Shown here: piece after piece, positions 1 to 64,000 of the stretch
How positions within the stretch are numbered: position 1 is the first letter of the stretch
Layout: every line of letters starts with the position of its first letter
NCBI GenBank assembly: GCA_964344235.1
Contig: CAYFMJ010000001.1
Coordinates: 88,664-152,663 of the forward strand
Direction of reading: 5' to 3'
Length of the DNA: 64,000 nt
Source of the DNA: an uncultured Methanosarcinales archaeon
Lineage (GTDB): Archaea; Nanobdellota; Nanobdellia; Woesearchaeales; GW2011-AR9
Position numbers and translations under genes: made by a program
The notes under the pieces: generated by a model
The model's input: the letters and a program-made list of their open reading frames with translations, nothing else
The model's database searches: none
What the model was told of the DNA's origin: nothing

Positions 1-26
1 AGTTGATTTTATTAATCACTCATTGA

Positions 27-557
27 GTGAACCAGAAAAGTTCTAAGATGGCTGCTAAGAAAAAGAAAAGTAGTACGAAAAAGAAGAGTATACCTAGAAA
101 GAGAACTACTGCTAAGAAAAAAACAGTCAAAGCAGTAAAAGAGCCAGAATATATGGTGCAAGTATCTGATCCGAAAATGATTCGGAAGGATTTGCTCGAG
201 TCATTACGAGAAGTTATTATCTTTATGCAGGGGTATGAAAAGTTTCGAAGTATGCAACAAGAGAAGGTTGCCTTGTTTACTGCGTTGAAAACAGAGGTTA
301 AAGAGTTACATGCATTAAATGAGAAGTTGCGGAAGAAACTGCCGAAAGGGAAGTTACAACCAGTTACAGCGGAGCAACAACAGAAAAAGAATGTTGAGGA
401 AGCTGTACAGGAGATGCCAGAGGAAGTTCCTGAAGAACATCATGAAGAGCCGGTAGCGGCGCCACCTGCTCCTGAACCAGCAGCACCGCCGAGTGGTTTA
501 GCTGCGTTAGAGTCGCAATTGCAGGATATTGAGCAGCAGTTGCAGAATATTCGGTAA
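27..557 (+). CDS. Hypothetical protein with a Lys-rich basic N-terminal tail and a coiled-coil, Gln/Pro-rich C-terminus
   Basis: Track ORF. The N-terminus is KKKKSSTKKK... low-complexity basic. The middle region has a heptad-like pattern. No recognisable catalytic motif. Confidence 0.4.
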   Translation: MNQKSSKMAAKKKKSSTKKKSIPRKRTTAKKKTVKAVKEPEYMVQVSDPKMIRKDLLESLREVIIFMQGYEKFRSMQQEKVALFTALKTEVKELHALNEKLRKKLPKGKLQPVTAEQQQKKNVEEAVQEMPEEVPEEHHEEPVAAPPAPEPAAPPSGLAALESQLQDIEQQLQNIR

Positions 558-608
558 ATTATATTCTTTATTTACGATTTTATTATATTGTAAAAGTGTT
601 TTGATAGT

Positions 609-1076
609 ATGCACGATGCAACACTCTGTATTCCCCTCGAAGAGGAGCACATTCGTTTAGCAATGAAAAAGCGAGGTTTTGGCGCAGGCCGGTATAATGG
701 ATATGGAGGAAAACCAGAGGCCGGGGAATCTATTGAAGATGCTGCAGTGAGAGAGTTCTATGAAGAGTCTGGTGTAAGAGTTAAGAAAGAGGATTTAGTA
801 AAGGTAGGAGAGGTAGAATTTTACTTTCCCCATAAACCAAACTGGGATCAAAAAGTTCATATCTATACCGTTCGTCAATGGGAGGGGGATTTTGTAGAGA
901 CGGAAGAGATGAGGCCAGGAAGATTTCATCATTCGGAAATTCCATATTCCCAAATGTGGCCGGACGATGAGTTTTGGTTACCACATGTTCTTGCTGGGAA
1001 GTATGTGATGGGGAGTATTGTATTTGGAGAAGGAGATACGATTCTTGAGAATCGGTTGGAGATAAGGGAGAGTTAA
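609..1076 (+). CDS. Nudix hydrolase (MutT/8-oxo-dGTPase-like)
   Basis: Nudix box GGKPEAGESIEDAAVREFYEESG (Gx5Ex7REUxEExGU) in a 155 aa protein. Confidence 0.7.
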   Translation: MHDATLCIPLEEEHIRLAMKKRGFGAGRYNGYGGKPEAGESIEDAAVREFYEESGVRVKKEDLVKVGEVEFYFPHKPNWDQKVHIYTVRQWEGDFVETEEMRPGRFHHSEIPYSQMWPDDEFWLPHVLAGKYVMGSIVFGEGDTILENRLEIRES

Positions 1077-1990
1077 GCACTATACGCATCCATTACTTGT
1101 AATACTACTTGAGGATTTGTTGTTGGAAGAGAGTGTGGTGCGCCTGGAACAACATCGATATCAAGTTCACCCACTACTAATCCCCTAACGATTGGTTCTG
1201 CTTTTGTAGGCACAACCATTGCATCTTTGCTACCATAAATCATGTGGGTTGGAACGTAAAAACCACCTAATTGCTCAGAAACATCAAAGCCAATAGCGAC
1301 CCTACCCATAACATTATTTGCTCTGATTCTATGCCACGGTTGATCTACTATTGTTTTCAGAACTGCCAATTCTGATGCGCCTTCCAATTGTGACTGGTCT
1401 GGATATGATCTTTTTGTTCCTCTTAGCAAATGTCCAAGACCGGTTATTGCAAACCCTGGCCATTCAAGCACATAACGACCAACTTTGTCAAAAAAGTGAT
1501 ACAGAGCAACATTTGGTGCGGTGTCTTTAAAGTTAGGTGCAGTGCAGATACCCGTTAGTTTTGAAGCATTTTTGGTACGAGAAATATAATCAACAGCCGG
1601 CATAAAACCGAAACTTGTTGCAACAAATTCTGGCCTCTCTATACCCTTACGAGCTAAAATCATTTCAAGGTCTTGAGAGTGTCTTTCTAACTCATAAAAT
1701 TCTGGTTTCGTGGGAGCATCAGAATAACCAAAGCCACGTGGGTCAAACGTTAGAGTTGGGTGACCCCTTTCATTCAGGCCCGCTTCTAGTCGTTCAAGGG
1801 AACTATGGTTCATGGAAGATCCAGGACACAATACTACCATTTTCTTGTTCATGCCACTGCCAGAATTTATCCAATAAAATACTTCTACTCCGTCCTCAGC
1901 AACAATTTTTTGATTAGGTTGTTTCATAGAGTGATTTAGGAGGTGGTTTTTATAAGATTTGTGTTTGTAATCATTGTGGAGTGGTTTCAA
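1073..1990 (-). CDS. Alpha/beta-fold hydrolase (proline iminopeptidase/esterase-like)
   Basis: Typical a/b-hydrolase N-terminus (VVLCPGSSMNHSSLERL...FDPRGFGYSD). A nucleophile-elbow-like VATSFG. 305 aa. Confidence 0.6.
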   Translation of the reverse strand: MKPLHNDYKHKSYKNHLLNHSMKQPNQKIVAEDGVEVFYWINSGSGMNKKMVVLCPGSSMNHSSLERLEAGLNERGHPTLTFDPRGFGYSDAPTKPEFYELERHSQDLEMILARKGIERPEFVATSFGFMPAVDYISRTKNASKLTGICTAPNFKDTAPNVALYHFFDKVGRYVLEWPGFAITGLGHLLRGTKRSYPDQSQLEGASELAVLKTIVDQPWHRIRANNVMGRVAIGFDVSEQLGGFYVPTHMIYGSKDAMVVPTKAEPIVRGLVVGELDIDVVPGAPHSLPTTNPQVVLQVMDAYSA

Positions 1991-2038
1991 TTTTATTTTA
2001 GTTACTTTTATAAAATAATCATAGTTGAAATGTTCTAT

Positions 2039-2229
2039 GCGGACGTGCCGGAGAACTCACTTCGTTCGTGCTCCAACAAACGAAGTTTGTCCGGAGTGGT
2101 CAAACGGGACGGTTCGTTTGGCATTACGGTGCCAAGTGAGTCCATACTCAAATGCTAAAACCATTTCCTGATTTAGCGTAGAGCTATCCGTTGGTTTAGT
2201 ACCTACGCAGGTTCGAACCCTGCCGTCCG
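2039..2229 (+). tRNA. Intron-containing tRNA of about 190 nt; identity and anticodon not resolved
   Basis: 5' acceptor gcggacg pairs perfectly with 3' cgtccgc, followed by discriminator a. The T-arm is gcagg-TTCGAAC-cctgc immediately upstream of the 3' acceptor strand. A D-loop-like TGGTCAAA segment is present. The total span is too long for a mature tRNA, implying at least one long intron or non-canonical introns. Confidence 0.5.
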
Positions 2230-2314
2230 CACTTTATTATTGTATTCTTTCTTCTTAATTCAACTTTTAAATTGTAATTTTAGCCACTGGTCACTGGACA
2301 ACCACTAGCAGAGT

Positions 2315-2323
2315 TTATATACA
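2315..2323 (+). promoter_or_regulatory. TATA box (tttatatac) about 33 nt upstream of the LAGLIDADG gene start
   Basis: AT-rich TATA-like octamer at the expected archaeal distance from the ATG at 2357. Confidence 0.35.
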
Positions 2324-2356
2324 AAATCACTTACGAAGTTTCACAGTACCAAGATT

Positions 2357-3112
2357 ATGAATACAAAAATAAATCCGGAGGTTGCAGAGATCCTAGGAGC
2401 CTTTATAGGAGATGGGTGGCTTGAAAGCTCATTAGGTGCGATCTACATTACGGGTGATAAAACTGAGGATAAAGAGTATTATGATGCATTTTTAGGCCCT
2501 TTGTTTAGTGAACACTTTTCTCCCGTCACACCACAGCAATTCCCGTACTGGAATGTATATGGAATTGGTTCTTCTAAGAAAATAGCAATTGAGAAGTGCT
2601 TGAGTCTCGGTTTTCAACCAGGAAGTAAAGCACTCGTTGCAAAAATGCCAGACTTTATTATGAAAACACAAAATGTTGAGGTTAAGAAAGCTATTCTAAG
2701 GGGTATCTTTGACGCTGATGGATGTATATGGTTTGATAGATCAAGAGCCAAGACATCTAACGAATGGAAGAGAAAATATCATTATATTCCAATTATAGAA
2801 ATTTCCTCTTGTTCACAAAATTTATTACAACAAATGAAAGAAATCCTAACTACTTTTGGAATAGAATCACTTATTATACTAAAGAGTAAAGCGGGAAGAA
2901 AATTCAATAGGAATCGACATGATTCTTTCTCTTTAAAAATAAGGAAAATTGACCATGTTAAAAAATGGTTCAGTATTATTGGTTCTAGTAATTCAAGACA
3001 CCAAACGAGGTATGCTGTTTGGAAAAAATTCGGCTTTCTTCCGCCAAGGACAAATATTAACCAAAGAAAGCAAATTTTAGCGGGGAAATTAGATCCTAAG
3101 AGTTTCTATTAA
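2357..3112 (+). CDS. Free-standing double-motif LAGLIDADG homing endonuclease
   Basis: Two LAGLIDADG motifs: ILGAFIGDGWLE and ILRGIFDADGCIW. 251 aa. It has its own TATA box and is not embedded in an intein or an obvious intron. Confidence 0.8.
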   Translation: MNTKINPEVAEILGAFIGDGWLESSLGAIYITGDKTEDKEYYDAFLGPLFSEHFSPVTPQQFPYWNVYGIGSSKKIAIEKCLSLGFQPGSKALVAKMPDFIMKTQNVEVKKAILRGIFDADGCIWFDRSRAKTSNEWKRKYHYIPIIEISSCSQNLLQQMKEILTTFGIESLIILKSKAGRKFNRNRHDSFSLKIRKIDHVKKWFSIIGSSNSRHQTRYAVWKKFGFLPPRTNINQRKQILAGKLDPKSFY

Positions 3113-3147
3113 GTTTCACATAGCTTTTTAAACACCCAAAGTATTCT

Positions 3148-4488
3148 TTGTGGATGCCAATTGAAGTATGCAGCATCGGTGGATTCTCGAAAACAGAAGG
3201 GAATTCCGTTGCGATTAAAGTTGATGATGAAGTTGTTATTCTTGATATGGGTTTAGGGATGGAGTCGTACATCAAGTATCAGGAAGACCGCGAAGATGTC
3301 AAGAGCGAGAAGGATTACAAAGATCTTGTAAAAGTTGGTGCGGTTCCTAATTATAGTTTCATTGCTGATTGGAAAAGCATGGTTAAGGCGATCGTGCCAA
3401 GCCATGGTCACCTCGACCACGTAGGGGCGATTCCGTTTGGTGCGCATTTATTCCCGACTGCCCCCGTGGTGTCAACACCGTATAGTATTGAGGTGCTGAA
3501 AAGTATTTTATGGGATGAGCACATTAAGTTACGGAATGAATTAGTAACGATTCAATTAAATGGTTTGTATAAAGTGTCTGACAAGATTACATTAGAGTTC
3601 ATTAATGTGACACATTCTATTCCACACACGGCAATAATCTGCGTGCATACCCCATATGGCAAGGTGTTATATGCTAATGATTACAAGTTTGATAGACAAC
3701 CAGTGATTGGAAAGAAGCCAAACTTTGCACGGTTGAAAGAGTTAGGAGATGAAGGAGTTGCGTTACTTATTGTGAACTGTTTATATGCGCACGCGCAAAA
3801 GAAAACCCCCTCTGAATCAGTTGCACGACAAATGTTGAAAGATGTGGTGTTGGGAGTAGAGACGGAAGGAAAAGCGATGATTGTGACAACGTTTAGTAGT
3901 CATTTAGCAAGGCTAAAAAGTATCATCGAAATGGGGAGGAAACTAGATCGAAAAATAGTGTTTATTGGTAGGTCGCTGATGAAGTATGTGAAAGCGGCTG
4001 AAAGAATTAATTTGGTTTCGTTTACCAATCAAGTAAAGATGATGAGGCATCGGGATAAAATTGAGCAAACATTAAGGCAAGTACAAAAGAATAAAGGGAA
4101 ATATCTTATTGTCTGTACGGGCCACCAAGGGGAACCGCGAGCGGTGTTATCACGAATAGCTCGAGGGGAGCTGGACTTCAAGTTGAGTCATGGAGATGTT
4201 ATAATATTTAGTTGTCAAGTTATTCCCGTTGAAGTCAGTATCAAAAATCGTGAAAGATTGGAAAAGAGTTTACGCAATTATAATGTAAGAATCTTCAGAG
4301 ATGTCCACGTTTCCGGCCATGGGGCACTGGAAGATCATCGTGATTTATTGGAATTAGTAAAGCCAAAGGAAATTATGCCGATTCACGCCGAGAACGAGAA
4401 AGCGAAGATGCTTGCTGATTTCGCAGCGAAGTTGGGGTATAAGAAAACACATATCATGCAAGATGGTGGGAGAATAGTTGTCAAGTGA
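3148..4488 (+). CDS. Beta-CASP metallo-beta-lactamase ribonuclease (archaeal RNase J / aCPSF2-like)
   Basis: MBL motif HGHLDHVGAIP. About 446 aa, consistent with archaeal RNase J-like beta-CASP proteins. No N-terminal KH domains. Confidence 0.7.
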   Translation: MWMPIEVCSIGGFSKTEGNSVAIKVDDEVVILDMGLGMESYIKYQEDREDVKSEKDYKDLVKVGAVPNYSFIADWKSMVKAIVPSHGHLDHVGAIPFGAHLFPTAPVVSTPYSIEVLKSILWDEHIKLRNELVTIQLNGLYKVSDKITLEFINVTHSIPHTAIICVHTPYGKVLYANDYKFDRQPVIGKKPNFARLKELGDEGVALLIVNCLYAHAQKKTPSESVARQMLKDVVLGVETEGKAMIVTTFSSHLARLKSIIEMGRKLDRKIVFIGRSLMKYVKAAERINLVSFTNQVKMMRHRDKIEQTLRQVQKNKGKYLIVCTGHQGEPRAVLSRIARGELDFKLSHGDVIIFSCQVIPVEVSIKNRERLEKSLRNYNVRIFRDVHVSGHGALEDHRDLLELVKPKEIMPIHAENEKAKMLADFAAKLGYKKTHIMQDGGRIVVK

Positions 4489-4541
4489 TTTATCACCTTT
4501 CGGTGCCGATTTCTCTATGAAACTACTGGACAACAACAAAT

Positions 4542-4550
4542 CTTATAAAT
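4542..4550 (+). promoter_or_regulatory. TATA box (cttataaat) upstream of the PCNA gene
   Basis: Canonical archaeal TATA about 37 nt upstream of the ATG at 4587. A Shine-Dalgarno-like gagggtg follows. Confidence 0.4.
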
Positions 4551-4586
4551 GGTTTTGACTCGGAGAGAGAGTAGAGGGTGTGAATC

Positions 4587-5333
4587 ATGAAATTAGTCTT
4601 AGCAGAACCACGATATTTTAAGGATAGTATTTCTATTGTTTCAGAATTAGTTACGGAGGCGAAGTTTAAGATTGGGAAGGATGGATTAGAGTTAGTGGCG
4701 ATGGATCCCGCGAACGTGGCGATGGTGGTGTTTAAATTATTAAGTAGTTCTTTTACACAGTATGAAGTTTCTGAACCAGAAGAAGTAGCAATTAATTTAG
4801 GGAATTTAAAACAGATTCTGCGAAGGGCGAAGGGTGATGATGTTTTAACCCTTGAAACTACGGAGGATAATAAATTAAAGATTCAGATGAAAAGTGGAAC
4901 GACACGTTCATTTTCAATTCCAACGTTAGAGATTGAGGATAAGGAGCAGCGTGTGCCAGATTTAACATTTCCCATTACAGTTACTATGACTGCAGATATG
5001 CTAGCTGAAGCGGTTGAAGACGTTTCCGTTGTTGCGGAGTCGGTGACGTTTCTGGGAGAGAAGCAACAATTATTAGTGAAAGCAGAAGGGGATTTATCAA
5101 AAGCGTTTATTGAAATTAAGCCGAATGATACGGCTGCCATTGTAGCGGAAGCAGATACCAAGTATAAAGCAAAGTATTCTTTGGAGTATCTGAAGAAAAT
5201 GATTTCCGGTGGGAAGTTAACTGACCAAGTAACTTTACAGTTTAACACGGATTATCCAATGAAGTTAGAATATAAGTTAACGGACAGGTTGTTGTTAAGT
5301 TTTATTCTCGCTCCTCGAGTCGATAATGATTAG
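4587..5333 (+). CDS. pcn: DNA polymerase sliding clamp PCNA
   Basis: 248 aa. The N-terminus MKLVLAEPRYFKDSISIVSELVTEAKFKI...GLELVAMDPANVAMVVFKL matches the archaeal PCNA architecture. Confidence 0.85.
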   Translation: MKLVLAEPRYFKDSISIVSELVTEAKFKIGKDGLELVAMDPANVAMVVFKLLSSSFTQYEVSEPEEVAINLGNLKQILRRAKGDDVLTLETTEDNKLKIQMKSGTTRSFSIPTLEIEDKEQRVPDLTFPITVTMTADMLAEAVEDVSVVAESVTFLGEKQQLLVKAEGDLSKAFIEIKPNDTAAIVAEADTKYKAKYSLEYLKKMISGGKLTDQVTLQFNTDYPMKLEYKLTDRLLLSFILAPRVDND

Positions 5334-5364
5334 ATTTTTATAGTGGCGTTTTTTTAGGGTATTT

Positions 5365-5853
5365 ATGAGTATTACTAGTAAGAATGTTGGAGTCGGCCTA
5401 ATTGTGTTAGGAATCGTGTTAATTAGTATTCTTTCGTTAGTGAAAATTAACTTTGATAGTCAGGCTGTGTTCCTCTGCCAGGCTGTAAGTAACGATCCAG
5501 GAGTTGAGATGGCTGACTGTCCGGCTCATACAAGTAATATCCCTTGGTTAGTTACGGTTGGATTCGGTGTGGCGTTTCTGGTGTTGGCAGCAGGGATTTA
5601 TCTGTTTGTTGCCAGTCGAGGAGTAGTGCAGAAGAGAGAGGTTAGCGTGGTGGATACAAAACACTTTTCTGAAGAAGAGAAACAGATAGTTAGTATTTTG
5701 GCTGAACGGGGTTCAATGTATCAGAGTGACTTGATTAAGGAGACTGGCTTTAGTAAAGTGAAAATAACGAGATTATTAGATAAATTAGAGCATGATGATA
5801 GAATCCTCGAGCGAAAGCGGCGGGGGATGGCGAATATTGTTGTGTTAAAGTGA
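5365..5853 (+). CDS. Membrane-anchored winged-helix (MarR/PadR-like) transcriptional regulator
   Basis: Two N-terminal TM helices, then a cytoplasmic wHTH (QIVSILAERGSMYQSDLIKETGFSKVKITRLLDKLEHDDRILER). Confidence 0.5.
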   Translation: MSITSKNVGVGLIVLGIVLISILSLVKINFDSQAVFLCQAVSNDPGVEMADCPAHTSNIPWLVTVGFGVAFLVLAAGIYLFVASRGVVQKREVSVVDTKHFSEEEKQIVSILAERGSMYQSDLIKETGFSKVKITRLLDKLEHDDRILERKRRGMANIVVLK

Positions 5854-5855
5854 GT

Positions 5856-5871
5856 TTGAAACTAGTTTCAA
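5856..5871. promoter_or_regulatory. 16-bp perfect palindrome TTGAAACTAGTTTCAA, a candidate operator
   Basis: Perfect inverted repeat immediately after the wHTH regulator gene and about 50 nt upstream of the DUF411/CxxC-membrane/permease operon. Confidence 0.3.
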
Positions 5872-5917
5872 CAGTAGATAGTTAAGGTGTTTCTTCCATC
5901 TTTTTCTAACGAGGTTA

Positions 5918-6370
5918 ATGAAAATGAATGGAAAACTGATGATTATTGCTAGTGTAGTGTTGGTACTCTTTCTTGTCGGATGTAACTCTGAAACGGGAAG
6001 CGAAACGAAAGCGGTTGTGTTTAAATCAGCGAGTTGTGGGTGCTGTGGGATTTATGCTGAGTATATGGATCATAAAGGTTTTGATGTGAACGTGGAGACA
6101 ACGGAGTTAATGGGCCAGGTAAAACAGAAATATGACGTGCCATCACATTTGGAAAGTTGTCATACAACTGATGTTGGTGGTTATTTCGTTGAGGGGCATA
6201 TCCCAGTTGAGGCCATTGAGAAGCTGCTTACAGAAAAACCAGAGATTGCGGGAATTGCGATGCCAGGAATGCCTTCGGGAAGTCCGGGAATGCCTGGGCC
6301 AAAGGATGAAATATGGACTATTTATGCAGTGCATCATAATGGAAGTATAAGTGAGTTCATGAAAATTTGA
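5918..6370 (+). CDS. Secreted lipoprotein of the DUF411 family (metal/copper-binding)
   Basis: Lipobox LVGC. SASCGCCGIY, HxxC and Met/Pro-rich GMPSGSPGMPGP motifs are typical of DUF411. Confidence 0.5.
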   Translation: MKMNGKLMIIASVVLVLFLVGCNSETGSETKAVVFKSASCGCCGIYAEYMDHKGFDVNVETTELMGQVKQKYDVPSHLESCHTTDVGGYFVEGHIPVEAIEKLLTEKPEIAGIAMPGMPSGSPGMPGPKDEIWTIYAVHHNGSISEFMKI

Positions 6371-6376
6371 GGTGGG

Positions 6377-6892
6377 ATGATGAAGTTCAAAACAATTTCG
6401 TGGGGTACGTTGTTCTTGTTGTTGCCCTTCTCGGTAAAAGCGCATTGTCCTCTTTGTACAATAGGTGTAGCTGCTGCTGCAGGCGGAGCTGCGTATCTTG
6501 GAGTGCACGTTGCAGTGATTGGGTTGTTTGTTGGGGCATTTGCTGTGTCAACTGGTTGGTGGGCTTCACGGTGGTTGAAGAAGCAATGTGTGCCATTTCA
6601 GAAAACGTTGATTATAGTAGCGGCGTTTTTACTCACTGTAATTCCGATTCTGCCATTGATCGAAAGTTCATATCCTTTGTATATCCCCTGGTTGGGCGTG
6701 TATGGAACAACACTTGTTGTGAATAGTGCTTTGGTAACGAGTCTTTTAGGGGGTTTGGTAGTTGCAGGCGCGCCGTCTTTGAGCAAGAAGATCAGTGGGT
6801 TGCGAGAGGGTAAGATGATTCCATTTCAGGGAGTTTTGTTGACGTTAGCATTGCTCGCTGTTGTAGGGGTGTTGATCCAGGTGGTGATGTAA
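6377..6892 (+). CDS. Polytopic membrane protein with an N-terminal signal peptide and a CxxC (HCPLC) motif
   Basis: Hydrophobic profile. CPLC right after the signal region. Starts 7 nt after the previous gene, so it is in an operon. Confidence 0.4.
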   Translation: MMKFKTISWGTLFLLLPFSVKAHCPLCTIGVAAAAGGAAYLGVHVAVIGLFVGAFAVSTGWWASRWLKKQCVPFQKTLIIVAAFLLTVIPILPLIESSYPLYIPWLGVYGTTLVVNSALVTSLLGGLVVAGAPSLSKKISGLREGKMIPFQGVLLTLALLAVVGVLIQVVM

Positions 6893-7342
6893 ATGGAAGA
6901 GGTCTTTGTTATTTTTGTGAGTATAATTTCACTATTCTTGTTATTGCTAGTGGTTAAACAGTTTTTGCCTCAAAGCATTAAAGAGCGGTTGTGTGTTCTC
7001 TGTGCAGGTGTTTCTCTCACGTGGATTGCTCTGTTAGTGTTTTACTATCTTGGGGTCTTTGAAAGTAAAATATTAATTGCTTTGTTAATGGGAAATACAA
7101 TGCTAGGCATTTTTTACCTTGTTGAGAAGAAAGTGCAAGAAGAGTTGAAAGTGTTTCGGTTGCCGTTCTATCTGACGTTGTTGTTTATTGCAGTTGGGTT
7201 GCTGCAGATACAGGTGTCCTTTGGAGTTGTGGTGTTACTCGGAGCAGTATGGGCTGTGTTTTTAGGTTTGTATTTGTTTAAGCAAAATGCTACAGTACAT
7301 AGGACTGTGAAAAAAATCATTGAATGTTGTAAAAATTGGTAA
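6893..7342 (+). CDS. Small polytopic membrane protein
   Basis: Four predicted TM helices. Starts 1 nt after the upstream stop. Confidence 0.35.
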   Translation: MEEVFVIFVSIISLFLLLLVVKQFLPQSIKERLCVLCAGVSLTWIALLVFYYLGVFESKILIALLMGNTMLGIFYLVEKKVQEELKVFRLPFYLTLLFIAVGLLQIQVSFGVVVLLGAVWAVFLGLYLFKQNATVHRTVKKIIECCKNW

Positions 7343-7373
7343 AGCATAAATAGAAAATAATATTGGTGAGATT

Positions 7374-8384
7374 ATGGGAAGCGATTGTTGTCATACGGGC
7401 GGAGATTGGTATAAAGAGAAGTTCTGGATTGTCACGTTTATTGTGATTGCAGTGTTAGTTGTATCACATCTTGTTCCGTTTTTGAATCCTGTGCTTGATG
7501 CGTTTGTGGATTATCTGCAAATTATCTGGTGGGCGGTGTTGTTAGGGTTGTTTTTAGGTGGCGTAATAGATAGGTTTGTGCCGGATGAATATGTAGCAAA
7601 GTTTTTATCGAAACCAAAAAAAACGACGATTTTTAACGCTGCCATTTTAGGTTTTTTAATGTCGGCATGCAGTCATGGGATTTTAGCTATCGCAATTCAG
7701 TTGTATAAGAAAGGAGCTTCTGTTCCGGCAGTGATTGCGTTTCTGTTAGCATCACCATGGGCGAACTTGCCGATAACGATTCTATTATTTGGATTTTTTG
7801 GGGTGAAAGCGTTGTTGTTAATTGTGGCGGCAGTTATTATTGCAATTATTACGGGGTTTGTCTATCAGTTATTGGATAAAAAAGGCTGGATTGAGAAAGC
7901 GCCAGAAGTTATAATGCGGGATTTTGCGTTGAAAGAAGATGTGAAGAAGCGGTGGCAGAGTTATTCATTTGATTTTAGAAAGGATGTTGGTGGCGTGTTG
8001 AAGGGTATGTGGTCATTAAACAAAATGGTAACGTGGTGGATTTTGCTTGGCATGTTAGCAGCGTCATTTGTAAGAGCATTTGTGCCGACACACCTCTTTC
8101 ACCAATATATGGGTGCAACGTTTCTAGGGATGGTGGTTGTATTAATAGTAGCAACGATTATTGAAGTGTGCTCTGAGGGGAGTAGCCCTTTAGCATTTGA
8201 AATTTATAATCAAACAGGGGCGTTTGGAAATAGTTTTGTGTTCTTAATGGCAGGTGTGGCTACAGATTATACAGAAATTGGTTTGCTATGGAGTAATATC
8301 GGGAAGAAAACGGCATTGTGGTTGCCAGTAATTACTGTACCGCAGATTTTAGTTGTTGGGTACTTGTTGAATGTGTTACTTTAA
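7374..8384 (+). CDS. Two-repeat permease (DUF318/YraQ-like) with an N-terminal CCH metal-binding motif
   Basis: N-terminus MGSDCCHTGGDW. About 8-10 TM helices. Resembles the DUF318 permease family. Confidence 0.5.
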   Translation: MGSDCCHTGGDWYKEKFWIVTFIVIAVLVVSHLVPFLNPVLDAFVDYLQIIWWAVLLGLFLGGVIDRFVPDEYVAKFLSKPKKTTIFNAAILGFLMSACSHGILAIAIQLYKKGASVPAVIAFLLASPWANLPITILLFGFFGVKALLLIVAAVIIAIITGFVYQLLDKKGWIEKAPEVIMRDFALKEDVKKRWQSYSFDFRKDVGGVLKGMWSLNKMVTWWILLGMLAASFVRAFVPTHLFHQYMGATFLGMVVVLIVATIIEVCSEGSSPLAFEIYNQTGAFGNSFVFLMAGVATDYTEIGLLWSNIGKKTALWLPVITVPQILVVGYLLNVLL

Positions 8385-8746
8385 TCAAAATATTCAACGT
8401 CGTCAGAAGTAATGGTGATTTCTTTCGGTGCTGGTTTTGAGTAGGAAGGTTTCGGTTTTTCTTGGGTTGTTGAGGTCGGTGCGTCTTTCATCGTTATGTC
8501 TTTAATTTGCATTGCTTTTTGAAAATTAAAGTTGCCACAATTAATGCAGTTAAAGTATGCTCCAAATTTGCCAACACGTTGTTCTAGCCAGGAACCGCAG
8601 GTGCATTTGATTTCTTCGAATTTGGATTTAACATGTTTTGGGCAGACTTCGATGCCCTGCTCGTTTTTTTGAGTTGCTTGTCCTTGGCAGAATGGGCAAC
8701 GGATGACTTTATAATTTCCGTATTGTTTTTTTGCTTTGAAGCGCAT
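8381..8746 (-). CDS. Zinc-ribbon protein (topoisomerase-type Zn finger)
   Basis: CPFCQG...CPKH and CTCGS...GKFGAYFNCINCGNF resemble topo I C-terminal zinc ribbons. Confidence 0.5.
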   Translation of the reverse strand: MRFKAKKQYGNYKVIRCPFCQGQATQKNEQGIEVCPKHVKSKFEEIKCTCGSWLEQRVGKFGAYFNCINCGNFNFQKAMQIKDITMKDAPTSTTQEKPKPSYSKPAPKEITITSDDVEYFD

Positions 8747-8783
8747 AAGAGAAGAGTTGTTGTTGATTTTATAAAACTAAGGG

Positions 8784-9779
8784 TTACTTCATCTTTTGTA
8801 AGTATAGTTGCAGTTTCTTCCAGATTTTTTCTTTTGTATCTGAATCTATTGAAAGCCTTTGTATCTCTGCTTGCCAATCAACATCAGGAAGTTTAGTGAG
8901 GGTACCTTTAAACGTTCTACCTGCGAGGATTGATTGATGTTCAATCTCTTTAGCCAGTTCAGACCCAAAGAGTTTTGTTGCTTTAAATTTTGAAATGGTG
9001 TTAGCGCCAGATTTTAGTAGTGTTGAAACGTATTCGATTCGGTCTTCCCAAATCCCGCATTGGATATCTAATGTTGGAAATGCAATTCGAAGTTGAGATA
9101 TCCACCATGCTTGTTCTTCCACTGTAGGTTTTTGTGCCTTTTCGAAGGGGGTTCCTGCTTGTGGGATGAGCCCGTAGATGTGAATTTTGTTAATCCCATA
9201 CTTAGTTATGAAGTTTTTTAGTAAGGTAAGGTCCTCTCTTGTTTCACCCATCCCTACAATAAAAGTCATTGCCCTTTGTAGACCCATCTCTTGTGCGTTT
9301 TTAAACATGATTTCGTATGGTTTTAGGGGTTTAGAAGGGCAGACTTGTTTATGGAGTTCTGGATTGATTGTTTCAGTGGAGCCAACAACCCCTTTAATGT
9401 ATGGCTGGTAGCGTTGAAGTAATGGTTTAGCGACGGGTCCAACTGAAAGCCAGATCCTTTCTCCCGTAATTTCTACAGCTGCTTTGAGGAGAAATTCTAA
9501 TTCGTCTGGTTTCAGCACACCTATGCCCCCCGTGAAGAAGCCAATGTCCCAGCCAAGATGTTTAGCAAGAATGAACTCAGCGAGAATAGACTCATTACTC
9601 CTTTTTGTTTCTTTAACAACTTTTTCTTTTGGTTGGGTGCTCATATAACAAAATGTACAGTCTCCAATCATACAACCCCAGCTAAAGAAAATAGCTCTCT
9701 CGAATTTAGTCTCTAGGAGGAAGTTCTGCTTGAAAATAACTTCGGCTTGTTCAATTATTGTTATTGGTATTTGTTCCAT
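8784..9779 (-). CDS. Radical SAM enzyme (BioB/ThiH-like fold)
   Basis: CTFCYMS, a Cx3Cx2C-like cluster motif, near the N-terminus. TIM-barrel-sized at 331 aa. Confidence 0.65.
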   Translation of the reverse strand: MEQIPITIIEQAEVIFKQNFLLETKFERAIFFSWGCMIGDCTFCYMSTQPKEKVVKETKRSNESILAEFILAKHLGWDIGFFTGGIGVLKPDELEFLLKAAVEITGERIWLSVGPVAKPLLQRYQPYIKGVVGSTETINPELHKQVCPSKPLKPYEIMFKNAQEMGLQRAMTFIVGMGETREDLTLLKNFITKYGINKIHIYGLIPQAGTPFEKAQKPTVEEQAWWISQLRIAFPTLDIQCGIWEDRIEYVSTLLKSGANTISKFKATKLFGSELAKEIEHQSILAGRTFKGTLTKLPDVDWQAEIQRLSIDSDTKEKIWKKLQLYLQKMK

Positions 9780-9823
9780 AGGTGTCTATTTTCTTAGATT
9801 TTTTAAAAGAGTGATGGAAGTAA

Positions 9824-10591
9824 TTAGGTTCGTAATTTATAGCCGGTTTTAAAGAGATGGACACAGAGTAGGAAGAAGAATATTGTAAGGATGCTTACCA
9901 ACAGTATGGAATGGGTTAGAGGAACATCTGACACGCCAATGAAGCCGTAGCGGAATCCATCAACCATGTAGAGGATTGGGTTGAATTTTGCAACAGATTG
10001 CCAAATCCCAGGTAACATTTGGATTGAGTAGAACACCCCACCAAGATAGGTTAATGGTGTGATGAGGAATGTTGAAAAGACGCTCATTTGATCAAAGTTC
10101 TCTGCCCAGAGTGCAGTAACGATACCAGCAAAGGCAAACAGGAGAGATGTTGCGATGATAAAGAACAGTAAGAGAAAGAGGTTATGTACTGTTACTGTGG
10201 TGAAGAGTAAACTTACTGCGAGAATGCCAAAACCAACAAGTAACGCACGGATAATCGCCGCTATAGTTAAGCCAGCAATAATTTGCCAGTAGGCAATTGG
10301 AGACACGAGTAATTCTTCTATCCCTCGATGAAACCGTTGGATGTATAATGAGAATGACGTGGAAGCATAGGCACTCATGATAACCCCCATCATTAACAAT
10401 CCAGGAAGAATAAATTCTAGATACGACGTGCCAGCAATTTCTGAAATTCTTGACCCCAATGAGTAACCGAAGATTACAATGAAGAGTGAGGACGTTAAAA
10501 TAGGAGGGATAATGGTTTGTGTCCACACACGGAATGTCCGAGTTACTTCTTTTCGCGTTAATGTCCATAATGCGGTGAGGGTTGAAGTCAT
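9824..10591 (-). CDS. ABC-2 type transporter permease
   Basis: Six TM helices with an ABC-2 family pattern. Overlaps the start of the ATPase gene. Confidence 0.7.
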   Translation of the reverse strand: MTSTLTALWTLTRKEVTRTFRVWTQTIIPPILTSSLFIVIFGYSLGSRISEIAGTSYLEFILPGLLMMGVIMSAYASTSFSLYIQRFHRGIEELLVSPIAYWQIIAGLTIAAIIRALLVGFGILAVSLLFTTVTVHNLFLLLFFIIATSLLFAFAGIVTALWAENFDQMSVFSTFLITPLTYLGGVFYSIQMLPGIWQSVAKFNPILYMVDGFRYGFIGVSDVPLTHSILLVSILTIFFFLLCVHLFKTGYKLRT

Positions 10592-11316
10592 AGGTTTGTT
10601 AGTTCAATGAACACTTCCTCCAATTTTTTATCCTTGCCAGATGATTTTAGAAGATTTTCTTTTGTATCAAGTTTGATTATTTTGCCGTGATTAATTATTG
10701 CGATTCTTTCACATAATGCTTCTGCTTCCTCTAAATAGTGAGTTGTGAGAAGAATTGTTGTGCCTTCTTTGTTGAGTTGCTGCATATATTTCCACATAGT
10801 TTTACGTGTTTCAACATCGACACCGGCAGTTGGTTCATCTAAGATGAGGATTTTTGGTTTGTGCATTAGTGCACGAGCGATCATTAATTTACGTTTCATT
10901 CCCCCCGAGAGAGTTCGGGCCTGTTCGTTGCGCTTTTCCCATAAGTTAAGTGCAGTGAGAACTTCTTTGATTCGATCGTGGCGTTCTTTTGCAGGGATGC
11001 CGAAATAGCCTGCATTAAAGTAAAGAATGTTGTACACTTTTTCAAAGATATCGAAATTAAATTCTTGTGGCACTAATCCGATAAGTGCACGTGCTTCTTT
11101 GTAGTCTTCCGCTACATCTTTCTCAAAGAGTTTTACAGTTCCAGATGTTTTGTTTACTAGTCCAGTAAGAACCCCAATAGCTGTTGTTTTCCCAGCACCG
11201 TTAGGACCTAATAGACCAAAGAATTCTCCTTCGTTAATCTCTAGTGAGATGTTATCAACTGCTTTGGTATTAGGGTATGCTTTTGTGAGGTTTTTGATAG
11301 TGATTGCAGCAGCCAT
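10588..11316 (-). CDS. ABC transporter ATP-binding protein
   Basis: Walker A GPNGAGKTT. Signature LSGGMKRKL. Walker B ILILDEPT. H-loop. Confidence 0.9.
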   Translation of the reverse strand: MAAAITIKNLTKAYPNTKAVDNISLEINEGEFFGLLGPNGAGKTTAIGVLTGLVNKTSGTVKLFEKDVAEDYKEARALIGLVPQEFNFDIFEKVYNILYFNAGYFGIPAKERHDRIKEVLTALNLWEKRNEQARTLSGGMKRKLMIARALMHKPKILILDEPTAGVDVETRKTMWKYMQQLNKEGTTILLTTHYLEEAEALCERIAIINHGKIIKLDTKENLLKSSGKDKKLEEVFIELTNL

Positions 11317-11596
11317 CTGGCGTTGATAAGGGGAAGTTATTTATAGTTTTCGAGAATGGTACGTGTATGCCCCTCTACGCAGAAGGAATTTTATGGTATA
11401 TTGTTCTGTTAGATTGTATTGTTTACAACATTTTTGCATGGACTGGTTGGAGAAACAGAACAACACATTGGATCTCTCAATATTTTCCAATTAACAAATG
11501 GGTAGGGATTTGGTATTTGATTATGGTGTTGTGGTTAGGGTATTCTTTATTACGTATGGATATTATTTTGTTCCAGTGATTTTTGTGTTACAATAA

Positions 11597-11608
11597 TTTT
11601 TATAAATA
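11597..11608 (+). promoter_or_regulatory. TATA box (tttttataaata) upstream of icd
   Basis: About 21 nt upstream of the ATG at 11629. Confidence 0.4.
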
Positions 11609-11628
11609 TTAGATCAGATGTACTAGTT

Positions 11629-12819
11629 ATGGCCAACATTACATTTTCTGAAGGTGCTTGGAACATTCCGAATAATCCGGAGATTGGTTATATTATCGGT
11701 GATGGTATTGGCATTGATGTGACACCCGTAGCAATGCAGGTGTTAAACGCCGCGGTGGAGAAGGTGTATAATGGTGAGAGGAGGATCATGTGGAAAGAGA
11801 TTATTGTAGGAGAGAAAGCGGCAGAACAAGGAAAGGATAATTTAACAGAGGAGGCACTGCGGGAAATTGCGGATGCCAGAGTTGTGTTAAAAGGGCCGTT
11901 AACTACACCTGTTGGTTCTGGGTTTCGGTCACTAAATGTTGCGATTAGACAAAAGTTGGACCTGTATGCTTGTGTTCGCCCAGTAAGATGGTTTGAAGGC
12001 GTCCCTGCGCCAGTGAAGCAGCCGGAGAAATTAGATGTGGTTGTATTTCGAGAAAATACAGAAGATGTCTATGCGGGTATTGAGTTTCAGGAAGGAAGTG
12101 ATGAGGCGAGCGATATGATTGGTTTTTTGTGGGAGAAGGGAAAAGTTGTAAGGGGGGATTCTGGTATTGGGGTAAAGCCAATTAGTATAGCTGGTTCTAA
12201 AAGGTTAGTGAGGGCTGCGGTTAATTATGCATTAAAACACGGAAGAACCTCAGTTACATTAGTGCACAAAGGGAATATTATGAAATTTACTGAAGGTGCA
12301 TTTAAATCATGGGGGTATGAGGTAGCAAAGAAAGAGTTCGCAGATAGTGTTGTGATGGAGGGAGAAGAGGTTGAAGGAAAGATTGTTGTGAAAGATCGAA
12401 TTGCTGATGCGATGTTTCAACAATTATTACTGCGACCCGGGGAATATGATGTCATTGCAACAATGAACCTTAATGGAGATTATTTATCTGATGCGTGCGC
12501 TGCGCAGGTTGGTGGGCTAGGCTTAGCTCCAGGGGCGAATATAAATTATGAGCAAGGGATTGCCGTGTTTGAAGCGACGCACGGAACTGCTCCTAAGTAT
12601 GCAGGACAAGATAAAGTAAACCCAGGATCTGTTATTTTAAGTGGTGTGATGATGTTAGACCATTTAGGCTGGAAAGAGGCAGCAGCATTGGTTGTTAAAG
12701 CAATGACCAAAACAATTCAGCAGAAAAAAGTAACGTATGATTTGGAGCGGCAGATGGAAAGTGCAACACTAGTTTCTAGTTCTGAGTTTGGTAAGGCAAT
12801 TATTGAAAATATGGGTTAA
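11629..12819 (+). CDS. icd: Isocitrate/isopropylmalate dehydrogenase family enzyme, most likely NADP-isocitrate dehydrogenase
   Basis: The N-terminus and length (396 aa) match ICD-type beta-decarboxylating dehydrogenases. GDGIGIDV and [10 protein letters not shown] motifs are present. Confidence 0.75.
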
Positions 12820-12840
12820 AGTTTTTAAAAGAAGCAGGTA

Positions 12841-13356
12841 TTGGAAGAAGCGATGGATGCAAAAAAGATTGGCATGGTTATTTTGGTGGTAAGTATAGCA
12901 CTGTTAGTGGTATTTGTTCTGACGTCACAGAACCTGAGTACAGAAAGTGAACAACTAGGGTGTTTCAGTGATGAAAATTGTCAGCCGGTACAACAGTCTT
13001 TATCCTTGGTGAACGTAGGGTTTGGGTTTTTCGGGTTCATTCTCGCTCTTGGGTTTTACTTAGTATTTTTTTCAAAAGGAAATGAGGCTCTTTTGAATAA
13101 GTTAGAGAGTGAGGGCAAACGAATCGATGGAGAGGAACGGTTTTCTATTCTGTTAATGGGTTTAGATGATTTTGAAAAGAAAGTGGTGCAGGAAGTGAAG
13201 AAGCAGCAAGGCATTACACAAAATACTCTGCGGTTGCGAACAGATATGTCTAAATCGAAGTTAAGTCAGGTGTTGAGTGGCTTAGAGAAGAAAGGATTGG
13301 TTGTTCGGAAACAGCAAGGTAAGACGTTAGCAGTATTTTCTAAGGTTAATTTGTAA
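12841..13356 (+). CDS. Membrane-anchored wHTH regulator, paralogous in architecture to 5365..5853
   Basis: An N-terminal TM, a CxxxxC-containing periplasmic segment, a second TM, then a wHTH (ITQNTLRLRTDMSKSKLSQVLSGLEKKGLVVR). Confidence 0.5.
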   Translation: MEEAMDAKKIGMVILVVSIALLVVFVLTSQNLSTESEQLGCFSDENCQPVQQSLSLVNVGFGFFGFILALGFYLVFFSKGNEALLNKLESEGKRIDGEERFSILLMGLDDFEKKVVQEVKKQQGITQNTLRLRTDMSKSKLSQVLSGLEKKGLVVRKQQGKTLAVFSKVNL

Positions 13357-13362
13357 TCATGA

Positions 13363-13372
13363 ACGTTTAAAC
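13363..13372. promoter_or_regulatory. 10-bp palindrome CGTTTAAACG between the wHTH regulator gene and the dsbA-like gene
   Basis: Perfect palindrome. A further stem gttttgg...ccaaaac lies at about 13397-13428. Confidence 0.25.
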
Positions 13373-13461
13373 GGCTGAATTTTTTGTTTTAAGAGGTTTT
13401 GGTGGTTTGTGTTACGGCCCCAAAACATATATGGTTCTAGGAATTACTATTGTAAAAAACA

Positions 13462-14280
13462 TTGGAGGTTATGATAATGGATCCAGACCAAACGGGAGAA
13501 CAGCCGAAGCATGAGCACCGAGAACACCATGGGCATCATGAACATAAGGTGTCTCCAGTGAAACAGGAAAGTACGAGTTCTTCAAATTCTGAAGGAAAAC
13601 ATAAATTTTTAGTTGGAGCAGCAGTAGTGCAGGTGATTCTTTTGCTATACATTGCTTTCCAAGTTGCAGGCGGCGGAGTTGCTGGCGTTGGTTTAGAAGG
13701 CGGAGCAGTTGTTGACCCTGGCTATGGTGAAGCAGACGTGCCAAGCGCACCAATTGATATGGAGAGTTTAATGGATGACGATGCAATTAAAGGTGACCCA
13801 AATGCACCGGTTACAATCGTAGAGTGGAGTGACTTTGAATGTCCGTTCTGTGCACGGTTTTACTCTGATACTTTGAGCTTAATTGATGAGAAGTATATTC
13901 AAACGGGTAAAGTAAAGTTAGTCTACAGAGATTTCCCACTAAGTTTCCATCCAAACGCACAAAAATCTGCGGAAGCAGCAGAATGTGCAGGAGAACAAGG
14001 GAAGTACTACGAAATGCATGATTTACTGTTTGAGAGAGGCGTTGCAGGTGGTGTAACGTCATATAAGCAGTTTGCACAGCAACTTGGTTTGAACACGGCA
14101 GAGTTTAACACCTGCCTTGATTCCGGAGCAATGGCGTCAGAAGTTCAGAAAGACTTCGCTGATGGTCAAAGAGCAGGCGTTCAGGGAACACCAGGGTTTA
14201 TTGTCAATGGACAATTAATCTCAGGAGCACAGCCATTCCCGGTGTTTGAGCAAGTGATTGAAGCTGCACTACGTGGTTAA
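13462..14280 (+). CDS. DsbA-family thiol:disulfide oxidoreductase (secreted or anchored)
   Basis: An N-terminal TM anchor, then the DsbA CxxC active site WSDFECPFCARFY and C-terminal DsbA-like helices. His-rich N-terminus. Confidence 0.75.
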   Translation: MEVMIMDPDQTGEQPKHEHREHHGHHEHKVSPVKQESTSSSNSEGKHKFLVGAAVVQVILLLYIAFQVAGGGVAGVGLEGGAVVDPGYGEADVPSAPIDMESLMDDDAIKGDPNAPVTIVEWSDFECPFCARFYSDTLSLIDEKYIQTGKVKLVYRDFPLSFHPNAQKSAEAAECAGEQGKYYEMHDLLFERGVAGGVTSYKQFAQQLGLNTAEFNTCLDSGAMASEVQKDFADGQRAGVQGTPGFIVNGQLISGAQPFPVFEQVIEAALRG

Positions 14281-14327
14281 AATCTTTTTTTTCTTTTTTT
14301 AAAATTTTGTTTTAACAGAGGAAGAAT

Positions 14328-14714
14328 ATGGCATTAGATAGACAACAAAAGGCATTTTTGAAGAAATCAATTCCCTTTACGGCATTTATTGGGGGGTTGT
14401 GTTGTTTTATGCCAGTTGTGTTAGTGTTGTTTGGGTTAAGTAGTGTAACATTTGCGGCTTCTCTCTCAGACGTGTTGTATTACGATTACCGATGGGTGTT
14501 TCGGAGTGTTGCGTTGTTGTTGTTATTGGGAGCGTTGGGATGGTATTTTTACAAGAAGGAAGGAGTTTGTACGCTTGATGCGATGAAGAGGAAAAGGAGG
14601 AAGATTATTAACTTTACACTGCTTGTAATAGGGGTAGCAGTGATAGCATATATCATTTGGTTATATGTGATCGTTGAGATTATTGGGTTGTTACTAGGGA
14701 TATGGAATTTGTGA
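14328..14714 (+). CDS. Small membrane protein
   Basis: Three TM helices. Overlaps the next membrane gene, so it is in an operon. Confidence 0.35.
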   Translation: MALDRQQKAFLKKSIPFTAFIGGLCCFMPVVLVLFGLSSVTFAASLSDVLYYDYRWVFRSVALLLLLGALGWYFYKKEGVCTLDAMKRKRRKIINFTLLVIGVAVIAYIIWLYVIVEIIGLLLGIWNL

Positions 14715-15202
14715 AGAATATTGGGTGCGCACTACGGGAAGCGTATAGTGAAAAGAAGTATTATGTTATTAGTATTGGAGTGGCCGTCGTTATTTTTTTG
14801 TTGAATGTGTTAGTACATAATTACAAATTATTGTTTAGTGATGGTTCGTTGTTCTTTTCACTCGTTGTAGGGTTTTGGTATACTGTTTCGCCTATTGCGT
14901 TTTTCTTTTTGCTATTCTTAGCAGTATTTTCTGGAGTTGTAGTGTCGATGAGTTTGTACGTGTTACGAAGGCAGTTTAAGATAGGAGTAGCTGCTGGTTC
15001 CTCAAGTTTTGTGGCAGGATTAATTGCACCTGCTTGCCCATCCTGTGCATTAGGTTTACTCAGTGTGGTTGGATTAGGGGGGGTTGTTGGAATATTGCCG
15101 TTTAAGGGATTAGAATTAGGTTTTCTAGCAGTGGTGGTATTAGGGTGGTCGTTTATCTATCTATCAAAGAAAATAGCCACAACAGTGTGTGAGATCAAAT
15201 AG
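14702..15202 (+). CDS. Membrane protein with an intramembrane CPSC motif; possible DsbB/CcdA-like redox partner
   Basis: AGLIAPACPSCALGLL within a TM region. Five TM helices. Adjacent to the DsbA-like gene. Confidence 0.35.
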   Translation: MEFVKNIGCALREAYSEKKYYVISIGVAVVIFLLNVLVHNYKLLFSDGSLFFSLVVGFWYTVSPIAFFFLLFLAVFSGVVVSMSLYVLRRQFKIGVAAGSSSFVAGLIAPACPSCALGLLSVVGLGGVVGILPFKGLELGFLAVVVLGWSFIYLSKKIATTVCEIK

Positions 15203-15545
15203 GACAGCCACTCTTCTCAGCGAGAACTTCTGGTGTCAATGCGCCGTTCATTCTGGAGCCATCGGCAAATTCCCAAGTAGGGTATGATTGAATACCCTCG
15301 CTCTGGCAGTATTCTGTTTGTGATTGCCCATCAGGTAGAGAACATTCGATGTAGTTTACGTTGTCAAAGCTGTCTCCTAGCATTTTCTTCTGAGCATTGC
15401 AAGCACCACACCAAAACGCCCCGAACATTTTAACGTCATTATCTGTAAGGCATTGTGTTAATGCGTCATATTGTGTGTTTGAACAAGCGCTTAGAACAAA
15501 TAGCGCTGTTATTGCGAGAATGATAACAACGTTTTTAGATTTCAT
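15195..15545 (-). CDS. Secreted thioredoxin/glutaredoxin-fold protein with CGAC
   Basis: Lipobox-like signal sequence, then FGAFWCGACNAQK (thioredoxin CxxC). Confidence 0.6.
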   Translation of the reverse strand: MKSKNVVIILAITALFVLSACSNTQYDALTQCLTDNDVKMFGAFWCGACNAQKKMLGDSFDNVNYIECSLPDGQSQTEYCQSEGIQSYPTWEFADGSRMNGALTPEVLAEKSGCPI

Positions 15546-15601
15546 TTTTGGGAGAAGAGAGTATCCTTATTTAAGATTAATGGAAAAAAGAAAAGAAAAA
15601 A

Positions 15602-16129
15602 TTATTCCACGACGATTTTACCTTTCATGCCCATCGTTGCGTGAGGCTGGCAGACGTAATAGTACGTTCCTGGTTCGTCGAATGAAATTGTTGCTGTCTC
15701 ACCAAAACCAACTTCAAAACCACCGTTAAGAAGAGCTTTTTGGTTTTTGTTCCAGTTTTCTTCTGACACCTGTACAACGTTGTGGGTTGATCCTAGATCA
15801 AATGTTACAGAATCACCAACAGCAATGGTTACTTCATCTGGAGTAAATGTTAAACCTTCAGTTGTGACTTCAACACTAGGGGATTCAGAAGCTGGTTCTT
15901 CGAGAGTTTCTTCAGAGTCTTCTGTTTCCTCTAACTCTTCCGGTTCTTCATCTGTTTCAGTTTCTGGTTCGTCTTCAACAAAGAGTGGTTCTTCCTCTGC
16001 ATCTTCAGAGCTTTCCTCAACTGCTTCATCAGCTTGTGGAAGATCTTCTTCAACGGGTGCTTGCTGTGTGCAGCCAATGACAAGAGCGAGTGCAAGAATC
16101 GCTAATACTACAATCATTAATTTTTTCAT
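15602..16129 (-). CDS. Blue-copper (cupredoxin/plastocyanin-like) lipoprotein
   Basis: Lipobox IGCT. Acidic linker. Type-1 copper ligands: H (THNVV) and YYYVCQPHATMGMKG (C-x2-H-x2-M). Confidence 0.75.
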   Translation of the reverse strand: MKKLMIVVLAILALALVIGCTQQAPVEEDLPQADEAVEESSEDAEEEPLFVEDEPETETDEEPEELEETEDSEETLEEPASESPSVEVTTEGLTFTPDEVTIAVGDSVTFDLGSTHNVVQVSEENWNKNQKALLNGGFEVGFGETATISFDEPGTYYYVCQPHATMGMKGKIVVE

Positions 16130-16184
16130 ATATAATCACCTATGCTATTTATGGAAGAATGGAGGGTTGGGAGATATTTAAAGA

Positions 16185-17048
16185 TTACTCAACACAAGAC
16201 GCTAGATTTTGGTTTATTCGTGATTTGTTGAGTTTCTCTCCAATGAAAACGAGAGTGGATGGTTTATTTTCTGTTTCTTCTAGTTCCCATCTACCGACTA
16301 CGTAGTTAAGAAGAAAGGATTGGTTGTTTATGGTTATATACCCTTTAACACGGAAAATAGAATTGGGTAGGGAGTTAAGGAACTTGGTAAGTTTCGCTTT
16401 GTTGAGAGGTTGTGGTTGAATAAGGTGGGTTTCCATGTGATGATGGTGTTCTGATTTTGTGATGTGTTGATGAGTCGCTTCAATGCCAAGGAGAATGTTG
16501 AGGTCTATCTTGCAGTGATCTGTTTCAATAATTGGTGCTTTTAGGTTAATGGTTTTGATGATTTTTTTCACTTGCTCTGTTTCTTCTCTTTTAAGTAAAT
16601 CTATTTTGTTTAGCAGTAGAAGATCTGCGGTTTCAATCTGGATCTTGGCAGAACCCTTAACGTCTGGAAAGCGGTTTGTGATATCTGCATCAACAACGGT
16701 AATGACGGCGTCAAGCGTGATGTTAGGGATGTCAGAGATGTCAACAACTAAATTGTCTGCTTCCGCTATACCTGTTGTTTCGATGATAATTGTGTCAGGG
16801 GAGTAGAGTTCAATGATTTCCTGCAGTCCTGCTTCTAATTCTCCTTGTAAAGAGCAGCATACACAACCTTCAAGTAGTTCTTTCACTGCAATAGTATCAT
16901 GTTTAATCACTTCTGTATCGATGCCAACTTCCCCAAACTCGTTCATAAGAACAGCGATTTTTTTGTCTGTGTGTTTGAGAATGTGTTTTAGTAGAGTCGT
17001 TTTACCAGCACCGAGGTAGCCCGAGAGGAGGATTAAAGGGGTTTTCAT
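16185..17048 (-). CDS. COG0523/CobW-family G3E GTPase metallochaperone
   Basis: P-loop GYLGAGKTT. GCVCCS metal-binding motif. His-stretch SEHHHH. A C-terminal CobW_C-like domain. Confidence 0.8.
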   Translation of the reverse strand: MKTPLILLSGYLGAGKTTLLKHILKHTDKKIAVLMNEFGEVGIDTEVIKHDTIAVKELLEGCVCCSLQGELEAGLQEIIELYSPDTIIIETTGIAEADNLVVDISDIPNITLDAVITVVDADITNRFPDVKGSAKIQIETADLLLLNKIDLLKREETEQVKKIIKTINLKAPIIETDHCKIDLNILLGIEATHQHITKSEHHHHMETHLIQPQPLNKAKLTKFLNSLPNSIFRVKGYITINNQSFLLNYVVGRWELEETENKPSTLVFIGEKLNKSRINQNLASCVE

Positions 17049-17461
17049 TGTTGTTGTAATAGTAGTTCTTTAATTTTTGTACTTTTATGTTTATGTGGTT
17101 TGTAGGGTTTTGCTCTCAAAACTTTCGGGTAAAGATGAAGAGGGAGAAGTTTCTCAGAAAGTTGTTTCTCTGTGATAGGATGATCATATCCTAAGAGAAT
17201 GATGTCTGGTTTCTTTTCTTCAATTATTTTGAAATGGTTGTCGTGATGTCCTAACGTGGCTTCATCCACTATTTGCAGGCTTTTGACAAGTTTCAGTCGC
17301 TCCTGCTCGTCAAAGATGGTTTCTTTTTGTTGGTCTGTTTTTGTTTTATCTCTTGCTACTACTACAACAAGTTTGTCAGCGTGTTGTTTCGCTTGCTGGA
17401 AGTAGTCGAGGTGTCCGAGGTGGAGTACATCGAATGTTCCAAAACACATTACGCTAGTCAT
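17045..17461 (-). CDS. Cytidylyltransferase-fold nucleotidyltransferase (archaeal PPAT/RibL-like)
   Basis: (H/T)xGH motif CFGTFDVLHLGH. 138 aa. Confidence 0.6.
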   Translation of the reverse strand: MTSVMCFGTFDVLHLGHLDYFQQAKQHADKLVVVVARDKTKTDQQKETIFDEQERLKLVKSLQIVDEATLGHHDNHFKIIEEKKPDIILLGYDHPITEKQLSEKLLPLHLYPKVLRAKPYKPHKHKSTKIKELLLQQQ

Positions 17462-18032
17462 TTTGAGCTATAAACCGCAGTAATAACGCTACTGTACGGT
17501 CCTCTTTAATCTGTTTGTTCAAACACATTTGTTCAACTTCATCAAACGTTTTCCACGTTGGTTCAATGATCTCGCCATGATCGAGATGTTGGCCTTTTGG
17601 ATGCTCTTCAAATTCTTCAATACGAAAGCAGAATAAATCCCAACGCATCGTTGCACCACAAGTAGATGTGTGGATATGTTTTACTTTCTTTGCAACGATT
17701 CCTGCTTCCTCTAAACATTCGGTAATGATTCTCTTTTCAGCAGCCTGTTCAATGTATTCTTGACCTTTCTCTAATGCTTCCTCATATTCGTCAAGTGTTT
17801 CGAATACTTTTCCACCAGGAATGCGATAATCATACCCCTTCTGGGCTGGCCGGTATTCATGAATCATAAGAATTTTGTTGTCTTTTACGATAAGAGCTCT
17901 TGTTCCAGGAGAACGATACGCCCATTCGTATTCTAGTGTTCGTGTCGGTTCTTTCATTAATTGTCTGCGAACACCTACTATTTTACCAGAATACACTTCT
18001 TTAGGTTCTTCTAAAGGAATTGGTTTAGTCAT
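17454..18032 (-). CDS. Nudix hydrolase (ADP-ribose pyrophosphatase-like)
   Basis: GGKVFE...AAEKRIITECLEEAGI Nudix-like box with an insertion. Confidence 0.55.
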   Translation of the reverse strand: MTKPIPLEEPKEVYSGKIVGVRRQLMKEPTRTLEYEWAYRSPGTRALIVKDNKILMIHEYRPAQKGYDYRIPGGKVFETLDEYEEALEKGQEYIEQAAEKRIITECLEEAGIVAKKVKHIHTSTCGATMRWDLFCFRIEEFEEHPKGQHLDHGEIIEPTWKTFDEVEQMCLNKQIKEDRTVALLLRFIAQND

Positions 18033-18034
18033 TT

Positions 18035-18283
18035 TTATTCTCCTCTTATCCTGTAGGCGTCAACAACTTCGCCGTTACGGAAGACAACGACCCCTCTGTC
18101 TGCAACCCCCTCGTATAACAATACTCTATCTTCTTCAACAACGTTTAGAAGACCAGGAATATTAACAGTTTTTGTTCTCTTGCCAACTTGTAAATCGATT
18201 GTGGTGGAGTAAGGCCAATTTTCACAACCGATAACAGTTCCATCAATTGTGTGTAATGCTATCCCGTGTCCTGCAAATGTCAT
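18035..18283 (-). CDS. Small beta-rich hypothetical protein
   Basis: 82 aa. Starts 3 nt after the upstream AsnB-Dph6 gene. No diagnostic motif. Confidence 0.3.
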   Translation of the reverse strand: MTFAGHGIALHTIDGTVIGCENWPYSTTIDLQVGKRTKTVNIPGLLNVVEEDRVLLYEGVADRGVVVFRNGEVVDAYRIRGE

Positions 18284-20334
18284 TTTTCTATTAATTCTGC
18301 CTCGCCAATTATTAATTTTCCGGAATGTTTTGAGTCCATAACTTTCTGTGTTCTTACAAGTTTAATTTTCTTGTGAAATAATGGGGCGTCTAATACCAGC
18401 GACTCAAATTCTCCGCCTTCCCCAGCAATGTTTAGAAATTGTTTTGCTTGGAGTTCTTGGAGAATTTCTTCATTAATTTCTTTACCTAACCACGATTCAT
18501 CCAAACCATCAGCTGCAACTGCTGTAATGATAACGTGGAAACCGCGTTGTATTACCTCTTTCATATGCTGCTCTTGGGATTTATGCCACAGGGGGGAGAA
18601 TATTTTTAATCCTAAGTTGTCACAAATCTTCTCTATTCTATCTCTCTGATATGTTGAGAATAAAGCGCCGGAGACGACACCTTCAATTTTGTGTTGTTCT
18701 TTTGCAATTTTTAATGCTGCTTCTAAATCTGCCAATTCTTTCTCTTTCTCACCTTTCGTAGGTACCTGAACGAGAGGAAGGCCCATTGCCTCTGCTTGGA
18801 GTTGAACTAGCTCTGTACCTGCAGATTGAAACATGTAAGAATATTCATTCTCCGATTTCAGATTGATTAGGCAGGTTAATTCATAATTTTGCTGATGCAT
18901 AATGTGTGCAGCGGAGAGTGAATCTTTACCTGAGGAGAAGAGAACACCAAGTTTCACGTTATGGGTAGGATAGAATTGTCGGAGGTATTGTGATTTTGAT
19001 TGTTTGTGTTGTTTTGCTAATTTGCCAAGTGCATTGTCTATTCTTGAACCGTATTGCGCTGCGGTTTTTTTACGATATGAGAATTGTTCTAGAATCCCTG
19101 AGTTGAGTGCGATGTCTCGTAGAATAATTTTTGTTGCTCCCCCATTTATTTTGTGTTGTGTTGGAATTTTAAGTGCGTAGTTGATGAGAGAGTGGTCTAA
19201 GAATGGTAGACGTAACTCTAGGTTATTATCCATCGTAAGAACATCGTCCCGGTAAAGGTCGCGTTCGTACATCTTTCGTAAGCCGGAAACACATTCCTGG
19301 TTAATGTTAGAGGATTTTTTATGACGCTCATAGCCGGCAAAGATTTCTTCACTTCCTAAGCCAGAGAAGATTACTTTACAGCCATCTTCTTTCGCTAGTT
19401 CACTCGCTAAGTAGAATGTTAACGCTACACCGACTTTCACAACGTTAGAGTCTTCGATTAAAGGAACTATTTTCTGGAGGTATTGGGGGAGGTCTTCCTG
19501 TTTTATGGTTTTGATTTTAAGATCAAGATTAAGTTCTTTCGCTACGTTTTGCGCTGCTGCTAAATCGGAAGGTGTGGCGGTGTCTGTGTCGAGAACAGCT
19601 GTGTAACAGGTGAAGTCATAGCCTTTTGTTTTGAAGTAATGTGCTAAGAACGTGGAGTCTATCCCGCCGGAGAAGAGAAGGCCGAATTTTTTATTTGGGA
19701 TGCGTTTCTGAATTGCATTGTGTAGTAATTGTTTTGTTGTTTGTTTTATGTTTTCATAATTATCTGTGTGTTCTGGTGTGTATTCAAAGAATGGTCTTTT
19801 TGTGATTGTCAGCTTTTTGTTTTTGACATCGTATGTGAGGATGCTGCGAGGGTTTAATTCGACAATATCAATGTAACCGAGTTTCTCTAATGCTTTCTTT
19901 TCTGATGCAAAGGCGAAAGAGTCGTTGTTGTATGCGTACCATAATGGTTTCACGCCAAGAATATCTCGAGCGAGTGTGATTGAGTTATTATTGTAATAGG
20001 CAAACGCAAAGACGCCATCAAGTTCTTCTATTTTTTCTGTATTAAATTTGTCAAGAAAATGAAGAAGAAGTTCGGCATCGTTTTGTGTGTTTAGGTTGTA
20101 TTTTGTATTCATTTCTTCCCAGTTATAGATTTCGCAGTTTGCAGTGAGGGTTCCTCCATTCTGAATTGGTTGAGGGATATGATTAATAACCGCATGCAAG
20201 GTATGGCCAAGAACGCCGTTTGGTAATTGAGTGATTTGAGAACCATCTTTTCCCCGATTTTTGAGGATGTCAAGAGCGGCAGCTACATGTTCCTTTGCTT
20301 GTACATGGTTAAAGACGCCAACGATGCCACACAT
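18280..20334 (-). CDS. Tri-domain fusion: class-II glutamine amidotransferase plus asparagine-synthetase-like PP-loop plus Dph6-like (diphthine-ammonia ligase, PF01902-type) PP-loop domain
   Basis: N-terminus MCGIVG (Ntn Cys). First PP-loop FSGGIDSTF at about aa 215. Second PP-loop VLFSSGKDS at about aa 455, followed by the Dph6/MJ0570 hallmarks SGALFSTYQRDRIE...PLW...GGEFESLVLDAP. Confidence 0.7.
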   Translation of the reverse strand: MCGIVGVFNHVQAKEHVAAALDILKNRGKDGSQITQLPNGVLGHTLHAVINHIPQPIQNGGTLTANCEIYNWEEMNTKYNLNTQNDAELLLHFLDKFNTEKIEELDGVFAFAYYNNNSITLARDILGVKPLWYAYNNDSFAFASEKKALEKLGYIDIVELNPRSILTYDVKNKKLTITKRPFFEYTPEHTDNYENIKQTTKQLLHNAIQKRIPNKKFGLLFSGGIDSTFLAHYFKTKGYDFTCYTAVLDTDTATPSDLAAAQNVAKELNLDLKIKTIKQEDLPQYLQKIVPLIEDSNVVKVGVALTFYLASELAKEDGCKVIFSGLGSEEIFAGYERHKKSSNINQECVSGLRKMYERDLYRDDVLTMDNNLELRLPFLDHSLINYALKIPTQHKINGGATKIILRDIALNSGILEQFSYRKKTAAQYGSRIDNALGKLAKQHKQSKSQYLRQFYPTHNVKLGVLFSSGKDSLSAAHIMHQQNYELTCLINLKSENEYSYMFQSAGTELVQLQAEAMGLPLVQVPTKGEKEKELADLEAALKIAKEQHKIEGVVSGALFSTYQRDRIEKICDNLGLKIFSPLWHKSQEQHMKEVIQRGFHVIITAVAADGLDESWLGKEINEEILQELQAKQFLNIAGEGGEFESLVLDAPLFHKKIKLVRTQKVMDSKHSGKLIIGEAELIEK

Positions 20335-20449
20335 AAGTGGTTAATTTGGTAGTATTTTTATAAAATTATGGGGTTGTTGCAAAGGAAGAAGCACAATCTA
20401 TAGGTCCAATGACACATAAGGATATAAGTTAAATTGATATCCAGAAAAT

Positions 20450-20680
20450 ATGAGTGAAAGACTTGAAGAAACAGCATTTAGAATGTTTATGGAACAAAGA
20501 GGCACTACTTTTTCTGGCGACCTGAAAGATACGACCCTGTATCAAGGGTTTGTTGCTGGGTTTTATGGGCGAGCAGAAGACAGAAAAAGAGAAGTTCTGA
20601 AACAAACTGCTGAAAGTGCAGAGTATGTAATGGCATATTTCGTTGGAGAGATAGAAGGTCGAAATCACAGGGGTTGTTAG
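20450..20680 (+). CDS. Possible small conserved hypothetical protein (76 aa)
   Basis: Non-low-complexity ORF in an otherwise empty 350-nt intergenic gap. No homology recognisable by eye. Confidence 0.2.
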   Translation: MSERLEETAFRMFMEQRGTTFSGDLKDTTLYQGFVAGFYGRAEDRKREVLKQTAESAEYVMAYFVGEIEGRNHRGC

Positions 20681-20683
20681 AAC

Positions 20684-21781
20684 TTAATCAAGATGAATCT
20701 CTAACACGTCTTTATCTTTCAATGCATGTTTCAACATAACTCGCTGTGCAGGATGCTTTGCTGACTTGCCCCATACTCTTGCAAACTTGAAACGTTTGAC
20801 AAAATCTTTATGTGTTTTATTGCAAACATCTCGAATCGTAGAATTACGAGGGATGATTAACGGCTCTTTCATGTCTGCTTCTTTACGAGGTTCTTTCATG
20901 TAAATACGGATGAAGTCAAGTTTTTTGAAGATCTTTTCACGTAATTCTTTAATTCCTAAATCCTCATGTGTGCTAATTACTAAATCTGCGTTCAATTCTT
21001 TTTTGACTTTTGCAACTTGACCTGCTGTTGCTAAATCTGCTTTGGTGATACAAGTAATAGCAGGGACGTATTTCTTTTGACTGCCTAAGCAGTCAATGAA
21101 GTCATCAATGTCGATGGGGGAGCGAATAAGCACTTCTGCATTAACAATCTTAAATTGTTGCATGACTTTCCTGATGGTTTCATCGTCTGTACCAATTTCA
21201 ACGGTTTTACCAATATGGATTCCGCCCTGTCCTTTTTTCTTAATGTACACTTCTGGTTTAGTTTTATTCACCCGTATATTCGATTCCCATACTTCCCGCA
21301 GAATTGCTTGGTAATGTTCAGGAGTTGTGACGTCGACTACTATTAACACTAAATCGGCGTTTTGGATAACGGCGAGCACTTCTTTTCCTCTTCCTCTACC
21401 GGATGCGGCACCAGAAACTATTCCGGGAACGTCAAGAATTTGAATTTTTGCTTGTTTATATTCCATCATTCCCGGAACAACGGAAAGAGTGGTGAATGCA
21501 TAGGCACCGACCTCTGAGTCAGCTCCTGTTAATTTGTTAAGGAGGGTTGATTTTCCTGCTGAAGGAAATCCGAGCAATAAGACGGTTCCATCACCCGATT
21601 TTCGGACAGAATAGCCGTGGTCTGATCTTCCTGTTTTTTTAGAAACACGAGATTCTTGTTTTTGCTTCAGTTGGGCAATTTTCGCTTTAAGAATTCCAAT
21701 ATGGCCTTGCGTTGCTTTGTTATATTTGGTTTTTTTTATCTCGTCCTGGATTTCTTTGATTTGTTTATTATAATCGACCAT
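20684..21781 (-). CDS. DRG-family (Obg-like) GTP-binding protein with a C-terminal TGS domain
   Basis: N-terminal coiled-coil MVDYNKQIKEIQDEIKKTKYNKATQ. G1 GFPSAGKST. G3 DVPG. TGS-like C-terminus. Confidence 0.8.
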   Translation of the reverse strand: MVDYNKQIKEIQDEIKKTKYNKATQGHIGILKAKIAQLKQKQESRVSKKTGRSDHGYSVRKSGDGTVLLLGFPSAGKSTLLNKLTGADSEVGAYAFTTLSVVPGMMEYKQAKIQILDVPGIVSGAASGRGRGKEVLAVIQNADLVLIVVDVTTPEHYQAILREVWESNIRVNKTKPEVYIKKKGQGGIHIGKTVEIGTDDETIRKVMQQFKIVNAEVLIRSPIDIDDFIDCLGSQKKYVPAITCITKADLATAGQVAKVKKELNADLVISTHEDLGIKELREKIFKKLDFIRIYMKEPRKEADMKEPLIIPRNSTIRDVCNKTHKDFVKRFKFARVWGKSAKHPAQRVMLKHALKDKDVLEIHLD

Positions 21782-21846
21782 GCACTATTACTTTCCTCAG
21801 CGCTTTTTAAGGTTTCTGAGATTTGCGAGGGAATTAAGTCAGTTTC

Positions 21847-21931
21847 GGCGAGTGGGGCACGGCGCGATTATGGTGTCTTATTCGAACATTTTATTCTTGG
21901 ACACCATGCGCCCCATTTGGCGCCACTCGCC
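21847..21931. ncRNA. Structured RNA-like element, copy 1 of 2 (unknown family)
   Basis: Nested helices: ggcgagtgg/ccactcgcc, ggcgc/gcgcc and atggtgtc/gacaccat. Conserved unpaired GCAC, GATT and CCATTTGGC. Same architecture as 55211..55301, with compensatory changes. Confidence 0.4.
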
Positions 21932-21994
21932 TTCTCGACTCAATAAAAAAGTGTTTTCGTAATGTTTATAAAATCGTGAGCAGAATAGAAGAGA

Positions 21995-22546
21995 ATGGTC
22001 AATGCGACAGCAGTCGGAGGGGTTGTAGAGACAGCGCAGTCCTACTTTTACTCAATTATCATTGGAATTGTGATTCTGTTAATTGGTTTTGGCGCGGGAG
22101 TATTAGCGAAAAGAATCGTCCACAGGGTTCTGCGAGAAATTGAGTTGAATAAGATTATGAGTAAAGTGGGAATGCGTCATAATTTAGAGCGAACGATTAG
22201 TATTGTTATCTCGTATCTTATTTACATCGTAACGATTATCATCTTTTTGAAGCAGTTTGGTGTGATTCCCATCTACATTGTGTATCTCATTGTGGGAGCA
22301 ATTCTCATGTTAATGGCATTAACATTTATTGTAGGTTTGAAAGATGTTATCCCGAATTTTGTGGCATGGGTATTGTTGCAGAGAAAGGGTAAGATTAAGG
22401 AAGGGTATCATGTTAACGTTAGGGAGATTTATGGCGTTGTAGAAAGGGTTGGTTTTTTAGAAACAGAAATTAAGACAGATAATAATGATATTTTATATGT
22501 GCCAAATTCGTTATTTTTGAAATCGAAGTTTAGAGTAAGGAAGTGA
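21995..22546 (+). CDS. MscS-like small mechanosensitive channel protein (short form)
   Basis: Three TM helices, then a beta-domain-like VNVREIYGVVERVGFLETEIKTDNNDILYVPNSLF. Confidence 0.5.
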   Translation: MVNATAVGGVVETAQSYFYSIIIGIVILLIGFGAGVLAKRIVHRVLREIELNKIMSKVGMRHNLERTISIVISYLIYIVTIIIFLKQFGVIPIYIVYLIVGAILMLMALTFIVGLKDVIPNFVAWVLLQRKGKIKEGYHVNVREIYGVVERVGFLETEIKTDNNDILYVPNSLFLKSKFRVRK

Positions 22547-22786
22547 TTACTTCGCACTCTCTAACATGCTGATAACATCCCACACTTGTGTTCTATTATA
22601 AGAAGGCATGTCGATGTTGTTTAAATCTTCTAATTCCATCAACGCTTTCTCGATAGGAAGTTCAACATCACTGGAAAGAATTGTAATAACACTGGCTGCT
22701 TTTTCTTTAAATCGTTTGCAACAGTCTGGTTCTTCTTTTAATTCGCTGAGGTACTCAATGACTTCAGTCACTTGTTGTTTGTTCAT
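22547..22786 (-). CDS. UPF0147-family small alpha-helical protein
   Basis: The C-terminal NIDMPSYNRTQVWDVISMLE matches the NMPxHxRTQIWxI hallmark of UPF0147 as recalled. Confidence 0.5.
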   Translation of the reverse strand: MNKQQVTEVIEYLSELKEEPDCCKRFKEKAASVITILSSDVELPIEKALMELEDLNNIDMPSYNRTQVWDVISMLESAK

Positions 22787-23108
22787 CGTTGTTCTCTTCC
22801 TGTAATTCTTTCATAACTTCTTTCTGTAAGGATTCCATTTGCTCTTTGAGTTTATCCTCTTGTGAAGCGAAGTTTTTCAAATGGATCTCTGCAACGTCTT
22901 TCTTTTCCTGGAGATCTTTTGAAAGGTCTTCTTTAGAAGCGGCAATCATCATTTTGCCAAGAATCTTATAACTTTTATCGGTTGTTTTTATTTCAGTCAA
23001 TGCTGAGTTTAATTCTGTTAATTGTGATTCAATTTGTTGTTTTTGCATAGAGATGGAGTGAAGGTTTTGCTGCAGGAGTTGTAGTTGGTTTACCTTATCT
23101 GATGTCAT
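22764..23108 (-). CDS. pfdB: Prefoldin beta subunit
   Basis: 114 aa coiled-coil protein. NQLQLLQQNL...QKQQIESQL pattern. Conserved gene neighbourhood with rpoP and L37ae. Confidence 0.6.
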   Translation of the reverse strand: MTSDKVNQLQLLQQNLHSISMQKQQIESQLTELNSALTEIKTTDKSYKILGKMMIAASKEDLSKDLQEKKDVAEIHLKNFASQEDKLKEQMESLQKEVMKELQEENNDEQTTSD

Positions 23109-23117
23109 TTTTAAGAA

Positions 23118-23252
23118 TTAACGTGCTTTTACTTTGTTAACGGTTCTCCGATCTTTATAGAGGATCTTACCGCCACAGTAGGGGCATCTAATTTTAGTAC
23201 GAGTGTACTCGTCCTCTACTTTCTTTCCACAGTCAAAACAAACGTAATACAT
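23118..23252 (-). CDS. rpoP: DNA-directed RNA polymerase subunit P (RpoP/Rpb12)
   Basis: Not in the ORF track because it is under 60 aa. Manual translation gives MYYVCFDCGKKVEDEYTRTKIRCPYCGGKILYKDRRTVNKVKAR with CxxC...CxxC. Immediately downstream of L37ae. Confidence 0.75.
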   Translation of the reverse strand: MYYVCFDCGKKVEDEYTRTKIRCPYCGGKILYKDRRTVNKVKAR

Positions 23253-23253
23253 T

Positions 23254-23451
23254 TTATTTGGGTTTATAGGCTTTGCCAGCAAATTTAATGCCGGTTTTTT
23301 TACAGATCCAGATACCTAAGGAAAGTCGTTTTACTGTTGGTTTATTACAGAACGGGCTTTTGTACTTTTTTCGCTGCTGTGCTTCAATAGCGCCGAATTT
23401 CTTCTTAGGTTTTCGCCCGTACCGAGCTCCGAATCGTTTTGTTGATTTCAT
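23254..23451 (-). CDS. rpl37ae: Ribosomal protein L37ae (L43e)
   Basis: MKSTKRFGARYGRK... and GIWICKKTGIKFAGKAYKP align to L37ae. Only 2 of the 4 Zn-ribbon cysteines are retained. Confidence 0.8.
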   Translation of the reverse strand: MKSTKRFGARYGRKPKKKFGAIEAQQRKKYKSPFCNKPTVKRLSLGIWICKKTGIKFAGKAYKPK

Positions 23452-23464
23452 GTTGTTAGTATAA

Positions 23465-23571
23465 TGGTGGGGCCGCCCAGATTTGAACTGGGGTCTAAGC
23501 GTCCCAAACGCCCAATGCTAGATTGCTCCTAGCGACTTGTGTCTTGCTAGACCAAGCTACACTACGGCCCC
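23465..23571 (-). tRNA. Intron-containing tRNA with genomically encoded CCA; tentatively tRNA-Pro (anticodon UGG)
   Basis: Minus strand. Acceptor ggggccg/cggcccc, discriminator A, then CCA. T-arm cccag-TTCAAAT-ctggg. Candidate anticodon arm gggcg-tttGGGa... read as loop uuUGGga. About 30 extra nt lie between the D-region and the anticodon stem, which is a non-canonical intron position. Confidence 0.55.
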
Positions 23572-23630
23572 GTAGCGTCTTTATAAATGTTATGCTGAAA
23601 AAGGAGTAATTTAAAAGGTTTGTGGTTGAA

Positions 23631-24668
23631 TTAGAACTGTTTGATTATAATGAGGGATTTGGGTGCTCTAGTGAGAATTGTCAGTTTATTGGTCCAAACA
23701 ACGGTATCTTCGATTCGTAAGCCGATTTTATTCTTGATGTAAATGCCGGGTTCTATAGTAAATGGAACATTCTTTTCTACTTTCGCTGGTTGGGAAAAGA
23801 ATGGATCTTCATGGACTTCAATTCCGATTCCATGCCCCAGAGAGTGGATGAAGTATTTCGCGTGTTTTTTTAGTGTATTTCTTGCTGTTGTGTCGAGTTC
23901 CTTCAAAGAAATTTTTGGTTTGATTGCTTTAATTGCTGAAGTTTGTGCATTGAGTAAGAGGTTGTAGAGCATTTTTTGTTCTTCATTGGGAGTGCCTAAA
24001 AATATACACCGCGTCATGTCAGCACAGTAGTTTTTGTAGCGTGCGCCGAAGTCAACAAGGAGGAAACCGCGTTTTAGTGTGTCTGTAGAGGTAATGTGAT
24101 GAGGAGTGGCAGCGTTTGTGTGGGTTGCAGCTATTGTGGGGAAGGCTAAAGAAGCGCCTTTGGATTTGATGTGTCCTTCCAGGAAGAACGCAACGTCTTG
24201 CTCTGTTTTGAGCGTTTTCTTGGGGAGTTCTTTTACTAAGGCATTGAAAGCTGATGTGGTGATGGAGCAGGCTTTTGCGATTAATTGTAATTCCTTCGCA
24301 GTTTTTTGTTTTCTTAATGCATTGAGCTGCTTTGAAATATCAACAAATTTGGCTTTGGGGAATATTTTCTTTGCTTTGTCAAGCTGTTGGACTGTAAGAG
24401 AAGTCTTGTTAATGCCAACTTTCTTGGTGGTTTTACTGGTAATTGTTTTTTCAAAAGTTTTATCGAGAGTTTTGATCTTGATGTTCTTTAATCGTGGCTT
24501 TTTGTCTAATTTTGAGATGTAGAGTTTTGCTGATTTGGGAGTGATGAGGAGATAGCCGTGGGATGGTTCCATTTGAGTGAAGTAGGTGATTGTTGGATCA
24601 GGCGCCACGAAGAATGTTGTTTGGATTCTGTTCTTTTTGAGGAATCTCTGGAATTGTAAGAGTTTCAT
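23631..24668 (-). CDS. M24-family metallopeptidase (Xaa-Pro aminopeptidase/prolidase-like)
   Basis: Pita-bread fold motifs: HSLGHGIGIEVHEDP, a DxxR metal ligand, and an N-terminal creatinase-like domain. Confidence 0.75.
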   Translation of the reverse strand: MKLLQFQRFLKKNRIQTTFFVAPDPTITYFTQMEPSHGYLLITPKSAKLYISKLDKKPRLKNIKIKTLDKTFEKTITSKTTKKVGINKTSLTVQQLDKAKKIFPKAKFVDISKQLNALRKQKTAKELQLIAKACSITTSAFNALVKELPKKTLKTEQDVAFFLEGHIKSKGASLAFPTIAATHTNAATPHHITSTDTLKRGFLLVDFGARYKNYCADMTRCIFLGTPNEEQKMLYNLLLNAQTSAIKAIKPKISLKELDTTARNTLKKHAKYFIHSLGHGIGIEVHEDPFFSQPAKVEKNVPFTIEPGIYIKNKIGLRIEDTVVWTNKLTILTRAPKSLIIIKQF

Positions 24669-24745
24669 GAGGAAAATAAAATCAACAGTGTAATTAAATC
24701 TTATGCCTCCATAATCATTATAAACCTCAAAAATATGCTTTTTCT

Positions 24746-25948
24746 ATGCAAAAAGCGGTGTTGAAGAATGGATTAAAGGTTTTGTACCACCATAAACAGG
24801 GGAATGCGGTAGTGATTCAGGTAATGGTACATGTAGGGAGTAATAGAGAAACACCTAAAGAGCGAGGGATTTCCCACTTCCTTGAACACATTCTGTTTGA
24901 AGGAACTATAAAGAGGCCGACGAATGAATTGATTTCAAATGAAATTGAGAAGATTGGCGGCGAGTTTAATGCGTACACCGCAAATGAAAGGACATGTTTC
25001 TACATTAAAGTTCTGCAGAAGCATTTTGGAAAAGCAGTAGAGATCTTATCAGATATTTTACATAATTCATTATTTGATGAGGATCATATCAAGAAAGAGA
25101 AGCGGATTGTGTTAAAAGAGATTGATATGGTGTATGATGAACCAACGTACTATCAATGGATTTTATTACAGCAGAGTTTGTTTTCAAAACACCCATGTAG
25201 GGTTCCAACGTATGGAGATAGGAAAGTTATTGCCAATTTAACACGGCAGCAGGTGATTGATTATTTTGAGAAATATTACTTATCTAATAACATGACTGTT
25301 TCGATTGTAGGAGATGTGAAGCAGTGGAAACAGAAGATTGCAAAGAACTTTACGCTGCCGCAAGGGAAAGTCCCTGCTAGGAAAAGGATAGTGGAACCTG
25401 CTGCGAAACGGAACGTTGTTAAGAGAGAGAAGAGGAAAACTCTCAATACGTATAGTATTCTTGGTTTTAAGACTGTTCCCAGAAATCATCCCGATAGTCC
25501 GGTGTTGGAAGTGATTAATGGTATTTTAGGAAGAGGGCAGAGTGGCAAGATCTTTATTGAAGTGCGAAGTAAGAGAGGATTAGCGTATGAAGTTGGAACA
25601 CAGAATGTGGCGGAGATTAATTATGGTTATTTTGCTGTGTATTCAACCGTTGCAAAGGCAAAGGTTCGGTTGGTGAGAGATTTGGTGTTGAAAGAAATTG
25701 GGAAGTTATCTGCTGTAACGGAACAAGAAGTAAAAGAGGCGAAGACGTTTATTGAAGGGAGTTTCCTATTAGGAATGGATGATGCGCAGAAGTTGGCAGA
25801 TCAATTATTATTCTGGTCGCAAGTTGAGGATGCGGCACTTATGACGAAGTTTTTAGCAAGAATAAAGAAAGTTACGGTTGCTGATGTGAAGAGAGTGGTG
25901 AAGAAGTATTTTAAGAATTATACACACGTTGTGATTGAAGGGAAGTGA
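24746..25948 (+). CDS. M16-family zinc peptidase (pitrilysin/insulinase-like)
   Basis: Inverted zincin motif HFLEHILFEGT (HxxEH), and a downstream E. Confidence 0.75.
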   Translation: MQKAVLKNGLKVLYHHKQGNAVVIQVMVHVGSNRETPKERGISHFLEHILFEGTIKRPTNELISNEIEKIGGEFNAYTANERTCFYIKVLQKHFGKAVEILSDILHNSLFDEDHIKKEKRIVLKEIDMVYDEPTYYQWILLQQSLFSKHPCRVPTYGDRKVIANLTRQQVIDYFEKYYLSNNMTVSIVGDVKQWKQKIAKNFTLPQGKVPARKRIVEPAAKRNVVKREKRKTLNTYSILGFKTVPRNHPDSPVLEVINGILGRGQSGKIFIEVRSKRGLAYEVGTQNVAEINYGYFAVYSTVAKAKVRLVRDLVLKEIGKLSAVTEQEVKEAKTFIEGSFLLGMDDAQKLADQLLFWSQVEDAALMTKFLARIKKVTVADVKRVVKKYFKNYTHVVIEGK

Positions 25949-26888
25949 TTTTAATCCCGTTACTGTAGGCGGTTGCTAAAAAATCTAAGTTATCTATTGT
26001 GAATGTTTCTTTTAGTTTAAACCATTTTTCAAATATGCCAAAGGAAACTGGTTGGTCATTTATGTTAAAGTTTGCGTGGAAAAAGCTAGCATCTTCTAAG
26101 CAAACCGTTAGGAATGTTTCTTGCAAGATTGCGTCTCTGCAAGCTCCTTCTGTTCCTAGAAGGAATAATTCGTTTTGTGTAAGAGTTGGCACGTTAGAGA
26201 TATCAGATACTGGACCCGTGATGTAGTACTGAGGGGTGTATTCCAATGATGTGCTGGCTGCGTTGTTTTGTTGCGTGCTATCTGTTACCGTGCCAGAAAC
26301 CGAAAGAGTAAAGGAATGTGTCCCTTCCCCTAATGTAGGTAGGGTGAGTTGAAGGTCGTTGTAGATTGTTCCTGCAACTCGAAGTGTATGTTTTGGTTCT
26401 AATTGATAGAAGAAAATGCTGCCTTTGGTTTTTTCTTGTTGCAATTTTTGTGACGTGTCAACTGTTGAAATTTTTCCCGTGAAAATGTCAAGAGCTTGAG
26501 GGAAATCCTCGTATGGGGCACCTGATGCTGGATGGATGGTTAATGGTATTAATTGATTATTTCTTTCAATGATATTTAGTATGTCGATTGTTCTCTGAGC
26601 GTCCCTACCAATAACATCAGATGTTAAGGTTACACGAAAATTGCCAATTGCCGGGGCAGAGCCTTCATTCGTTATTGCAAAATTTATTTGTAAAGGCGTA
26701 GCAGGAGAGAAGTGTTTCGTACCCGAGGTTGTTGTGAAAGTATGGGGAAGCTGGTTGATCTCAAAGGACGTGATTGAGACGTCTGGGGTTCCTTCATAGA
26801 TATTTTGTAAATTGTATAGTTGATCTGGAAACTCTTGCGCTAGGGCCAGAGGGATTAGTACCAACAGGAAGAGGAGATATTTTTTCAT
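25911..26888 (-). CDS. Secreted hypothetical protein
   Basis: N-terminal signal peptide MKKYLLFLLVLIPLALA. Thr/Ser-rich and beta-rich. Confidence 0.4.
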   Translation of the reverse strand: MKKYLLFLLVLIPLALAQEFPDQLYNLQNIYEGTPDVSITSFEINQLPHTFTTTSGTKHFSPATPLQINFAITNEGSAPAIGNFRVTLTSDVIGRDAQRTIDILNIIERNNQLIPLTIHPASGAPYEDFPQALDIFTGKISTVDTSQKLQQEKTKGSIFFYQLEPKHTLRVAGTIYNDLQLTLPTLGEGTHSFTLSVSGTVTDSTQQNNAASTSLEYTPQYYITGPVSDISNVPTLTQNELFLLGTEGACRDAILQETFLTVCLEDASFFHANFNINDQPVSFGIFEKWFKLKETFTIDNLDFLATAYSNGIKITSLQSQRVYNS

Positions 26889-27958
26889 CGTGTGACGTTA
26901 AAAGATTGGACTTTCTTCAAGAGTTGTGCAGCTTTTTTGTTTTTCTTAAAATGTTGACGTGTCGGTTCAAGTAGCTGGTTGATAGCAGCTGCAACGCCTG
27001 TTTTAAGGTCGATTGATTTCAATGTTCCTTTCTTGAAAGCGGTTTCTAATTCTTCGTACGATTTGAATGAGAGGTTACCACCGTATTTTTCAGGACGTTC
27101 TATGTTTAGTGTCGGTAGTTTCTCAAAGACAATGTGTTTTGCGTATTCTAATACAGGATTGTCTTCAACAACACCGTCAATGCTATGTGCTTTCTTGAAT
27201 TTTCTTCTGACATCGTCTTCGGAATCGGTCATGAAGATAGCTGTGTTTGGTTTGGATTTACTCATTTTCATAGCGATCTTTCTGTCTGCACCTTGCAAAT
27301 TAGTTTGAGAGAATTGTAATCCTAACAACATATGGTGGTGTAAAGCAATTGGTTTTTTATGGCCGAGTTTAGGGAAAATATCACGAGCAAGCATGTTTAC
27401 TTTTCTTTGGTCTAGTCCTAATTGAGCGATGTCTGCTTTCAGATGAATAATATCGGCTGCTTGCATGAGCGGGTAGAGTATCTGTGCAGAAGGATTGGAA
27501 GCGGATTCTTCCCGTCCCATAATTTGGCCGCATCGTAGAACGCGTTGTACAGTTGCTGATGTTGATAGTTGTAAAACTGTCTGCCAGTAGCCCGGTTCTT
27601 TGACTAAATCAGACGCCCAGATGAATTCAACGTTCTTTGTGTCTAACCCACAGGATTTCCAGACTTCGATAAAGTATTCACCAACGGTTTGGATCTTTTT
27701 GATGTCTCCACCCATTTTATTGTTGATCATGGCATGCCAGTCCGCTACGAGCATTTTGAATTTGATGCCAGTACTAGTTAGCTTGTTAACGGTAATTGCT
27801 CGGAGAAGCCCCTGCGCGATGTGAATCTGACCAGACGGTTCGAAGCCGTCGTAAGCAATGGGAGTTTTTTTTGATTTGAGAAGTGATTCAAGCTCTGCTT
27901 CGGTGATGATTTCTTCCCCAACTTGTTTGATGAGGGAGAGTTTTTCTGTAGAGTTCAT
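26885..27958 (-). CDS. tyrS: Tyrosyl-tRNA synthetase (archaeal type)
   Basis: Class I motifs: a HIGH-like AYDGFEPSGQIHIAQG, and KMSKS. Confidence 0.8.
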   Translation of the reverse strand: MNSTEKLSLIKQVGEEIITEAELESLLKSKKTPIAYDGFEPSGQIHIAQGLLRAITVNKLTSTGIKFKMLVADWHAMINNKMGGDIKKIQTVGEYFIEVWKSCGLDTKNVEFIWASDLVKEPGYWQTVLQLSTSATVQRVLRCGQIMGREESASNPSAQILYPLMQAADIIHLKADIAQLGLDQRKVNMLARDIFPKLGHKKPIALHHHMLLGLQFSQTNLQGADRKIAMKMSKSKPNTAIFMTDSEDDVRRKFKKAHSIDGVVEDNPVLEYAKHIVFEKLPTLNIERPEKYGGNLSFKSYEELETAFKKGTLKSIDLKTGVAAAINQLLEPTRQHFKKNKKAAQLLKKVQSFNVTR

Positions 27959-28014
27959 GACTTATAGGAAAGAAGATGTGTTTAAAAAATTAATTGAAAA
28001 AAAGAAAAGAAAAT

Positions 28015-28815
28015 TTAGCCATTAATACAGAATTGCGCTGCTTTTATCCCACCAGCATAAGCCTGATAGATTATGTTGGATAACGTAAGCGAACTTCCAT
28101 CAGCGAGGTTGACTGTTTCGCCCTCCATAACACTGACTTCCTCCCCGTTAATAACCAAATCAACAGACTTTATACCACCAGCATATGCTTGGTACAGTAA
28201 ATCGTCAAACACAACTTCGTAACTTTTTGAACCTGTTGTATAGGTATCTGATTCGCCTAGTTGAAGAGTTTCATCAATATCACATGGTCCCACGCAGTCA
28301 TACTCTATATCAAAATCGTTTTGAGTTGGATCTGACGCACTAGCGAAAGGGTAACTAACTCCTTCAATCTTAAGTGTAAAGTCAACTTCGCCACTTGGGT
28401 CAACAGAATACTCGTATGTTTCGCCGTTTTTGTAGTTTTTGAATTTTATTTTTGGAGATGTTGCAGTTTGCTTGTCGGCACCTTTGTATTCGAAAGGTGT
28501 GCCCCCCAACATGAATGTATCCTTCTTTTCAAAAACGTCTCCACATTCTGCTTCAAATGCTTTCTGAGCAGCTGAGACATCGTCTTTTAACTCTTTAATT
28601 ATGTCTACTGCCTTAGAAACCCTTTCGTAACAAGCACTTAAGCCATAACTTGCTTCACCTACCAGAGCAGAGTCTTCTTCTACTCCTTCACCAACAAGTT
28701 CATCAAAATCCTCACCTACCGCTTGTTCAGAAGCAGTTTCTTGAGCACAACCAACAATTAGGACTAGACCAATCAATAAAATGCTAAAAATTAATATTTT
28801 CTTCATTGTAAACAC
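28015..28815 (-). CDS. Secreted lipoprotein with an internal tandem repeat (YQAYAGGIK...)
   Basis: Lipobox IVGCAQ. An acidic linker. A duplicated about 25-aa C-terminal module. Confidence 0.4.
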   Translation of the reverse strand: MFTMKKILIFSILLIGLVLIVGCAQETASEQAVGEDFDELVGEGVEEDSALVGEASYGLSACYERVSKAVDIIKELKDDVSAAQKAFEAECGDVFEKKDTFMLGGTPFEYKGADKQTATSPKIKFKNYKNGETYEYSVDPSGEVDFTLKIEGVSYPFASASDPTQNDFDIEYDCVGPCDIDETLQLGESDTYTTGSKSYEVVFDDLLYQAYAGGIKSVDLVINGEEVSVMEGETVNLADGSSLTLSNIIYQAYAGGIKAAQFCING

Positions 28816-28913
28816 CTCATTTTAATTTTCTCTTGAAGGAAAAAGGACTATATAAAGTTAATTATAACAAAAAATTAGCAAAATATAAAAAATAGGGTTA
28901 TTCTGAAGAGGGT

Positions 28914-29540
28914 ATGAAAGTTATCCTATTCGATTTTTGGGGAACCTTGGTACAAAACGGCGTATGGAGTCCGATTAAACAAGTTAAAAATATCTTGCAA
29001 ATAGATTTACCTTTCTCTGACTATGTTGTGAGAATGGAAAGAGCGATGATGACTAAACCGTTTGCGTCATTACGAGAAGCATTTGAGGCTGTGTGTGAAG
29101 AATTTGAGATCAACGCGCCGGAAGACGTAATGGAAGAACTTATTGGGATGTGGAATAAGAGTTGGATGTTAGCGAAGCCATTTTATGAAACAGTTGAGGT
29201 TCTGCAGGCATTGAAGGAAAAGTATACGGTTGTATTAGTATCAAATACAGATTGTATTTCTGTGAAACGAGTGTTAGAGAAATTTGAGTTAGAACAGCAT
29301 TTTCACCAGATGTTTTTATCATGTGAGGTAGGGATGATTAAGACAGATGAAGCATTCTTGGAGCATGTGTTGAAAGAAATTGGTGTAGAGAAGGAAGATT
29401 GTTTATTGGTAGGAGATAGTTTACAGAGTGATGTAAAAGCGGCGGAGAATGCAGGTATCAAAGCAATGCTGGTTGATCGTAGGGGTACGAGAGAGTACTC
29501 ACAAAAGATTAAAAGCTTGTGGGAGTTACTTACGCTATGA
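28914..29540 (+). CDS. HAD-superfamily hydrolase
   Basis: Motif I LFDFWGTLV (DxDGT-like). Motif III/IV region VGDSLQSD. Confidence 0.6.
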   Translation: MKVILFDFWGTLVQNGVWSPIKQVKNILQIDLPFSDYVVRMERAMMTKPFASLREAFEAVCEEFEINAPEDVMEELIGMWNKSWMLAKPFYETVEVLQALKEKYTVVLVSNTDCISVKRVLEKFELEQHFHQMFLSCEVGMIKTDEAFLEHVLKEIGVEKEDCLLVGDSLQSDVKAAENAGIKAMLVDRRGTREYSQKIKSLWELLTL

Positions 29541-30427
29541 TTGACGTTTTATTTTTAGGAACCGGCTGTATGCAGCCTACGAAAACGAGGAACCATGCCG
29601 GGGTTTTATTGCAGTATAAGAAAGAGCAGATTCTATTCGATTGTGGAGAAGCTATTCAAAGACAGATGCGCCATGCAGGCGTGAAACCGGCGAAAACTAC
29701 GAGATTATGTATTAGTCATTGGCATGGAGACCACGTATTTGGTATTCCGGGATTGTTAAGTTCAATGGGGGCCGATCAGTTTGCAAGCAAGTTGGAGATT
29801 TATGGGCCGAAAGGAACGAAAGCGTATATGAATCACATCTTAAAGTGGTTTGCGGCGAAGGATATTATTCCATTTACAGTGCATGAAGTCTCGAAAGGGA
29901 TTATTTTTGAGGGCGATGATTTTTATGTAGAAGTGGAACCGTTGAAACATTCCGTGCCGTGTATTGGGTTTCGGTTTGTAGAGAAAGATAGGCGGAGAAT
30001 TAACGTTAGTAAGGCGAAGAAGTTAGGTTTAGCAGGCCCGGTGTTAGGGAAGTTGCAGAAAGGTAAGAATGTTGTTGTTGATGGTAAGAAAATTCTTGCA
30101 GATGATGTGACATATGTTGTAGAAGGGAAGAGTGTGAGTTATGTTACTGATACGATGGAGTGTAATGGTGCTGATAAGTTGGCCAGAGGAACAGATGTGT
30201 TGATTTTAGAGGGAACGTTGTTAGATAATTTACGGAAAAATGCAATTAAGTCGAAGCATCTTACGGTGAAACAAGCAGCGTTAATTGCTTCCAGAAATGA
30301 AGCGAAGAAGTTAGTGATAACACATATTAGCCAGCGGTATAAGAGTTCTGCAGATATTGTCAGTGAAGCGAGAGATCATTTTGATAACACTATTGTAGCG
30401 GAAGATTTTATGAGGTTGAAGGTTTAG
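29519..30427 (+). CDS. rnz: Ribonuclease Z (tRNA 3' endonuclease)
   Basis: MBL motif ISHWHGDH. The N-terminus FLGTG... matches the short-form RNase Z. 302 aa. Confidence 0.8.
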   Translation: MGVTYAMIDVLFLGTGCMQPTKTRNHAGVLLQYKKEQILFDCGEAIQRQMRHAGVKPAKTTRLCISHWHGDHVFGIPGLLSSMGADQFASKLEIYGPKGTKAYMNHILKWFAAKDIIPFTVHEVSKGIIFEGDDFYVEVEPLKHSVPCIGFRFVEKDRRRINVSKAKKLGLAGPVLGKLQKGKNVVVDGKKILADDVTYVVEGKSVSYVTDTMECNGADKLARGTDVLILEGTLLDNLRKNAIKSKHLTVKQAALIASRNEAKKLVITHISQRYKSSADIVSEARDHFDNTIVAEDFMRLKV

Positions 30428-30428
30428 T

Positions 30429-30842
30429 TTGAAATCGGCAAAGGCTAAAGGTAGCAGGGCAGAGAGAGAGTTAGTAGCATTCTTTAATGAACATGGTTGG
30501 AGCTGTCTCAGAGCTGCAGGAAGCGGTAGTAGTAAATATCCGGCCCCAGATATTCTTGCAGGAAATGCGATTAGAAGAGTAGCGATTGAGTGTAAAGTGA
30601 CGAAGGATGAGAAAAAGTATATTCCGAATGCTGAGATTGAGCAGTTGAATACGTTTGCCAAGAATTTTGGAGCAGAAGCGTGGATTGGTGTGAAATTAGG
30701 GAGCAATGAGTGGTTTTTTCTGATGCCAGAGGATGCAGAAAAAACAGCAGGGTCACACGTTATTTCGCTGAAAATTGCCCGTTTGAGAGGCCTACGTAAA
30801 GAAGAATTACTTGGAAATAGTAGCAATGACCGAAACATTTAA
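30429..30842 (+). CDS. hjc: Holliday junction resolvase Hjc
   Basis: KGSRAERELVAFFNEHGW...RAAGSG...DILAGN...IECK, an Hjc-type nuclease fold with E/D/K catalytic residues. 137 aa. Confidence 0.8.
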   Translation: MKSAKAKGSRAERELVAFFNEHGWSCLRAAGSGSSKYPAPDILAGNAIRRVAIECKVTKDEKKYIPNAEIEQLNTFAKNFGAEAWIGVKLGSNEWFFLMPEDAEKTAGSHVISLKIARLRGLRKEELLGNSSNDRNI

Positions 30843-30866
30843 AAGGGCAAATATACGGGTAAGGGT

Positions 30867-31676
30867 ATGCGCCTTACTCAGAAAAAAACTATTGAAATTC
30901 TTGTAGATATTATTGGTGAAGCAGGGACTAACCTGATTGAGGAGTTAATTGGAAAAGAGAATGTTTCTGAGTTTGATTTGGCAAAGAGAACCAAAAAAGA
31001 CATCAAAGTGGTTCGAAAGATGTTATACATGTTGTATAACCATAACCTTGTTGGTTTTACGAGAAAGAAGGATAAGCAGAAAGGTTGGTATATCTATTAT
31101 TGGACACTTCTACCAGAAAGTATCAAGTTTAGTTATTTCAAAACGAAGAGGGATTTGTTAGAGCGATTAAAAGCGCAGCTTGATGCGGAGCAGGAAGAAT
31201 TATTTTTCGTTTGTCCAAATGATTGTGTGAGGTTAACGTTTGATCAGGGAATGGATTTTGAGTTTCACTGCCCGGAGTGTGGGGAGTTGATTCACCAAGA
31301 TGATGGTGAGAAGCGAAAAGCAGATCTGCAGAAGAAGATTGCTAAGTTAGAAGAAGAAGTGAAAACGTTATTAGAACACCGGAAAGCTCGAAGGAAGAGA
31401 ATTAAGGAGAAGAAGGAAGTTGTAAAAGCGAAGAGTAAAGTTGCAACGAGGAAAAAGGCTGTGAAGAAACCAGCGAAAAAGAAAGTTGTTAAGAAAGCTG
31501 CAACGAAGAAGAAGAGTTCTGCAAAGAAAAAAGAAGTAAAAAAGGTGACGAAGAAAAAAACGGCAGTGAAAAAGAAGGCTGCGGTGAAGAAAAAAGTAGT
31601 TGCGTCTCGAAAGAAAGCTGCGAAAAAACCAGCGAAAAAAGTTGCTAAAAAGAAAGCGACAAAAAAGAAAAAATAG
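30867..31676 (+). CDS. tfe: Transcription factor E (TFIIE-alpha homologue) with a long Lys/Ala-rich C-terminal tail
   Basis: N-terminal winged helix. Zn ribbon FVCPNDCVRLTFDQGMDFEFHCPECGEL. Then about 100 aa of KKPAKKKVVKK repeats. Confidence 0.7.
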   Translation: MRLTQKKTIEILVDIIGEAGTNLIEELIGKENVSEFDLAKRTKKDIKVVRKMLYMLYNHNLVGFTRKKDKQKGWYIYYWTLLPESIKFSYFKTKRDLLERLKAQLDAEQEELFFVCPNDCVRLTFDQGMDFEFHCPECGELIHQDDGEKRKADLQKKIAKLEEEVKTLLEHRKARRKRIKEKKEVVKAKSKVATRKKAVKKPAKKKVVKKAATKKKSSAKKKEVKKVTKKKTAVKKKAAVKKKVVASRKKAAKKPAKKVAKKKATKKKK

Positions 31677-31711
31677 AGCTGGAAAGTTTATATAATTCTA
31701 CATCTCTGGGA

Positions 31712-34213
31712 TTGATTATGGCAGTTTCAGTGCAAAATTGCTCCCGAACCATGTTGTTCTTAGTGTTTGGAATTTTACTAGCTACTGTTGCGTCTGCAAG
31801 TCCAAGTGTGCAGATTAATGAGTTAATGGCGATTAATGATAATTTTGATGTTGAGGATAATGGAAAGTCTCCAGATTGGTTTGAATTGTATAATTATGGT
31901 GAAGATAGTGTTGATTTAAAGGAATTTTATGTAAGTGATACTAAAAATAATATGATAAAGTTTCAAATTCAAGAAGAAGTTATTATTCCCCCGAAGGGAT
32001 ATCATGTTCTTGTAGCCGATGGGAAAAAAGGATACAACCATGTGGGGTTTAAATTAGGTGGGGATGGAGAGGAGTTATTACTTACTGCACCAGACGGAGA
32101 GACAATTATTGATTCTGTTGATTTTCCAAAGCAAGTTGCAGATGTTTCATATGGTAGAAGTATGGATGGGGGGATTTGGGGTTTTCTGGAGGAAGCAACG
32201 CCGGGAGAAGGAAATAGCGCTGTGTTGAAACTGAGCGAGTCGGATGAACCTTTCTTGAGTCACAAAGCTGGATTTTACGATGAAGCTATTGAATTAAAAG
32301 TTAGCTCTGTTGGAAACGTTTATTATACAACTGATGGGACCACGCCAAAGCAAAAAGAGGAGGACTTATACACTGAACCAATTGTGATTGACGAAACCAC
32401 AACGATTAGGATTATGGTGGTGGAAGAGGGGAGCCTTCCATCTAAAGTGGTGACAAGAACCTATTTCATTAATGAAGAATTTACACTCCCGGTTGTATCA
32501 TTTGTTTCCAACCCAGACAATTTCTTTAATGAGAATGACGGCTTGTTTAAACAATGGAGTGAGGAAGAAGCTGAAACTGTTGAGCCAGAGGAACATGCAC
32601 TTCATATGGAATATTTTGATGACGCATCGTTAGAATTCAAAATGACTGTTGATGCAAAGACCCATGGGTTTCATTCAAAGATTGATCCTGGCCCAATACC
32701 AAGAGCGTTTAGAATTTATGCAAGGGAAAAATATGGGCAGGACCGCATAGAGTATCCTTTGTTTGGAGAAGCATCCCTGCCAAGTTATAAACGAGTAGTC
32801 TTTCGGCCAGCGAGCGAGGATAAAATTTCAAACAGTGGAACACATTTTAGAGACCCGCTAGTGCATTCGATTGCTGAAAACATGGCTGTTGACACACAGG
32901 CGTATTCTCCAGTTATTGTGTTTATTAATGGCGAATATTGGGGGATCTATAACATAAGAGAGAGGTTGGATAAATATTACGTTTCTGATCATTATGGTGT
33001 TGAGCCAGAGGAAGTTAAGATAGCAGAAGGACAAGCCCCCCTTATGGGTCCAACAGAGGTGAATCCAACAGAAGAGGATTATGAAAAATGGATTAAAGAA
33101 AAGAAAAATCAAGCTGCAGTGGAGTATGGTTCCTTGTTTCTTGAAATTACAAACATGAAGTCCGATTCTCCAGAATTTGTCACGTTTGTGGAATCTTCTT
33201 TGGATGTGGATAGTCTTTTTGATTGGCATGCTTTACAGTTGTATAGCCATAACAATGATTGGGTGCACAACAGCAAGCGGTGGAAGGCCAGTGGGTTGTG
33301 GAAGTTTATGGTTTTTGACACGGATTCCAGTTTCGGTTTGCATTCAATCGGAATTGACAAAAATAATTTAGATCATTTCTTTAAAACGCCCAAGGAAGGT
33401 AATTACTATACTTCTATCTTTCCAACAATTATGAAGAATGACGCATTGCGAGAGAGGTTTTTGGTGCGGTTTGCTGATTTATTGAATAGTGATTTTAGAG
33501 AGGAAACCGTAGATAAAAAAATAGATTTCTTTGTTGAGTTGCTTGAGCCGGAAGTTGGCAAACATATTGCAAAATGGATTCCGGAAGATTCAGGCAATTG
33601 GCTTTGGACAAATAGTGTTGAAGAGCTGAGGCAATATGTTGACGGGCGGACCGAAGAGTTGTATGGATTTTTTGATGAATATTTTGAGGAGATTGATGGT
33701 ACGCACCCCGTTTCGGTGGGTGTTGAGTGTGGTGGGGAAGTACATGTTAATTCGATAATTGTTCAGGACGGGTTTGAAGGAGACGTTTTTAATATTTTGC
33801 AGTTTACGCCAAAGAACTTTGAAACGGAAGATTTTACCTCCATCAAAATACAGTCGAAGATCGATAAGCTGTGGTTGCAAGAGAAAGGATTAGTGAAGGA
33901 CGATGTTTCTATGTTCCGACATATTACGGAATGGGTTGAATTACCAACAACGATTTTGGAAGAAGATGGTTCTTTTGTATACTATGAATCGCAGACACCG
34001 GGCTTTAGTTATTTTATTATTGGGTCTAAGGAAAGGGTGGAGAGTCTAGAGGGGGAGGAAGAAGAGGCTACAGCAGATGAAGAAAGGGTGGAAGAAGATG
34101 TAGTTAATGTTGTGAAAAAAGCTTATGTGTATGAACCATGGCAGGGTTTAGTTGCTTTCGTTATACTGATCACAATTGTGTTCTTAGTAGCATACAACAA
34201 AAGAAGAAAGTGA
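31712..34213 (+). CDS. Secreted lamin-tail-domain (LTD) plus CotH-family protein with a C-terminal TM anchor
   Basis: Signal peptide. LTD signature INELMAINDN...DWFELYN. CotH-like core HFRDP...FINGEYWGIYNIRERLDKYY. Acidic stalk. C-terminal TM plus KRRK. Confidence 0.65.
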   Translation: MIMAVSVQNCSRTMLFLVFGILLATVASASPSVQINELMAINDNFDVEDNGKSPDWFELYNYGEDSVDLKEFYVSDTKNNMIKFQIQEEVIIPPKGYHVLVADGKKGYNHVGFKLGGDGEELLLTAPDGETIIDSVDFPKQVADVSYGRSMDGGIWGFLEEATPGEGNSAVLKLSESDEPFLSHKAGFYDEAIELKVSSVGNVYYTTDGTTPKQKEEDLYTEPIVIDETTTIRIMVVEEGSLPSKVVTRTYFINEEFTLPVVSFVSNPDNFFNENDGLFKQWSEEEAETVEPEEHALHMEYFDDASLEFKMTVDAKTHGFHSKIDPGPIPRAFRIYAREKYGQDRIEYPLFGEASLPSYKRVVFRPASEDKISNSGTHFRDPLVHSIAENMAVDTQAYSPVIVFINGEYWGIYNIRERLDKYYVSDHYGVEPEEVKIAEGQAPLMGPTEVNPTEEDYEKWIKEKKNQAAVEYGSLFLEITNMKSDSPEFVTFVESSLDVDSLFDWHALQLYSHNNDWVHNSKRWKASGLWKFMVFDTDSSFGLHSIGIDKNNLDHFFKTPKEGNYYTSIFPTIMKNDALRERFLVRFADLLNSDFREETVDKKIDFFVELLEPEVGKHIAKWIPEDSGNWLWTNSVEELRQYVDGRTEELYGFFDEYFEEIDGTHPVSVGVECGGEVHVNSIIVQDGFEGDVFNILQFTPKNFETEDFTSIKIQSKIDKLWLQEKGLVKDDVSMFRHITEWVELPTTILEEDGSFVYYESQTPGFSYFIIGSKERVESLEGEEEEATADEERVEEDVVNVVKKAYVYEPWQGLVAFVILITIVFLVAYNKRRK

Positions 34214-34233
34214 CAAAGAAAAATAAATAAAAT

Positions 34234-34473
34234 TTAACGGCGACGCCGTCGTGTTGTTTTTTTAGTGGTTCTTGAAGAACTTCGTTTTTTCCCTAACATT
34301 CTCTCGATTGCTTTCTCTTCTTTCAACACTTGGTTCGTCATTTTTTGAATGTTTAGTTCCATGCTTGCAACACGTCGCTCTAAGAGAATTAATACTCGTA
34401 GTGAATAAACGATTGCGGCAAGTGTACCGATGATTACAGCAAGAATGACTTCAGCTAATTCTAACCCTGGCAT
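34234..34473 (-). CDS. Small membrane protein with a type-IV-pilin-like N-terminus and a basic C-terminal tail
   Basis: MPG|LELAEVILAVIIGTLAAIV resembles a class III signal peptide with Glu at +5. The C-terminus is KKRSSSRTTKKTTRRRRR. Confidence 0.3.
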   Translation of the reverse strand: MPGLELAEVILAVIIGTLAAIVYSLRVLILLERRVASMELNIQKMTNQVLKEEKAIERMLGKKRSSSRTTKKTTRRRRR

Positions 34474-34582
34474 TGTATGACACCTCTTTTAATGATGAGT
34501 TGAATGAGTGTTCTGTAGTATATAAACGTTGCGGAAAAATTGAGAGTAAACATTTATAAAATGCGTCAGAAAAAGAGGAAGT

Positions 34583-34990
34583 ATGGATGCATACGAAGCG
34601 TTGTTGAAGAAAGCAGAAGAAGAGTTGCCAGAGACAGTTCATGGTTCAGAGCGATTTACTATTGAGAAAGTTCGAGGGCATATTGAAGGAAACAAAACGG
34701 TTCTTGTTAATTTGAAAAAAATTGCAAAAGATTTAGGGAGAGATGAGAACCACTTGTTGAAATATCTATTGAGGGAGTTAGCAACACCGGGAAAATATGT
34801 TCGAGGGAGAACTATTTTCGGAACAAAAGTTGCGGCATTAAAGATTAATAAGAAAATTAAGAAATATGCAAGTGAGTTTGTGTTCTGCTCAGAGTGTAGC
34901 AAGCCTGACACTTCATTAACTGAGGAAAAAGGAGTAATTTATCTGAAGTGTCAGGCCTGTGGGGCGAAGAAGCCAGTAAAAAACATTTAA
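34583..34990 (+). CDS. eif2b: Translation initiation factor aIF2 beta subunit
   Basis: C-terminal zinc ribbon CSECSKPDT...CQACGAKKPV, with length and order typical of aIF2-beta. Confidence 0.8.
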   Translation: MDAYEALLKKAEEELPETVHGSERFTIEKVRGHIEGNKTVLVNLKKIAKDLGRDENHLLKYLLRELATPGKYVRGRTIFGTKVAALKINKKIKKYASEFVFCSECSKPDTSLTEEKGVIYLKCQACGAKKPVKNI

Positions 34991-34991
34991 G

Positions 34992-35291
34992 ATGGTGTTA
35001 ATTGTTGCTGAAAAAAAAGGACCACATGGTGTGTTGTTAGTTGTTACGGATAAAGATATTTTAGGGAAGATTTTTTCTGAAGGCAATGTGCAATTGGATT
35101 TAACGAAGCAGTTTTATGAAGGAAAAGAGAGAAGTGCTGAAGAGATTGCGCAACTATTTGGGAAAGCACGTGATATTCACTTTACTGGCAAAGAGGCCGT
35201 AGCGTTAGGTGTAGAGAAAGATTTAATTGATTCTGATAGGATATTGTATGTAGAAGGCGTCCCACATGCTGAAGTGGCTATTGGTGATTAA
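34992..35291 (+). CDS. Small conserved hypothetical protein (DUF424-like), translationally coupled to aIF2-beta
   Basis: Starts 2 nt after the aIF2-beta stop. 99 aa. No motif identified. Confidence 0.35.
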   Translation: MVLIVAEKKGPHGVLLVVTDKDILGKIFSEGNVQLDLTKQFYEGKERSAEEIAQLFGKARDIHFTGKEAVALGVEKDLIDSDRILYVEGVPHAEVAIGD

Positions 35292-38200
35292 CCCATAAAA
35301 GAACCCAAACCAACTTGCTTATCTTTTTCCCTACCGAAAACGGTGTCAACTTGCATTTCTAAGATTTCTAACGTTTGTTTAAGATAGGGAGAAAAGTCAT
35401 ATTTCTTTGCTAGCTCTAAGGAAGGACCAAGGTATTTAATCACAGAACCGTGGGAGATGGTAAAGATAATTTTGCCATTACAAGAAGTACACCTACCGGA
35501 AAGTGGAGGTCTTCTGAATTTGGAGTTACAGCTAACACAGCGGAAACCTTGCATGGAAAATTTCCGTAAGTTACCTTTGATATCTTTCAGAAAGTGTTTT
35601 TGGATAACTAACCGGGCAACGTCACCCATATCAACTGCGCGAACTTTTTGGGCAATATCCATTTGACCAAATAATTTTTCAGTCATCGAGGGAACGGTTT
35701 TATACGCAGAACATTGAACCCCTTTGTTGATGTTATCAACAAAATGAGTATAACCCATTTGCTCATACTGTAATTCTGTTCCTAGTCTATCGCCGATTTG
35801 TTCCACCTTTTTCTGCTCCTCTCCATACTTCACTTCCCACGGATTTTTCATCTCTAACGATGCTTCATACAGTTCAAGAGGGTATTTCCAGACAACGTCA
35901 ACACCGTGCACTTGATCGTCAACCTCTGCTGGGTTAAGAACAGAGGTAAGAACTAACGGTGCGTCCATTGTTTTTGCGCCTCTTCTATCAGGTAGGTATT
36001 GTCGTGAAAAATTGAGGAGAGCATCCATTAGCAACATCACGCATGCTTCATCGCCATCGCAATCCCTTCTCATGCCAGCGTGATAGAGAGGATGAGTAAT
36101 AAGGCCCTGTGTTTCGGAAGAGCCAATTATTCTCCCAACTAGGCCCGCTGAAATGTGTGGTGCTAACCCAATCACGAGATGACCAGCGAGGTCTTCTTCT
36201 TTCGTGATGTTGTAATATCTCTTTTGTCCATATAATTTTACAAGTAATTCATCAACAAAATTCGCAACACGGCTAAGAACTTTCGGTGCGGATTCTTCCA
36301 ACGAATCAAAACCAGGCAGGATAACATCTTGTGGAAACATTTCGAGGACTTGATTTGGGCCTGTTAATTCTTTACCGTGAATGTCTTTATGATACCCGAG
36401 TTCTTTGAGTTTTTCAATGGATGTTTTGATTTCTTTTGGTTTGAAGTGTGTTAAAGGGAGTTCTGTACAATCATAGCGAGTGGTCCCATCTTTGTTAACG
36501 TAGACACGATGTTTTGCCCGTAGTATTCCTTTGGAGAGATGTTCTACAACATGATCTTTGTTTGATGTTCCACGAACGCCTTTGATTAAATCGGGGAGGA
36601 GATTTTCTTTGATTAGTTTCTGGGCATGGTCAAGATAGTATTTTATGTCAATGTCACGTGTTTTAAATGATCTTGTTGGACCGTGACGGCAGGTTTCTTT
36701 ATCAACATCACCGCAAAAGCGACAATGATATTTCTGCTCGCAGTCTTTACTACACTTTTCGCAGACAGCATACACTGTTTCGGAATCGCAGGAAGTGCAA
36801 TAGAATAAAGGGAACGTGCTGCGTACTTTGCCTGCTTTCAACGCTGATTGAAAACTTCGGAGTCTATCTCCCTCGTCACCAACAGGAAACATCACTTGGG
36901 GAGAACCAGTCATGTGGCGCATTTTCGCTTTTTCTGGCCGGCCCATTCGTGCTCCAATAAATGTGCCTGCTTTATCTCTAAGAGTTGTATTACCAAGAAA
37001 ATTAATTACTTCTAATCCATTTTTCTCTGCGACAGTTTCGGAGGAGAGAGTGATTTTCTCCAGGCCTTCTTGGTCTTTGACATCAAAACAAAATGCGAGG
37101 ATTGTTGCTTCTTTCCGTTCTATAACTACATTTTCTTTACTGATAACTTGGTGGGGGATTCCCAATTCTTCTAGAATGCGCTTAGCTCTTGTATGGTGTT
37201 CATTTTGTTGGTTTAGGGGAACAATTATTTTTTTAATGCCTTTTTCGTCGATTTTTATTTTACCTTCTTGCAGCCATTGTTTCACGGTGAGGAGATCTTT
37301 TCCAGAAACAAGCGACCAATAAAAAGTGTAATCTGAGTGTAGTGGAACTGAGAAGGTTTTGCTTATTGTTAGTGCTTCTTCCCACGTTGGCTTTTGAGTC
37401 AAAGGTTTACGAGTGAGGTGGTCAAGACGTTCTGCAGTAATGTTTGTTTCTTTGGCTGCTTTTGCAAGAGGTTCTTGTTCAAAGCGAGTGTTGATTGCTT
37501 TCTCTACTTCTAACGCCCACCATTCTGGGCAATAACCAACTGGAACAAGAGAATGACCGTTCTCTGAGAAGTCTCCATAATTGAAGAGTATGTCGCCAAG
37601 GAAAAGGATCTCTTTAATTTTGGGAAAGTATTGTTTCGCTTCTTGTTCTGTGTTTAATTGTATGACAGAGCCATCTTCTAATGAAACGATGGGGCCATCA
37701 ATCGTTTCGCAGACCATTACTGTCGCTGCTTTTCCGGGTCTCTCAACTTTGAGTTGTGTGCCAATGGCAATGTATTTGTTCAGTACGACAAGAGTTGCGG
37801 GACTAAGAGCACAGGCAGAGAAGCCTGAGTTTCGCGTTCTACCGTAACGTAAACGGAATCCTCCGACGGCAAGAGGGTGAGTTAAGATTGGTCTACCTGC
37901 AACTAGATCCATGATGAATGTGTTGTTTGCTTTAACTTGTTTTTTCGCTGGTTCGTCATCTTTTTTCTCTTTCTTACTGCCGTGAGACGCGTGAATTCTT
38001 TCTTTCAGTGCGAGAAAGTCAGCAAGCCATTCCCATTCTAAATCAAAATCTTTTCCCCATTTCGATAATCGTTTCCATAATTTTGGCGCTTTTTGTGACA
38101 AACCTTCTGCTAATACTAACGCAACACCACCACGGATAAGGTTGGTGTCGATTCTTGGGAGGTCTTTGTAGTTTGATACTTCAAATTTTTCTGTAGGGTC

Positions 38201-38896
38201 ACCGTCAACTTCCACAGGAAGATGGGAGAGGAGAAATTTGAGTTCATCGTCAGAGGGATGGTATTGTAAGTTAGTAATACGTTCGTGGTAATCATGCACC
38301 TCGGCATTGTAACGGTTAATTTCAACTTCTTCCGGGTCGTAGGTAGCATAGCCCATTTTTACTCGTACATAATCGGCAAGAATTACCGAGGTAGAAGAAG
38401 CTGTTCCTCCTGCTGCTCTAATTGGCCCGGCATATTGCAGGGCAAAGTATTCTTTGCCATCTTTTCGTTTTTTGATTTTTAACCCAATAAACCCTTCAAG
38501 GGGAGCGGAAACAATACCGAGTGTAAGGTAGGCGAAGCCAACTCTAATACCTACTTCCATTGCTTCTTGTTTTGTTTCAAATGTACAGAAGGTTTGTTTG
38601 GCAACTTCTTCAGCAATTTTAAAACCAACTCGCCAATCTAGCTGGCCGTATTCTTGTTCAAGTTCAAGAATTCGTTCTGGGATTTTTGTACTCTCAATTT
38701 GTGGAGCAGCTACTGAGATAAGTCCTACAACACGTTCTGCCATGTTTTTTGCTACAGGAATTGGTACTGTTTTCTCTGGGTCAAGGCCTTTTTGGCGGGC
38801 TTTCGCAGCGAGGTTATAGCAATCTTTAACAGTAGTGTCTATTGATTTGAAATATTTCTGCATGGTGGGGGTTGCTGCGACGTCCATTTTATCCAA
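35288..38896 (-). CDS. polD2: DNA polymerase D large (catalytic) subunit DP2
   Basis: 1202 aa. Cys clusters (CPEWW..., CTSCDS...CEKCS, CRFCGD...CRHG). Overlaps DP1 in the operon. No intein. Confidence 0.9.
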   Translation of the reverse strand: MDKMDVAATPTMQKYFKSIDTTVKDCYNLAAKARQKGLDPEKTVPIPVAKNMAERVVGLISVAAPQIESTKIPERILELEQEYGQLDWRVGFKIAEEVAKQTFCTFETKQEAMEVGIRVGFAYLTLGIVSAPLEGFIGLKIKKRKDGKEYFALQYAGPIRAAGGTASSTSVILADYVRVKMGYATYDPEEVEINRYNAEVHDYHERITNLQYHPSDDELKFLLSHLPVEVDGDPTEKFEVSNYKDLPRIDTNLIRGGVALVLAEGLSQKAPKLWKRLSKWGKDFDLEWEWLADFLALKERIHASHGSKKEKKDDEPAKKQVKANNTFIMDLVAGRPILTHPLAVGGFRLRYGRTRNSGFSACALSPATLVVLNKYIAIGTQLKVERPGKAATVMVCETIDGPIVSLEDGSVIQLNTEQEAKQYFPKIKEILFLGDILFNYGDFSENGHSLVPVGYCPEWWALEVEKAINTRFEQEPLAKAAKETNITAERLDHLTRKPLTQKPTWEEALTISKTFSVPLHSDYTFYWSLVSGKDLLTVKQWLQEGKIKIDEKGIKKIIVPLNQQNEHHTRAKRILEELGIPHQVISKENVVIERKEATILAFCFDVKDQEGLEKITLSSETVAEKNGLEVINFLGNTTLRDKAGTFIGARMGRPEKAKMRHMTGSPQVMFPVGDEGDRLRSFQSALKAGKVRSTFPLFYCTSCDSETVYAVCEKCSKDCEQKYHCRFCGDVDKETCRHGPTRSFKTRDIDIKYYLDHAQKLIKENLLPDLIKGVRGTSNKDHVVEHLSKGILRAKHRVYVNKDGTTRYDCTELPLTHFKPKEIKTSIEKLKELGYHKDIHGKELTGPNQVLEMFPQDVILPGFDSLEESAPKVLSRVANFVDELLVKLYGQKRYYNITKEEDLAGHLVIGLAPHISAGLVGRIIGSSETQGLITHPLYHAGMRRDCDGDEACVMLLMDALLNFSRQYLPDRRGAKTMDAPLVLTSVLNPAEVDDQVHGVDVVWKYPLELYEASLEMKNPWEVKYGEEQKKVEQIGDRLGTELQYEQMGYTHFVDNINKGVQCSAYKTVPSMTEKLFGQMDIAQKVRAVDMGDVARLVIQKHFLKDIKGNLRKFSMQGFRCVSCNSKFRRPPLSGRCTSCNGKIIFTISHGSVIKYLGPSLELAKKYDFSPYLKQTLEILEMQVDTVFGREKDKQVGLGSFMG

Positions 38897-40613
38897 AGCG
38901 TAGTACTTTCACCTCTCTCGTTTTAAGGTTGACTGCTGGTACTCTTGATGGTTCGGGATCGTGACCGAGCTTTTCCTGAAAGGAAGTCATGCCCTGCCAA
39001 CAACTACCACAAATCATTGTGACCCCTTTGTAGTTAGCAACAGTAGAATAATGAATGTGACCCGTAATAAGGAAATCCGGGATCTGTTTGATTAGCAATG
39101 GATCTTCTTTGTGGGAAGGGTAGTAAGGCGTTGATTTAAATGAGGGAGCGAGGTGCCTGCGTTTAAGAAGAAATTTCATAATTAAATCAGAGCGGTGATA
39201 ACCTCCGTTCATTCGAATTGATTCAACATTAGCAACATAGTAGTCAAAACTGAAGCCGTGGTATAATAAAATGTTGAAGCCTTCGAAGTCTTTTGTTTTG
39301 CCGATATTAACGTAGGAAGGATTTGTAACGAGAGTGGCATTTGGGAGATCAAATAACGTGGGAGCAAATTTCTGGTAAAAAACAGGTTGAGGTTCTGCTA
39401 AATGAACCATGTCATGATTTCCAGGGCACATAATGATTTGTTTATCTTGCGGAATCTGTTTCATTAATCGGGCGAATTCCGCATATTGTTCTTTGATATC
39501 TGTAATGTCAAGTTCCTGTTCGTGAGAGGGGTAGATACCAACACCATCGACTAAGTCCCCAGCAATGATAATATATTTTGTTTTCCTCGCAATGTCACGT
39601 TGTTCTTCATTTCCTGCTTCTCCACGAACCCAACGGAGGAAACGGTTAAAGTCGTCAGTGAGAAAATATCTTGAACCAACGTGAATATCGGAAAGGAAGA
39701 TTGCATATTCTTCTTTGGGGCCTTTTTTCATTTCGTTATGACTAGGGATGTCTGGCCAGATGATATTGTCAGCAAAAATTATTTTATCTCCTGTTGTGCC
39801 AGAAACGCCAATCACTTCATCAACGACGAGATCTTTTGCTAGAGGATACAGTTCACGATTGTTTTTTGAGACGAATACTTTGATTCTACCTGTAGGGTCT
39901 TCTATTGTTATCATAATATTGCCATTTCGTGTTTCACCAATCTCTTCGACTACCCCAATAACTGCTGCTGATTCACGTTCTTTTTTGTGAAGCACACGAG
40001 AAATACTGGCGGTTGATTGTAATTCACGATGATTACGGAGAATGCTTTCCAAGAAGCGGTAGCGGGAAGTGAAAAAGTTTGTGAAGTCTCTGATAGTGTA
40101 TTTATGTGGAATGTTTTCGTAGGATAGGATGACCGTTACTGCAGAGGTGGTTGAGAGTGAAGAGGAGAGAGAGGTGGTTTGTTGTAGCGCTTCAATATTT
40201 TTTTCAGGCTGAATAATCATGGCTTCTGTTTCGAAGGAAGTTGCTGGCGTGTCTTCAGCAAGTGCTGTTTCAAGGCTTGAGATTTCTGTTGTCGGTTGTT
40301 GTATTTTTGAAGGGATTTTAAGAAGTAAGGATGATTTACTTGTTTCTTGTAAATGGGATTGGTACAGTTCGTCATCTCGTTCTTTTTCTGCATCAACACG
40401 AAGTTTATCTGTTTCATACCAATCAATAAGTGTTCCTTGTTGATTAAGGATGACTGAGTAATCGGAGTTAAGGACGAGTAGGTCTGCTTCGGATTCAATT
40501 TTTTCGAAGAGAGATTCGTCAAAGTTATCAAGCATTTCTTGGTTTAACAAAATACCCTTCTCAAAGAGTTGTTCAATCAGTTCCTGTTTTTTCTTTGATA
40601 ATTCTTCTGGCAT
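38889..40613 (-). CDS. polD1: DNA polymerase D small (exonuclease) subunit DP1
   Basis: Calcineurin-like phosphoesterase motifs: IAGDLVDGVG, GNHD and HIHY. 574 aa. Confidence 0.9.
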   Translation of the reverse strand: MPEELSKKKQELIEQLFEKGILLNQEMLDNFDESLFEKIESEADLLVLNSDYSVILNQQGTLIDWYETDKLRVDAEKERDDELYQSHLQETSKSSLLLKIPSKIQQPTTEISSLETALAEDTPATSFETEAMIIQPEKNIEALQQTTSLSSSLSTTSAVTVILSYENIPHKYTIRDFTNFFTSRYRFLESILRNHRELQSTASISRVLHKKERESAAVIGVVEEIGETRNGNIMITIEDPTGRIKVFVSKNNRELYPLAKDLVVDEVIGVSGTTGDKIIFADNIIWPDIPSHNEMKKGPKEEYAIFLSDIHVGSRYFLTDDFNRFLRWVRGEAGNEEQRDIARKTKYIIIAGDLVDGVGIYPSHEQELDITDIKEQYAEFARLMKQIPQDKQIIMCPGNHDMVHLAEPQPVFYQKFAPTLFDLPNATLVTNPSYVNIGKTKDFEGFNILLYHGFSFDYYVANVESIRMNGGYHRSDLIMKFLLKRRHLAPSFKSTPYYPSHKEDPLLIKQIPDFLITGHIHYSTVANYKGVTMICGSCWQGMTSFQEKLGHDPEPSRVPAVNLKTREVKVLRFG

Positions 40614-40647
40614 TGTAGTTTTTGCAGTTTGTTAATTTGTTTTGGTT

Positions 40648-41850
40648 TTATGTGATCTGTAATGATTTTTCCAATAGTTCTCTCAGTTTTATAGTGAGGT
40701 TTTCTTCTAGAGGGCAGGTGATTTCTCGCGTTCTGCCATAACGACCTTTGGAAATTATTTTGGCGTTAATGATACCGAGCATGTCAAGTTCCGCTAGAAT
40801 GTCTGAGATCCGTCTCTGTGTAAGAACGTTGAAACTTGCTTTTTTACAAATAGAAGAGTACACATCATAAATTTCCCCCGTAAAAAAGCGACGTTTCTCG
40901 GGAGCGATAAGAAGTATTGAATAGAGAACTGTCTGAAATTGTTTTGGTTGACCTAAAGCTGCGCTTACGATTTTATCTGACTCTACTTTTTGTTCGGCTT
41001 CGTCAAGATGTTGGATTTCAATATTCGAAGAACCTTTGCGCTCAGCTAATTCTCCGGCAACTCGAAGTAGATCTATCGAGCGACGAACATCACCATGTTC
41101 ACGAGCGGCGTAGGCAGAGCATTTTTCGATGACTCCTACTTGAATAACGCTCTCTTGAAACGCTATAGCAGACCGTTTACGGAGAATATCTTGAATTTGG
41201 AGTGCATTATATGGAGGGAAGATAACTTCTTCCTCTGATAATGAAGATTTAACCCGAGGATCGAGGTTTTCTGCAAAAATGAGGTTGTTGGAAATCCCAA
41301 TAAGACAAATTTGCGAGCGACGAAGCTCCGCGTTGATTCTTGTTAAGTTATAGAGAATCTCATCCCCTATTTTTTTTGTTAGTTGATCGATTTCATCAAG
41401 TACAAGAAGAACAATTTGTTCTTGTTGATCAAGTAATTGGTAGAATGTACTATAGACTTCATCAGTGGGTAAGCCTGTTGAGGGAACTTCTTTACCAAAT
41501 TCTTTGATTAATTGGGCGAGTAAGCGGTATTCAGTATCGGCAACCCTTTTTAATTTGCAGTTGAGGTAGATTGGTTTAAGAGGAACTCTATTTTTTTCTG
41601 CTATCTCTGCCATGGAAGTGAGAATATGTTTCATAGAAAGGGTTTTGCCCGTTCCTGTTTTGCCATAAATGAAAAGGTTAGAAGGGCGTTCCATCCTCAA
41701 AGCTGGAGCAAGAATATTCGCGACCTCCTGAATTTGTTCTTCTCGAAAAAGAACGTTATCAGGCATATAGGATGAAAGAAGAGCTGATTTATCGTTGAAC
41801 AGAGAATCCTTTGCTAGAAAGTTTTCGAAAAAGTTACCTATTTGTACCAT
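40648..41850 (-). CDS. cdc6: Orc1/Cdc6 replication initiator
   Basis: AAA+ Walker A GKTGTGKT. Walker B LVLDEID. C-terminal winged helix. Adjacent to the AT-rich origin. Confidence 0.9.
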   Translation of the reverse strand: MVQIGNFFENFLAKDSLFNDKSALLSSYMPDNVLFREEQIQEVANILAPALRMERPSNLFIYGKTGTGKTLSMKHILTSMAEIAEKNRVPLKPIYLNCKLKRVADTEYRLLAQLIKEFGKEVPSTGLPTDEVYSTFYQLLDQQEQIVLLVLDEIDQLTKKIGDEILYNLTRINAELRRSQICLIGISNNLIFAENLDPRVKSSLSEEEVIFPPYNALQIQDILRKRSAIAFQESVIQVGVIEKCSAYAAREHGDVRRSIDLLRVAGELAERKGSSNIEIQHLDEAEQKVESDKIVSAALGQPKQFQTVLYSILLIAPEKRRFFTGEIYDVYSSICKKASFNVLTQRRISDILAELDMLGIINAKIISKGRYGRTREITCPLEENLTIKLRELLEKSLQIT

Positions 41851-42539
41851 ATAATCCCCTCGTTTTTTGCTAAATGTGGTAAGCGAATACCAGGAACCCC
41901 CTTATTTCCTGTGGAAACTTGTATTCTGCTTTTGTTTTGGGTAACAATTTTTCATGAATGATGTGTAGTGTTACCCAAATGAGTGTATTGGTGTTACCAA
42001 GACACCTTAATTTCTTATGGAAGTAGTTTAAATAGTTATTGCTGGATTAATGAGTAGTAACTAATAGGTGTTCTTGAAAATATTTTTTAGGAAAATTGTT
42101 TTTGAGTTAACGGAATTTGTTGTTGTGTTGTTCTTTTTGCTTTATTTTTTATCATTTATTTGTTATTTTATTGTTATAATTATATATTATATTATTATTT
42201 TCAATATAGAAATAATATAATAATAATAGAGAGCAAAGTGCTTGAATGAAAATTGAATTTTGTTTTTTGTTGTTGTAGTTGAGTTTCCATGTGAAATTAT
42301 TTCATTTATTATTATTATTGTTTAAGGTATGTAATAGTAGTAGTAGGGACGTGTATTATGCAACAAACAAACAGTCTGATTTTTTTCAAAATTACATTTT
42401 CCATAAGAAATGAAGGGGTGCTGCTTACTACACTAGCGTTTTCTACGACTATTTCTCTTTGTAGTGTAGGCAGACGGACTTTTTCTACTGAGTTTAGTAT
42501 ATAAAAACATTTAAATAGTTTTAAGAGGGTATTTCCAGC
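41851..42539. other. Chromosomal replication origin (oriC): mini-ORB boxes flanking an AT-rich DNA unwinding element
   Basis: ORB-like TTCCTGTGGAAAC at 41905-41918. Inverted pair tttcttatggaag (42011-42023) and ttccataagaaa (42397-42410). An 80-85% AT tract with tta/tag triplet runs at 42121-42340. Directly upstream of orc1/cdc6. Confidence 0.65.
42497..42509 (+). promoter_or_regulatory. TATA box (agtatataaaaac) for the 42540 gene
   Basis: About 30 nt upstream of the ATG. Confidence 0.35.
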
Positions 42540-43400
42540 ATGGTTCTTGAATCATTATTTAATCCATTTACTGTTAAGAAACGCCCACTCCATATGTTTG
42601 GAGCTGGTTTTCTGTATGCAGTTGTTGCATTATTTCTTTCATACTTTGTGTTTAGAGAAGGTGCAGGGCTATTAATGGTGTTTCTGATAGTGATGGCGAC
42701 ATTGCCAACGTTGTATCAAACTATTAAGAATGAAGAGGAGTTAGATTTACAACTTGAGGGGGAATGGAGATTGTTAAAGGAGCATACGAAAGTACTTGTG
42801 TTTTTTATGTTTCTGTTTTTAGGAATTACTGCAGCATTAGCGATGGCGTATGTGTTCCTACCACAGGGAATGATTGATGGAGTGTTTCATTTACAACAGG
42901 AAGCAATTGTTAGTGTGAATCAGCAAGTACAGGGGGTAGCAGAAGTTACAGGGGATATTACAAAGTTTGGTTTATTTGGGAAAATTTTTTTGAATAACAT
43001 TAAAGTTCTCTTTTTCTGTTTGATTTTTTCGTTTTTGTATGGAACAGGCGCGATATTTATCTTAACGTGGAATGCTTCAGTGATAGCGGCAGCAATGGGG
43101 AATGTTGTAAAAGCAAAGATTGGGGCAGCGGGAGCGATGGTTGGTTTTGGCGGTATTGCGACATATTTTAGTGCAGCTGCGTTTAGTTTCTTTCGGTATA
43201 TGACGCATGGTTTGTTGGAGATTGCAGCGTATTTTGTCGCTGGTTTAGCAGGGGGAATTATTTCTATAGCGTTGATTAAACATAACTTGAAAGAGGAGAA
43301 AGTGTTAGTTGATGCAGTTGATTTAGTGTTAATAAGCTTGGGTTTACTTGTAGTAGCGGGAGTTGTAGAAGTCTATGTTACTCCTCTGTTGTTTGCTTAG
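42540..43400 (+). CDS. Polytopic membrane protein (SpoIIM/DUF95-like)
   Basis: About 6 TM helices. Resembles stage II sporulation protein M-family membrane proteins. Confidence 0.35.
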   Translation: MVLESLFNPFTVKKRPLHMFGAGFLYAVVALFLSYFVFREGAGLLMVFLIVMATLPTLYQTIKNEEELDLQLEGEWRLLKEHTKVLVFFMFLFLGITAALAMAYVFLPQGMIDGVFHLQQEAIVSVNQQVQGVAEVTGDITKFGLFGKIFLNNIKVLFFCLIFSFLYGTGAIFILTWNASVIAAAMGNVVKAKIGAAGAMVGFGGIATYFSAAAFSFFRYMTHGLLEIAAYFVAGLAGGIISIALIKHNLKEEKVLVDAVDLVLISLGLLVVAGVVEVYVTPLLFA

Positions 43401-44083
43401 AGAACTTTGACTTTACCAGGTTGGTTTTGGAAGATGTCTCCTTTCTCTAACATTTTTTCAAGCATCTTTTCTGTATCTGGCACTGTAGATTCAGCAATAA
43501 CGGTTTCTATTAACACTCCCTCTCCTTCGTCGAGCGTTTCAATAAGTTTTGCAATTTTTTCAAATGGCGGAATGTTTTCCGCTGGTTCTTGAATAATCTC
43601 TACGGAGGGTGTTGGTTTGGGAGTTTGTTGGGAAGGTTCCTCTGCTGTTTCTTTAGGAGGTTCTGTTACTTGTGTTGTTTGCTGTGTTGGCATTGTTTTT
43701 TGTAATTCCAATGAACGTAACTTTAACCATAAAGGATCAAGTTTTTTGATAATTTCTGGAGAAAGGTACTTTTCTTCGTTATATACTCTTACTTTCCCAA
43801 CAGCAAGTACGATGCTTCCAACAGTAAGGGCATCAAAGTGTTTGTTTTCCTCAAAAGAACGCGCAGTAAGAGTCGAGGTTCCGTCATCTAGAAGGAATGT
43901 TGTTATGGTTCCTGCTTTTTCTTTCTGGACAATTGTTGCAATAATATTAACACGGTATAATTTTTCACTGGTTTCTGTTAAAAGGTAATTATGTTCTTCC
44001 GCTTCCTGGACAAACGTTCCTGCCGTAATGTTCCGAATAGTTGTTTTACATGCAACGTGCCTTCTATATTTTGTTGTTTCCAT
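43397..44083 (-). CDS. OB-fold plus C-terminal winged-helix protein (RPA32/Stn1-like), translationally coupled to MCM
   Basis: Central OB-like beta region (YRVNIIATIVQKEK...VLAVGKVRVY). An acidic/Pro-rich linker. A C-terminal wH-like segment. Its start shares a nucleotide with the MCM stop. Confidence 0.45.
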   Translation of the reverse strand: METTKYRRHVACKTTIRNITAGTFVQEAEEHNYLLTETSEKLYRVNIIATIVQKEKAGTITTFLLDDGTSTLTARSFEENKHFDALTVGSIVLAVGKVRVYNEEKYLSPEIIKKLDPLWLKLRSLELQKTMPTQQTTQVTEPPKETAEEPSQQTPKPTPSVEIIQEPAENIPPFEKIAKLIETLDEGEGVLIETVIAESTVPDTEKMLEKMLEKGDIFQNQPGKVKVL

Positions 44084-46104
44084 TATAACCGCTGGATAAA
44101 GCCCCTCTTTGGTTCGAAGATGTCACCGGAGCGCCGAAGTTTTTCAAGCAATTCTTCAACTTTATCTTGTGGGATGTTTTTTTCTTGCGCTGCTTCGATG
44201 ATGTTTTCAACAGGAATAATTTTACTGGATAATTGCTCTTCCATCGCACTAATAATTTCTTTAATAGAACTAATACCTCCTCGTTGCGTAGCAGTGATTC
44301 TGCTGCTTAGTCTATCGATATCAATTTGTCCAGTTTCGGAATCTTTGGCAATTTGATTTAAACAATAGTCAACAAGCTCAATGGCTTTCTGTGCATCAAC
44401 TTTTGTTACTTTTTGTGCCAAGCGAATTTTGGCAGCAGCTTCAGCTAGTCTAACGAGCCCTTCCAATTGACGGGCGGTAATAGGAATACTTTTGACTCCA
44501 CTTTCATCTGAAATTCCAGAGTTACGCATTTTAACATAGTATTCTTTAATCTCTTCGATTGCTTCGTCAGTAATTTGTGGTTGAATTCTCTGACGAACAT
44601 AGGAAAAATATTTTCGTAGTAGCTCCGTTGGAATTTCAGACATACCTTTCTCAGGGTTTTTGTGTAGGCCAAGAATAAACGAAGCGGTTCGTTCATCTTT
44701 TTCCCGACTCGGCATGTCTTTTACTGGAAAAATGAGGTCAAACCGGTTAATTAATGTTGGAGGAAGGTTAATTTGGTTGGCAATTAAGTCGTAGGGGTCA
44801 AACCGGCCAAACTTTGGATTTGCTGCAGCAATAACAGTGGTTTCACAGCGTAAAGTTGCTTGGATATTTGCTTTAGAAACGCTCACGGTTTGCTGCTCTA
44901 ATGCTTCGTGTAGGGCGGAACGATCCTCTTTGGTCATTTTATCCATCTCATCAATAACTGCAAAGCCTTTATTTGCTAATACTAATGTTCCTGCTTCTAA
45001 ACTCCAGCCACCAAGGAATTCATCTTTGACGACACTTGCTGTTAGACCGGCAGCAGTTGCGCCTTTTCCTGAAGTGAACCTCGCTTTTGGAGCAACTTTT
45101 GTGATTCGTTTAAGAAGTTGTGATTTCCCTGAACCAGGATCTCCGATCAGAAGTACGTGCATATCCCCTCTTGTAATGACACCATCAGGACGGACTTTCC
45201 GACAACCACCTGCTAGTTGTAAAACAAGCGCTTCTTTGATTTTATCGTGCCCATAAATGGAAGGGGCGATGCTGGAAGAGATCATGTTAAGTGGATTTTC
45301 ACCGGCAGCAATTTCTTTGATTTGTTCCAAGTCTTTGTCAGAAATTTTCATATCAACGGAATCATCTTGCACTGGTTCAACGAAATTAGATTCCAAGATT
45401 AAATCGTATTTTGTTGCTTTCCCTCCAGAACGGAGAGTGATGGGAACTTCAGTTACCCAGCCGGAAAGAATAACTCTCGACCCAGGACTTGATTTCCGTT
45501 CTGAAATTGGAGACACAAGATCATCTTTAAGGAAGACGTTGATCCGTTTAGGTTGTGCTCCGTCTAACTCATCCGGTGCTTCTTCTAGCACTAAACCTTG
45601 GCCGTCAACAAGTTCTTTTGAAATTTCTTTGAACTTTCCTTTTCTACCGCAGCCACATCGTGTTGGTTCTTTGTATTTCTGATCTAACTGCAGGACGTTA
45701 AGAATATTACCGCAGGAAGGGCATTCAAACTTGGCAGCGGTTACATGGGGCCGTACATTAGATTTTTGCCGGACAATGCCTTCCATCCAGACAAATTTTT
45801 CAAGATGTTTACTTCGCACCTCGCTAATCAAAATTTTCTGTGACTCTGGCAGGTTTTTGAGCCTGACTGTGAATTTAGTGATTTTTTTTGGAAGGTCAAA
45901 TTCTTTGACTGCTATCTCTGCTGCTTTAAGAAGTTCTTGTGGGGCTTCCAGGAGTTCGTCTGTGATGTCGGGGTTGAATTTAAGAAGTTCTGCAAAGTCT
46001 AATACTAAATATGTTTGGCCTTTACGAACTGCTTCAAGAAGTTGTGGATGATAATTTTGTTCGATAAATTCTCTAAATACTTTAATTTGTTCGTCGACGT
46101 CCAC
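44083..46104 (-). CDS. mcm: MCM replicative helicase
   Basis: Zn finger CPSCGN...CGCG. Walker A GDPGSGKS. Walker B IDEMDKM. Arginine finger region. 673 aa, no intein. Confidence 0.9.
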   Translation of the reverse strand: MDVDEQIKVFREFIEQNYHPQLLEAVRKGQTYLVLDFAELLKFNPDITDELLEAPQELLKAAEIAVKEFDLPKKITKFTVRLKNLPESQKILISEVRSKHLEKFVWMEGIVRQKSNVRPHVTAAKFECPSCGNILNVLQLDQKYKEPTRCGCGRKGKFKEISKELVDGQGLVLEEAPDELDGAQPKRINVFLKDDLVSPISERKSSPGSRVILSGWVTEVPITLRSGGKATKYDLILESNFVEPVQDDSVDMKISDKDLEQIKEIAAGENPLNMISSSIAPSIYGHDKIKEALVLQLAGGCRKVRPDGVITRGDMHVLLIGDPGSGKSQLLKRITKVAPKARFTSGKGATAAGLTASVVKDEFLGGWSLEAGTLVLANKGFAVIDEMDKMTKEDRSALHEALEQQTVSVSKANIQATLRCETTVIAAANPKFGRFDPYDLIANQINLPPTLINRFDLIFPVKDMPSREKDERTASFILGLHKNPEKGMSEIPTELLRKYFSYVRQRIQPQITDEAIEEIKEYYVKMRNSGISDESGVKSIPITARQLEGLVRLAEAAAKIRLAQKVTKVDAQKAIELVDYCLNQIAKDSETGQIDIDRLSSRITATQRGGISSIKEIISAMEEQLSSKIIPVENIIEAAQEKNIPQDKVEELLEKLRRSGDIFEPKRGFIQRL

Positions 46105-46217
46105 GTAAACCCCCCTTACTTTTGTTGTATTCTACCAAAAAATAGATTATTTAAAGATTTAGGTGGTATTTCAGAAGGGTTTTTATTGGAAAAAATAAGA
46201 ATGAAAAAATAAGAAAT

Positions 46218-46775
46218 CTATTTGTTAAGAACTTTCTTGAGGTTTTCGATTAATTGATCAGTTGCTTCGTGCACCGCTTCCTCAGTCTTTGTTCCAGTAC
46301 AGACGATTTTTCCATTACTGAATAAGAGGAATGTTGCGTTTGTTCCCCGTAACTTGTGTACTAAACCAGGGAATTGTTCTGGTTCGTATTCCGTGTTTGG
46401 TAGCTTTAAACCAAGCACGTTTAAGTTAAGATCCATACCAATACTACCGGACGCTACAATGTTTTGCACAGTGATTTCTGGTTTAATAGTTACAGTGATG
46501 TCTAATTTTTTAAGACTTCGAATGATACTCTGGATACTTCTATCGACATCAGCTAGGGTTCTTGCTCCTGTACAGACAACTTTTCCGCTGGAGAAGATTA
46601 ATGCAGACGTTTTTGGGTCTTTAATTCGTAGTACAAGCCCAGGAAATTGTTCTGGGTTGTATTCTGTGTTGGGCAGCGTTGCCGCCATTTTTTCTAATGG
46701 AATATCTTTTTCTAGTCCTGTGGATACTACGATGTTTACAATACGAATATTTTTCTTTGCAGCTTTCTTTGCCAT
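46218..46775 (-). CDS. tbp: TATA-box binding protein
   Basis: Two TBP repeats (VNIVVSTGLEKDIPLEKMA... and QNIVASGSIGMDLNLNVL...). 185 aa. Confidence 0.9.
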   Translation of the reverse strand: MAKKAAKKNIRIVNIVVSTGLEKDIPLEKMAATLPNTEYNPEQFPGLVLRIKDPKTSALIFSSGKVVCTGARTLADVDRSIQSIIRSLKKLDITVTIKPEITVQNIVASGSIGMDLNLNVLGLKLPNTEYEPEQFPGLVHKLRGTNATFLLFSNGKIVCTGTKTEEAVHEATDQLIENLKKVLNK

Positions 46776-46803
46776 AATACATTCCCCCTATACCCTCTAA
46801 TTT

Positions 46804-46848
46804 TGTTTATAAATGAACGCTGCTTTTTAAATGTTGCCTTTATAAATC
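46804..46848. promoter_or_regulatory. Divergent promoter region with TATA boxes for tbp (minus) and the THUMP gene (plus)
   Basis: tgtttataaatg (46804-46815) and ctttataaatc (46838-46848). Confidence 0.35.
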
Positions 46849-46901
46849 GATGATTTGGGTTTGTGAGAATCTTTTTAAAGTAGGTGTAGAAGAAGTATAG
46901 G

Positions 46902-47675
46902 ATGGAGTATACACATTTATTGCTACGATATGGAGAGATTTTTCTAAAAGGAAAGAATCGGAAAATCTTTGAGAAGCGGTTAGCGAAGAATATTAATTCT
47001 ATTACTGCCCATAGGCCAAAGGCAATGCGTTCTAGGATGTTTATGGAATATTTTGAAGAACATGAGGCGCTGAAGAGAGTATTTGGATTATTATCCTATT
47101 CCCCTGCGGTATTGGTGGAAAAAGCTGTCGAAGTTATTAAGAAAGAGGTGTTGAGATTTTTGAAGAATACTGGTGGAAAAACGTTTAAGATTGAGACAAA
47201 ACGATCTGATAAGTCTTTTCCGATACAATCTCCCGATTTTAATAGGCAAGTAGGGAAGTATGTTGAGAAGAATAGTCCTTTGACGTTTGATTTTTCTAAG
47301 TCCGATGTGGTTTTACAGATTGAAATTAATCAAGAAGGCGCGTTTTTGTTTTCTGAGGTTGTTGATTGTGTAGGTGGCTTGCCAACGGGCGTTGAAGGGA
47401 GTGCTGGATTGTTGGTTTCAGATGAGAATTCTATATTGGCAGGGTTATTGATGATGAAACGAGGGGTTTCAGTGTTTCCCTTTGGTACAGGAGATATTTC
47501 GCTGTTGCAGCAGTATAGTCCTGATGCGTTAACGTTGCGGGAAGAGAATGTCTGTGATGTTATGGTAGTTGGGGATTTATTTGGTTCTGGGAACTCGTAT
47601 GAAGGAGTTGTATTGAAACCGTTAGTTGGGTATTCTAAGAAAGGAGTGAGGGAAGAGTTGAAGAAGTATAGTTAG
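46902..47675 (+). CDS. ThiI-like THUMP-domain protein with a degenerate, truncated PP-loop
   Basis: ThiI-type N-terminus LLLRYGEIFLKGKNRKIFEKRL. The position where SGGxDS is expected reads SDENS, and the protein ends after about 90 aa of the PP-loop domain. Confidence 0.55.
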   Translation: MEYTHLLLRYGEIFLKGKNRKIFEKRLAKNINSITAHRPKAMRSRMFMEYFEEHEALKRVFGLLSYSPAVLVEKAVEVIKKEVLRFLKNTGGKTFKIETKRSDKSFPIQSPDFNRQVGKYVEKNSPLTFDFSKSDVVLQIEINQEGAFLFSEVVDCVGGLPTGVEGSAGLLVSDENSILAGLLMMKRGVSVFPFGTGDISLLQQYSPDALTLREENVCDVMVVGDLFGSGNSYEGVVLKPLVGYSKKGVREELKKYS

Positions 47676-48640
47676 TTGCCTACGTATTTTGAGTAGATAG
47701 AAAGTGCTTCTTCTTTTGAATCTGCTTTTATGAGTGCACGACCGTCTTTGAAGAGAGTGATATTTTTGAAGTGAAGTGCAATTGAGCCGTGTTGCACGTT
47801 GTCGATTTTTTCTAAGCGTTGTTTTACTTTTTCTAGGTTGATTGGTTTTCCTAACACTTGAAACCTGCCCGCACTACAGAAGCGTGTTACTCGCTGTTCA
47901 GGTTGTTCAAGATATTTGAAATCGTGTTCTTTCATTTTGTTAATTGTTAATTTTTTAATGGAAATGTTTTTTGTATCAACATAATGTAATGTTGGTTCAA
48001 CTGTTTGTTCTGTGATTATTCTAATTGCAAATTCAGTTTGTAATGAAGCAATTATGGTAGTGATTGTGTTTAATACGCCAACGGTATCACAGGTATCTAA
48101 ACCAGGCGTTTCTGTGATGAAATCTCTTATTGAAATTGTATTGGGAATGATGGGGAGAACGTAGCCAGATGTTTTGATAGCAGCGGCATAAATCCAAGGT
48201 TTGTTCTTTTTCCGAGAGTAATCGTCAATTAAGAACTTCGTTTGTAAGTTATCTGTACAATCGAGGATAAGGTTGTAGTTGTCTAGTACAGAAATATTTT
48301 GATTGTTAAGATGAAGGGTTTCTGACGTTATTTTTATGGTTGAATTAATTGCTTGTAATGTTTGTTTTGCGACGTGTGCTTTACTTTTGTTGATGTCGGC
48401 TTCGGTGAATACTGTTTGTCGTTGGAGGTTAGATTCTTCTACCAAGTCTCTATCAATGAGGAGAAGTGTACCAACACCTGCGCGTGCCAATAAGTCTGCA
48501 CAAACAGTACCAAGAGCGCCAACGCCTATAATGGCTACTTTAGCGTTGTTTATCTTTTGTTGGTTTTCTTTTCCCAGTACTAATTCTTGTCGTGCGTATC
48601 TCATTGTGCTAATTGTTGTTGTAATGTACAAGCGTTGCAA
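47672..48640 (-). CDS. E1-like ThiF/MoeB/UbaA family adenylyltransferase
   Basis: Rossmann motif IIGVGALGTVCADLLARAGVG...LIDRD. About 100 aa of extra C-terminal domain. Confidence 0.75.
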   Translation of the reverse strand: MQRLYITTTISTMRYARQELVLGKENQQKINNAKVAIIGVGALGTVCADLLARAGVGTLLLIDRDLVEESNLQRQTVFTEADINKSKAHVAKQTLQAINSTIKITSETLHLNNQNISVLDNYNLILDCTDNLQTKFLIDDYSRKKNKPWIYAAAIKTSGYVLPIIPNTISIRDFITETPGLDTCDTVGVLNTITTIIASLQTEFAIRIITEQTVEPTLHYVDTKNISIKKLTINKMKEHDFKYLEQPEQRVTRFCSAGRFQVLGKPINLEKVKQRLEKIDNVQHGSIALHFKNITLFKDGRALIKADSKEEALSIYSKYVGN

Positions 48641-49533
48641 GTTTCCCTGTTTGCAGGTTCGTTACATTGTTGACATTTCCCAATTGCTTGGCCTTTCTCG
48701 GTTTCTTTTAGATGTGGTGTTAATGCTAAGAACGAATGAATGATACCTTGTTTCGTACCTTTGTATTTTTGCTCGAGGTTGTTAAGAAGTTCCTGCACAT
48801 CGTGGCGGAAACCTTGTCGGGAATAAGGGCATTCGGTGTAGAGGATTTTCCAGCCTTTCAATAGAGTGTATAGGCGAACTTCCTTTTCAGAACACATGTA
48901 TAGTGGTTTGACTCTTTGCACAAAATCGTTTTGTTCGTTGATGCCAGATTTTGGGCCAATTCTGCCGGCTAATTTGGTGTTGGCTTTGAACATGTTCATT
49001 AAGATAACTTGCGCTTCGTCATCGAGGTTATGGCCAGTAATGATTTTTGTTGCGCCTAATTTTCGAGAATATTTATTGAGAATATATCGCCTCCATACTC
49101 CGCAAATATTACATGGTTTCTTTTTTGTACCTTTGTTAATAATTGGGAATGCGTTGTCTAATGTAGAGCCGAATTCTTCTTTGTTTGAGATTATGTGTAA
49201 CTCGGTGTTGTGGTCGTTGCAGAAAGCTTTGAGATCTTCAAGTGTTTTTTCTCTGTACTCTGCAATTCCTTCATCAACTGCTAGTGCGAATACCAGGGTT
49301 GTTTTTGGGTAGTTATATTTTGCAAGGTATTTCTTTGTGAGGTACAGAACGGTAAGAGAATCTTTGCCGCCAGAGGTTGCGATACAGATTTTTTTGTCAT
49401 TTCTGTCAATAAGATGGAATTTGTTGAAGGTTTTGAAGACTTTCTCTTCGAAATAGGTGATGAAATGATTTTTACACAAAGGTCCATGCTGTTGTTCAAT
49501 GACAGCTTTTAAGTTACATTTACTGCATTGCAT
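48601..49533 (-). CDS. ncsA: NcsA/Ncs6/TtuA-family tRNA thiolation PP-loop ATPase
   Basis: N-terminal Zn finger CSKCN...C. PP-loop IATSGGKDS. CxxC clusters (CNICG and C-terminal CQQCNE...CNAC). Confidence 0.8.
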   Translation of the reverse strand: MQCSKCNLKAVIEQQHGPLCKNHFITYFEEKVFKTFNKFHLIDRNDKKICIATSGGKDSLTVLYLTKKYLAKYNYPKTTLVFALAVDEGIAEYREKTLEDLKAFCNDHNTELHIISNKEEFGSTLDNAFPIINKGTKKKPCNICGVWRRYILNKYSRKLGATKIITGHNLDDEAQVILMNMFKANTKLAGRIGPKSGINEQNDFVQRVKPLYMCSEKEVRLYTLLKGWKILYTECPYSRQGFRHDVQELLNNLEQKYKGTKQGIIHSFLALTPHLKETEKGQAIGKCQQCNEPANRETCNACTLQQQLAQ

Positions 49534-49736
49534 TAACCGCCGGAAATGACACTGAGAATTTCAATAGTATCTTGATCATGTAATTGATCATCAGATGTTA
49601 GAACTTCGTTGTTTTTTGTTATGAGAACAGTTTCTTCGTTTATGTTTAGTTGTTGTAGAAGTTCAGCTACTGTCGTTTTGTCAAAGCTGATGTGGTTTGT
49701 TGTTTGTTCTCGTTCGTCTACTATTGTTAGGTGCAT
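49533..49736 (-). CDS. Ubiquitin-like small archaeal modifier / sulfur carrier (SAMP, ThiS/MoaD fold) ending in Gly-Gly
   Basis: 67 aa. C-terminus ...ILSVISGG. First gene of the SAMP-NcsA-E1 operon, and its stop overlaps the ncsA start. Confidence 0.6.
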   Translation of the reverse strand: MHLTIVDEREQTTNHISFDKTTVAELLQQLNINEETVLITKNNEVLTSDDQLHDQDTIEILSVISGG

Positions 49737-49828
49737 TCTTTCCTCCCCTGAGTCCGCTAATCGGGCCGAGGTTTGTAAGGGTTAATTTAGGGGTGGTTTT
49801 TTAAATATCTTCTGTATAATATAGGTTT

Positions 49829-50311
49829 ATGGAGAATATTGTGTTGAAGGAAGGTCTTGGGGGAGATTTTGGTAGTTCTAAGCTCGTTTCTTTGATTGAA
49901 GGCAAAACGAAAAAAGAATTACTGTCTAATTTGAAAATAAATAAAGGAAAAACAACAGTTTATAGGGCTTTGAGTGAGGAGATGTTACGGTTTGCTTTGG
50001 AAAGAACTGATGTTGATATTGTGTTGGGAATGGAGGGTATTCATTACAAAGATCACACACATTACCCTCGTGGCGGTTTGGATCAGATTACAAGTAAAAT
50101 TGCTGCTGCGAAAGGTAAGACTATTGGGTTTTCGTTTGCGGATATTTTGCGTTCGAAAGATAGAGGAAGATTATTGGGTAGAATGATGTTGAATATTCGG
50201 TTGTGTAAGAAGTATAATGTCAAAATGGTGTTTAGTTCATTTGCCTCTTCAAAATCGGAGATGCGAAGTACAAAAGATTTGGAAGCATTTTGGCGCATTC
50301 TTTCTCGGTAG
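49829..50311 (+). CDS. RNase P protein subunit Rpp30-like (short)
   Basis: PHP/TIM-barrel-like pattern (VDIVLGMEGIHYKDH...IGFSFADIL...KMVFSSFASS). 160 aa, which is shorter than typical Rpp30. Confidence 0.45.
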   Translation: MENIVLKEGLGGDFGSSKLVSLIEGKTKKELLSNLKINKGKTTVYRALSEEMLRFALERTDVDIVLGMEGIHYKDHTHYPRGGLDQITSKIAAAKGKTIGFSFADILRSKDRGRLLGRMMLNIRLCKKYNVKMVFSSFASSKSEMRSTKDLEAFWRILSR

Positions 50312-50358
50312 CGTTAATAACATTTATAAACAATGGTTGTTTGTTTTTGAGTATACTT

Positions 50359-53300
50359 ATGGTGGAGAAAAAAAGAGGTTTAGTTTTAGTAGTCTTTGTT
50401 GCTTTTCTAGTAGTGATGAGCGTGGGTGTTTTAGGTGTTCCTGACAAGAATACAGATGCTTTTCCAACCATTGGACACCGGGCCGATTTAGGTTATGAAT
50501 ATGATCAGGGTTGTGGTTCTTATGATGTTGACGATTGCCCGCAAGGTGACACTTACAAGCTAGATGAAGATCACAGTACCTGTTCTGCATCAGGAAGCGA
50601 TTTGTCTCCTTTATTCGATGCCTGTAAAATTTTTTTTGTCGATAAAGATGAGGGAAATGATGATGGGGGGTTTGGGCTAGCAGATGAGGGTTATATTCTA
50701 GACTCAGTTGGCTACGAAAAACTTGGCCTTCACAGCTATGAGAAAGTCTGTGGGCAAGAAGGAGACCATGATAATGATGGGGTTGAGGGGCTAAAAGGAG
50801 CGAAGTTTAAAGCAGCTGATAATACTGCATATATTTGTGGAAATAACCTGGGAGAACCAAATAAATGGTATAAATGTACTTCAGAGACGCTTGACACTGT
50901 AACATGGGCAAACGGTGACTTATATAATTGTACTTTCAGTGCTAGTACTGGCTTTCCAACTTGGAAAAACGAAGGAGGGGATACGGACTTTGATACTTTT
51001 GCTCAAGAGGTAGATTGTAAAGATAACCCCCCGAGTGGATCCTGTTTAAACCTGGCACCAGAAGATTGTGCAAGCTCTCCTGAAAATTATGAATGCCCAC
51101 AGTGTATTAACCCTGATGCGCCTGAGGTATGTGGAGATGGCAAAAACAATGATTGCAATGAAGCGACTTCTGATAACTGTCATGATAATCAGGCAGCATG
51201 TGAGGCACTTGACACGGCAGTTGGTTGGAATATTCATGATGAGAAATATGCTTGGCAACAAACGGGAAGCGAGGGAGCCGGTTTCTGTTGTGGATTCAGT
51301 GGAAGTGGTGATGGTAATGTAGGGGAGGTGTCGGAGAGTATTGGTGGCACTAACAAGCTATGTGTGAATAAAGAATATACCACAACAAACGGAGAGATTT
51401 CATCAAGTGAGACCGAAGGAGTTGAGTGTAGTGGATCTGGGTGGTGTTTAGTGAGCGCAGTTGTTGGGTCTAAGTTTCAGATATACACTATTGCAGAACC
51501 GGAAAAAGAACCTTATGATGTTGTTTCCAATGGAGATAATTGGTATGAATGTAGTAGCAGCTACCATGAACCTCTGCTACCGGAAGATACAGGTGTAAGG
51601 ACAAAGGCTAATGCGTTTTACTGCTTCGATGAGGGAAATCATTGGAGTTGGGCTGAATGTCCTTTAGGGGAAGAGGGTGAAGTTGAAAGCGAGAATAGCG
51701 GTACGACTAAAATTAGGCACAAAGGAGATGGATTATATCAGCTGTTTCCAACAAATGATAAAAACCAGTTTGGAGTTTTGGTAGATGCAAAGGATCCAAT
51801 TTACACAAGTTTGTATAGTGAGGATTTCTTGTTAGATTTTAGCGGATATAACCAATTGAATTTTATGATTCAGTTTCTGAGTGAAGTAACCCTGCCAGCT
51901 GATGTTAAGGTGCAAATTTATGGTTCTGATGATGAGCTGAAATGGCAAGGGAATGTTCTTGGCTTTAGTACTAATAATCCTGTGCTAGTTGCAGATACGT
52001 TCTTTCATGTGCAAGTTCCCATTGCTCCGTTTAAAGATGTTGAGAAAGTTCTGATAGAGAGTATTGGCGACTTCAATCATATTGAGGTGAAGAATATTTA
52101 TATGAGTGTCCAGGGAGAGCAACCCTACTTGTGTTCGGCAAAGCAATCAAACCAACCACAACAACCAGCATGGTTGACGAATGCAGATGACATTATTGAA
52201 AATACATTGATTACTGGAGAAAATATTTGTAATGAGTTGTATGGTGGCTGGTTAGGAGATGAAGTAGATGATGTCGAAAGAAGGTGTTGTGGTGATGATG
52301 TGGGGGAATATTATGCTGGCCCAGGAAAGAACGGTTGTTGGAATTCTGAAGTTGTTGTAGGTGGGGGAACAATGATGAATGCTCAAGTTGAGGTTACGTC
52401 ACAATATTCAACAGTTGGAGAGGTTGAGGGTGTAGCAGTGAGAACTGTTACATTTGAGTGGGACTATGCAACGCCTTCAGAGGATCCGGTGACTCTTACG
52501 GATGCTGAGTGTAAGCAATATACAAAAGAGCACAATTGTCCTATTGGCTGTAAGTGGGTAGCTGATTACGGGGTTGGATGTATTGCATTAAATGCAGATG
52601 CGATTATTGCTGCACCAACTTCAGGCGTTAATACGCAAGAAGCTTCAATTGAGATTGAGTATGATGGCTCTACTGTTTCGCCGAAGTCTATCACACTGAA
52701 AGAATTGGGGTTTGAGGTTGAGGGTGTTGAATCAGGAGAGTTATCTATAAACACGGGAATCGAACTCTTCATTGCTGGCTCTTTTCAAGATCACGGTGAT
52801 GAATTCGAGTTTTTCTCTGAGAGCGATTATATTTTAGGAAATAATCAGTTTGAAGTTGGCGATTTTAAAGATATTAGCTTTTCCTTTGTTCATGATGATA
52901 ACTACTATGAAAATAATAAAGAAACGGTGAAGAAGCTTGTTGTTGGTACTCAACCAGAGGAAATGATGAAAACGTATTCGTGCTCTCAAGCGGCGTGTAC
53001 GTTCCCAATTCCGGGGTTTCCACCGTATACTATCAGTAACCCGTTCCCTGATTTATATGAGATATATTTTGTTGATGGACCAGGAATTGATGATAGACAT
53101 CCAATTGATAAGAATGGAAAGACGTTTGATCAGGTAGGGAATGTTGAAGTCACAAAGGTTGCACAGCAAGTTGTGCTTGTTAATAGTGATACAGAGCATC
53201 AATTTTATGGTTGTGCGCCTTCGCAAACGTTAATTAACAGTATTCCTACAGAAGATCAAGATAGTTTCACTGCATTAAGCCATTGCGCGGTGAAAGCAGA

Positions 53301-55209
53301 TAGGTTTTGTTCATTTAGTTACACGGAGGATGGCGTGACAACAATTAATTCGTGGAGTGACGATGCTTTAGAACATGTTGGGTATGAAGCGTTAGAAGAT
53401 GATCCGAAGGAGTTGGAGGGTTTGCATAATTTACAATTGAAAACACTGCCTACTAACGAACAAGAGATAATTCCACCTACGGATAGAAATTGGTCGACAA
53501 CTGCTTTCCCAGGACAGAATATTTTACCAAATGCGTTGTTTGAAATTGATAGTCAAGGAAGTGTGAAAAGAATTGCCCATTGGGTTGTTATTGATAGTGA
53601 AGGGTTAGAAGTTTCGAATGTTAATGCGAAACATATCCCTTTTGATGATCCAGAGAGGGTAGAGTTGGGAGGTGGAGAGATTCTAAGATCTTCTAGGATA
53701 GCACTGCCGCAAGGTGTTGATGAAACAATGGCGTTATCGCATGAGGGAGAAGGGGTGAAAGAGAGTGTTATTTTAGTTGATGGTGAAGGGGATATTGATA
53801 TTGTAAATGATGGAGAGTTCTCTACAGACGGTGCAGGGTATGTGGTAATTGAATTTACAGGACCTGGAAGTGTGGCACAACCGATCTTACAATTTGTCGA
53901 TGAAGATTTTGAACCTGTTGCATTCCATTATGATGGGGAAAAACAAAAAGTGCAAGAAAATTTTCAGGAACGTGCAGGAGTAGCATGTTGCCCACAGGAT
54001 TGGTGCTGGAATGGGTATACATGTGCAGAGCCGATGAGTGAAAATACCTTCGCAGCAGAGTTACTGCCAGATAATAGAACGTATAGGTGTGTAGGGGGAG
54101 AGTGGACAGAGCTGCCTGTAAAGAGAGATTGGAACGTGGCAGGATTTGGGTTTTGCGAACAAAAGGATCAGTGTTTCGTGACAAGTTCGTTAATGGGTGG
54201 CGATAATACTGCTGAGGCGATTGACTTTTACAATGGGAATTATCCAACCTGTGTTGACGATGGAGAGTTTATTTTCGACCATTACTGTGATGCCGGTAAT
54301 TGGACTTCACGAACGAAGTTTATTGCATCGGAGTTATTAGATGCGATTGGTGAGACAGATGAATATGCACTGTATTGTGATTCGTTTGAGAAAGTTCTTC
54401 CACAATTAGATGGGCATGATTTATTGTTTAGTGGGGAGTTGGTAGCGGATGCAGAAGTGGTTGGTTCAATTAGTGACCAGTTAGGGGGAGTGGAACCAGA
54501 ACAGACGTTTATACAGGTGTGCTTTGAGAATGTGAATAATAATGAACGAGGTAGAGAGTTAGTACCAACAGACCAGAATAAATGTGTGAATAATGTCTGT
54601 GTGTTGCAGTATAAACAGGGTGGAAAGAATAAAGTAGCGTTTGCAGCGTCTTTGAATCCGGCAGAGAACTCTTTCTTGACAGCGTTTGATATTCCAGCAG
54701 GAGAGGTAGCAACGTTATGTGGTGGTGAAGGGTTTAATGATTGTAATGTTGACCTAGCAGGGGACTTTTGGTATTCAGAAGAGTTAGATGCGTTTGTGTA
54801 TGGGAAAGATGGAATAGATTTAGATACAGGGTTCTTTGGAGGAATTCTGGATTTCTTTAGTGGTTTATTTGGTAATGGTATTGCGGAAGAGAATACGGAT
54901 TTTATTGCACAAGCGGAGAATTATCGAGATGTATATGTGTTGCAGCATGAGAATAAATTGGTTCGAGCGATTAAAGAGCAGCAAGGTCAGAAAGAGATTC
55001 TAGTAGCGGAGTTTGAAGGGTTTCAATCGCCAGTGTGTGAGTACGTGGAGAATGTTGGGTTGCCTGAGAAGCCAGCGTTTGAAGGGGCAACGAGCGTGGA
55101 TTTGGTGTGTAGTAGTGAGGAAGGCGTGCAGAAGTTTGAATTAGTTGATGATACGGATGTGTTCTGGGATCGGTTTGCGGGAAGGTTGAGGCCGCAAGAG
55201 AGTAGTTAG
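50359..55209 (+). CDS. Giant (about 1616 aa) Cys-rich secreted/surface protein
   Basis: The track ORF is 50290..55209. The likely true start is the ATG at 50359, followed by a signal anchor LVLVVFVAFLVVMSVGVLG. Acidic, with many Cys including CCG motifs (GFCCGFSG, RRCCGDD, VACCPQDWCW). No C-terminal anchor. Confidence 0.6.
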   Translation: MVEKKRGLVLVVFVAFLVVMSVGVLGVPDKNTDAFPTIGHRADLGYEYDQGCGSYDVDDCPQGDTYKLDEDHSTCSASGSDLSPLFDACKIFFVDKDEGNDDGGFGLADEGYILDSVGYEKLGLHSYEKVCGQEGDHDNDGVEGLKGAKFKAADNTAYICGNNLGEPNKWYKCTSETLDTVTWANGDLYNCTFSASTGFPTWKNEGGDTDFDTFAQEVDCKDNPPSGSCLNLAPEDCASSPENYECPQCINPDAPEVCGDGKNNDCNEATSDNCHDNQAACEALDTAVGWNIHDEKYAWQQTGSEGAGFCCGFSGSGDGNVGEVSESIGGTNKLCVNKEYTTTNGEISSSETEGVECSGSGWCLVSAVVGSKFQIYTIAEPEKEPYDVVSNGDNWYECSSSYHEPLLPEDTGVRTKANAFYCFDEGNHWSWAECPLGEEGEVESENSGTTKIRHKGDGLYQLFPTNDKNQFGVLVDAKDPIYTSLYSEDFLLDFSGYNQLNFMIQFLSEVTLPADVKVQIYGSDDELKWQGNVLGFSTNNPVLVADTFFHVQVPIAPFKDVEKVLIESIGDFNHIEVKNIYMSVQGEQPYLCSAKQSNQPQQPAWLTNADDIIENTLITGENICNELYGGWLGDEVDDVERRCCGDDVGEYYAGPGKNGCWNSEVVVGGGTMMNAQVEVTSQYSTVGEVEGVAVRTVTFEWDYATPSEDPVTLTDAECKQYTKEHNCPIGCKWVADYGVGCIALNADAIIAAPTSGVNTQEASIEIEYDGSTVSPKSITLKELGFEVEGVESGELSINTGIELFIAGSFQDHGDEFEFFSESDYILGNNQFEVGDFKDISFSFVHDDNYYENNKETVKKLVVGTQPEEMMKTYSCSQAACTFPIPGFPPYTISNPFPDLYEIYFVDGPGIDDRHPIDKNGKTFDQVGNVEVTKVAQQVVLVNSDTEHQFYGCAPSQTLINSIPTEDQDSFTALSHCAVKADRFCSFSYTEDGVTTINSWSDDALEHVGYEALEDDPKELEGLHNLQLKTLPTNEQEIIPPTDRNWSTTAFPGQNILPNALFEIDSQGSVKRIAHWVVIDSEGLEVSNVNAKHIPFDDPERVELGGGEILRSSRIALPQGVDETMALSHEGEGVKESVILVDGEGDIDIVNDGEFSTDGAGYVVIEFTGPGSVAQPILQFVDEDFEPVAFHYDGEKQKVQENFQERAGVACCPQDWCWNGYTCAEPMSENTFAAELLPDNRTYRCVGGEWTELPVKRDWNVAGFGFCEQKDQCFVTSSLMGGDNTAEAIDFYNGNYPTCVDDGEFIFDHYCDAGNWTSRTKFIASELLDAIGETDEYALYCDSFEKVLPQLDGHDLLFSGELVADAEVVGSISDQLGGVEPEQTFIQVCFENVNNNERGRELVPTDQNKCVNNVCVLQYKQGGKNKVAFAASLNPAENSFLTAFDIPAGEVATLCGGEGFNDCNVDLAGDFWYSEELDAFVYGKDGIDLDTGFFGGILDFFSGLFGNGIAEENTDFIAQAENYRDVYVLQHENKLVRAIKEQQGQKEILVAEFEGFQSPVCEYVENVGLPEKPAFEGATSVDLVCSSEEGVQKFELVDDTDVFWDRFAGRLRPQESS

Positions 55210-55210
55210 A

Positions 55211-55301
55211 ATATGTCCCGCTTGCACGGCACGATTACGGTGACTTCTTGAATCTTTTTTATCTACGCCACCGTGTGCCTCCATTGGCAAAGCGGACATA
55301 T
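55211..55301. ncRNA. Structured RNA-like element, copy 2 of 2
   Basis: Helices atatgtcc(c)gctt/aagcggacatat, ggcac/gtgcc and acggtg/caccgt. Conserved GCAC, GATT and CCATTGGC. Lies 50 nt upstream of the 855-aa gene. Confidence 0.4.
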
Positions 55302-55352
55302 CCTATCACGAAAGTAATTAATTTTATAAGATAGAAGTGATTAGGTGTTTCT

Positions 55353-57920
55353 ATGAAAAGAGGGCAGATAACTGTGTTTATTATAGTTGGTATTATTGTG
55401 TTATTTGTCTTTCTGTTGCTGATTCAGTTAAGTAGTTCATTTGAAAAAGAACAGTTGGAACAGCAGCAAGAGGGGATTCTTACCAAAGCATTCTATAAAG
55501 AGGGGTTACGGTTGTTTGTAGAGGATTGCTTAGAAGATGAATTATCAAACGGTTTAGTGTTATTGGGCAAGCAAGGAAGATTATGGGATGAAGGTGGTGG
55601 AGTATTGGGGTTTGAGAATGGCGTAACAGGTGTGCAATTCGGTGAAGATCAAGTGTTTTATGGAATTACACGAGAAGATCATGAGTTACCTGAAGCATAT
55701 CCTTGTGATGAACATACAGGGGAGGAGCCAGCGTTTTGTCAATATGGTTATCCCAATATCTCGGTAGGCTTTGGAGAGAAGTCGTTATTTACAACAGAAC
55801 ATTTACAGGAAGATTTAACACGTTATGTTTCCATTAAGACTGTTGAGTGTGTTGATTCTTTTGTGAAAGAAAATGTTTCGCAAAGCGCAGTATTGGTGAC
55901 GGAGAAACCAGAGGTAAGCGTTACATTATTGCCACAGGGAATTCCTGTTCAGGTTGATTATCCAATTCGCTTTTCGGTTGGAGGGGAGGAGTTTTTTTCA
56001 TTAGCATCGTTTGATTTCTTTTACCCTTCAGAGTTTGGTAGATTTGTGCAGAAAGCAGCAGTGTTTCCGATGAAGTGGGATCAGCTGTTTGTCGATTTTG
56101 ATTACAGTGAAGAAGTGTTTATTGATGAGAAATTTACGTACGGGTCTGTAAAGGAGATAGGGGAATGTGAGGGGGTAGTGGGTGAGTACTTCTGCGAAAG
56201 AGCATTGTCGCCATATACTGGAGGAATTCCTGTGCAAATGAAGAAAGATGAGGTTGCGGGTGATACCGTGTTTACGTTTTCGTATCCGTGGAGTAGCGTG
56301 ATTGCGTCTTCTGTTGATGTTATTGATGTACCACAAGATAGCATGTATCGCTTTAGAATTGCACGGCAAAACAGGCCGCCAGCATTGGAGTATGAAGAGA
56401 GGTTAAGTTGTATTAGTGAAGAGTATGATTATTTAGTAATTAAAGGAAGTCAGAATTATGATGAAGTAGAGATTAGTTTAGATGCAATGGACCCAGATGA
56501 AGATGAAGAGTTAGTGTATAGTTTTGAATCTTCATTGAGTGGTGTTGTGGAAGGAAATACGTTTACTGTTTCTGGCGAGGCTTTGCCCGATGAAACAGGA
56601 GTGTATGATGTTGTAGGAAGTGTTGAGGACGAACATGGTTTGGTGGATTCGCAGAGAATTAGAGTGTTGGTGGATAGAGATGTGGGGGCAGAGTTGTCAC
56701 TACACATGCCGTATGATTTAGGAGAAAGAGGCTTGTATGAAGAGATTTATAGTCCTGAAAATGGATATATTGTGTCGGTGGAAGATCCGATATTTTTTGA
56801 CGTGCAAATGCCGTTGAAGAGTGCAGGAGCGACGTTTGAAGAGACGACATTGACGTACACAGGGGATGAAGAATTTGTATTTACGCTGTCTGAGTTAAGT
56901 GACTTTGGTGGAGGTGGGTGTTTCAGTTTTCCTGGGTTTTTGCTTGGAAAATGTGGTGATGAGGAAGGTTTAGGATTTTATGGCGAGTATGTTGTAAGTG
57001 ATGCTGGCACGGTTGATGATACTTCAAAAATATGGAATTGGAAAACGTGGTTGAATGACCCTAGCAATGTGAAACCGAAAACAATGCCAACAAACTTCTT
57101 TAAAGAGGTTAAGGGGGGGGAAGATTTAATCTTAGATGTTGATGTGAGTTATTGTAGTGAAGAGTTGGATATCCCTGAAATAACGATTCCCCTGAATGTG
57201 GTTGAATGTTTACCACATAAGAATGCAGATCATCCATTTCCGTACCCATACCATACTGTTAAAGTTGATCCAGAAACGGGTGAGAGAAGTGAAGAGGAGA
57301 TTAATCCATTTTTAGCAGAGCATGCCTGTTGTGGGAATTTCGAGTATAAGAAACCAGAGGAAGTTTGTTATGAAAGTCTGCCAGAGCAAGGCTGTTTTGG
57401 TTTAGCATCTGATGATTTGGTATTATTATCGGATGGAAATACTGATTTAGAAGATCTTGCAGGGTATATTGTGGAAGAGAGAGTAGAGAAAGCATATTGT
57501 ACCGGAGACCGAGGGAATGTATGTGGTGAAGGAAACTTTGAGAGTGTTATTGTCGATGGGGGAAAATGTGGAAATAGAGAAGCGTATGGGGGCACGTGTA
57601 ATAAGGTGCATGGTTATTGTGAGGACCTGGACCCGTGGAGTATTAATGAGGAGGAGAAAGCATGGTGTAATGGGCCAGTTGGTTGTGGGACAACAACGAG
57701 TGTTTGTACAACGTCTATTGTGTATACTGGCTCTGTGCCAAATGTTTTTGCGGGTGGCAACGTTGAAAATACTATTCAAGCAAATAATCAAGATTTTCAA
57801 TGTGGTGGATGCACGTTTGAAGGCCAACAATGTTTCTTGTTGTTCAGTGGAGTGCCTGCAACGTGTAATAAACTTGGAGCGGGCGTGTTTGAATGTGGTG
57901 GCGGAGGTAAAGGGGGATGA
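55353..57920 (+). CDS. Large (855 aa) N-terminally anchored Cys-rich surface protein with a cadherin-like domain
   Basis: N-terminal TM. A cadherin-like beta-sandwich signature (DPDEDEELVYSF...GVYDVVGSVEDEHGLVDSQRIRVLVD). A Cys-rich C-terminal region with ACCGNFEY. Confidence 0.6.
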   Translation: MKRGQITVFIIVGIIVLFVFLLLIQLSSSFEKEQLEQQQEGILTKAFYKEGLRLFVEDCLEDELSNGLVLLGKQGRLWDEGGGVLGFENGVTGVQFGEDQVFYGITREDHELPEAYPCDEHTGEEPAFCQYGYPNISVGFGEKSLFTTEHLQEDLTRYVSIKTVECVDSFVKENVSQSAVLVTEKPEVSVTLLPQGIPVQVDYPIRFSVGGEEFFSLASFDFFYPSEFGRFVQKAAVFPMKWDQLFVDFDYSEEVFIDEKFTYGSVKEIGECEGVVGEYFCERALSPYTGGIPVQMKKDEVAGDTVFTFSYPWSSVIASSVDVIDVPQDSMYRFRIARQNRPPALEYEERLSCISEEYDYLVIKGSQNYDEVEISLDAMDPDEDEELVYSFESSLSGVVEGNTFTVSGEALPDETGVYDVVGSVEDEHGLVDSQRIRVLVDRDVGAELSLHMPYDLGERGLYEEIYSPENGYIVSVEDPIFFDVQMPLKSAGATFEETTLTYTGDEEFVFTLSELSDFGGGGCFSFPGFLLGKCGDEEGLGFYGEYVVSDAGTVDDTSKIWNWKTWLNDPSNVKPKTMPTNFFKEVKGGEDLILDVDVSYCSEELDIPEITIPLNVVECLPHKNADHPFPYPYHTVKVDPETGERSEEEINPFLAEHACCGNFEYKKPEEVCYESLPEQGCFGLASDDLVLLSDGNTDLEDLAGYIVEERVEKAYCTGDRGNVCGEGNFESVIVDGGKCGNREAYGGTCNKVHGYCEDLDPWSINEEEKAWCNGPVGCGTTTSVCTTSIVYTGSVPNVFAGGNVENTIQANNQDFQCGGCTFEGQQCFLLFSGVPATCNKLGAGVFECGGGGKGG

Positions 57921-58987
57921 GAGCAGCCCTTATTCTCTTTTTGGTTTTTCTTTTCGTTCCTTTTGTGCTAGCAGATTCGGGGTGTTTTGTGTTTCAGGAT
58001 AGTGCACTGTATTGTGTTGAAGTTTCAGAGGAAGAAGCGGAGCAGGAATGTGGCTTCTTTGATAATTGTGATATTGTGGAGGTATTTTTAGAAGGAAGTA
58101 GTTGTGATAAGCATAGTGTGCCGGAATGTGAAACAGTGCTGTGTAAAAGTACTTGTTCGGAAGAGTTTTTAGGCACGTGTCTGGGTGGGAGAGTTCCAAT
58201 CGGAGAAGAAGGGCAGTGGTGTTCACCTGGTTGTTGTTCTTTCGAGGATAATTGTGGGTTTGAGCAGAGTGGGTGGTTATGTAATGTGAACGCACAGAAT
58301 AAGGGTGTTACTGAGTTTTCCTATAGTACTTTGTTGGGGGAAGCAGGTTGTCAATCGTTATGCCAACAGGATGATGTGACGAAGAATAGTTTATTGGGGC
58401 CAGTGAAGTTTAAAACGGAATCAATTAAGCCACTTGTTCCGCCGCCTGTAGCGGTTGCTGTGGGTGAAGGAAGTAGTGATGCTGGGGAGGATATTAATAC
58501 TGGTTCTTCGTTGCTTGGTTCAGTGCTGTTTTGGGTTTTGCTATTGTTGATTGGGTTGTTTGTAGCGTATTATTTTCACTCAAAGCGGTTTGTGAATTGG
58601 AAAGATCTCTTTGATTGGATTTTAGGGAAGGGGCAGGAAGAGCGAGAGGTTGTTGTGAAGGAAAAGGGTAAAGATGTGCCTGTGCGGGTTTCCGTACCGG
58701 AACATTCAGAGCGTGTTAAACGATTGCATGCGAAAAGAAAACATAAAGTTCACAAGCAGGAACGGGAAGAGTTTTTAGCAGAACATGGGCTAAGTGTTGG
58801 AGATGAATCCGTACAAAAATTACAACGATTTGTAGAGAAACATGTTGCTAGTAGGCCATTATTTCATAATTTGGATCATTTAGTTGAAAAACGGCAGGAA
58901 CATCTCGCAAAAACTGTGAAAAAGCCGGTGCGTAAGGCAAGGAAAAAAGATATTTTTGAAGAGTTGCGGAAGATGGCAAGAAAATAG
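57917..58987 (+). CDS. Cys-rich secreted protein with a C-terminal TM anchor and a Lys-rich cytoplasmic tail
   Basis: Signal peptide. An about 100-aa Cys-rich module that is shared with the N-terminus of the next giant gene. TM (VLFWVLLLLIGLFVAYYF). A basic tail. ATGA start/stop overlap with the upstream gene. Confidence 0.6.
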   Translation: MRAALILFLVFLFVPFVLADSGCFVFQDSALYCVEVSEEEAEQECGFFDNCDIVEVFLEGSSCDKHSVPECETVLCKSTCSEEFLGTCLGGRVPIGEEGQWCSPGCCSFEDNCGFEQSGWLCNVNAQNKGVTEFSYSTLLGEAGCQSLCQQDDVTKNSLLGPVKFKTESIKPLVPPPVAVAVGEGSSDAGEDINTGSSLLGSVLFWVLLLLIGLFVAYYFHSKRFVNWKDLFDWILGKGQEEREVVVKEKGKDVPVRVSVPEHSERVKRLHAKRKHKVHKQEREEFLAEHGLSVGDESVQKLQRFVEKHVASRPLFHNLDHLVEKRQEHLAKTVKKPVRKARKKDIFEELRKMARK

Positions 58988-59053
58988 TGCGTTTCTTCCA
59001 CGGTAGGCAGCTACAAACATTTATAAACGGCAACTGTTTCTTGTAGACGTAGA

Positions 59054-62000
59054 TATGATGTGTAAAAAAAGGGGTTTCATATTAGTAGTTTTAGCTTTGT
59101 TTTTAGTAGTTCTTTCTAGTTTCGTTTTTGCAGAATCTTCAGGATGCTATGTTTATGCTTCGGGAAGTTCTGATTTATATTGTGTAGAGAATGTGTTAGA
59201 AAGTGCAGCAACAGCTGATTGTAATCTATTTGGGGATTGTGATATTAATGAAGCGTTCTTGGAGAATACAGCGTGTTCTTCCGTAGCAGCGTGTGAGGTT
59301 GTAACGTGTAATGTTGATTGTCAGGATAGGACGTTAGGGAAATGCCAGGAATTGGGAGAAGAATTATACGGGGTTCCAGGAGAAGCGGTACCGTTTGAGG
59401 AGTATGATGCAATCTGTAGCCCCGGATGTTGTGTTTTAACATCTCCAGGCGGTGATCAGACGTGCCAACCGAATTTACCGTTACAATGTGATGATTTGGC
59501 AACAAAAAAGGGGTTTGATATGAGTTTCCTGCCAGGGGTTGTAGGTGCTTCCTGTATTAACAGTTGTGGAGCAGATGTGGAGAAAGGAAATTTAGTGGTT
59601 ACAGTTGTTAATGATGAGGGTGATGGTGTTGTGGCGAGTGTTTCGCTGGTTGGTTTTACTGAAATTGCAGAATCAAAAGGAAACGGCGTATATGAATTTA
59701 GTGAATTAACTCCATCAACGTATGTAGTGAAAGTTTCAGCTGCAGGATTTGGTAGTGAAAGTGTCTCTGTGATTGTGGAGGGGGAGGTTACGGAAGTTAG
59801 TGTGGTGTTAAGTCCAGTTGAGGGTGTTGGTTCTATTTCTGGAGTTGTGAATGGAGAAGGAGAGCCGTTGAGTGGGGCAACGGTCTTTGTGCAGGGAGGA
59901 GGAATTGAGGAAATTGCAACGACTTTAGGAAATGGTGCGTTTAGTTTTGATAACTTGGAAGCAGGAAGTTATGTGGTGACGGCAAGTAAAGTTGGTTATA
60001 AGAGTTTGTCACAGCCAGTGTTGCTGCAGGAAGGTGCTGAGAAAGTATTAACGTTTGATTTAGAGGAAACGTCATTAGAAGGAGTTACCGTTACAGCGTT
60101 TGTAGAAGGGAATGCACAACCTGGGGTTTCAGTGTTTGTGGATGGGAAGTTTAAAGGGAAAACAAAATTTCAAACGGATGGTAGTTTATTCATTCCGTTT
60201 TTGGAAGAGGGAGAGCATACGTTCTTTGCAACATTTCAAGGAGTGTATGAATCTGGGGAAGAAGTGTTTGAAGTGGAAGGTGGAGAGGAGCAAGAATTTG
60301 AGCTATTTCTGAAGAAAACGTTTGGTGAATGTAGTTTTGGACAGCCAAATGACCATAAAAATGTTGAAGTGTTTGCGTTGGAACATGTGTTGGGGAAGGA
60401 ACAAGTAGGGTTGGTGTGGGAGACACCGTGTCCAGAAGTGGTAAGTTATTTGGTTGAGAAACAGGAAGTTGGTAGTGAAGCGGTTGAACAGATGTCGTTT
60501 TCTATTGGCCAGACAGAGTATATTGATGCAGATGTGGAATGGGGAACATCATATGTGTACAGAATAAAAGCGTATTATGTTGACGGCTCTTCTCCGCGTT
60601 ATTCAGAGCAGTGGAATGAACAGACCATTGTGATGGGAAGTGCGGAGTGTGAGAATGGGTTCTTTGAGACAGGTGCAGGGCATTCGTTTTGTCAAGCCGG
60701 TAGTGAGAATAAGAAGACGGTTTTTACGTGTAGTGCGGAGAATCAAGTTATTCCGCAGCAGCAATGTGCAGATGCTCCGGGAGAGTTGTTTTATTGCAGT
60801 CCAATTATAGAGTTCACAGCGGGTTGTAAGAGCGATAGTGCATGTTCCTTAGCAGGAACACCGTTTGGGTTGTTTAGCACAGAAGAAAGTTGTTATGGAG
60901 TAGAGGCGAGTGCGGCAGTTAGCGGAGGGGCAGCGAATTATTGTTATTACGATGCAGCTGCGGTTGAGGTTAGTACTGTTGTTAACCAGTGTGTAAGTTG
61001 TGCAAATGTGGAAAGCTGTTTCGATTATCAAAGCGAAGATGCGTGTGGCGTTAACTCCTGCTTAAGTGAAGTGTGTAAGTGGGTTGAGGGAGCGTCTTCT
61101 CCAGAGTTAGTTGATTACAGTTTATTTTATTCCAGTTATAATGAGGAATCGCTGTTTGTTGGAGAGGAAACGGGGGCGGGTTATTGTGTGCCGGAGGAGA
61201 AATATGAAGAAACAGATGCCTGTGGTTTATGTAGCGCAGGTTCAACGTTATTTGAAAATTATTACTGTACTGCTGATGTCTGTTCCAATTTAGGGGCGTG
61301 TTATTCTGAGAATAGTTTGAGTGAGTGTAATGAGTGTCAGGAAGTTCCAACAGGAAGTGTTAGTTGTGAGACCTACGTAACGGAGCAGGAATGTAACGGT
61401 GTAGGTGGCAGTAGTAAGGATGCATATGAACGAATCACGCGATCTGCAGATAGTTGCAGTTGGGGTGCATGTGTCTGGGAAGGATTAGAGAATGGAGCAG
61501 GGCAATGTGTGAAAGATGGTGACGCTGATGGGGCAAATGATTGTTTAACAATCCCGCAAGGGGGAAATGCGGCAGCTTGTAGAGCTGACGTAACACCACC
61601 AAGTACTTCACTGAGTGCAGCGGAAACGGCAATTGTTTCAATTGGAAAACCAGAGTTAACGTTTGTGGGAGATGACTCTTCAGAGAAGTTGTTACAGCAA
61701 AATCAATTAGGGGAGTTGTGGTATTGTGTTACGCCGCTGGGAGTGGACACCTGTACCAGTGAGCATTTTGAAGTTGTTCCGTATTCTGGTAATTTAATTA
61801 CAGAAGAGTTGGTAATTGATGTTACTGATTCAGATTTCTTTGCAGATGGTGTTGCGGGTGAGACATATTTACTAAAGTTCTTTTCGAAAGATATTTACTC
61901 AAACCAGGAAGATGTACAGGAAGTGTATATTTACGCAGATTTAGTGTTACCGTCGTTTACGATTGGTGATGAAATTACAATAAATGGTGATGTGGCAGAT

Positions 62001-64000
62001 CTAACGGTGTTCTTAGAGGATCTGAATGAACCAGTAAGTTGTACATTTACATTGGAGCCGATTATTGGGTTTGAAAGTGTGAAGACGGTTACAGTTCCAC
62101 GAGATGCACAGGTGAAGTCAGCGACGTTTACTGGTTTACAGGGAGTAAGTTATGACTTAAGCGTTGAATGTGAAGATGATTTTGCAAATGTTCATAGTGA
62201 AAGTAAGAAGTATGTGTTTAATTATGATCAATCCATTTCTTTAATTAATCCGCCGTTCTTAGGAGCGATTGCCCAGAATGCTGTGCAGTTTGAAGTGTCT
62301 ACCGTCGTTGCGTCACAATGTGAGTTGTATGAAACCGCAACCAATACGTTGTTGGGCGTATTTGCAACGAATGAAGAAGGGAAAAGTCATTTAACAGAAC
62401 CAGTTGGTGGATTATTTGAGGGAGAGTATGCAGCGGAACATAAAGTTCGATGTGTTGAGGATTTATCGGGAAAGGAAGCGGAAGCGTATTTCCATTTCTT
62501 TGTTGATTTTACACCCCCACAAACATTGATTACCTTACAGGAAGGAAGTCATGTTGCTTCTCCTACAGAGTATGGGTGGGAGGTGTCGTTTATTGACAGT
62601 GCTGATGTGAGCTTTGTGTGTGATGCCGGAAATGGTGGATTTGCCTGTGATGAGACGCTGTATTGTTTGGGAGAAGGATGCGAATTAGCATCTAGCCCAG
62701 GGTATGTTACCTATGAAGCGCCGTTTACTGTTACTGAGACAACGGAAATTTGTTATTACTCAACTGATATTGGCAATACACCATTTCCGTTTGTGACTTG
62801 TGGAGATATTTTAGTTGAGGGAGCTGGTGTGACGTTAGAGAAACCAACGCCATACATGTTTGTTGGAGAAGTATGGGGTGTGAGTAATGAACCGGTGTTT
62901 GAGTGGCAATTCTTTACCAAAGTGCCAACACAGGAATGTGCGTTTGACTTTACTGAGAATATTGATGTTGAAACGATTGAACCGTTTAAGAAATTGCAAA
63001 ATGTTGGGGGGAAATATCTGTTTGAAGGATTCCCTGGCGAGGTGATTAGTGCGTATGGAAGTGCTGGTGGCGTGAAGACGTTATATGTGCAGTGTGCGAA
63101 TGCGTTTGAATTAGTAGGAAGTCCACAGAAGATGCATTTGGAATATGATCCTACAGCGCCTTCGATTTTGAGTGTGGGGGCGGAGCCAAATCCTGTGCTT
63201 GAGGGAATTACAGTATTGTTAAGTGTGGAAACGGATGATAAGTCAGTGTGTAAGTACAGCGACGTTTCTAACGGTGGTGGTAGCAAGGAATATCAAACCA
63301 TGGAATTTTCATTTCCGGGAGAGGAAGAAGGAGTGATGTATATTGGTCATGAAGATATTTTCTGGTTAAGTGTAACCCAGCCACAGCAGGAATTTACGAT
63401 TGCAGTGCAATGTATGAACGGGGCGGGAGATTTATCAGAGGTTGAGGAGATAGGGTTCTTTGTGGATTATACTGCTTTGGGAAGTATCTTGTCGTTGTTA
63501 CCTGATGGATATACAGCTGCGACGAATGTTACGCTGCAAGCAGAGACGAGTAAAACAGGTTGGTGTGAATATAAAGTTGATGAAGAGTATATTGTGTTTG
63601 CTGAAACAACTGGAAAGACACACTCTCAACCAATTGGCGCTGCTGATGAAGGGGAGTATATTTTCCCGGTACAATGTACAATGGGTGACCATACAGTGCC
63701 TGGCGTGATTGATTTTGTGGTTGATAGAACCGCTCCAGTGATCTCGGAAGTGGAGGATTATACATATAGTTGTGGTGCTGATGAGTTAAGTGTGATGGTG
63801 TATTCCGATGAAGAAAATATTAGTCAGTACTTCTATGATGTGTTTGAGAAAGGAAGCAAGTTTGTAGGAACAAATGGCTCTTCCGTGGCAAGTGGTTCGT
63901 TGTTAAGTGATACAGTAAGTGGAGAGCTACCATTAAAGATTCCAACTGATGATTTAGAAGAGAATAAAAGTTATTTTGTGAAAGTGGGTGCGATTGACGC
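59054..64000 (+). CDS. Giant Cys-rich secreted protein (over 1640 aa, 3' end beyond the window) with tandem CarboxypepD_reg-like beta-sandwich domains
   Basis: Signal peptide MMCKKRGFILVVLALFLVVLSSFVFA. The N-terminal Cys module is paralogous to the 57917 gene (SGCYVYASGSSDLYCVEN...CDINEAFLE). Repeated G.V.D..G.P..GA.V.....T...G.Y.F..L..G.Y.V.A.K.GY domains at about 59580-60300. No complete ORF appears in the track for this span, consistent with one ORF running off the window end. Confidence 0.6.

Follow-up and report, generated by a model that had tools for sequence, protein, structure and literature searches.

The ERIC/IRU and Correia elements are MITE-like repeats of 100-150 bp that form imperfect palindromes in enterobacteria and Neisseria, while RAYTs, the HUH transposases that mobilize REP/REPIN sequences, are known from bacteria. 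The mobile elements of DPANN archaea are poorly catalogued. Archaeal MITEs have been reviewed for Sulfolobus (SM1-SM4), Haloquadratum and Halobacterium, with the direct repeats fading in old MITE copies (PMC10969869), and a published census reports a high MITE density, 105 per Mb, in 'a Woesearchaea genome' (PMC11602168).

We analyzed two hairpin elements in a 64-kb stretch of DNA (the window) and conclude that both are very probably decayed old MITE copies of a repeat family dispersed among DPANN archaea of the Woesearchaeota type, and not gene-specific regulatory RNAs. Like other prokaryotic MITEs, members of this family are short, non-coding, multicopy and intergenic, are AT-rich outside the core, form a long hairpin and, in young copies, end in inverted repeats with direct repeats just outside them. 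Unlike those MITEs, the DPANN family has no known parent IS, its most conserved part is a central asymmetric hairpin and not the termini, and subfamilies with different arms share one centre. This conservation pattern is the reverse of that of a textbook MITE. The family resembles ERIC/IRU and Correia elements in being composed of ~125 bp imperfect palindromes that are intergenic, occur in either orientation, conserve their secondary structure and may end up in 3' UTRs or beside promoters. However, those elements are bacterial and unrelated in sequence, and measurements exist of how they affect promoters and the stability of mRNA, whereas the DPANN family is known here from sequence alone. REP/REPIN sequences also preserve pairing by compensatory changes, keep a few conserved unpaired bases and form larger hairpins as doublets, but REPINs lack the 7-9 bp target-site duplications seen in the DPANN family, as well as terminal inverted repeats of the DDE kind. 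Finally, in regard to riboswitches and leader RNAs, there are likewise covarying helices around conserved unpaired nucleotides, but the elements described here are predicted to lie outside the 5' UTR, are tied to no gene family, are not conserved at orthologous loci and occur in both orientations as many near-identical copies per genome.

Sequence checks confirmed the position and + strand assignment that the original prediction gave for both elements, which hold the common core GCAC-GGCRC-GATT-AYGGTG-loop-CACCRT-GYGCC-(N)CCATT(T)GGC but have outer stems that are unrelated to each other. The compensatory differences that it described between the two copies, GGCGC/GCGCC versus GGCAC/GTGCC and ATGGTG/CACCAT versus ACGGTG/CACCGT, are also correct. 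Its hairpin boundaries located the elements properly but fell short of the palindromes, which reach to 21833-21944 and about 55202-55309, and of the GCAC that it described as unpaired only the AC is so, as the GC pairs with the GC of 'TTGGC'.

Copy 1 (21833..21944, + strand) is an imperfect palindrome that sequence, arm comparison and DNA and RNA folds together identify as a likely old MITE copy with decayed termini, its arms comparing as ATTAAGTC...GACTCAAT. Its outer stem (21847-21855 / 21923-21931) encloses the conserved core GC-AC-GGCGC-GATT-ATGGTGTCT-loop-GGACACCAT-GCGCC-CCATTTG-GC (21857..21921), which is built, all on the + strand, from a GC/GC pairing (21857-58 with 21920-21), helix 1 (21861-65 / 21908-12), the GATT (21866-69), helix 2 (21870-78 / 21899-907), the loop (21879-98) and the CCATTTG (21913-19). 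Copy 2 (about 55202..55309, + strand) is also an imperfect palindrome and a diverged 'type A' family member, with arms GTAGTTAGAATATGTCC.../...GGACATATCCTATCAC that resemble the GTAAGTAATATGTC arms of four family copies found elsewhere (L036, L022, L032 and L020). Its outer stem (55211-18 plus 55220-23 / 55289-93 plus 55294-301) surrounds the core GC-AC-GGCAC-GATT-ACGGTG-loop-CACCGT-GTGCC-TCCATTG-GC (55224..55288), with helix 1 at 55228-32 / 55275-79, the GATT at 55233-36, helix 2 at 55237-42 / 55269-74 and the TCCATTG at 55280-86, again all on the + strand. The loop of copy 2 contains a T6 run, and its left arm takes in the stop codon (55207-55209) of a 1639-aa gene that lies upstream.

A 19-nt pattern taken from the 5' core has exactly two matches in the window and none in 100 shuffles, and a covariance model run with filters off also found only copies 1 and 2 in the 64 kb. 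Covariance model R1 matched copy 1 at 21843-21936 (79.4 bits, E=3.6e-20) and copy 2 at 55210-55303 (83 bits, E=3.4e-21). RNA fold z-scores relative to shuffles ranged from -3.9 to -6.2 for both elements on either strand, and DNA fold z-scores from -2.3 to -4.6. The two copies are solitary, lie ~33 kb apart and are surrounded by housekeeping genes.

The same core forms the centre of dispersed discrete repeats, 125-200 bp long, in other DPANN genomes. An intact member is a non-coding palindrome that ends in inverted repeats, such as GTACGTATTTAGTTGCG...AACTAAATACGTAC, and at whose exact centre a conserved asymmetric hairpin combines the GC, an internal loop of AC opposite (T)CCATTG, a 5-bp helix, the GATT bulge, a 6-9 bp helix and an AT-rich loop. 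Because the search pattern for these relatives was itself built on the core, part of the apparent core conservation reflects ascertainment. The copy counts from the scans are lower bounds. Specifically, in the Nanoarchaeota MAG H41-bin204_1, which also holds at least one type-A copy, the GTDB scan recovered at least 13 type-B copies spread over different contigs. It further located copies in at least two more MAGs of Nanoarchaeota/Woesearchaeota and on one short contig from a Methanosarcinales bin. At least three further subfamilies came from the metagenome scan, and a single 60-kb contig, Ga0210057_1000583, carries at least three elements. When the H41 copies were aligned with 300 nt of flank, they resolved into a sharp-edged unit of ~125 bp with 91% mean identity and unrelated flanks; two other units, of 183 bp and 201 bp, each have two occurrences that are 98% identical and again differ in their flanks. 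Unit length ranges from 112 to 201 bp, and no unit contains an ORF of 60 aa or more, although some units, copy 2 included, are overlapped at their ends by ORFs from the flanks. The H41 terminal inverted repeats, GTACGTATTTAGTT / AACTAAATACGTAC, pair over their full length in 3 of 12 copies and over most of it in the others, while type A has GTAAGTAATAKGTC arms at both ends. The arms of the window copies are complementary, yet diverged from both the H41 and type A consensus sequences; the core is common to subfamilies with differing arms. Nested hairpin-in-hairpin copies, with one element inside another, are present at L035/L040.

Marks of transposition are evident among the relatives. Direct repeats of 7-11 nt lie exactly at the element ends in 8 of 12 H41 copies, relative to 1 of 132 mismatched left/right flank pairs. 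Target-site duplications are exemplified by CATTTCC at L028, TAAAAAT at L042 and TTTTATTA at L032, and one subfamily may have a 3-bp duplication instead of one of roughly 8 bp. In contrast, no target-site duplication or intact terminal repeat was detectable at copies 1 and 2, which fits old insertions. The spacer between the Drg GTPase and MscS-like genes that holds copy 1 measures 213 nt in the window, and its counterparts in four syntenic relatives measure 78, 78, 4 and 106 nt, leaving no room for the element and indicating a presence/absence polymorphism; a covariance-model search of this spacer in two of the four relatives gave no match. The family thus consists of short (below the ~600 bp expected of MITEs), non-coding units with terminal inverted repeats, occurring as multiple dispersed copies with unrelated flanks, polymorphic at the copy 1 site, and with copy-specific target-site duplications in the relatives, though not in the two window copies. 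The window copies are assigned to the MITEs through their family membership and, in the case of copy 1, also through the orthologous sites that are empty. The original prediction had taken the covariation to indicate a structured RNA 'rather than a MITE', a contrast that does not hold, since the relatives are discrete repeats with terminal inverted repeats and target-site duplications. A search of ~350 kb of DPANN sequence and of the window detected no autonomous element that shares the family termini, the only transposase seen being an IS4/Tn5-like gene that adjoins the L032 copy and has ends unrelated to the family termini.

The central hairpin shows strict covariation. An alignment of 27 sequences has 99% of its cells paired and contains 63 double changes, which fall in 8 of 15 pairs, along with four unpaired cells and three G-U cells (among 395 paired cells), whereas controls in which the partner was slid by 1-3 columns are 24-55% paired. 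The covariation score is 0.426, versus 0.144 for shuffles and at most 0.122 for the slid controls. The view that this is a selected, covarying structure and no chance hairpin is therefore well founded: more copies and more compensatory changes turned up in other genomes. Between the covarying helices the unpaired AC, GATT and (T)CCATTG are conserved, and the loops contain TTTATA-like motifs. The two strands have mean fold energies of -51.6 and -49.3 kcal/mol, and this equal folding on both strands suggests a DNA-level constraint. The stems of the window copies are perfectly paired despite decayed ends, which would not be expected of neutral relics alone.

In regard to promoters, TATA-like hexamers in the window genes peak at -30 from the ATG (45 in that bin, at most 8 in any other), suggesting that these genes are leaderless. 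A TATA-like TTTATA (21965..21970, + strand) is situated downstream of copy 1 and 30 nt upstream of the ATG of the MscS-like gene at 21995, and a TTAAAA (21805..21810, - strand) is situated 29 nt upstream of the ATG of the divergent Drg GTPase gene at 21781, placing copy 1 between two divergent promoters. A second TTTATA (55323..55328, + strand) lies downstream of copy 2 and 30 nt upstream of the ATG of the 855-aa gene at 55353. With a box between each element and the next ATG, neither element is predicted to be part of a 5' leader. This bears directly on the proposal that the elements are cis-regulatory leader RNAs, such as riboswitches or protein-binding 5' UTRs, of the downstream membrane or surface protein genes. 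The placement behind that proposal is real, as both window copies are in sense orientation upstream of the MscS-like and 855-aa genes with 51-63 nt to the next ATG; their structure covaries, and a third family member, L008, precedes an MscS-family gene by 86 nt. However, in addition to the predicted TATA boxes at -30 of seemingly leaderless genes, the element is missing from the same spacer in four relatives, and in one genome the near-identical copies, flanked by target duplications, number at least 13. Copies in tandem contexts are sense in eight cases and antisense in five, with one further copy between convergent genes, and the downstream genes are unrelated (Trm5, TatD, HsdM, NOG1, an aldolase, a glycosyltransferase and others), the two MscS genes being the exception. 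A leader RNA, which would call for a position in the 5' UTR, a fixed orientation, a recurrent gene family and occupied orthologous loci, is thus largely refuted and, in our judgment, highly improbable.

We regard it as unlikely, though less so, that the hairpin functions as an RNA module that the MITE carries or from which it was exapted, for example a 3'-end stabilizer or terminator of the upstream gene, a protein-binding small RNA or an unrecognized ribozyme, which would be expressed by read-through or from the TATA-like sequences within the element. Conserved unpaired bases between covarying helices are the usual anatomy of a functional RNA, and this reading could also accommodate the core shared by subfamilies with different arms, the start of copy 2 at the stop codon that ends the 1639-aa gene, the T6 run in the loop of this copy, the TTTATA-like loop motifs and the stems retained in the window copies. 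Against it, neither folding nor G-U use favors one strand, no orientation bias relative to transcription is seen, and copy 1 lies between predicted divergent promoters with no evident transcript. The elements had been described as an unclassified motif, and this stands: Rfam 15, its known ribozymes, C/D and H/ACA sRNAs and tRNA-like elements included, gave no match in the window at the gathering score, for either element even at E<=10, or at E<=1 for six loci with other family members, and ARAGORN detected no tRNA. HUH transposases recognize hairpins by their structure and unpaired bases, as IS608 TnpA and RAYT do. Mobilization as single-stranded DNA by such a (Y1) enzyme, with the family being REP/REPIN-like or an IS200/IS605-derived, PATE-like element, would agree with conservation of stem structure rather than stem sequence together with specific unpaired bases, with the folding of both strands and with the nested copy. 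We nevertheless consider it very unlikely, as HUH transposition leaves no target-site duplications whereas most young copies are flanked by them, the family termini are true inverted repeats, and neither the window's Pfam annotation nor the flanking genes of the scanned loci include a gene for a Y1 transposase or TnpB. Integrons are reported in archaeal MAGs, and the layout of outer stem, unpaired spacer, inner stem with extrahelical bases and variable loop superficially recalls integron attC recombination sites. The context contradicts such sites, leaving them next to no credence: each copy stands alone, 33 kb from the other, cassette arrays are absent, the window has no integrase gene, the outer stems have no RYYYAAC/GTTRRRY core sites, and the relatives are flanked by target-site duplications.

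The repeat family, its transposition marks, the site polymorphism, the mixed orientation and the promoter positions thus together indicate that the window copies are old MITE insertions. Under this explanation a DDE-type transposase acting in trans would mobilize the elements through staggered cuts, and the insertions that survive would be those on the upstream side of a TATA box or immediately after a stop codon. Both window copies occupy sites of this kind. With duplications and intact termini lost, they are probably immobile now. The strict Watson-Crick covariation would reflect the element's own need for a folded DNA form, perhaps a cruciform or single-stranded hairpin that joins the ends of a very short element, or alternatively a target of the transposase or of a host protein. 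The constraint on the hairpin would then not reflect a regulatory RNA that serves the neighboring genes.

A more tentative and unlikely extension is that the central hairpin is a functional folded module that was kept or acquired by MITE subfamilies whose termini, and perhaps transposases, differ. As a cruciform or single-stranded DNA recognition element, it might be what short archaeal MITEs need for end synapsis; to our knowledge, such a structure-dependent synapsis step has not been described for DDE-type MITEs. The module might also represent a new ribozyme or small RNA for which MITEs serve as the vehicle. The nested copies at L035/L040 could, under either form of the module, represent its insertion into, or templating of, hairpin apices.

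With both elements read as old MITE copies, a false lead is removed, in that a riboswitch-like covarying hairpin upstream of membrane-protein genes is very probably a mobile repeat, and a searchable description of a DPANN MITE family is obtained in the form of a core pattern, a covariance model, terminal repeats and a duplication of ~8 bp. Such repeats can break up assemblies and mislead screens for non-coding RNAs. Finally, strictly Watson-Crick, strand-symmetric covariation in a conserved centre, combined with variable termini, points to a requirement for folded DNA in the transposition of very short elements.

The two hairpin elements lie on the plus strand where the original prediction placed them, at 21847-21931 (copy 1) and 55211-55301 (copy 2). 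The 5' core pattern matches twice in the window and not once in 100 shuffles, and a covariance model, run with filters off, finds these two copies as its sole matches within the window. When aligned, both exhibit a common core consisting of GCAC, a 5-bp helix 1, a GATT bulge, a second helix, a T-rich loop (20-26 nt in the window copies) and (T)CCATT(T)GGC. Identity between the two copies is 75%, with compensatory changes in the helices. Specifically, helix 1 is GGCGC/GCGCC in copy 1 versus GGCAC/GTGCC in copy 2, and the second helix is ATGGTG/CACCAT versus ACGGTG/CACCGT, respectively. The outer stems are unrelated, as first noted, and allow no alignment. Fold z-scores range from -3.9 to -6.2 for RNA and from -2.3 to -4.6 for DNA on either strand. 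Neither an Rfam family nor a tRNA was found. Rfam searches of the window, both elements and six relatives gave no match at gathering score (none within the 64 kb) or at permissive E-values, and tRNA/tmRNA searches of the elements and the window found no such gene. A candidate tRNA suspected by eye beside a family copy at locus L018 is likewise not called by ARAGORN. Comparison by eye with the bulge geometry further argues against K-turn, H/ACA, C/D and BHB intron motifs, given that the bulged strand has no tandem G-A pairs, no ACA recurs consistently and both bulges lie on the same strand.

Relatives of these elements were obtained by scanning GTDB genomes with a pattern in which part of the core was fixed and helix 2, the loop and two helix 1 positions were left free. 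True matches occur on at least 13 contigs of the Nanoarchaeota MAG H41-bin204_1 (H41; JBBSWB01), in at least two other Nanoarchaeota/Woesearchaeota MAGs and on one 2.3-kb contig binned as Methanosarcinales, a binning that is doubtful given the shortness of the contig. A metagenome scan added at least three more subfamilies and a scan of viral contigs for the core gave 0 matches. Bacterial matches of the core pattern lack the helices and are chance. In every true match the free positions are complementary, with helix 2 represented by at least six different sequences. Moreover, a model alignment of 27 sequences has standard pairs in 99% of its cells, with both sides changed in 63 cells, G-U in only three and unpaired bases in four, and sliding the partner by 1-3 columns as a control leaves 24-55% paired. 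Thus, the covariation observed between the two copies is both real and general.

The original prediction took this covariation as the mark of a selected RNA structure rather than of a MITE, a contrast that the relatives overturn. MITEs are short non-coding transposable repeats defined by terminal inverted repeats, copy-specific target-site duplications, many dispersed copies and no coding capacity, and the relatives have all of these. For example, the H41 copies aligned with 300-nt flanks form a palindrome of ~125 bp with sharp edges, termini of the form GTACGTATTTAGTT...AACTAAATACGTAC and a mean identity of 91%, and their flanks are unrelated. Among the other loci found by the scans, a 183-bp unit (L028/L042) and a 201-bp unit (L035/L040) each occur as two copies with 98% identity and unrelated flanks. 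The two L028-type copies are each bounded by a different 7-bp direct repeat, CATTTCC in one case and TAAAAAT in the other, and the copy at L032 is flanked by the direct repeat TTTTATTA. In a boundary-anchored test, direct repeats of 7-11 nt are found exactly at the ends of 8 of the 12 H41 copies versus 1 of 132 mismatched left/right pairs; this test is preferred to a control not anchored on boundaries, which gave 120 of 506 through shared arm sequence. Together with established transposon mechanics, a duplication of ~8 bp would imply staggered cuts in the style of a DDE transposase. Terminal repeats in the family include GTACGTATTTAGTTGCG and GTAAGTAATATGTC, and the type A subfamily, with arms GTAAGTAATATGTC..., occurs in four or more further genomes or metagenome samples. 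Copy 2 is a diverged type A member. We conclude that both hairpins in the window are old MITE copies belonging to this family.

In regards to an autonomous partner, searches for terminal-repeat motifs and long-range inverted repeats in all loci examined found no transposase with matching ends. An IS4/Tn5-like insertion sequence (L032 300-1882; Tnp_DNA_bind, DDE_Tnp_1 and Dimer_Tnp_Tn5 domains) lies ~100 nt from a family member, but it was rejected as the partner because its 16-bp inverted ends, CTTATCTTTACCCATA, are unrelated to the MITE termini. The family behaves and works like prokaryotic MITEs and is similar in shape to ERIC and Correia elements. It differs from REPIN/HUH elements in having duplications, and the window elements do not group with attC sites or with any Rfam family. 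Known archaeal MITEs include Sulfolobus SM1-SM4 and haloarchaeal MITEs (PMC10969869), and the density of MITEs in 'a Woesearchaea genome' is noted as very high in a published census (PMC11602168). The kind of element is known, and we found no earlier description of this particular family in the literature.

Pfam analysis of the source contig (ENA ERZ930065, k127_123329, 121 kb) indicates a chromosome segment of a DPANN-type archaeon, with genes for Orc1/Cdc6, MCM, PolD, TBP, TFE, Hjc, RNase P p30 and prefoldin. Copy 1 has on one side the divergently oriented Drg GTPase gene (20684-21781, minus strand), whose closest source-named homologues carry the labels Woesearchaeota or Nanoarchaeota, and on the other a gene for a 183-aa MscS-domain protein (21995-22546, plus strand; PF00924). 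Copy 2 starts at the stop codon of a gene for a Cys-rich surface protein of 1639 aa, and 51 nt separate the end of the copy from an 855-aa gene. The TAG stop of the former (55207-55209) is inside the copy 2 left arm, and the insertion may have provided this current stop, displacing the original C-terminal codons. The 50290-64000 region encodes a succession of very large proteins that are rich in Cys and anchored at the N-terminus (1639, 855 and 356 aa, and further on one of 2061 aa), as is typical of the DPANN surface, and the first three have no Pfam domains.

The proposal that the elements are cis-regulatory RNAs, such as a riboswitch or leader, draws on their position upstream of genes. TATA-like hexamers in the window peak 26-30 nt before start codons (45 versus at most 8 in any other bin), which suggests that the mRNAs are leaderless. 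A TATA-like box precedes the ATG of the MscS, 855-aa and Drg genes by 30 or 29 nt, and in all three cases it separates the ATG from the element. The transcripts of the genes downstream would therefore include neither copy, and copy 1 is in a spacer flanked by two predicted divergent promoters. The prefoldin-MscS-Drg-Asn-synthase synteny is kept in four relatives with ~80% Drg identity, where the MscS-Drg spacer measures 78, 78, 4 and 106 nt versus 213 nt in the window, and in two of these relatives the model gave no match within ~20 kb. Where the element is inserted between tandem genes, it is sense in 8 cases and antisense in 5, with one further copy between convergent genes and divergent contexts being uninformative for this count. 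The same-orientation downstream genes are unrelated, coding for MscS (twice), Trm5/TYW2, a rubrerythrin-like protein, TatD, a T2SSE ATPase, HsdM, NOG1 GTPase, a pectate-lyase-like protein, an aldolase, a transglutaminase and a glycosyltransferase. The second MscS case is on the 2.3-kb contig of doubtful Methanosarcinales binning (L008 976-2195), where an MscS-family gene (357 aa; PF00924, PF21082) follows a third family member on the same strand at a distance of 86 nt. This echo of copy 1 is probably coincidence, since tblastn detects no similarity between the two MscS proteins and the neighbours of other copies are unrelated. Thus the promoter, orthologous-site, orientation and neighbour tests do not fit a riboswitch or leader, and of the original interpretation the structure stands and the regulatory RNA does not. 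Two further explanations were rejected. The copies are not attL/attR sites of an element integrated across 21.8-55.3 kb, as they have diverged through compensatory changes and do not form exact direct repeats, and the interval contains the core replication genes MCM, Orc1/Cdc6, PolD and TBP. Nor is copy 2 a DGR target-site hairpin closing the 1639-aa surface-protein gene at its 3' end, as the window has no reverse transcriptase and copy 1 is not in a comparable context.

Additional features were observed in the window. A 690-nt intergenic region (41851-42539) that adjoins the orc1/cdc6 gene (40648-41850, minus strand) looks like a replication origin, with inverted mini-ORB-like boxes ATTTCCTGTGGAAACT (41904-19) and AGTTTCCATGTGAAAT (42282-97) that, with a further box TTCCATAAGAAATGAAGGGG (from 42399), flank a very AT-rich stretch at ~42140-42320. 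The MCM, PolD and TBP genes are close to this putative origin. Cumulative GC skew shows no turn at the region and rises almost monotonically across the window to 7.3, with skew positive in nearly all 2-kb bins of 1-64000 regardless of gene strand (exception 44001-46000, -0.007). A free-standing 251-aa ORF with a LAGLIDADG_3 domain (2357-3112) has a similar counterpart elsewhere in the syntenic block of one relative (L055). The 684-aa gene at 18280-20334 fuses asparagine-synthase-like and diphthine-ammonia-ligase (Diphthami_syn_2) domains, which are separate genes on opposite strands in the syntenic relatives P0008, P0010 and P0012 and fused in P0016 (L056). Finally, a perfect 18-bp inverted repeat TTGGTCTAGTCCTAATTG (27407-27424 and 28755-28772; ~0.003 such pairs expected by chance) falls within two neighbouring coding regions, one for a class-I tRNA synthetase and one for a secreted protein of 266 aa.

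Across the MITE family the centre is conserved and the arms and termini vary among subfamilies, a pattern that is partly ascertainment, as the relatives were retrieved through the core, and that also holds for the two copies in the window, whose discovery was independent of that search. Substitutions in the core helices are always double, and one-sided intermediates are absent. At the H41 termini, in contrast, one-sided mismatches of the CpG-transition type are many, and the "compensatory" changes there, being partly such transitions, were dropped as evidence of structure. The 201-bp unit is a nested double element (L035 6045-6193 and L040 3499-3647) with possible 3-bp duplications, AAG and AAA. 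Its outer core (GCAC-GGCGC-GTAG-...-GCGCC-TCCTTTGGC) is on one strand and holds in its apex a complete inner core on the opposite strand, such that the outer stem of the inner element doubles as helix 2 of the outer element; the model scores both layers. Neither G-U versus A-C mismatches nor folding energies indicate a strand preference, and it is quite unlikely that the central module acts as RNA. A constraint that is strictly Watson-Crick and strand-symmetric would instead mean, we infer, that the element has to fold as DNA while it propagates itself. A further and unlikely reading is that the MITE subfamilies share their conserved central hairpin as a functional module, of folded DNA or RNA.

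Follow-up and report, generated by a model that had tools for sequence, protein, structure and literature searches.

The 689-nt spacer adjoining the orc1/cdc6 gene of a Woesearchaeota (DPANN) archaeon (positions 41851-42539 of the 64-kb stretch of DNA analysed, hereafter the window) is, to judge from its sequence, a member of the known oriC1 type: a Woesearchaeal counterpart and the predicted platform for the adjoining Orc1-1-type initiator. An earlier note on this DNA had proposed the locus as oriC. Every sequence-level hallmark of oriC1 is indeed there, but the role of a start for both replichores is contradicted by the compositional skew. A strong strand bias passes through the spacer unchanged, so that the spacer is probably not the point where two replication arms diverge. 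Overall, the module is likely either to be replicated passively here or to fire in one direction. The spacer is flanked by orc1/cdc6 on one side and a SpoIIM-like gene on the other, with the following gene content around it:

35288-38896, minus strand: PolD large subunit, DP2 (Pfam PolC_DP2_N, central and catalytic domains, E 1e-87 to 1e-116)
38889-40613, minus strand: PolD small subunit, DP1 (Pfam DNA_pol_E_B, Metallophos and OB domains)
40648-41850, minus strand: orc1/cdc6 initiator of the Orc1-1 (oriC1) type (Pfam Cdc6_C winged helix, Cdc6_lid, AAA)
42540-43400, plus strand: SpoIIM-like membrane protein (Pfam SpoIIM, E 9e-15)
43397-44083, minus strand: RPA32-like OB-fold protein (P. abyssi RPA32 chains 8AAS_B and 8C5Y_B, E 3.5e-11; Pfam OB fold)
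44083-46104, minus strand: MCM replicative helicase (Pfam MCM_N, MCM_OB, MCM, MCM_lid, MCM_WH_arc)
46218-46775, minus strand: TATA-binding protein, TBP (Pfam TBP, two repeats, E 1.5e-57)

The product of orc1/cdc6 scored 401 bits against TIGR02928 (cutoff 181); among solved structures, it most closely resembles S. solfataricus Cdc6-1 (2QBY_A, 1e-101) and A. pernix ORC1 (2V1U, 2e-91), and it belongs to the Orc1-1 class. DP1 scored 457.8 bits against NCBIfam NF003118 (cutoff 445), and DP2, for which the ENA gene call gives 1199 aa with a start at 38887, is the last gene of the orc1-DP1-DP2 operon. The gene order cdc6/orc1, DP1, DP2, likened by the earlier note to that of Thermococcales, is borne out by domain and profile matches, and the arrangement is that described in PMC1904270. 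Pfam and structure-chain matches likewise uphold the MCM, RPA32-like and TBP gene calls. The polD genes, which had been counted within 40648-46775, lie outside those coordinates, at 35288-40613. MCM was said to lie across the origin, and it is present on that flank; it is not directly adjacent, however, since the SpoIIM-like gene (42540-43400) separates the spacer from the RPA32-like gene, which overlaps the MCM stop codon in the same operon. The SpoIIM-like gene is divergent from orc1 and is found at this place in relatives with conserved synteny, L034 and L059 among them.

Within the spacer, three full ORB boxes and one mini-ORB are arranged in the order + + - -, two and two converging on an AT-rich centre. 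Together with the other elements of the spacer, they are as follows:

41896-41918, plus strand: ORB-L1, a full ORB ACCCCCTTATTTCCTGTGGAAAC (C-string and dyad core); exact core, 30.5 bits, second-best in the window
41936-41979, no strand: perfect inverted repeat of 11 bp, TTTGGGTAACA / TGTTACCCAAA, around a 22-nt loop, between ORB-L1 and ORB-L2
42002-42024, plus strand: ORB-L2, a full ORB with a degenerate C-string ACACCTTAATTTCTTATGGAAGT; exact core, 28.6 bits, third-best in the window
42027-42037, no strand: TATA-like TTTAAATAGTT, a direct repeat immediately beside ORB-L2
42131-42330, no strand: AT-rich candidate DNA unwinding element (DUE), with a core of 90% AT at 42131-42231
42283-42305, minus strand: mini-ORB, without C-string; exact core TTTCACATGGAA at 42285-42296, 8.8 bits with the extended matrix
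42397-42419, minus strand: ORB-R, a full ORB ACCCCTTCATTTCTTATGGAAAA (minus strand); exact core, 33.8 bits, best in the window
42510-42520, plus strand: second copy of TTTAAATAGTT, a direct repeat 20 nt upstream of the SpoIIM-like start codon

The dyad core of the full ORBs is TTTCnnnTGGAA; the two boxes nearer orc1 face right and the two beyond the centre face left. ORB-L1, 46-68 nt upstream of the orc1 start codon, is directed towards the AT-rich centre, as are ORB-R and the mini-ORB, which forms an inverted repeat with ORB-L1, while ORB-L2 and ORB-R are the left and right arms of an inverted pair. The ORB signal in the spacer exceeds chance. The exact core TTTCNNNTGGAA occurs six times in the window versus 1.2 expected, a count reached in none of 100 shuffles, and four of these six matches fall within the spacer, where uniform placement would put about 0.065 (P ~2e-7, binomial estimate). 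A 23-nt ORB matrix was built from relatives only and then scanned over the window; its three top matches all lie in the spacer (33.8, 30.5 and 28.6 bits), compared with 16.4 for the next-best match and a shuffle maximum of 21. A chance pattern in AT-rich DNA is excluded by the core counts against shuffles together with the matrix scores.

The sequence features named in the earlier note are all present where it had placed them, and its 690-nt gap after orc1/cdc6 measures 689 nt; several details of their description had to be revised. The ORB-like box TTCCTGTGGAAAC sits at 41906-41918, inside ORB-L1, and no other site in the 64 kb comes within one mismatch of TTCCAGTGGAAAC. The box's claimed 12/13 identity to the Pyrococcus mini-ORB does not stand, however: the P. 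abyssi 13-mer given in PMC1904270 is TTCCAGTGGAACT, which is matched at 10 of 13 positions. The inverted pair tttcttatggaag (42011-42023) and ttccataagaaa (42399-42410) is real and extends to 37-nt arms that are 76% complementary. There are four boxes rather than three, in the order given above, and, although one of them is a mini-ORB as proposed, the three others are full ORBs because each has a 5' C-string.

The tract bracketed by the converging ORBs had been described as 80-85% AT, and 42140-42330 is indeed 83.8% AT. Nowhere in the 64 kb is a 100-bp stretch less stable than 42131-42231 (dG -95 versus a mean of -130 kcal/mol, z 5.8). The copy of TTTAAATAGTT at 42027-42037 is a candidate orc1 promoter, with ORB-L2 as its putative operator; a TATA-like octamer stands 2-14 nt from the orc1-proximal ORB core in 20 of 135 loci. 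Judged by its position, the copy at 42510-42520 may serve as the promoter of the SpoIIM-like gene. No enrichment of GGGTAACA was found upstream of orc1 in relatives, and the 11-bp inverted repeat is specific to this lineage.

The ORB-DUE-ORB module, as read from the genomes of relatives, is conserved across the order. In 160 Woesearchaeota loci, the ORB core is enriched 34-fold in the 1.5 kb upstream of orc1, and an unbiased search for enriched 8-mers in the same position returns mainly ORB-derived words. The consensus in relatives is A-CCCC-TT-n-A-TTTC-nnA-TGGAA-A. Of 75 loci, 73 have their least stable, easily melted segment upstream of orc1 (6.3 expected), and wherever converging ORBs are present, in 44 of 44 loci, this segment falls between them. 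In most relatives, the proximal ORB stands 23-35 nt from the start codon of orc1, over the ribosome-binding region. A distal inverted full ORB, 350-1200 nt from orc1, and the unstable inter-box tract are kept across the order. Converging full ORBs with an unstable centre are retained in all strongly skewed lineages, the window included.

The closest parallels come from Pyrococcus. In P. abyssi, Cdc6/Orc1 binds oriC in vivo (ChIP), and 2D gels and RIP mapping have located the origin; P. furiosus ORB1, ORB2 and ORB3 oligonucleotides bind Cdc6 in vitro (PMC1904270). As here, the origin of Pyrococcus and other Thermococcales lies directly upstream of cdc6/orc1, followed by the genes of the small and large PolD subunits. 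The Pyrococcus ORB core is also TTTCnnnTGGAA (ATTTCCACTGGAA in P. furiosus), with a C-string 5' of the core and identical fixed positions, and longer ORBs are mixed with 13-bp mini-ORBs, inverted ORBs surrounding AT-rich DNA. However, the C-string is 3-4 nt from the core here versus 9 nt in P. furiosus ORB1 and ORB2, which makes a box of about 23 bp instead of 34 bp. Thermococcales have a second ORB and mini-ORB cluster inside dp1, whereas dp1 here (38889-40613) contains neither an exact core nor a matrix match above 4 bits. Unlike in Pyrococcus, MCM, the RPA32-like gene and TBP occupy the other flank, and the present locus has no skew switch. The initiators most similar to the one studied here are Orc1-1/ORC1 of Sulfolobus and A. 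pernix oriC1 (ORB-bound structures 2QBY and 2V1U). Their ORBs likewise consist of a dyad element and a G-string, are inverted and flank a DUE; the A. pernix ORB, at 22 bp, is about the size of the box here (PMC1904270). Both Sulfolobus and A. pernix use several origins with distinct initiators. The short spacing from dyad to G-string in our boxes presumably resembles that of A. pernix ORB4.

Following established archaeal models, Orc1 would bind the converging boxes, distort the DNA and recruit MCM to the AT-rich tract between them. The TATA-like element and the orc1 start codon enclose the two boxes on the orc1 side, and Orc1 bound to these boxes probably also represses its own orc1-DP1-DP2 operon.

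The composition of the DNA points to another picture than that of a two-armed start. The plus strand of the window contains 24.6% G versus 15.4% C, and G exceeds C at third positions in 46 of 47 genes. Pooled third-position GC skew of this strand is +0.51 for plus-strand and +0.32 for minus-strand genes left of the locus, and +0.53 and +0.38, respectively, right of it. AT3 skew is negative on both flanks, the plus strand being rich in G and T (keto-rich), and non-ORF DNA has a GC skew of +0.20. Such an asymmetry bears the usual replication-type signature: it is independent of gene orientation, affects third positions and non-ORF DNA, and couples G>C with T>A. It is uniform over the window, the 7.9 kb before it and the 4.7 kb after it, and cumulative skew is monotonic over the window and flanks (~77 kb of the 412,874-bp contig). 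The skew inflection that the earlier note expected at the origin is absent from the locus, GC3 skew having the same sign on both sides, and cumulative GC3 skew over the window and flanks shows no V-shaped minimum at 41.9-42.4 kb. Since the G/T-rich bias of the plus strand continues unbroken, the compositional record suggests that forks cross the module from the polD side towards the MCM side. A switch of skew sign serves here as the proxy for bidirectional initiation, and as the sole proxy of activity; it records fork direction indirectly and slowly.

In seven of the eight strongly skewed lineages, the window included, there is no switch at the module, and both polarities occur: skew is -/- in L034, L038 and L097 and +/+ in L059, L076 and L072. 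The exception is L061, the only switching relative, where skew passes from -0.64 to +0.53 at the module and the minimum of cumulative skew, at -879, coincides with the distal ORB. Polarity differs between close relatives, namely L051 versus L059 (85% Orc1 identity) and L034 versus L061 (79%), as would be expected of a locus that lies within a replichore and can face either way. The implied forks leave orc1 behind in the window, L034 and L038 but run into it in L059 and L072. Across the module, skew magnitude changes in no consistent way in the six non-switching relatives.

We tentatively favour, at somewhat less than an even chance, a dormant, secondary or mainly regulatory Orc1 site that is replicated passively from a start left of the window. 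The uniform skew through the locus, the six strongly skewed relatives that also have no switch and the differing polarity of close relatives all speak for it. There are precedents: Haloferax mediterranei has a dormant origin (PMC4595724), and both the ORB-bearing oriC and Cdc6 are dispensable in Thermococcus kodakarensis (PMC5663688). As in the present case, a well-formed ORB origin adjacent to cdc6 in these organisms is not necessarily where replication starts under the recorded conditions; there, this was shown by replication profiling and deletion, whereas here it is deduced from compositional skew only, and T. kodakarensis has no clear skew, while our genome is very strongly skewed. Against passive replication stands the retention of converging full ORBs and an unstable centre in all strongly skewed lineages: autoregulation does not require the distal ORB, which suggests selection for origin function. 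The skew switch in L061 also argues against it, as does Forterrea, another DPANN archaeon, whose skew-predicted origin adjoins cdc6 (PMC5905446), and no alternative origin was seen in the ~77 kb inspected of the 412,874-bp contig.

Alternatively, the module could be an active origin that is effectively unidirectional or has an adjacent fork barrier, one strand being leading genome-wide and skew never changing sign; we regard this as possible, though rather unlikely. The intact ORB-DUE-ORB in every strongly skewed lineage argues that the origin is still used, and the skew is uniform over the ~77 kb inspected, with a keto-rich plus strand. A whole-genome one-strand G/C disparity has a precedent in small-genome episymbiont bacteria: in the CPR bacterium Ch65, it was interpreted as unidirectional theta replication (PMC7143001), and skew patterns have been read as rolling-circle replication in some bacteria (PMC7111523). 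Ch65 likewise belongs to a small-genome episymbiont-type lineage with G>C on one strand regardless of gene orientation, its skew being ~0.33 versus ~0.23 here; however, it is a bacterium with DnaA-type replication and a closed genome, compared with ~77 kb of an archaeal contig in our case. The dyad symmetry, with full ORBs on both sides, predicts the loading of two helicases, and fork direction relative to orc1 varies despite the same local synteny, even between close relatives, which sits poorly with a direction fixed by the origin itself. A normal two-armed pattern is seen in L061. We know of no archaeal case of unidirectional chromosome replication of this kind.

A principal, bidirectional chromosomal oriC, with a uniform bias that is unrelated to fork direction or has not re-equilibrated, is unlikely and is the reading least compatible with the local skew. 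All oriC1 sequence hallmarks are present and conserved, the spacer adjoins an Orc1-1-type gene and lies near the PolD, MCM and RPA genes, and skew minima lie next to cdc6 in L061 and Forterrea. Nevertheless, the asymmetry has a replication-type signature and is equally strong on both sides, so it does not reflect a recent rearrangement, and inversions containing the origin keep the switch at the origin. Occasional firing is not visible either, because the six non-switching relatives lack a consistent step in skew magnitude. Finally, it is very improbable that the region is only a long divergent promoter or leader, its boxes being operators of Orc1 or another transcription factor, or chance matches, with no replication role in any lineage: the proximity of the proximal ORB to the orc1 start codon in most relatives, the recurring TATA-like octamer and ORB module and the lack of a skew switch at this locus would suit it, but a simple operator needs neither the conserved distal inverted full ORB nor the unstable tract, the core equals that of Pyrococcus ORBs bound by Cdc6 experimentally, and skew switches at the module in L061.

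In the literature searched, we found no sequence-level description of DPANN replication origins. The locus and its 160 relatives provide a clear Woesearchaeota ORB consensus, a compact 23-bp box of C-string and dyad core, and the conserved ORB-DUE-ORB layout can be used for anchoring and orienting Woesearchaeota MAG assemblies. They also show a canonical origin layout at odds with the strand composition: in lineages with strong skew, the sign mostly does not change at the module. In these genomes, oriC placement by cdc6 and ORB motifs alone can therefore mislead, and so can assembly checks that expect a skew minimum at cdc6. Whether these small genomes use a second origin, keep the canonical one dormant or replicate in one direction can be tested with existing contigs and reads. 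Several Woesearchaeota lineages, this one included, may carry a very strong replication-type asymmetry straight through a fully conserved Orc1/ORB/DUE origin; should it prove uniform chromosome-wide, their small chromosomes would replicate in one direction, either from the canonical origin or independently of it, a proposition that we consider rather doubtful. If true, this would be an archaeal parallel to the Ch65 proposal and, to our knowledge, the first archaeal case of one-directional chromosome replication of that type.

The candidate oriC occupies a spacer between orc1/cdc6 and a gene for a SpoIIM-like membrane protein. The features of this region are as follows, with the full ORB boxes of the spacer scored by a matrix derived solely from sites in relatives.

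35288-38896, minus strand: PolD DP2
38889-40613, minus strand: PolD DP1
40648-41850, minus strand: orc1/cdc6
41851-42539, no strand: spacer, 689 nt
41896-41918, plus strand: ORB-L1, 30.5 bits
42002-42024, plus strand: ORB-L2, 28.6 bits
42397-42419, minus strand: ORB-R, 33.8 bits
42540-43400, plus strand: SpoIIM-like membrane protein
43397-44083, minus strand: OB-fold protein, matching P. abyssi RPA32 (E 3.5e-11)
44083-46104, minus strand: MCM
46218-46775, minus strand: TBP

The genes named here in the earlier note were correctly called, while the SpoIIM-like gene had been missed. The initiator is nearest to S. solfataricus Cdc6-1 and A. pernix ORC1, both solved on ORB DNA, and its closest homologues are named Woesearchaeota or Nanoarchaeota in their source records; the window is part of a Woesearchaeota (DPANN) chromosome. 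The Orc1 protein has 400 aa. The gene order TBP-MCM-RPA32-SpoIIM-spacer-orc1-DP1-DP2 was found again in independent assemblies. Housekeeping genes surround the locus, including those for PCNA, a class I (Trp/Tyr-type) tRNA synthetase, isocitrate/isopropylmalate dehydrogenase and eIF2-beta, among others; almost no paralogues of the visible region were found within the genome.

Several other observations concern the wider neighborhood. DNA-metabolism genes (PCNA at 4587-5333, Hjc, PolD, Orc1, MCM, RPA32) are concentrated within ~50 kb, and a GyrA-type gene (DNA_topoisoIV + gyraseA_C, 870 aa) and an ScpB gene add to them, lying 4.3-6.9 kb left of the window (2525-6147 of the flanking sequence L165). 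At 2357-3112, a hydrolase gene and an RNase J-like gene flank a free-standing 251-aa ORF that resembles LAGLIDADG_3 homing endonucleases. Genes for a ThiF-like E1, an ATP_bind_3 protein (Ncs6/TtuA-like) and a small ThiS/SAMP-like protein at 47672-49736, adjacent to those for THUMP/ThiI-ferredoxin and RNase P p30, look like a tRNA thiolation/SAMP cluster. Further right, co-oriented giant genes run from 50290 to 64000 and on to ~65240 (flanking sequence L168), encoding products of 1616-1639, 855, 356 and 2061 aa. No Pfam match is on record for the first three, and the 2061-aa product gave weak CarboxypepD_reg-type matches alone; the 356-aa and 2061-aa products have a 106-aa segment in common (43% identity). 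These are probably surface proteins. What appeared to be a 3.7-kb ORF-free stretch at 59-62.7 kb is actually the 2061-aa gene crossing the window end and not non-coding DNA.

The sequence strings quoted in the earlier note were all found in place. Six copies of the core TTTCNNNTGGAA are present in the 64 kb against 1.2 expected, a count reached in 0 of 100 shuffles. Four of these six copies are inside the spacer, oriented + (41905), + (42011), - (42285) and - (42399), so that two and two converge on its centre. ORB-R, ORB-L1 and ORB-L2 are the top three matrix sites of the whole window, the next one scoring 16.4 bits and the shuffle maximum being 21, while the fourth spacer copy has no C-string and is regarded as a mini-ORB. 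Between the converging cores, at 42131-42231, lies the lowest-stability 100 bp of the window (90% AT, z 5.8). An ORB-like site with an exact core in the 5' part of the TBP gene (CCGCCATTTTTTCTAATGGAATA, 46682-46704) was rejected, its 16.4 bits falling within the shuffle range. Core and matrix scans found no second ORB cluster inside dp1 of the kind present in Thermococcales. A whole-window Rfam search at gathering thresholds gave no non-coding RNA match, and no tRNA was found either, so that neither accounts for the gap; relaxing the search of 41700-42700 to E up to 1 gave a 24-bit snoRNA chance match alone. The presumed orc1 leader carries, between two ORBs, a perfect 11-bp inverted repeat (TTTGGGTAACA / TGTTACCCAAA, 22-nt loop, 41936-41979), with a third, partial copy GGTGTTACCAAG at 41990-42001. 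This hairpin is not conserved in relatives and was discarded as a conserved element. Three shorter contigs with identical orc1 from sister assemblies ERR2281800 and ERR2281801 (L082, L083 and L084) break off inside the spacer, at distances of 225, 358 and 87 nt from orc1 on its upstream side, which makes the AT-rich centre a recurrent assembly break point.

The orc1 loci of relatives were compared, 80 of them taken from species-representative genomes and another 80 from metagenomes. Within 1.5 kb upstream of orc1, the core was 34-fold denser than in the rest of these loci. A typical locus has one core 23-100 nt from the orc1 start codon, with another one or two in inverted orientation at 400-900 nt. 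Aligned cores yield a longer box, A-CCCC-(T/C)T-n-A-TTTC-nnA-TGGAA-A. The P. furiosus ORB1, ORB2 and ORB3 oligonucleotides, bound by Cdc6, read CCCCC-AGAGTTTCA-TTTCCACTGGA (PMC1904270); the fixed core positions are equal and the side of the C-string agrees, but in P. furiosus it is 5-6 nt farther from the core than in the Woesearchaeal box. The relatives' box follows the known ORB plan. An unbiased 8-mer screen upstream of orc1 returned mostly ORB-derived words. In 73 of 75 loci (6.3 expected), the 100 bp of lowest stability in the whole locus lay upstream of orc1, and in all 44 loci with converging ORBs it lay between the ORBs. The arrangement differs in a distant orc1 clade (L108-L152, ~58-62% identical), where a close pair of boxes at ~-170/-90 (minus) and -30 (plus) is seen instead of widely spaced converging copies.

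The proximal ORB of close relatives (L001-L104) lies at -23 to -35, and its G-string (orc1 sense strand: GAGGGGGT) ends in most of them a few nt before the start codon, thus overlapping the likely ribosome-binding site. The proximal ORB of the window is more distant (-46 to -68), and the orc1 ATG has a separate GAGGGG in front of it. The orc1-proximal boxes, standing beside a TATA-like element, probably also autoregulate the orc1-PolD operon.

The plus strand of the window is unusually asymmetric (G 24.6%, C 15.4%, A 27.8%, T 32.2%), and its cumulative skew climbs monotonically over all 64 kb. Left of the spacer, the plus-strand GC3 skew is +0.51 for genes on the plus strand and +0.32 for genes on the minus strand; the corresponding values on the right are +0.53 and +0.38. 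On the plus strand, G3 exceeds C3 in 46 of 47 genes, non-ORF DNA has a GC skew of +0.20, and T exceeds A as well. The asymmetry does not depend on gene orientation and is not an artefact of it; an excess of G over C together with T over A on one strand is the usual replication-type signature. In the ENA copy of the contig (L165, L168; ERZ930065 k127_123329, 121,556 bp), the same polarity reaches 7.9 kb past the left end of the window and 4.7 kb past its right end. Flanking sequence amounted to ~9.4 kb on the left and ~5 kb on the right, and the analysis covered ~77 kb of the 412,874-bp contig that carries this Orc1.

Skew records fork direction indirectly, and a bidirectional origin in so strongly skewed a genome is expected to give a sign switch. 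The skew minimum of Forterrea, also a DPANN archaeon, adjoins cdc6 (PMC5905446), which makes this expectation legitimate and its failure in the window informative. The skew test proposed in the earlier note, which had placed an oriC beside orc1, turned out against it over the sequence covered: there is no switch at the spacer, and the polarity is the same on both sides. A recent inversion or misassembly does not account for the missing switch, given the equal third-position skew on both sides and the synteny in independent assemblies; besides, inversions containing an origin leave the switch at the origin. A step in skew magnitude was also rejected as evidence of partial firing, the step being small in the window (strand component -0.53 upstream and -0.41 downstream of orc1) and inconsistent in direction in L034, L038, L059, L072 and L076.

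Most relatives have an almost zero strand component, and a scattered minority are strongly skewed. Seven loci reach the magnitude of the window, among them L059 (CAMAVK010000001.1, 568 kb) and L076 (DAOWKC010000002.1, 636 kb); their polarity and that of the window on the orc1 strand, upstream and downstream of orc1, is as follows.

Negative on both sides: window, L034, L038, L097
Positive on both sides: L059, L072, L076
Switching from -0.64 upstream to +0.53 downstream: L061 only

Hence, neither the window nor six of the seven relatives switch at the module of converging ORBs and AT-rich centre, while converging full ORBs are kept in all strongly skewed loci. Polarity can be opposite even between close relatives, as in L051 versus L059 (85% Orc1 identity) and L034 versus L061 (79%). 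L061 (9072-10001, JAHFQW010000020.1) is the sole strongly skewed relative that switches cleanly at an ORB-DUE-ORB module, its cumulative-skew minimum, at -879, coinciding with its distal ORB. Its upstream genes (eRF1, AAA kinase-like, ABC-2 transporter, SecDF) replace SpoIIM-RPA32-MCM-TBP, and a rearrangement or chimeric join is therefore possible. The L061 switch may reflect either a true two-armed origin or such an event at the AT-rich spacer. The literature searched contained nothing specific on GC skew or ORBs in Woesearchaeota/DPANN.

The simplest reading is that the module is a dormant or secondary origin, passively replicated from a start site left of the window; forks in this genome would then cross it from the polD side to the MCM side. 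As precedents, haloarchaea have dormant origins (PMC4595724) and T. kodakarensis can dispense with its oriC (PMC5663688). The main rival supposes one-directional replication from the module and a skew that is uniform genome-wide, as was proposed for the CPR bacterium Ch65 (PMC7143001). Such a mode would account for the continued conservation of the module architecture, yet it leaves unexplained both the differing direction implied among lineages and the two-armed look of L061. A principal bidirectional oriC is the reading least compatible with the data. Overall, at the sequence level the spacer belongs to the oriC1 family as a conserved member, a platform of predicted Orc1-binding type with a DUE-like centre. 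The module probably represents the canonical origin of the order, or its descendant.

What the first reader, a model, noticed from the sequence alone, without database searches (positions are those of the whole stretch)
50359..64000. Cluster of giant cysteine-rich surface proteins with a shared N-terminal Cys module and unusual CC motifs
Four consecutive plus-strand genes of about 1616, 855, 356 and over 1640 aa encode acidic, Cys-rich secreted or anchored proteins. The 356-aa protein and the last giant share a paralogous about 100-aa Cys module (SGC[YF]V...LYCVE...CDI.E.FLE...C.V.C). The 855 and 356 genes overlap by ATGA. Recognisable pieces are one cadherin-like domain and tandem CarboxypepD_reg-like beta-sandwiches. 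The remainder, including the vicinal-Cys motifs CCG, ACCGNFEY and ACCPQDWCW, has no obvious family. The 356-aa protein has a TM and a Lys-rich cytoplasmic tail. In small-genome archaea, such genes are candidates for S-layer or host and partner adhesion proteins.
Basis: partly seen in the sequence, partly recalled or inferred. Interest (0 to 1): 0.6.

Follow-up and report, generated by a model that had tools for sequence, protein, structure and literature searches.

The report
Woesearchaeal giant cysteine-rich surface-protein and pilin cluster
Four intact genes for very large, acidic, disulfide-rich surface proteins are the front end of a roughly 25-kb gene cluster, conserved across the uncultivated Woesearchaeota archaea, that also encodes about 14 pilin-like proteins and probably builds a cell-surface attachment structure of unknown kind.

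Summary
Four co-oriented genes (1616, 855, 356 and 2061 aa; the last runs 1.2 kb past the window) encode acidic proteins with 3.3-4.5% Cys, against 1.1% in other long ORFs. All are intact in independent assemblies.

The order P1-P2-P3-P4 plus downstream genes is syntenic in about 80 Woesearchaeota/Nanoarchaeota species genomes, next to RNase P p30. The 855-aa protein and at least 11 of about 14 downstream proteins (five families checked across relatives) carry class III (prepilin-type) signals, [KR][GA]|Q plus a hydrophobic helix, as in Methanococcus Epd pilins.

Best reading: a conserved, lineage-specific surface or adhesion apparatus built from pilin-like subunits and giant disulfide-rich proteins. 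No assembly ATPase, platform or peptidase lies nearby, so the filament mechanism is inferred, not shown.

The parts
50319..50331 (+). Promoter-like BRE/TATA 13-mer AACATTTATAAAC, 28 nt upstream of the P1 ATG
   Evidence: Exact 13-mer found only twice in the window, here and before P4; 0.3 matches (exact or with one mismatch) expected by chance. Promoter function is inferred.
50359..55209 (+). P1: 1616-aa secreted, acidic, Cys-rich giant protein (56 Cys). It has an N-terminal KKRG + hydrophobic signal and no C-terminal TM.
   Evidence: ORF. 3.47% Cys, pI 4.1. Only one hydrophobic segment, at the N-terminus. No Pfam, NCBIfam, PHROG or PDB-sequence match. P1-like ORFs in 62 of 81 related loci, 37 of them >= 1400 aa, always just upstream of P2.
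51286..51291 (+). P1 vicinal Cys pair C310-C311 (FCCG)
   Evidence: 97% conserved in 37 orthologues.
52285..52290 (+). P1 vicinal Cys pair C643-C644 (RRCCGDD)
   Evidence: 100% conserved in 37 orthologues.
53971..54378 (+). P1 most conserved Cys-rich region (aa 1205-1340), containing ACCPQDWCWNG (C1210-C1211)
   Evidence: All Cys 100% conserved. It lies within the highest-conservation stretch of the P1 alignment.
55353..57920 (+). P2: 855-aa pilin-like protein with a large Cys-rich ectodomain
   Evidence: ORF. At least 152 homologue clusters, none with a Pfam domain. AF2 model pLDDT 87.7, pTM 0.71.
55353..55574 (+). P2 class III (prepilin-type) signal MKRG|QITVFIIVGIIVLFVF and long N-terminal helix (aa 2-74)
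   Evidence: Q5, T7, F9, I11 and G13 are >= 90% conserved. G or A sits at -1 wherever a [KR][GA] site was located, and Q at +1 in 54 of those 56 orthologues. Predicted helix 2-74. Motif as in Epd pilins (PMC4371748).
56430..56942 (+). P2 tandem Ig/cadherin-like beta-sandwich domains (about aa 360-530) with the conserved acidic motif DPDEDE
57090..57917 (+). P2 C-terminal Cys-rich domain (about aa 580-855) with the invariant vicinal pair C659-C660 (HACCGNFEY, nt 57327-57332)
   Evidence: Invariant Cys columns C601, C619, C659, C660, C672, C716 and C724. No PDB fold match above the Ig-like hits.
57917..58987 (+). P3: 356-aa type I membrane protein, a 'mini-P4'. It overlaps the P2 stop by ATGA.
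   Evidence: ORF and overlap. Present as a 310-456 aa protein between P2 and P4 in about 40 related loci.
57974..58381 (+). P3 N-terminal Cys module (aa 20-155)
   Evidence: 43% identity to the P4 N-terminus, E 2e-16. Aligns over all 16 conserved Cys.
58505..58984 (+). P3 TM helix (aa 197-222) and basic cytoplasmic tail (aa 223-356), homologous to the P4 C-terminus
   Evidence: Hydropathy. A profile of the P4 C-terminus hits P3 residues 215-356 at E 1.8e-4, and other P3-like proteins down to 1.5e-10.
59016..59028 (+). Second copy of the promoter-like 13-mer AACATTTATAAAC, 27 nt upstream of the P4 ATG
59055..64000 (+). P4: giant type I membrane protein. 1648 codons lie in the window; it is 2061 aa in full, ending 1240 nt beyond the window.
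   Evidence: Translation. Full ORF on the source contig, with TM 1888-1913 and a 148-aa basic tail. 21 full-length orthologues of 2006-2176 aa at 37-47% identity.
59133..59582 (+). P4 N-terminal Cys module (aa 27-176; 16 conserved Cys, likely 8 disulfides)
59586..60344 (+). P4: three CarboxypepD_reg-like beta-sandwich repeats (aa 178-430)
   Evidence: PF13620, 84 bits. Self-hhalign 178-343 against 259-424, E 2.4e-15.
60399..60611 (+). P4 fn3-like domain (aa 449-519), below the Pfam cut-off
   Evidence: PF00041 22.6 bits against a cut-off of 25. FN3con E 0.023.
60648..61580 (+). P4 central Cys-rich region (aa 532-842, about 31 Cys), no family match
   Evidence: Cys positions. No Pfam or PDB hit.
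62151..63830 (+). P4 array of roughly 105-aa repeated beta-sandwich-type domains (aa 1033-1592)
   Evidence: Self-hhalign hits 1342-1506/1448-1592 (E 8e-6) and 1033-1156/1447-1562 (E 5e-5). The domain type is inferred from the D-x-T-x-P boundary motifs seen in the sequence.

Best explanation
P1-P4 are the large extracellular components of a roughly 25-kb co-oriented gene cluster specific to the Woesearchaeota (DPANN) lineage. The cluster runs from window position 50.3 kb to about 10 kb beyond the window end.

Shown:
- The four genes are intact, conserved in order and length across about 80 species genomes, and encode exported, acidic proteins with invariant Cys frameworks.
- P2 and at least 11 of the roughly 14 downstream proteins begin with a conserved class III (prepilin-type) signal, [KR][GA]|Q followed by a roughly 20-aa hydrophobic helix.
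- P3 and P4 are paralogous type I membrane proteins. They share an N-terminal 150-aa, 16-Cys module of unmatched predicted fold and a conserved basic cytoplasmic tail of 130-150 aa.

Inferred mechanism:
- The pilin-like proteins are cut by an EppA/PibD-type prepilin peptidase. A type IV filament machinery encoded elsewhere assembles them into a surface filament or short stalk.
- The small, strongly conserved Q09 and Q10 proteins are the likely main subunits.
- P2, with its 73-residue N-terminal helix, cadherin/Ig-like domains and Cys-rich head, would be a large minor or tip pilin with an adhesive function.
- P4 and its minimal paralogue P3 are membrane-anchored, disulfide-stabilised partners. 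Their common module would bind a common extracellular ligand, perhaps unanchored P1 or the filament. Their common tail would couple the structure to a cytoplasmic partner.
- Overall the apparatus most likely mediates attachment to a host, partner cell or surface.
For: Reality and conservation:
- Identical ORFs occur in independent assemblies.
- P4 has 21 full-length orthologues.
- P2 has at least 152 homologue clusters and 92 relatives among the representative genomes of 185,579 bacterial and archaeal species, all labelled Woesearchaeota, Nanoarchaeota or archaeon, plus mislabelled TPA MAGs.
- The order p30-P1-P2-(P3)-P4-Q05-Q06-Q07-Q08-Q09-Q10 is found in essentially every locus long enough to show it.

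Export and disulfides:
- N-terminal signals and TM segments.
- Three- to four-fold Cys enrichment.
- Cys columns 97-100% conserved.
- An exported DsbA-like oxidoreductase is encoded in the same window.

Class III signals:
- A FlaFind-like scan marks P1, P2, P3, P4 and 13 downstream ORFs within 25 kb. P3 is flagged only through its ordinary Sec signal, with no G. Four ORFs are marked in the other 50 kb, none with the [KR]G|Q form.
- Other secreted proteins of the window lack the motif.
- Across orthologues the -1 residue is only G or A, and +1 is Q in P2, Q06, Q07, Q08 and Q09.
- Methanococcus Epd pilins have KGQ| sites, and EppA requires +1 Gln (PMC4371748).
- Archaeal TFF 'system 1' with many pilins is reported in methanogens and DPANN (bioRxiv 10.64898/2026.04.22.720090).

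Structure:
- The P2 model has high confidence, with helix 2-74 followed by beta-rich domains.
- It shows adhesin-like tandem beta-sandwiches.

P3/P4 paralogy:
- Module shared; tail shared.
- The module is restricted to two architectures.

Operon-like packing:
- 4-nt overlaps or gaps under 10 nt between most genes.
Against: - No TFF ATPase, platform protein or prepilin peptidase was found in the 64-kb window, the 11 kb downstream or the 10 kb upstream.
- A Walker-A grep of the 80 related loci found no secretion ATPase next to the cluster.
- No Pfam or NCBIfam pilin model and no solved pilin matches P2 or the small proteins.
- In archaea, class III signals also occur on non-filament proteins such as sugar-binding proteins (PMC4371748), so cleavage would not prove a filament.
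- P1 and P4 also carry KKRG before their hydrophobic segment, yet they look like ordinary Sec signals with an AxA-type site. The K-R-G motif alone is therefore not diagnostic.
- Nothing here measures expression, localisation or binding.
Confidence: 0.5

Rival explanations
1. Cell-envelope (S-layer or envelope scaffold) cluster. P4 would be the membrane-anchored envelope protein of Woesearchaeota. P1 would be a lattice or canopy partner. The N-terminally anchored small proteins would be envelope-associated accessory proteins, with no pilus-like filament.
For: - P4 has the classic archaeal surface-glycoprotein layout: Sec signal, huge beta-sandwich-rich ectodomain, C-terminal TM.
- It appears as one syntenic copy per locus, with strictly conserved length and sequence, as expected for a structural housekeeping protein.
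- P1 and P4 each have their own strong-looking BRE/TATA element.
- No TFF machinery lies nearby.
Against: - The strict [GA]|Q conservation in five checked protein families points to prepilin-peptidase processing, which S-layer proteins do not need.
- A conserved 150-aa cytoplasmic tail shared with a mini-paralogue is not an S-layer feature.
- An invariant Cys framework at 3-4% Cys is not what established knowledge describes for archaeal S-layer proteins (not tested here).
Confidence: 0.22
2. Uncleaved signal-anchor proteins. The K/R-G + hydrophobic N-termini would be plain type II membrane anchors. The cluster would then encode a membrane-tethered extracellular complex, for example for nutrient or DNA capture or cell-cell contact, independent of any type IV filament machinery or peptidase.
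For: - No pilin family, pilin fold or TFF gene was detected.
- P1 and P4 carry KKRG in what look like ordinary signals.
Against: - Only G or A is tolerated at one position, next to an almost invariant Gln (A1). That pattern is hard to explain for a simple anchor and matches the EppA substrate rule (PMC4371748).
- Other exported proteins in this genome do not have the motif.
Confidence: 0.15
3. One reading: lineage-variable giant adhesins for a host or partner, each acting on its own, whose clustering has no functional meaning.
For: - Adhesin-like tandem beta-sandwich domains.
- Acidic, Ca-binding-like motifs (DPDEDE in P2; DxDxDG in P4).
Against: - Order, length and Cys framework are conserved over about 80 species at only 30-47% identity. 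That is the signature of a conserved machine, not of diversifying adhesins.
- Overlapping stop and start codons point to co-translation.
Confidence: 0.08
4. Artefact, pseudogene array or integrated virus or mobile element.
For: None beyond the lack of annotation.
Against: - Intact in independent assemblies.
- The chromosomal neighbours are the same in relatives: RNase P p30 upstream in 34 loci, ThiS/SAMP in three and RPA downstream in two.
- No relatives in IMG/VR and no PHROG hits.
- GC is like the rest of the window.
Confidence: 0.01

Closest known systems
Methanococcus maripaludis Epd pili / archaeal type IV filament 'system 1' (PMC4371748; bioRxiv 10.64898/2026.04.22.720090)
   Same: - Class III signals with a [KR]G|Q processing site.
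- Many different pilin-like genes in one co-oriented cluster.
- Adhesin-domain proteins among them.
- System 1 is reported in DPANN.
   Different: - The Epd cluster contains its own ATPase, two platform genes and the EppA peptidase; none is in or near this cluster.
- There is no sequence or profile similarity to Epd pilins.
- The Epd system has nothing like the 1616- and 2061-aa Cys-rich giants or the 16-Cys module.
Bacterial minor-pilin/tip-adhesin complexes and modular pilins (PilY1 with FimU-PilVWXE; Streptococcus sanguinis PilB, PMC8179133)
   Same: - A pilin N-terminus grafted onto a large adhesive module (P2).
- Several minor pilin-like proteins encoded together with a large non-pilin protein.
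   Different: - Different domain of life and no homology detected.
- P2's globular parts match only generic Ig/cadherin-like folds.
- The comparison is an analogy based on established knowledge, not on a test made here.
Giant Ca-binding beta-sandwich adhesins (Salmonella SiiE, Marinomonas ice-binding adhesin, Staphylococcus SraP cadherin-like modules)
   Same: - Best structural matches of P2's central domains.
- Very large, acidic, tandem beta-sandwich architecture in both P2 and P4.
   Different: - Those adhesins are Cys-poor, type I-secreted or sortase-anchored bacterial proteins built from many near-identical repeats.
- Here the domains are few and heterogeneous, the proteins are Cys-rich, and anchoring is by a C-terminal TM or a pilin-like N-terminus.
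Archaeal S-layer glycoproteins with a C-terminal membrane anchor (e.g. Haloferax SLG, Staphylothermus tetrabrachion; from established knowledge)
   Same: P4 layout: signal peptide, large ectodomain, C-terminal TM, short basic stretch.
   Different: - P4 has a conserved 148-aa cytoplasmic domain shared with a mini-paralogue.
- It has an invariant Cys framework.
- It sits in a pilin-like gene cluster.
SPEARE giant surface proteins of Nanohaloarchaeota (recalled from the literature, not tested here)
   Same: Giant exported proteins of a DPANN symbiont, proposed to mediate host interaction.
   Different: As I recall them, SPEARE proteins are larger and carry protease, adhesion and restriction-endonuclease domains. 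None of these was detected here, and similarity was not tested directly.

Membership tests
Archaeal type IV pilin-like (class III signal peptide) proteins - applies to P2 and the downstream small proteins | Basic residue(s) followed by G or A at -1 of a processing site within the first ~15 residues | tested here: met
   KRG|Q in P2. Across orthologues only G or A at -1 and Q at +1, also in Q06-Q09.
Archaeal type IV pilin-like (class III signal peptide) proteins - applies to P2 and the downstream small proteins | Uninterrupted hydrophobic stretch of ~20 residues directly after the site, forming the start of a long N-terminal alpha-helix | tested here: met
   Mean Kyte-Doolittle hydropathy 3.6 over 16 residues. 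AF2 helix spans residues 2-74.
Archaeal type IV pilin-like (class III signal peptide) proteins - applies to P2 and the downstream small proteins | Match to a curated pilin/class III signal model, or fold match to a solved pilin | tested here: not met
Archaeal type IV pilin-like (class III signal peptide) proteins - applies to P2 and the downstream small proteins | Cleavage by a PibD/FlaK/EppA-type prepilin peptidase | not testable with these tools
   Needs proteomics or biochemistry. No A24 peptidase gene in the about 85 kb examined.
Type IV filament system (complete) | Secretion ATPase (PilB/FlaI) and platform protein (PilC/FlaJ) in the genome, usually near pilin genes | tested here: inconclusive
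   None within the window +/- 10 kb or in the 80 related loci. The rest of the genome could not be searched.
Cadherin domain (Pfam PF00028 and relatives) - P2 aa ~360-445 | Significant match to a cadherin profile | tested here: not met
   No Pfam hit at E <= 0.1. The family profile against PDB cadherin-23 gives only E 0.02-0.8.
Cadherin domain (Pfam PF00028 and relatives) - P2 aa ~360-445 | Cadherin/Ig-like beta-sandwich fold with acidic Ca-binding motifs at domain borders | tested here: inconclusive
   Fold matches to SraP cadherin-like modules, SiiE and protocadherins. Conserved D380, D382 and E383. The canonical DxNDN/DxD set was not checked, and generic Ig domains score as well.
CarboxypepD_reg-like domain (PF13620) - P4 aa 178-430 | Score above the Pfam gathering threshold | tested here: met
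   84 bits against 32.3, two stretches. A third repeat by self-comparison.
Fibronectin type III (PF00041) - P4 aa 449-519 | Score above the Pfam gathering threshold | tested here: not met
   22.6 bits against a cut-off of 25. FN3con E 0.023. Likely a divergent fn3-like sandwich.
Any described family for the 16-Cys N-terminal module | Sequence-profile or fold match to a curated family or solved structure | tested here: not met
Archaeal S-layer protein | Forms the 2-D surface lattice; highly abundant | not testable with these tools
   Only the generic layout (signal, ectodomain, C-terminal TM) can be seen.

The most novel reading that the evidence does not exclude
The cluster encodes a previously undescribed surface organelle found across the Woesearchaeota lineage. 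In this reading, about 14 prepilin-type subunits build a filament or stalk carrying giant, disulfide-locked proteins. P1 and P2 would sit at the outside. P4 and P3 would form a transmembrane base whose new-fold 8-disulfide module and conserved cytoplasmic tail connect outside to inside. This would be the long-sought host-attachment or intercellular-contact apparatus of these uncultivated DPANN archaea, and it could be recognised from genome sequence alone.
Probability: 0.3. Interest if true: 0.8.

Novelty: new variant of a known kind. Interest (0 to 1): 0.62.

Why it matters
Woesearchaeota are among the most widespread uncultivated DPANN archaea. They are thought to live attached to other cells, but no attachment structure has been tied to specific genes.

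This study defines a concrete candidate that can be recognised from sequence:
- a syntenic cluster of about 18 genes, present in most genomes of the lineage that could be examined;
- three protein families and one 150-aa domain with no curated family, the domain also with no matching solved fold;
- an unexpected link to prepilin-type processing.

It gives direct targets for metaproteomics, cryo-ET labelling and structural work. The clear sequence signatures (the 16-Cys module and the P2 N-terminal domain) can be used to track the system in metagenomes. If the filament reading is right, it would extend type IV filament diversity to assemblies that carry 200-kDa disulfide-rich proteins.

Tried and rejected
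- Word-based homologue search with P3 found only itself. The module family appeared only with a profile against the representative library.
- Pfam, NCBIfam and PHROGs on P1-P3 and on six downstream pilin-like proteins gave nothing usable.
- PDB sequence searches with P1, P4 and two small pilin-like proteins gave nothing.
- Profile-profile comparison of the P1, P2 and P4 families found no shared domain apart from similar P1 and P4 signal peptides. The idea that the CCG...EY...C[WY] motifs mark a shared module was therefore dropped.
A 23-sequence permitted alignment was used instead. Only the best two of five models were confident (92 and 88, against 66-70), so the 'new fold' statement rests on a prediction.
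- Viral origin was tested and rejected.
- Looked for TFF ATPase, platform or peptidase in the window, its flanks and related loci; none found.
- tRNA and Rfam scans of the window were empty.
- The source genome itself is not among the GTDB representatives, so the rest of its genome could not be read.

Full report
**What is there**

The window is archaeal. It encodes PolD DP1 and DP2, Cdc6, MCM and RNase P p30, and GC is about 0.40 throughout.

From 50.3 kb to the window end there are four plus-strand ORFs:
- P1, 50359-55209, 1616 aa
- P2, 55353-57920, 855 aa
- P3, 57917-58987, 356 aa, overlapping P2 by ATGA
- P4, from 59055

The exact P3 sequence is found on an ENA metagenome contig of 121,556 bp (ERZ930065), on other assemblies and on a 412-kb NCBI contig. 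On that contig P4 is 2061 aa and ends in a TM helix and a basic tail. A second assembly carries the identical P4. Orthologues of the same length are common. The genes are therefore not pseudogenes.

The proteins contain 3.3-4.5% Cys, against 1.1% in the other long ORFs of the window. P1, P2 and P4 have pI about 4.1.

**The shared module**

P3 and P4 are 43% identical over 106 aa (E 2e-16). Alignment with 21 P4 orthologues, and with P3- and P4-like proteins from related loci, extends the module to about 150 aa directly after the signal peptide. It has 15 invariant Cys and one near-invariant Cys, including the SPGCC pair.

A profile of the module searched against 1.84 billion representative proteins finds only 192 proteins. 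Of the best 150:
- 84 are P3-type (280-600 aa), and 74 of these have a TM followed by a tail of about 137 aa with 25% K+R
- 37 are P4-type (>= 1700 aa)
- 28 are fragments and one is of intermediate length (720 aa)

The module is always single and N-terminal.

A profile of the P4 C-terminus (TM plus tail) hits P3 residues 215-356 at E 1.8e-4, and other P3-like proteins down to 1.5e-10. P3 is thus a minimal paralogue of P4: module, linker, TM and tail.

**The other pieces**

- P4 contains three CarboxypepD_reg-like repeats (PF13620, 84 bits).
- It has a sub-threshold fn3-like domain.
- It has a central region with about 31 Cys.
- It has an array of repeats of about 105 aa (aa 1033-1592).
- It has DxDxDG motifs before the TM.
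- P1 has no match in Pfam, NCBIfam, PHROGs or PDB sequences.
- In 37 P1 orthologues, nearly all Cys from residue 274 onward are conserved, including the three CC pairs at 97-100%.
- The P1, P2 and P4 families share no domain by profile-profile comparison. Only the P1 and P4 signal peptides resemble each other.

P2 begins MKRG|QITVFIIVGIIVLFVF. Its family has at least 152 clusters at 90% identity, and none carries a Pfam domain. In a 102-sequence alignment, Q5, T7, F9, I11 and G13 are at least 90% conserved.

The AlphaFold2 model (pLDDT 87.7, pTM 0.71) has one helix spanning residues 2-74, followed by beta-rich domains. Structural neighbours are only tandem Ig/cadherin-like adhesin domains:
- SiiE and protocadherins by Foldseek, E 3e-6 to 1e-4

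The family profile touches cadherin-23 repeats only weakly (E 0.02).

Downstream of P4 the source contig carries 14 more co-oriented genes before an RPA-like gene. They are tightly packed or overlapping, and none has a Pfam hit. A FlaFind-like scan flags 13 of them, plus P1-P4, for a small residue followed by a strongly hydrophobic stretch. At least 11 of the 13 have a clear [KR]G start (KKGQ, RNGQ, RKGQ, TRGM, KQGS and others). P3 is flagged only through its ordinary Sec signal, with no G. Four ORFs are flagged in the other 50 kb of the window, and none has the [KR]G|Q form. Other exported proteins of the window have ordinary Sec or lipoprotein signals without the motif.

Across orthologues, the residue before the hydrophobic helix is only G or A. 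The next residue is Gln in the P2, Q06, Q07, Q08 and Q09 families. This is the class III (prepilin) signal. The G|Q form is the one described for Methanococcus maripaludis Epd pilins, whose peptidase EppA requires +1 Gln (PMC4371748). A 2026 preprint reports that the corresponding archaeal type IV filament 'system 1', rich in pilins, also occurs in DPANN (10.64898/2026.04.22.720090).

**Conservation**

Scanning one genome per GTDB species with the P2 alignment found 92 relatives. The 80 loci kept are all from Woesearchaeota, Nanoarchaeota, Nanoarchaeia or 'archaeon' MAGs. Several TPA assemblies are labelled 'uncultured Methanosarcinales', but they have the same synteny.

BLASTP of the window's proteins against the ORFs of these loci gives the order p30-P1-P2-(P3)-P4-Q05-Q06-Q07-Q08-Q09-Q10 wherever the contig is long enough. 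Sizes are conserved: P1 about 1500-1865 aa, P2 about 800-1090, P4 2006-2247. P3 with the module is present in about 40 loci. Three loci examined in full show the whole cluster of about 18 genes between RNase P p30 and an RPA-like gene.

There are no relatives in IMG/VR and no PHROG matches. This is a chromosomal core cluster of the lineage, not a mobile element and not a set of fast-evolving adhesins.

**How it most likely works**

Shown:
- The proteins are exported, Cys-rich and conserved.
- P2 and most of the downstream proteins carry class III-type N-termini.
- P3 and P4 are paralogous type I membrane proteins.

Inferred:
- The Cys frameworks are disulfides. An exported DsbA-like protein is encoded at 13462-14280.
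- The pilin-like proteins are processed by a prepilin peptidase and assembled, by machinery encoded elsewhere, into a filament or stalk.
- The small and highly conserved Q09 and Q10 are the likely bulk subunits. They are preceded by a 221-nt gap that could hold a promoter.
- P2 is a large minor or tip pilin with an adhesive head.
- P4 and P3 use their common module to hold a common extracellular partner, possibly the unanchored P1, and their common tail to contact a cytoplasmic partner.

I put about 0.5 on this apparatus model.

The main weakness is that no secretion ATPase, platform or A24 peptidase lies in the about 85 kb examined or beside the cluster in relatives. No pilin family or fold match exists either. 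Archaeal pilin genes are often unlinked from their machinery, and class III signals also serve non-filament proteins (PMC4371748). The data therefore fit an envelope or S-layer scaffold (about 0.22) or a membrane-tethered complex with uncleaved anchors (about 0.15) less well, but they do not exclude them.

**Novelty**

The component types are known: class III signal proteins, beta-sandwich adhesin domains and C-terminally anchored surface proteins. The following were not found described in the curated libraries or in my literature searches:
- the P1, P2 and P3/P4 families
- the 16-Cys module with no matching fold
- the conserved cytoplasmic tail
- the combination of giant disulfide-rich proteins with about 14 pilin-like genes in one lineage-wide cluster

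I rate it a new variant of a known kind, with interest 0.62.

Noticed in passing
beyond the window end: L004 16183-24840 (= window coordinates about 65237-73894): Fourteen further co-oriented genes (87-372 aa), none with a Pfam hit. The FlaFind-like scan flags 13 of them, and at least 11 start with a clear class III-type [KR]G + hydrophobic helix. They end at an RPA-like OB-fold gene. Q09 (116 aa, KKGQ|GLSLNVIIVAALALIVLVVL) and Q10 look like candidate major pilins.
   Followed up: partly
window 13462-14280 (+), 15195-15545 (-), 15602-16129 (-), 5918-6370 (+): A small 'extracytoplasmic redox/metal' neighbourhood. It holds a membrane-anchored DsbA-like thioredoxin (PF01323, 77 bits), a thioredoxin-like lipoprotein with WCGAC, a cupredoxin lipoprotein and a DUF411 lipoprotein. 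The DsbA-like protein fits the need to oxidise the many Cys of P1-P4.
   Followed up: partly
window 50319-50331 and 59016-59028 (+); one-mismatch copies at 34549-34561 (+) and 23579-23591 (-): The 13-mer AACATTTATAAAC occurs exactly twice, 27-28 nt upstream of the P1 and P4 start codons. A similar TTTTATAAG lies about 25 nt before the P2 ATG. These look like archaeal BRE/TATA promoters with very short or no leaders.
   Followed up: partly
window 50359-50436 and 59055-59132: The signal peptides of the P1 and P4 families are similar to each other (M..KKRG[LF].LVVL...; hhalign probability 90%, E 1.5e-6), although the mature proteins share nothing. It may be a shared targeting signal, and it is ambiguous between a Sec and a class III signal.
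   Followed up: partly
window 41851-42539 (intergenic, next to cdc6 at 40648-41850): Likely replication origin. There is a GC dip (0.347 in the 42-44 kb bin), an AT-rich core at 42185-42318, and a flanking 37-nt inverted repeat (41986-42022 / 42399-42435, 76% complementary). It lies beside Cdc6, with PolD on the far side of cdc6 and MCM 2.2 kb away.
   Followed up: partly
window 31712-34213 (+); also L087 6764-8605 (-): Another large exported protein: Lamin-tail domain + CHB_HEX_C/Fn3-associated + CotH kinase domain, with a C-terminal TM. A second LTD protein lies about 3 kb upstream of the window. Neither was examined further.
   Followed up: no
window 2357-3112 (+): Free-standing LAGLIDADG-type homing endonuclease ORF (Pfam LAGLIDADG_3 in the precomputed annotation of L087), between an alpha/beta hydrolase gene and an RNase J-like gene.
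   Followed up: no
L006 54-1772 and the JGI 3300072015 locus: In some relatives the P2 equivalent or a neighbouring upstream protein carries repeated 'Cu-binding_MopE' (PF11617) Cys motifs (C..DNDCDG.TDE). P1 of the window has one similar-looking stretch (PEVCGDGKNNDCNE, aa about 255-268) that does not reach Pfam significance.
   Followed up: no
L007, L009-L013 and other loci: Many TPA co-assembly MAGs carrying the cluster are titled 'uncultured Methanosarcinales archaeon'. They have the same Woesearchaeota-type synteny, so the record titles are probably placeholder or wrong taxonomy.
   Followed up: no
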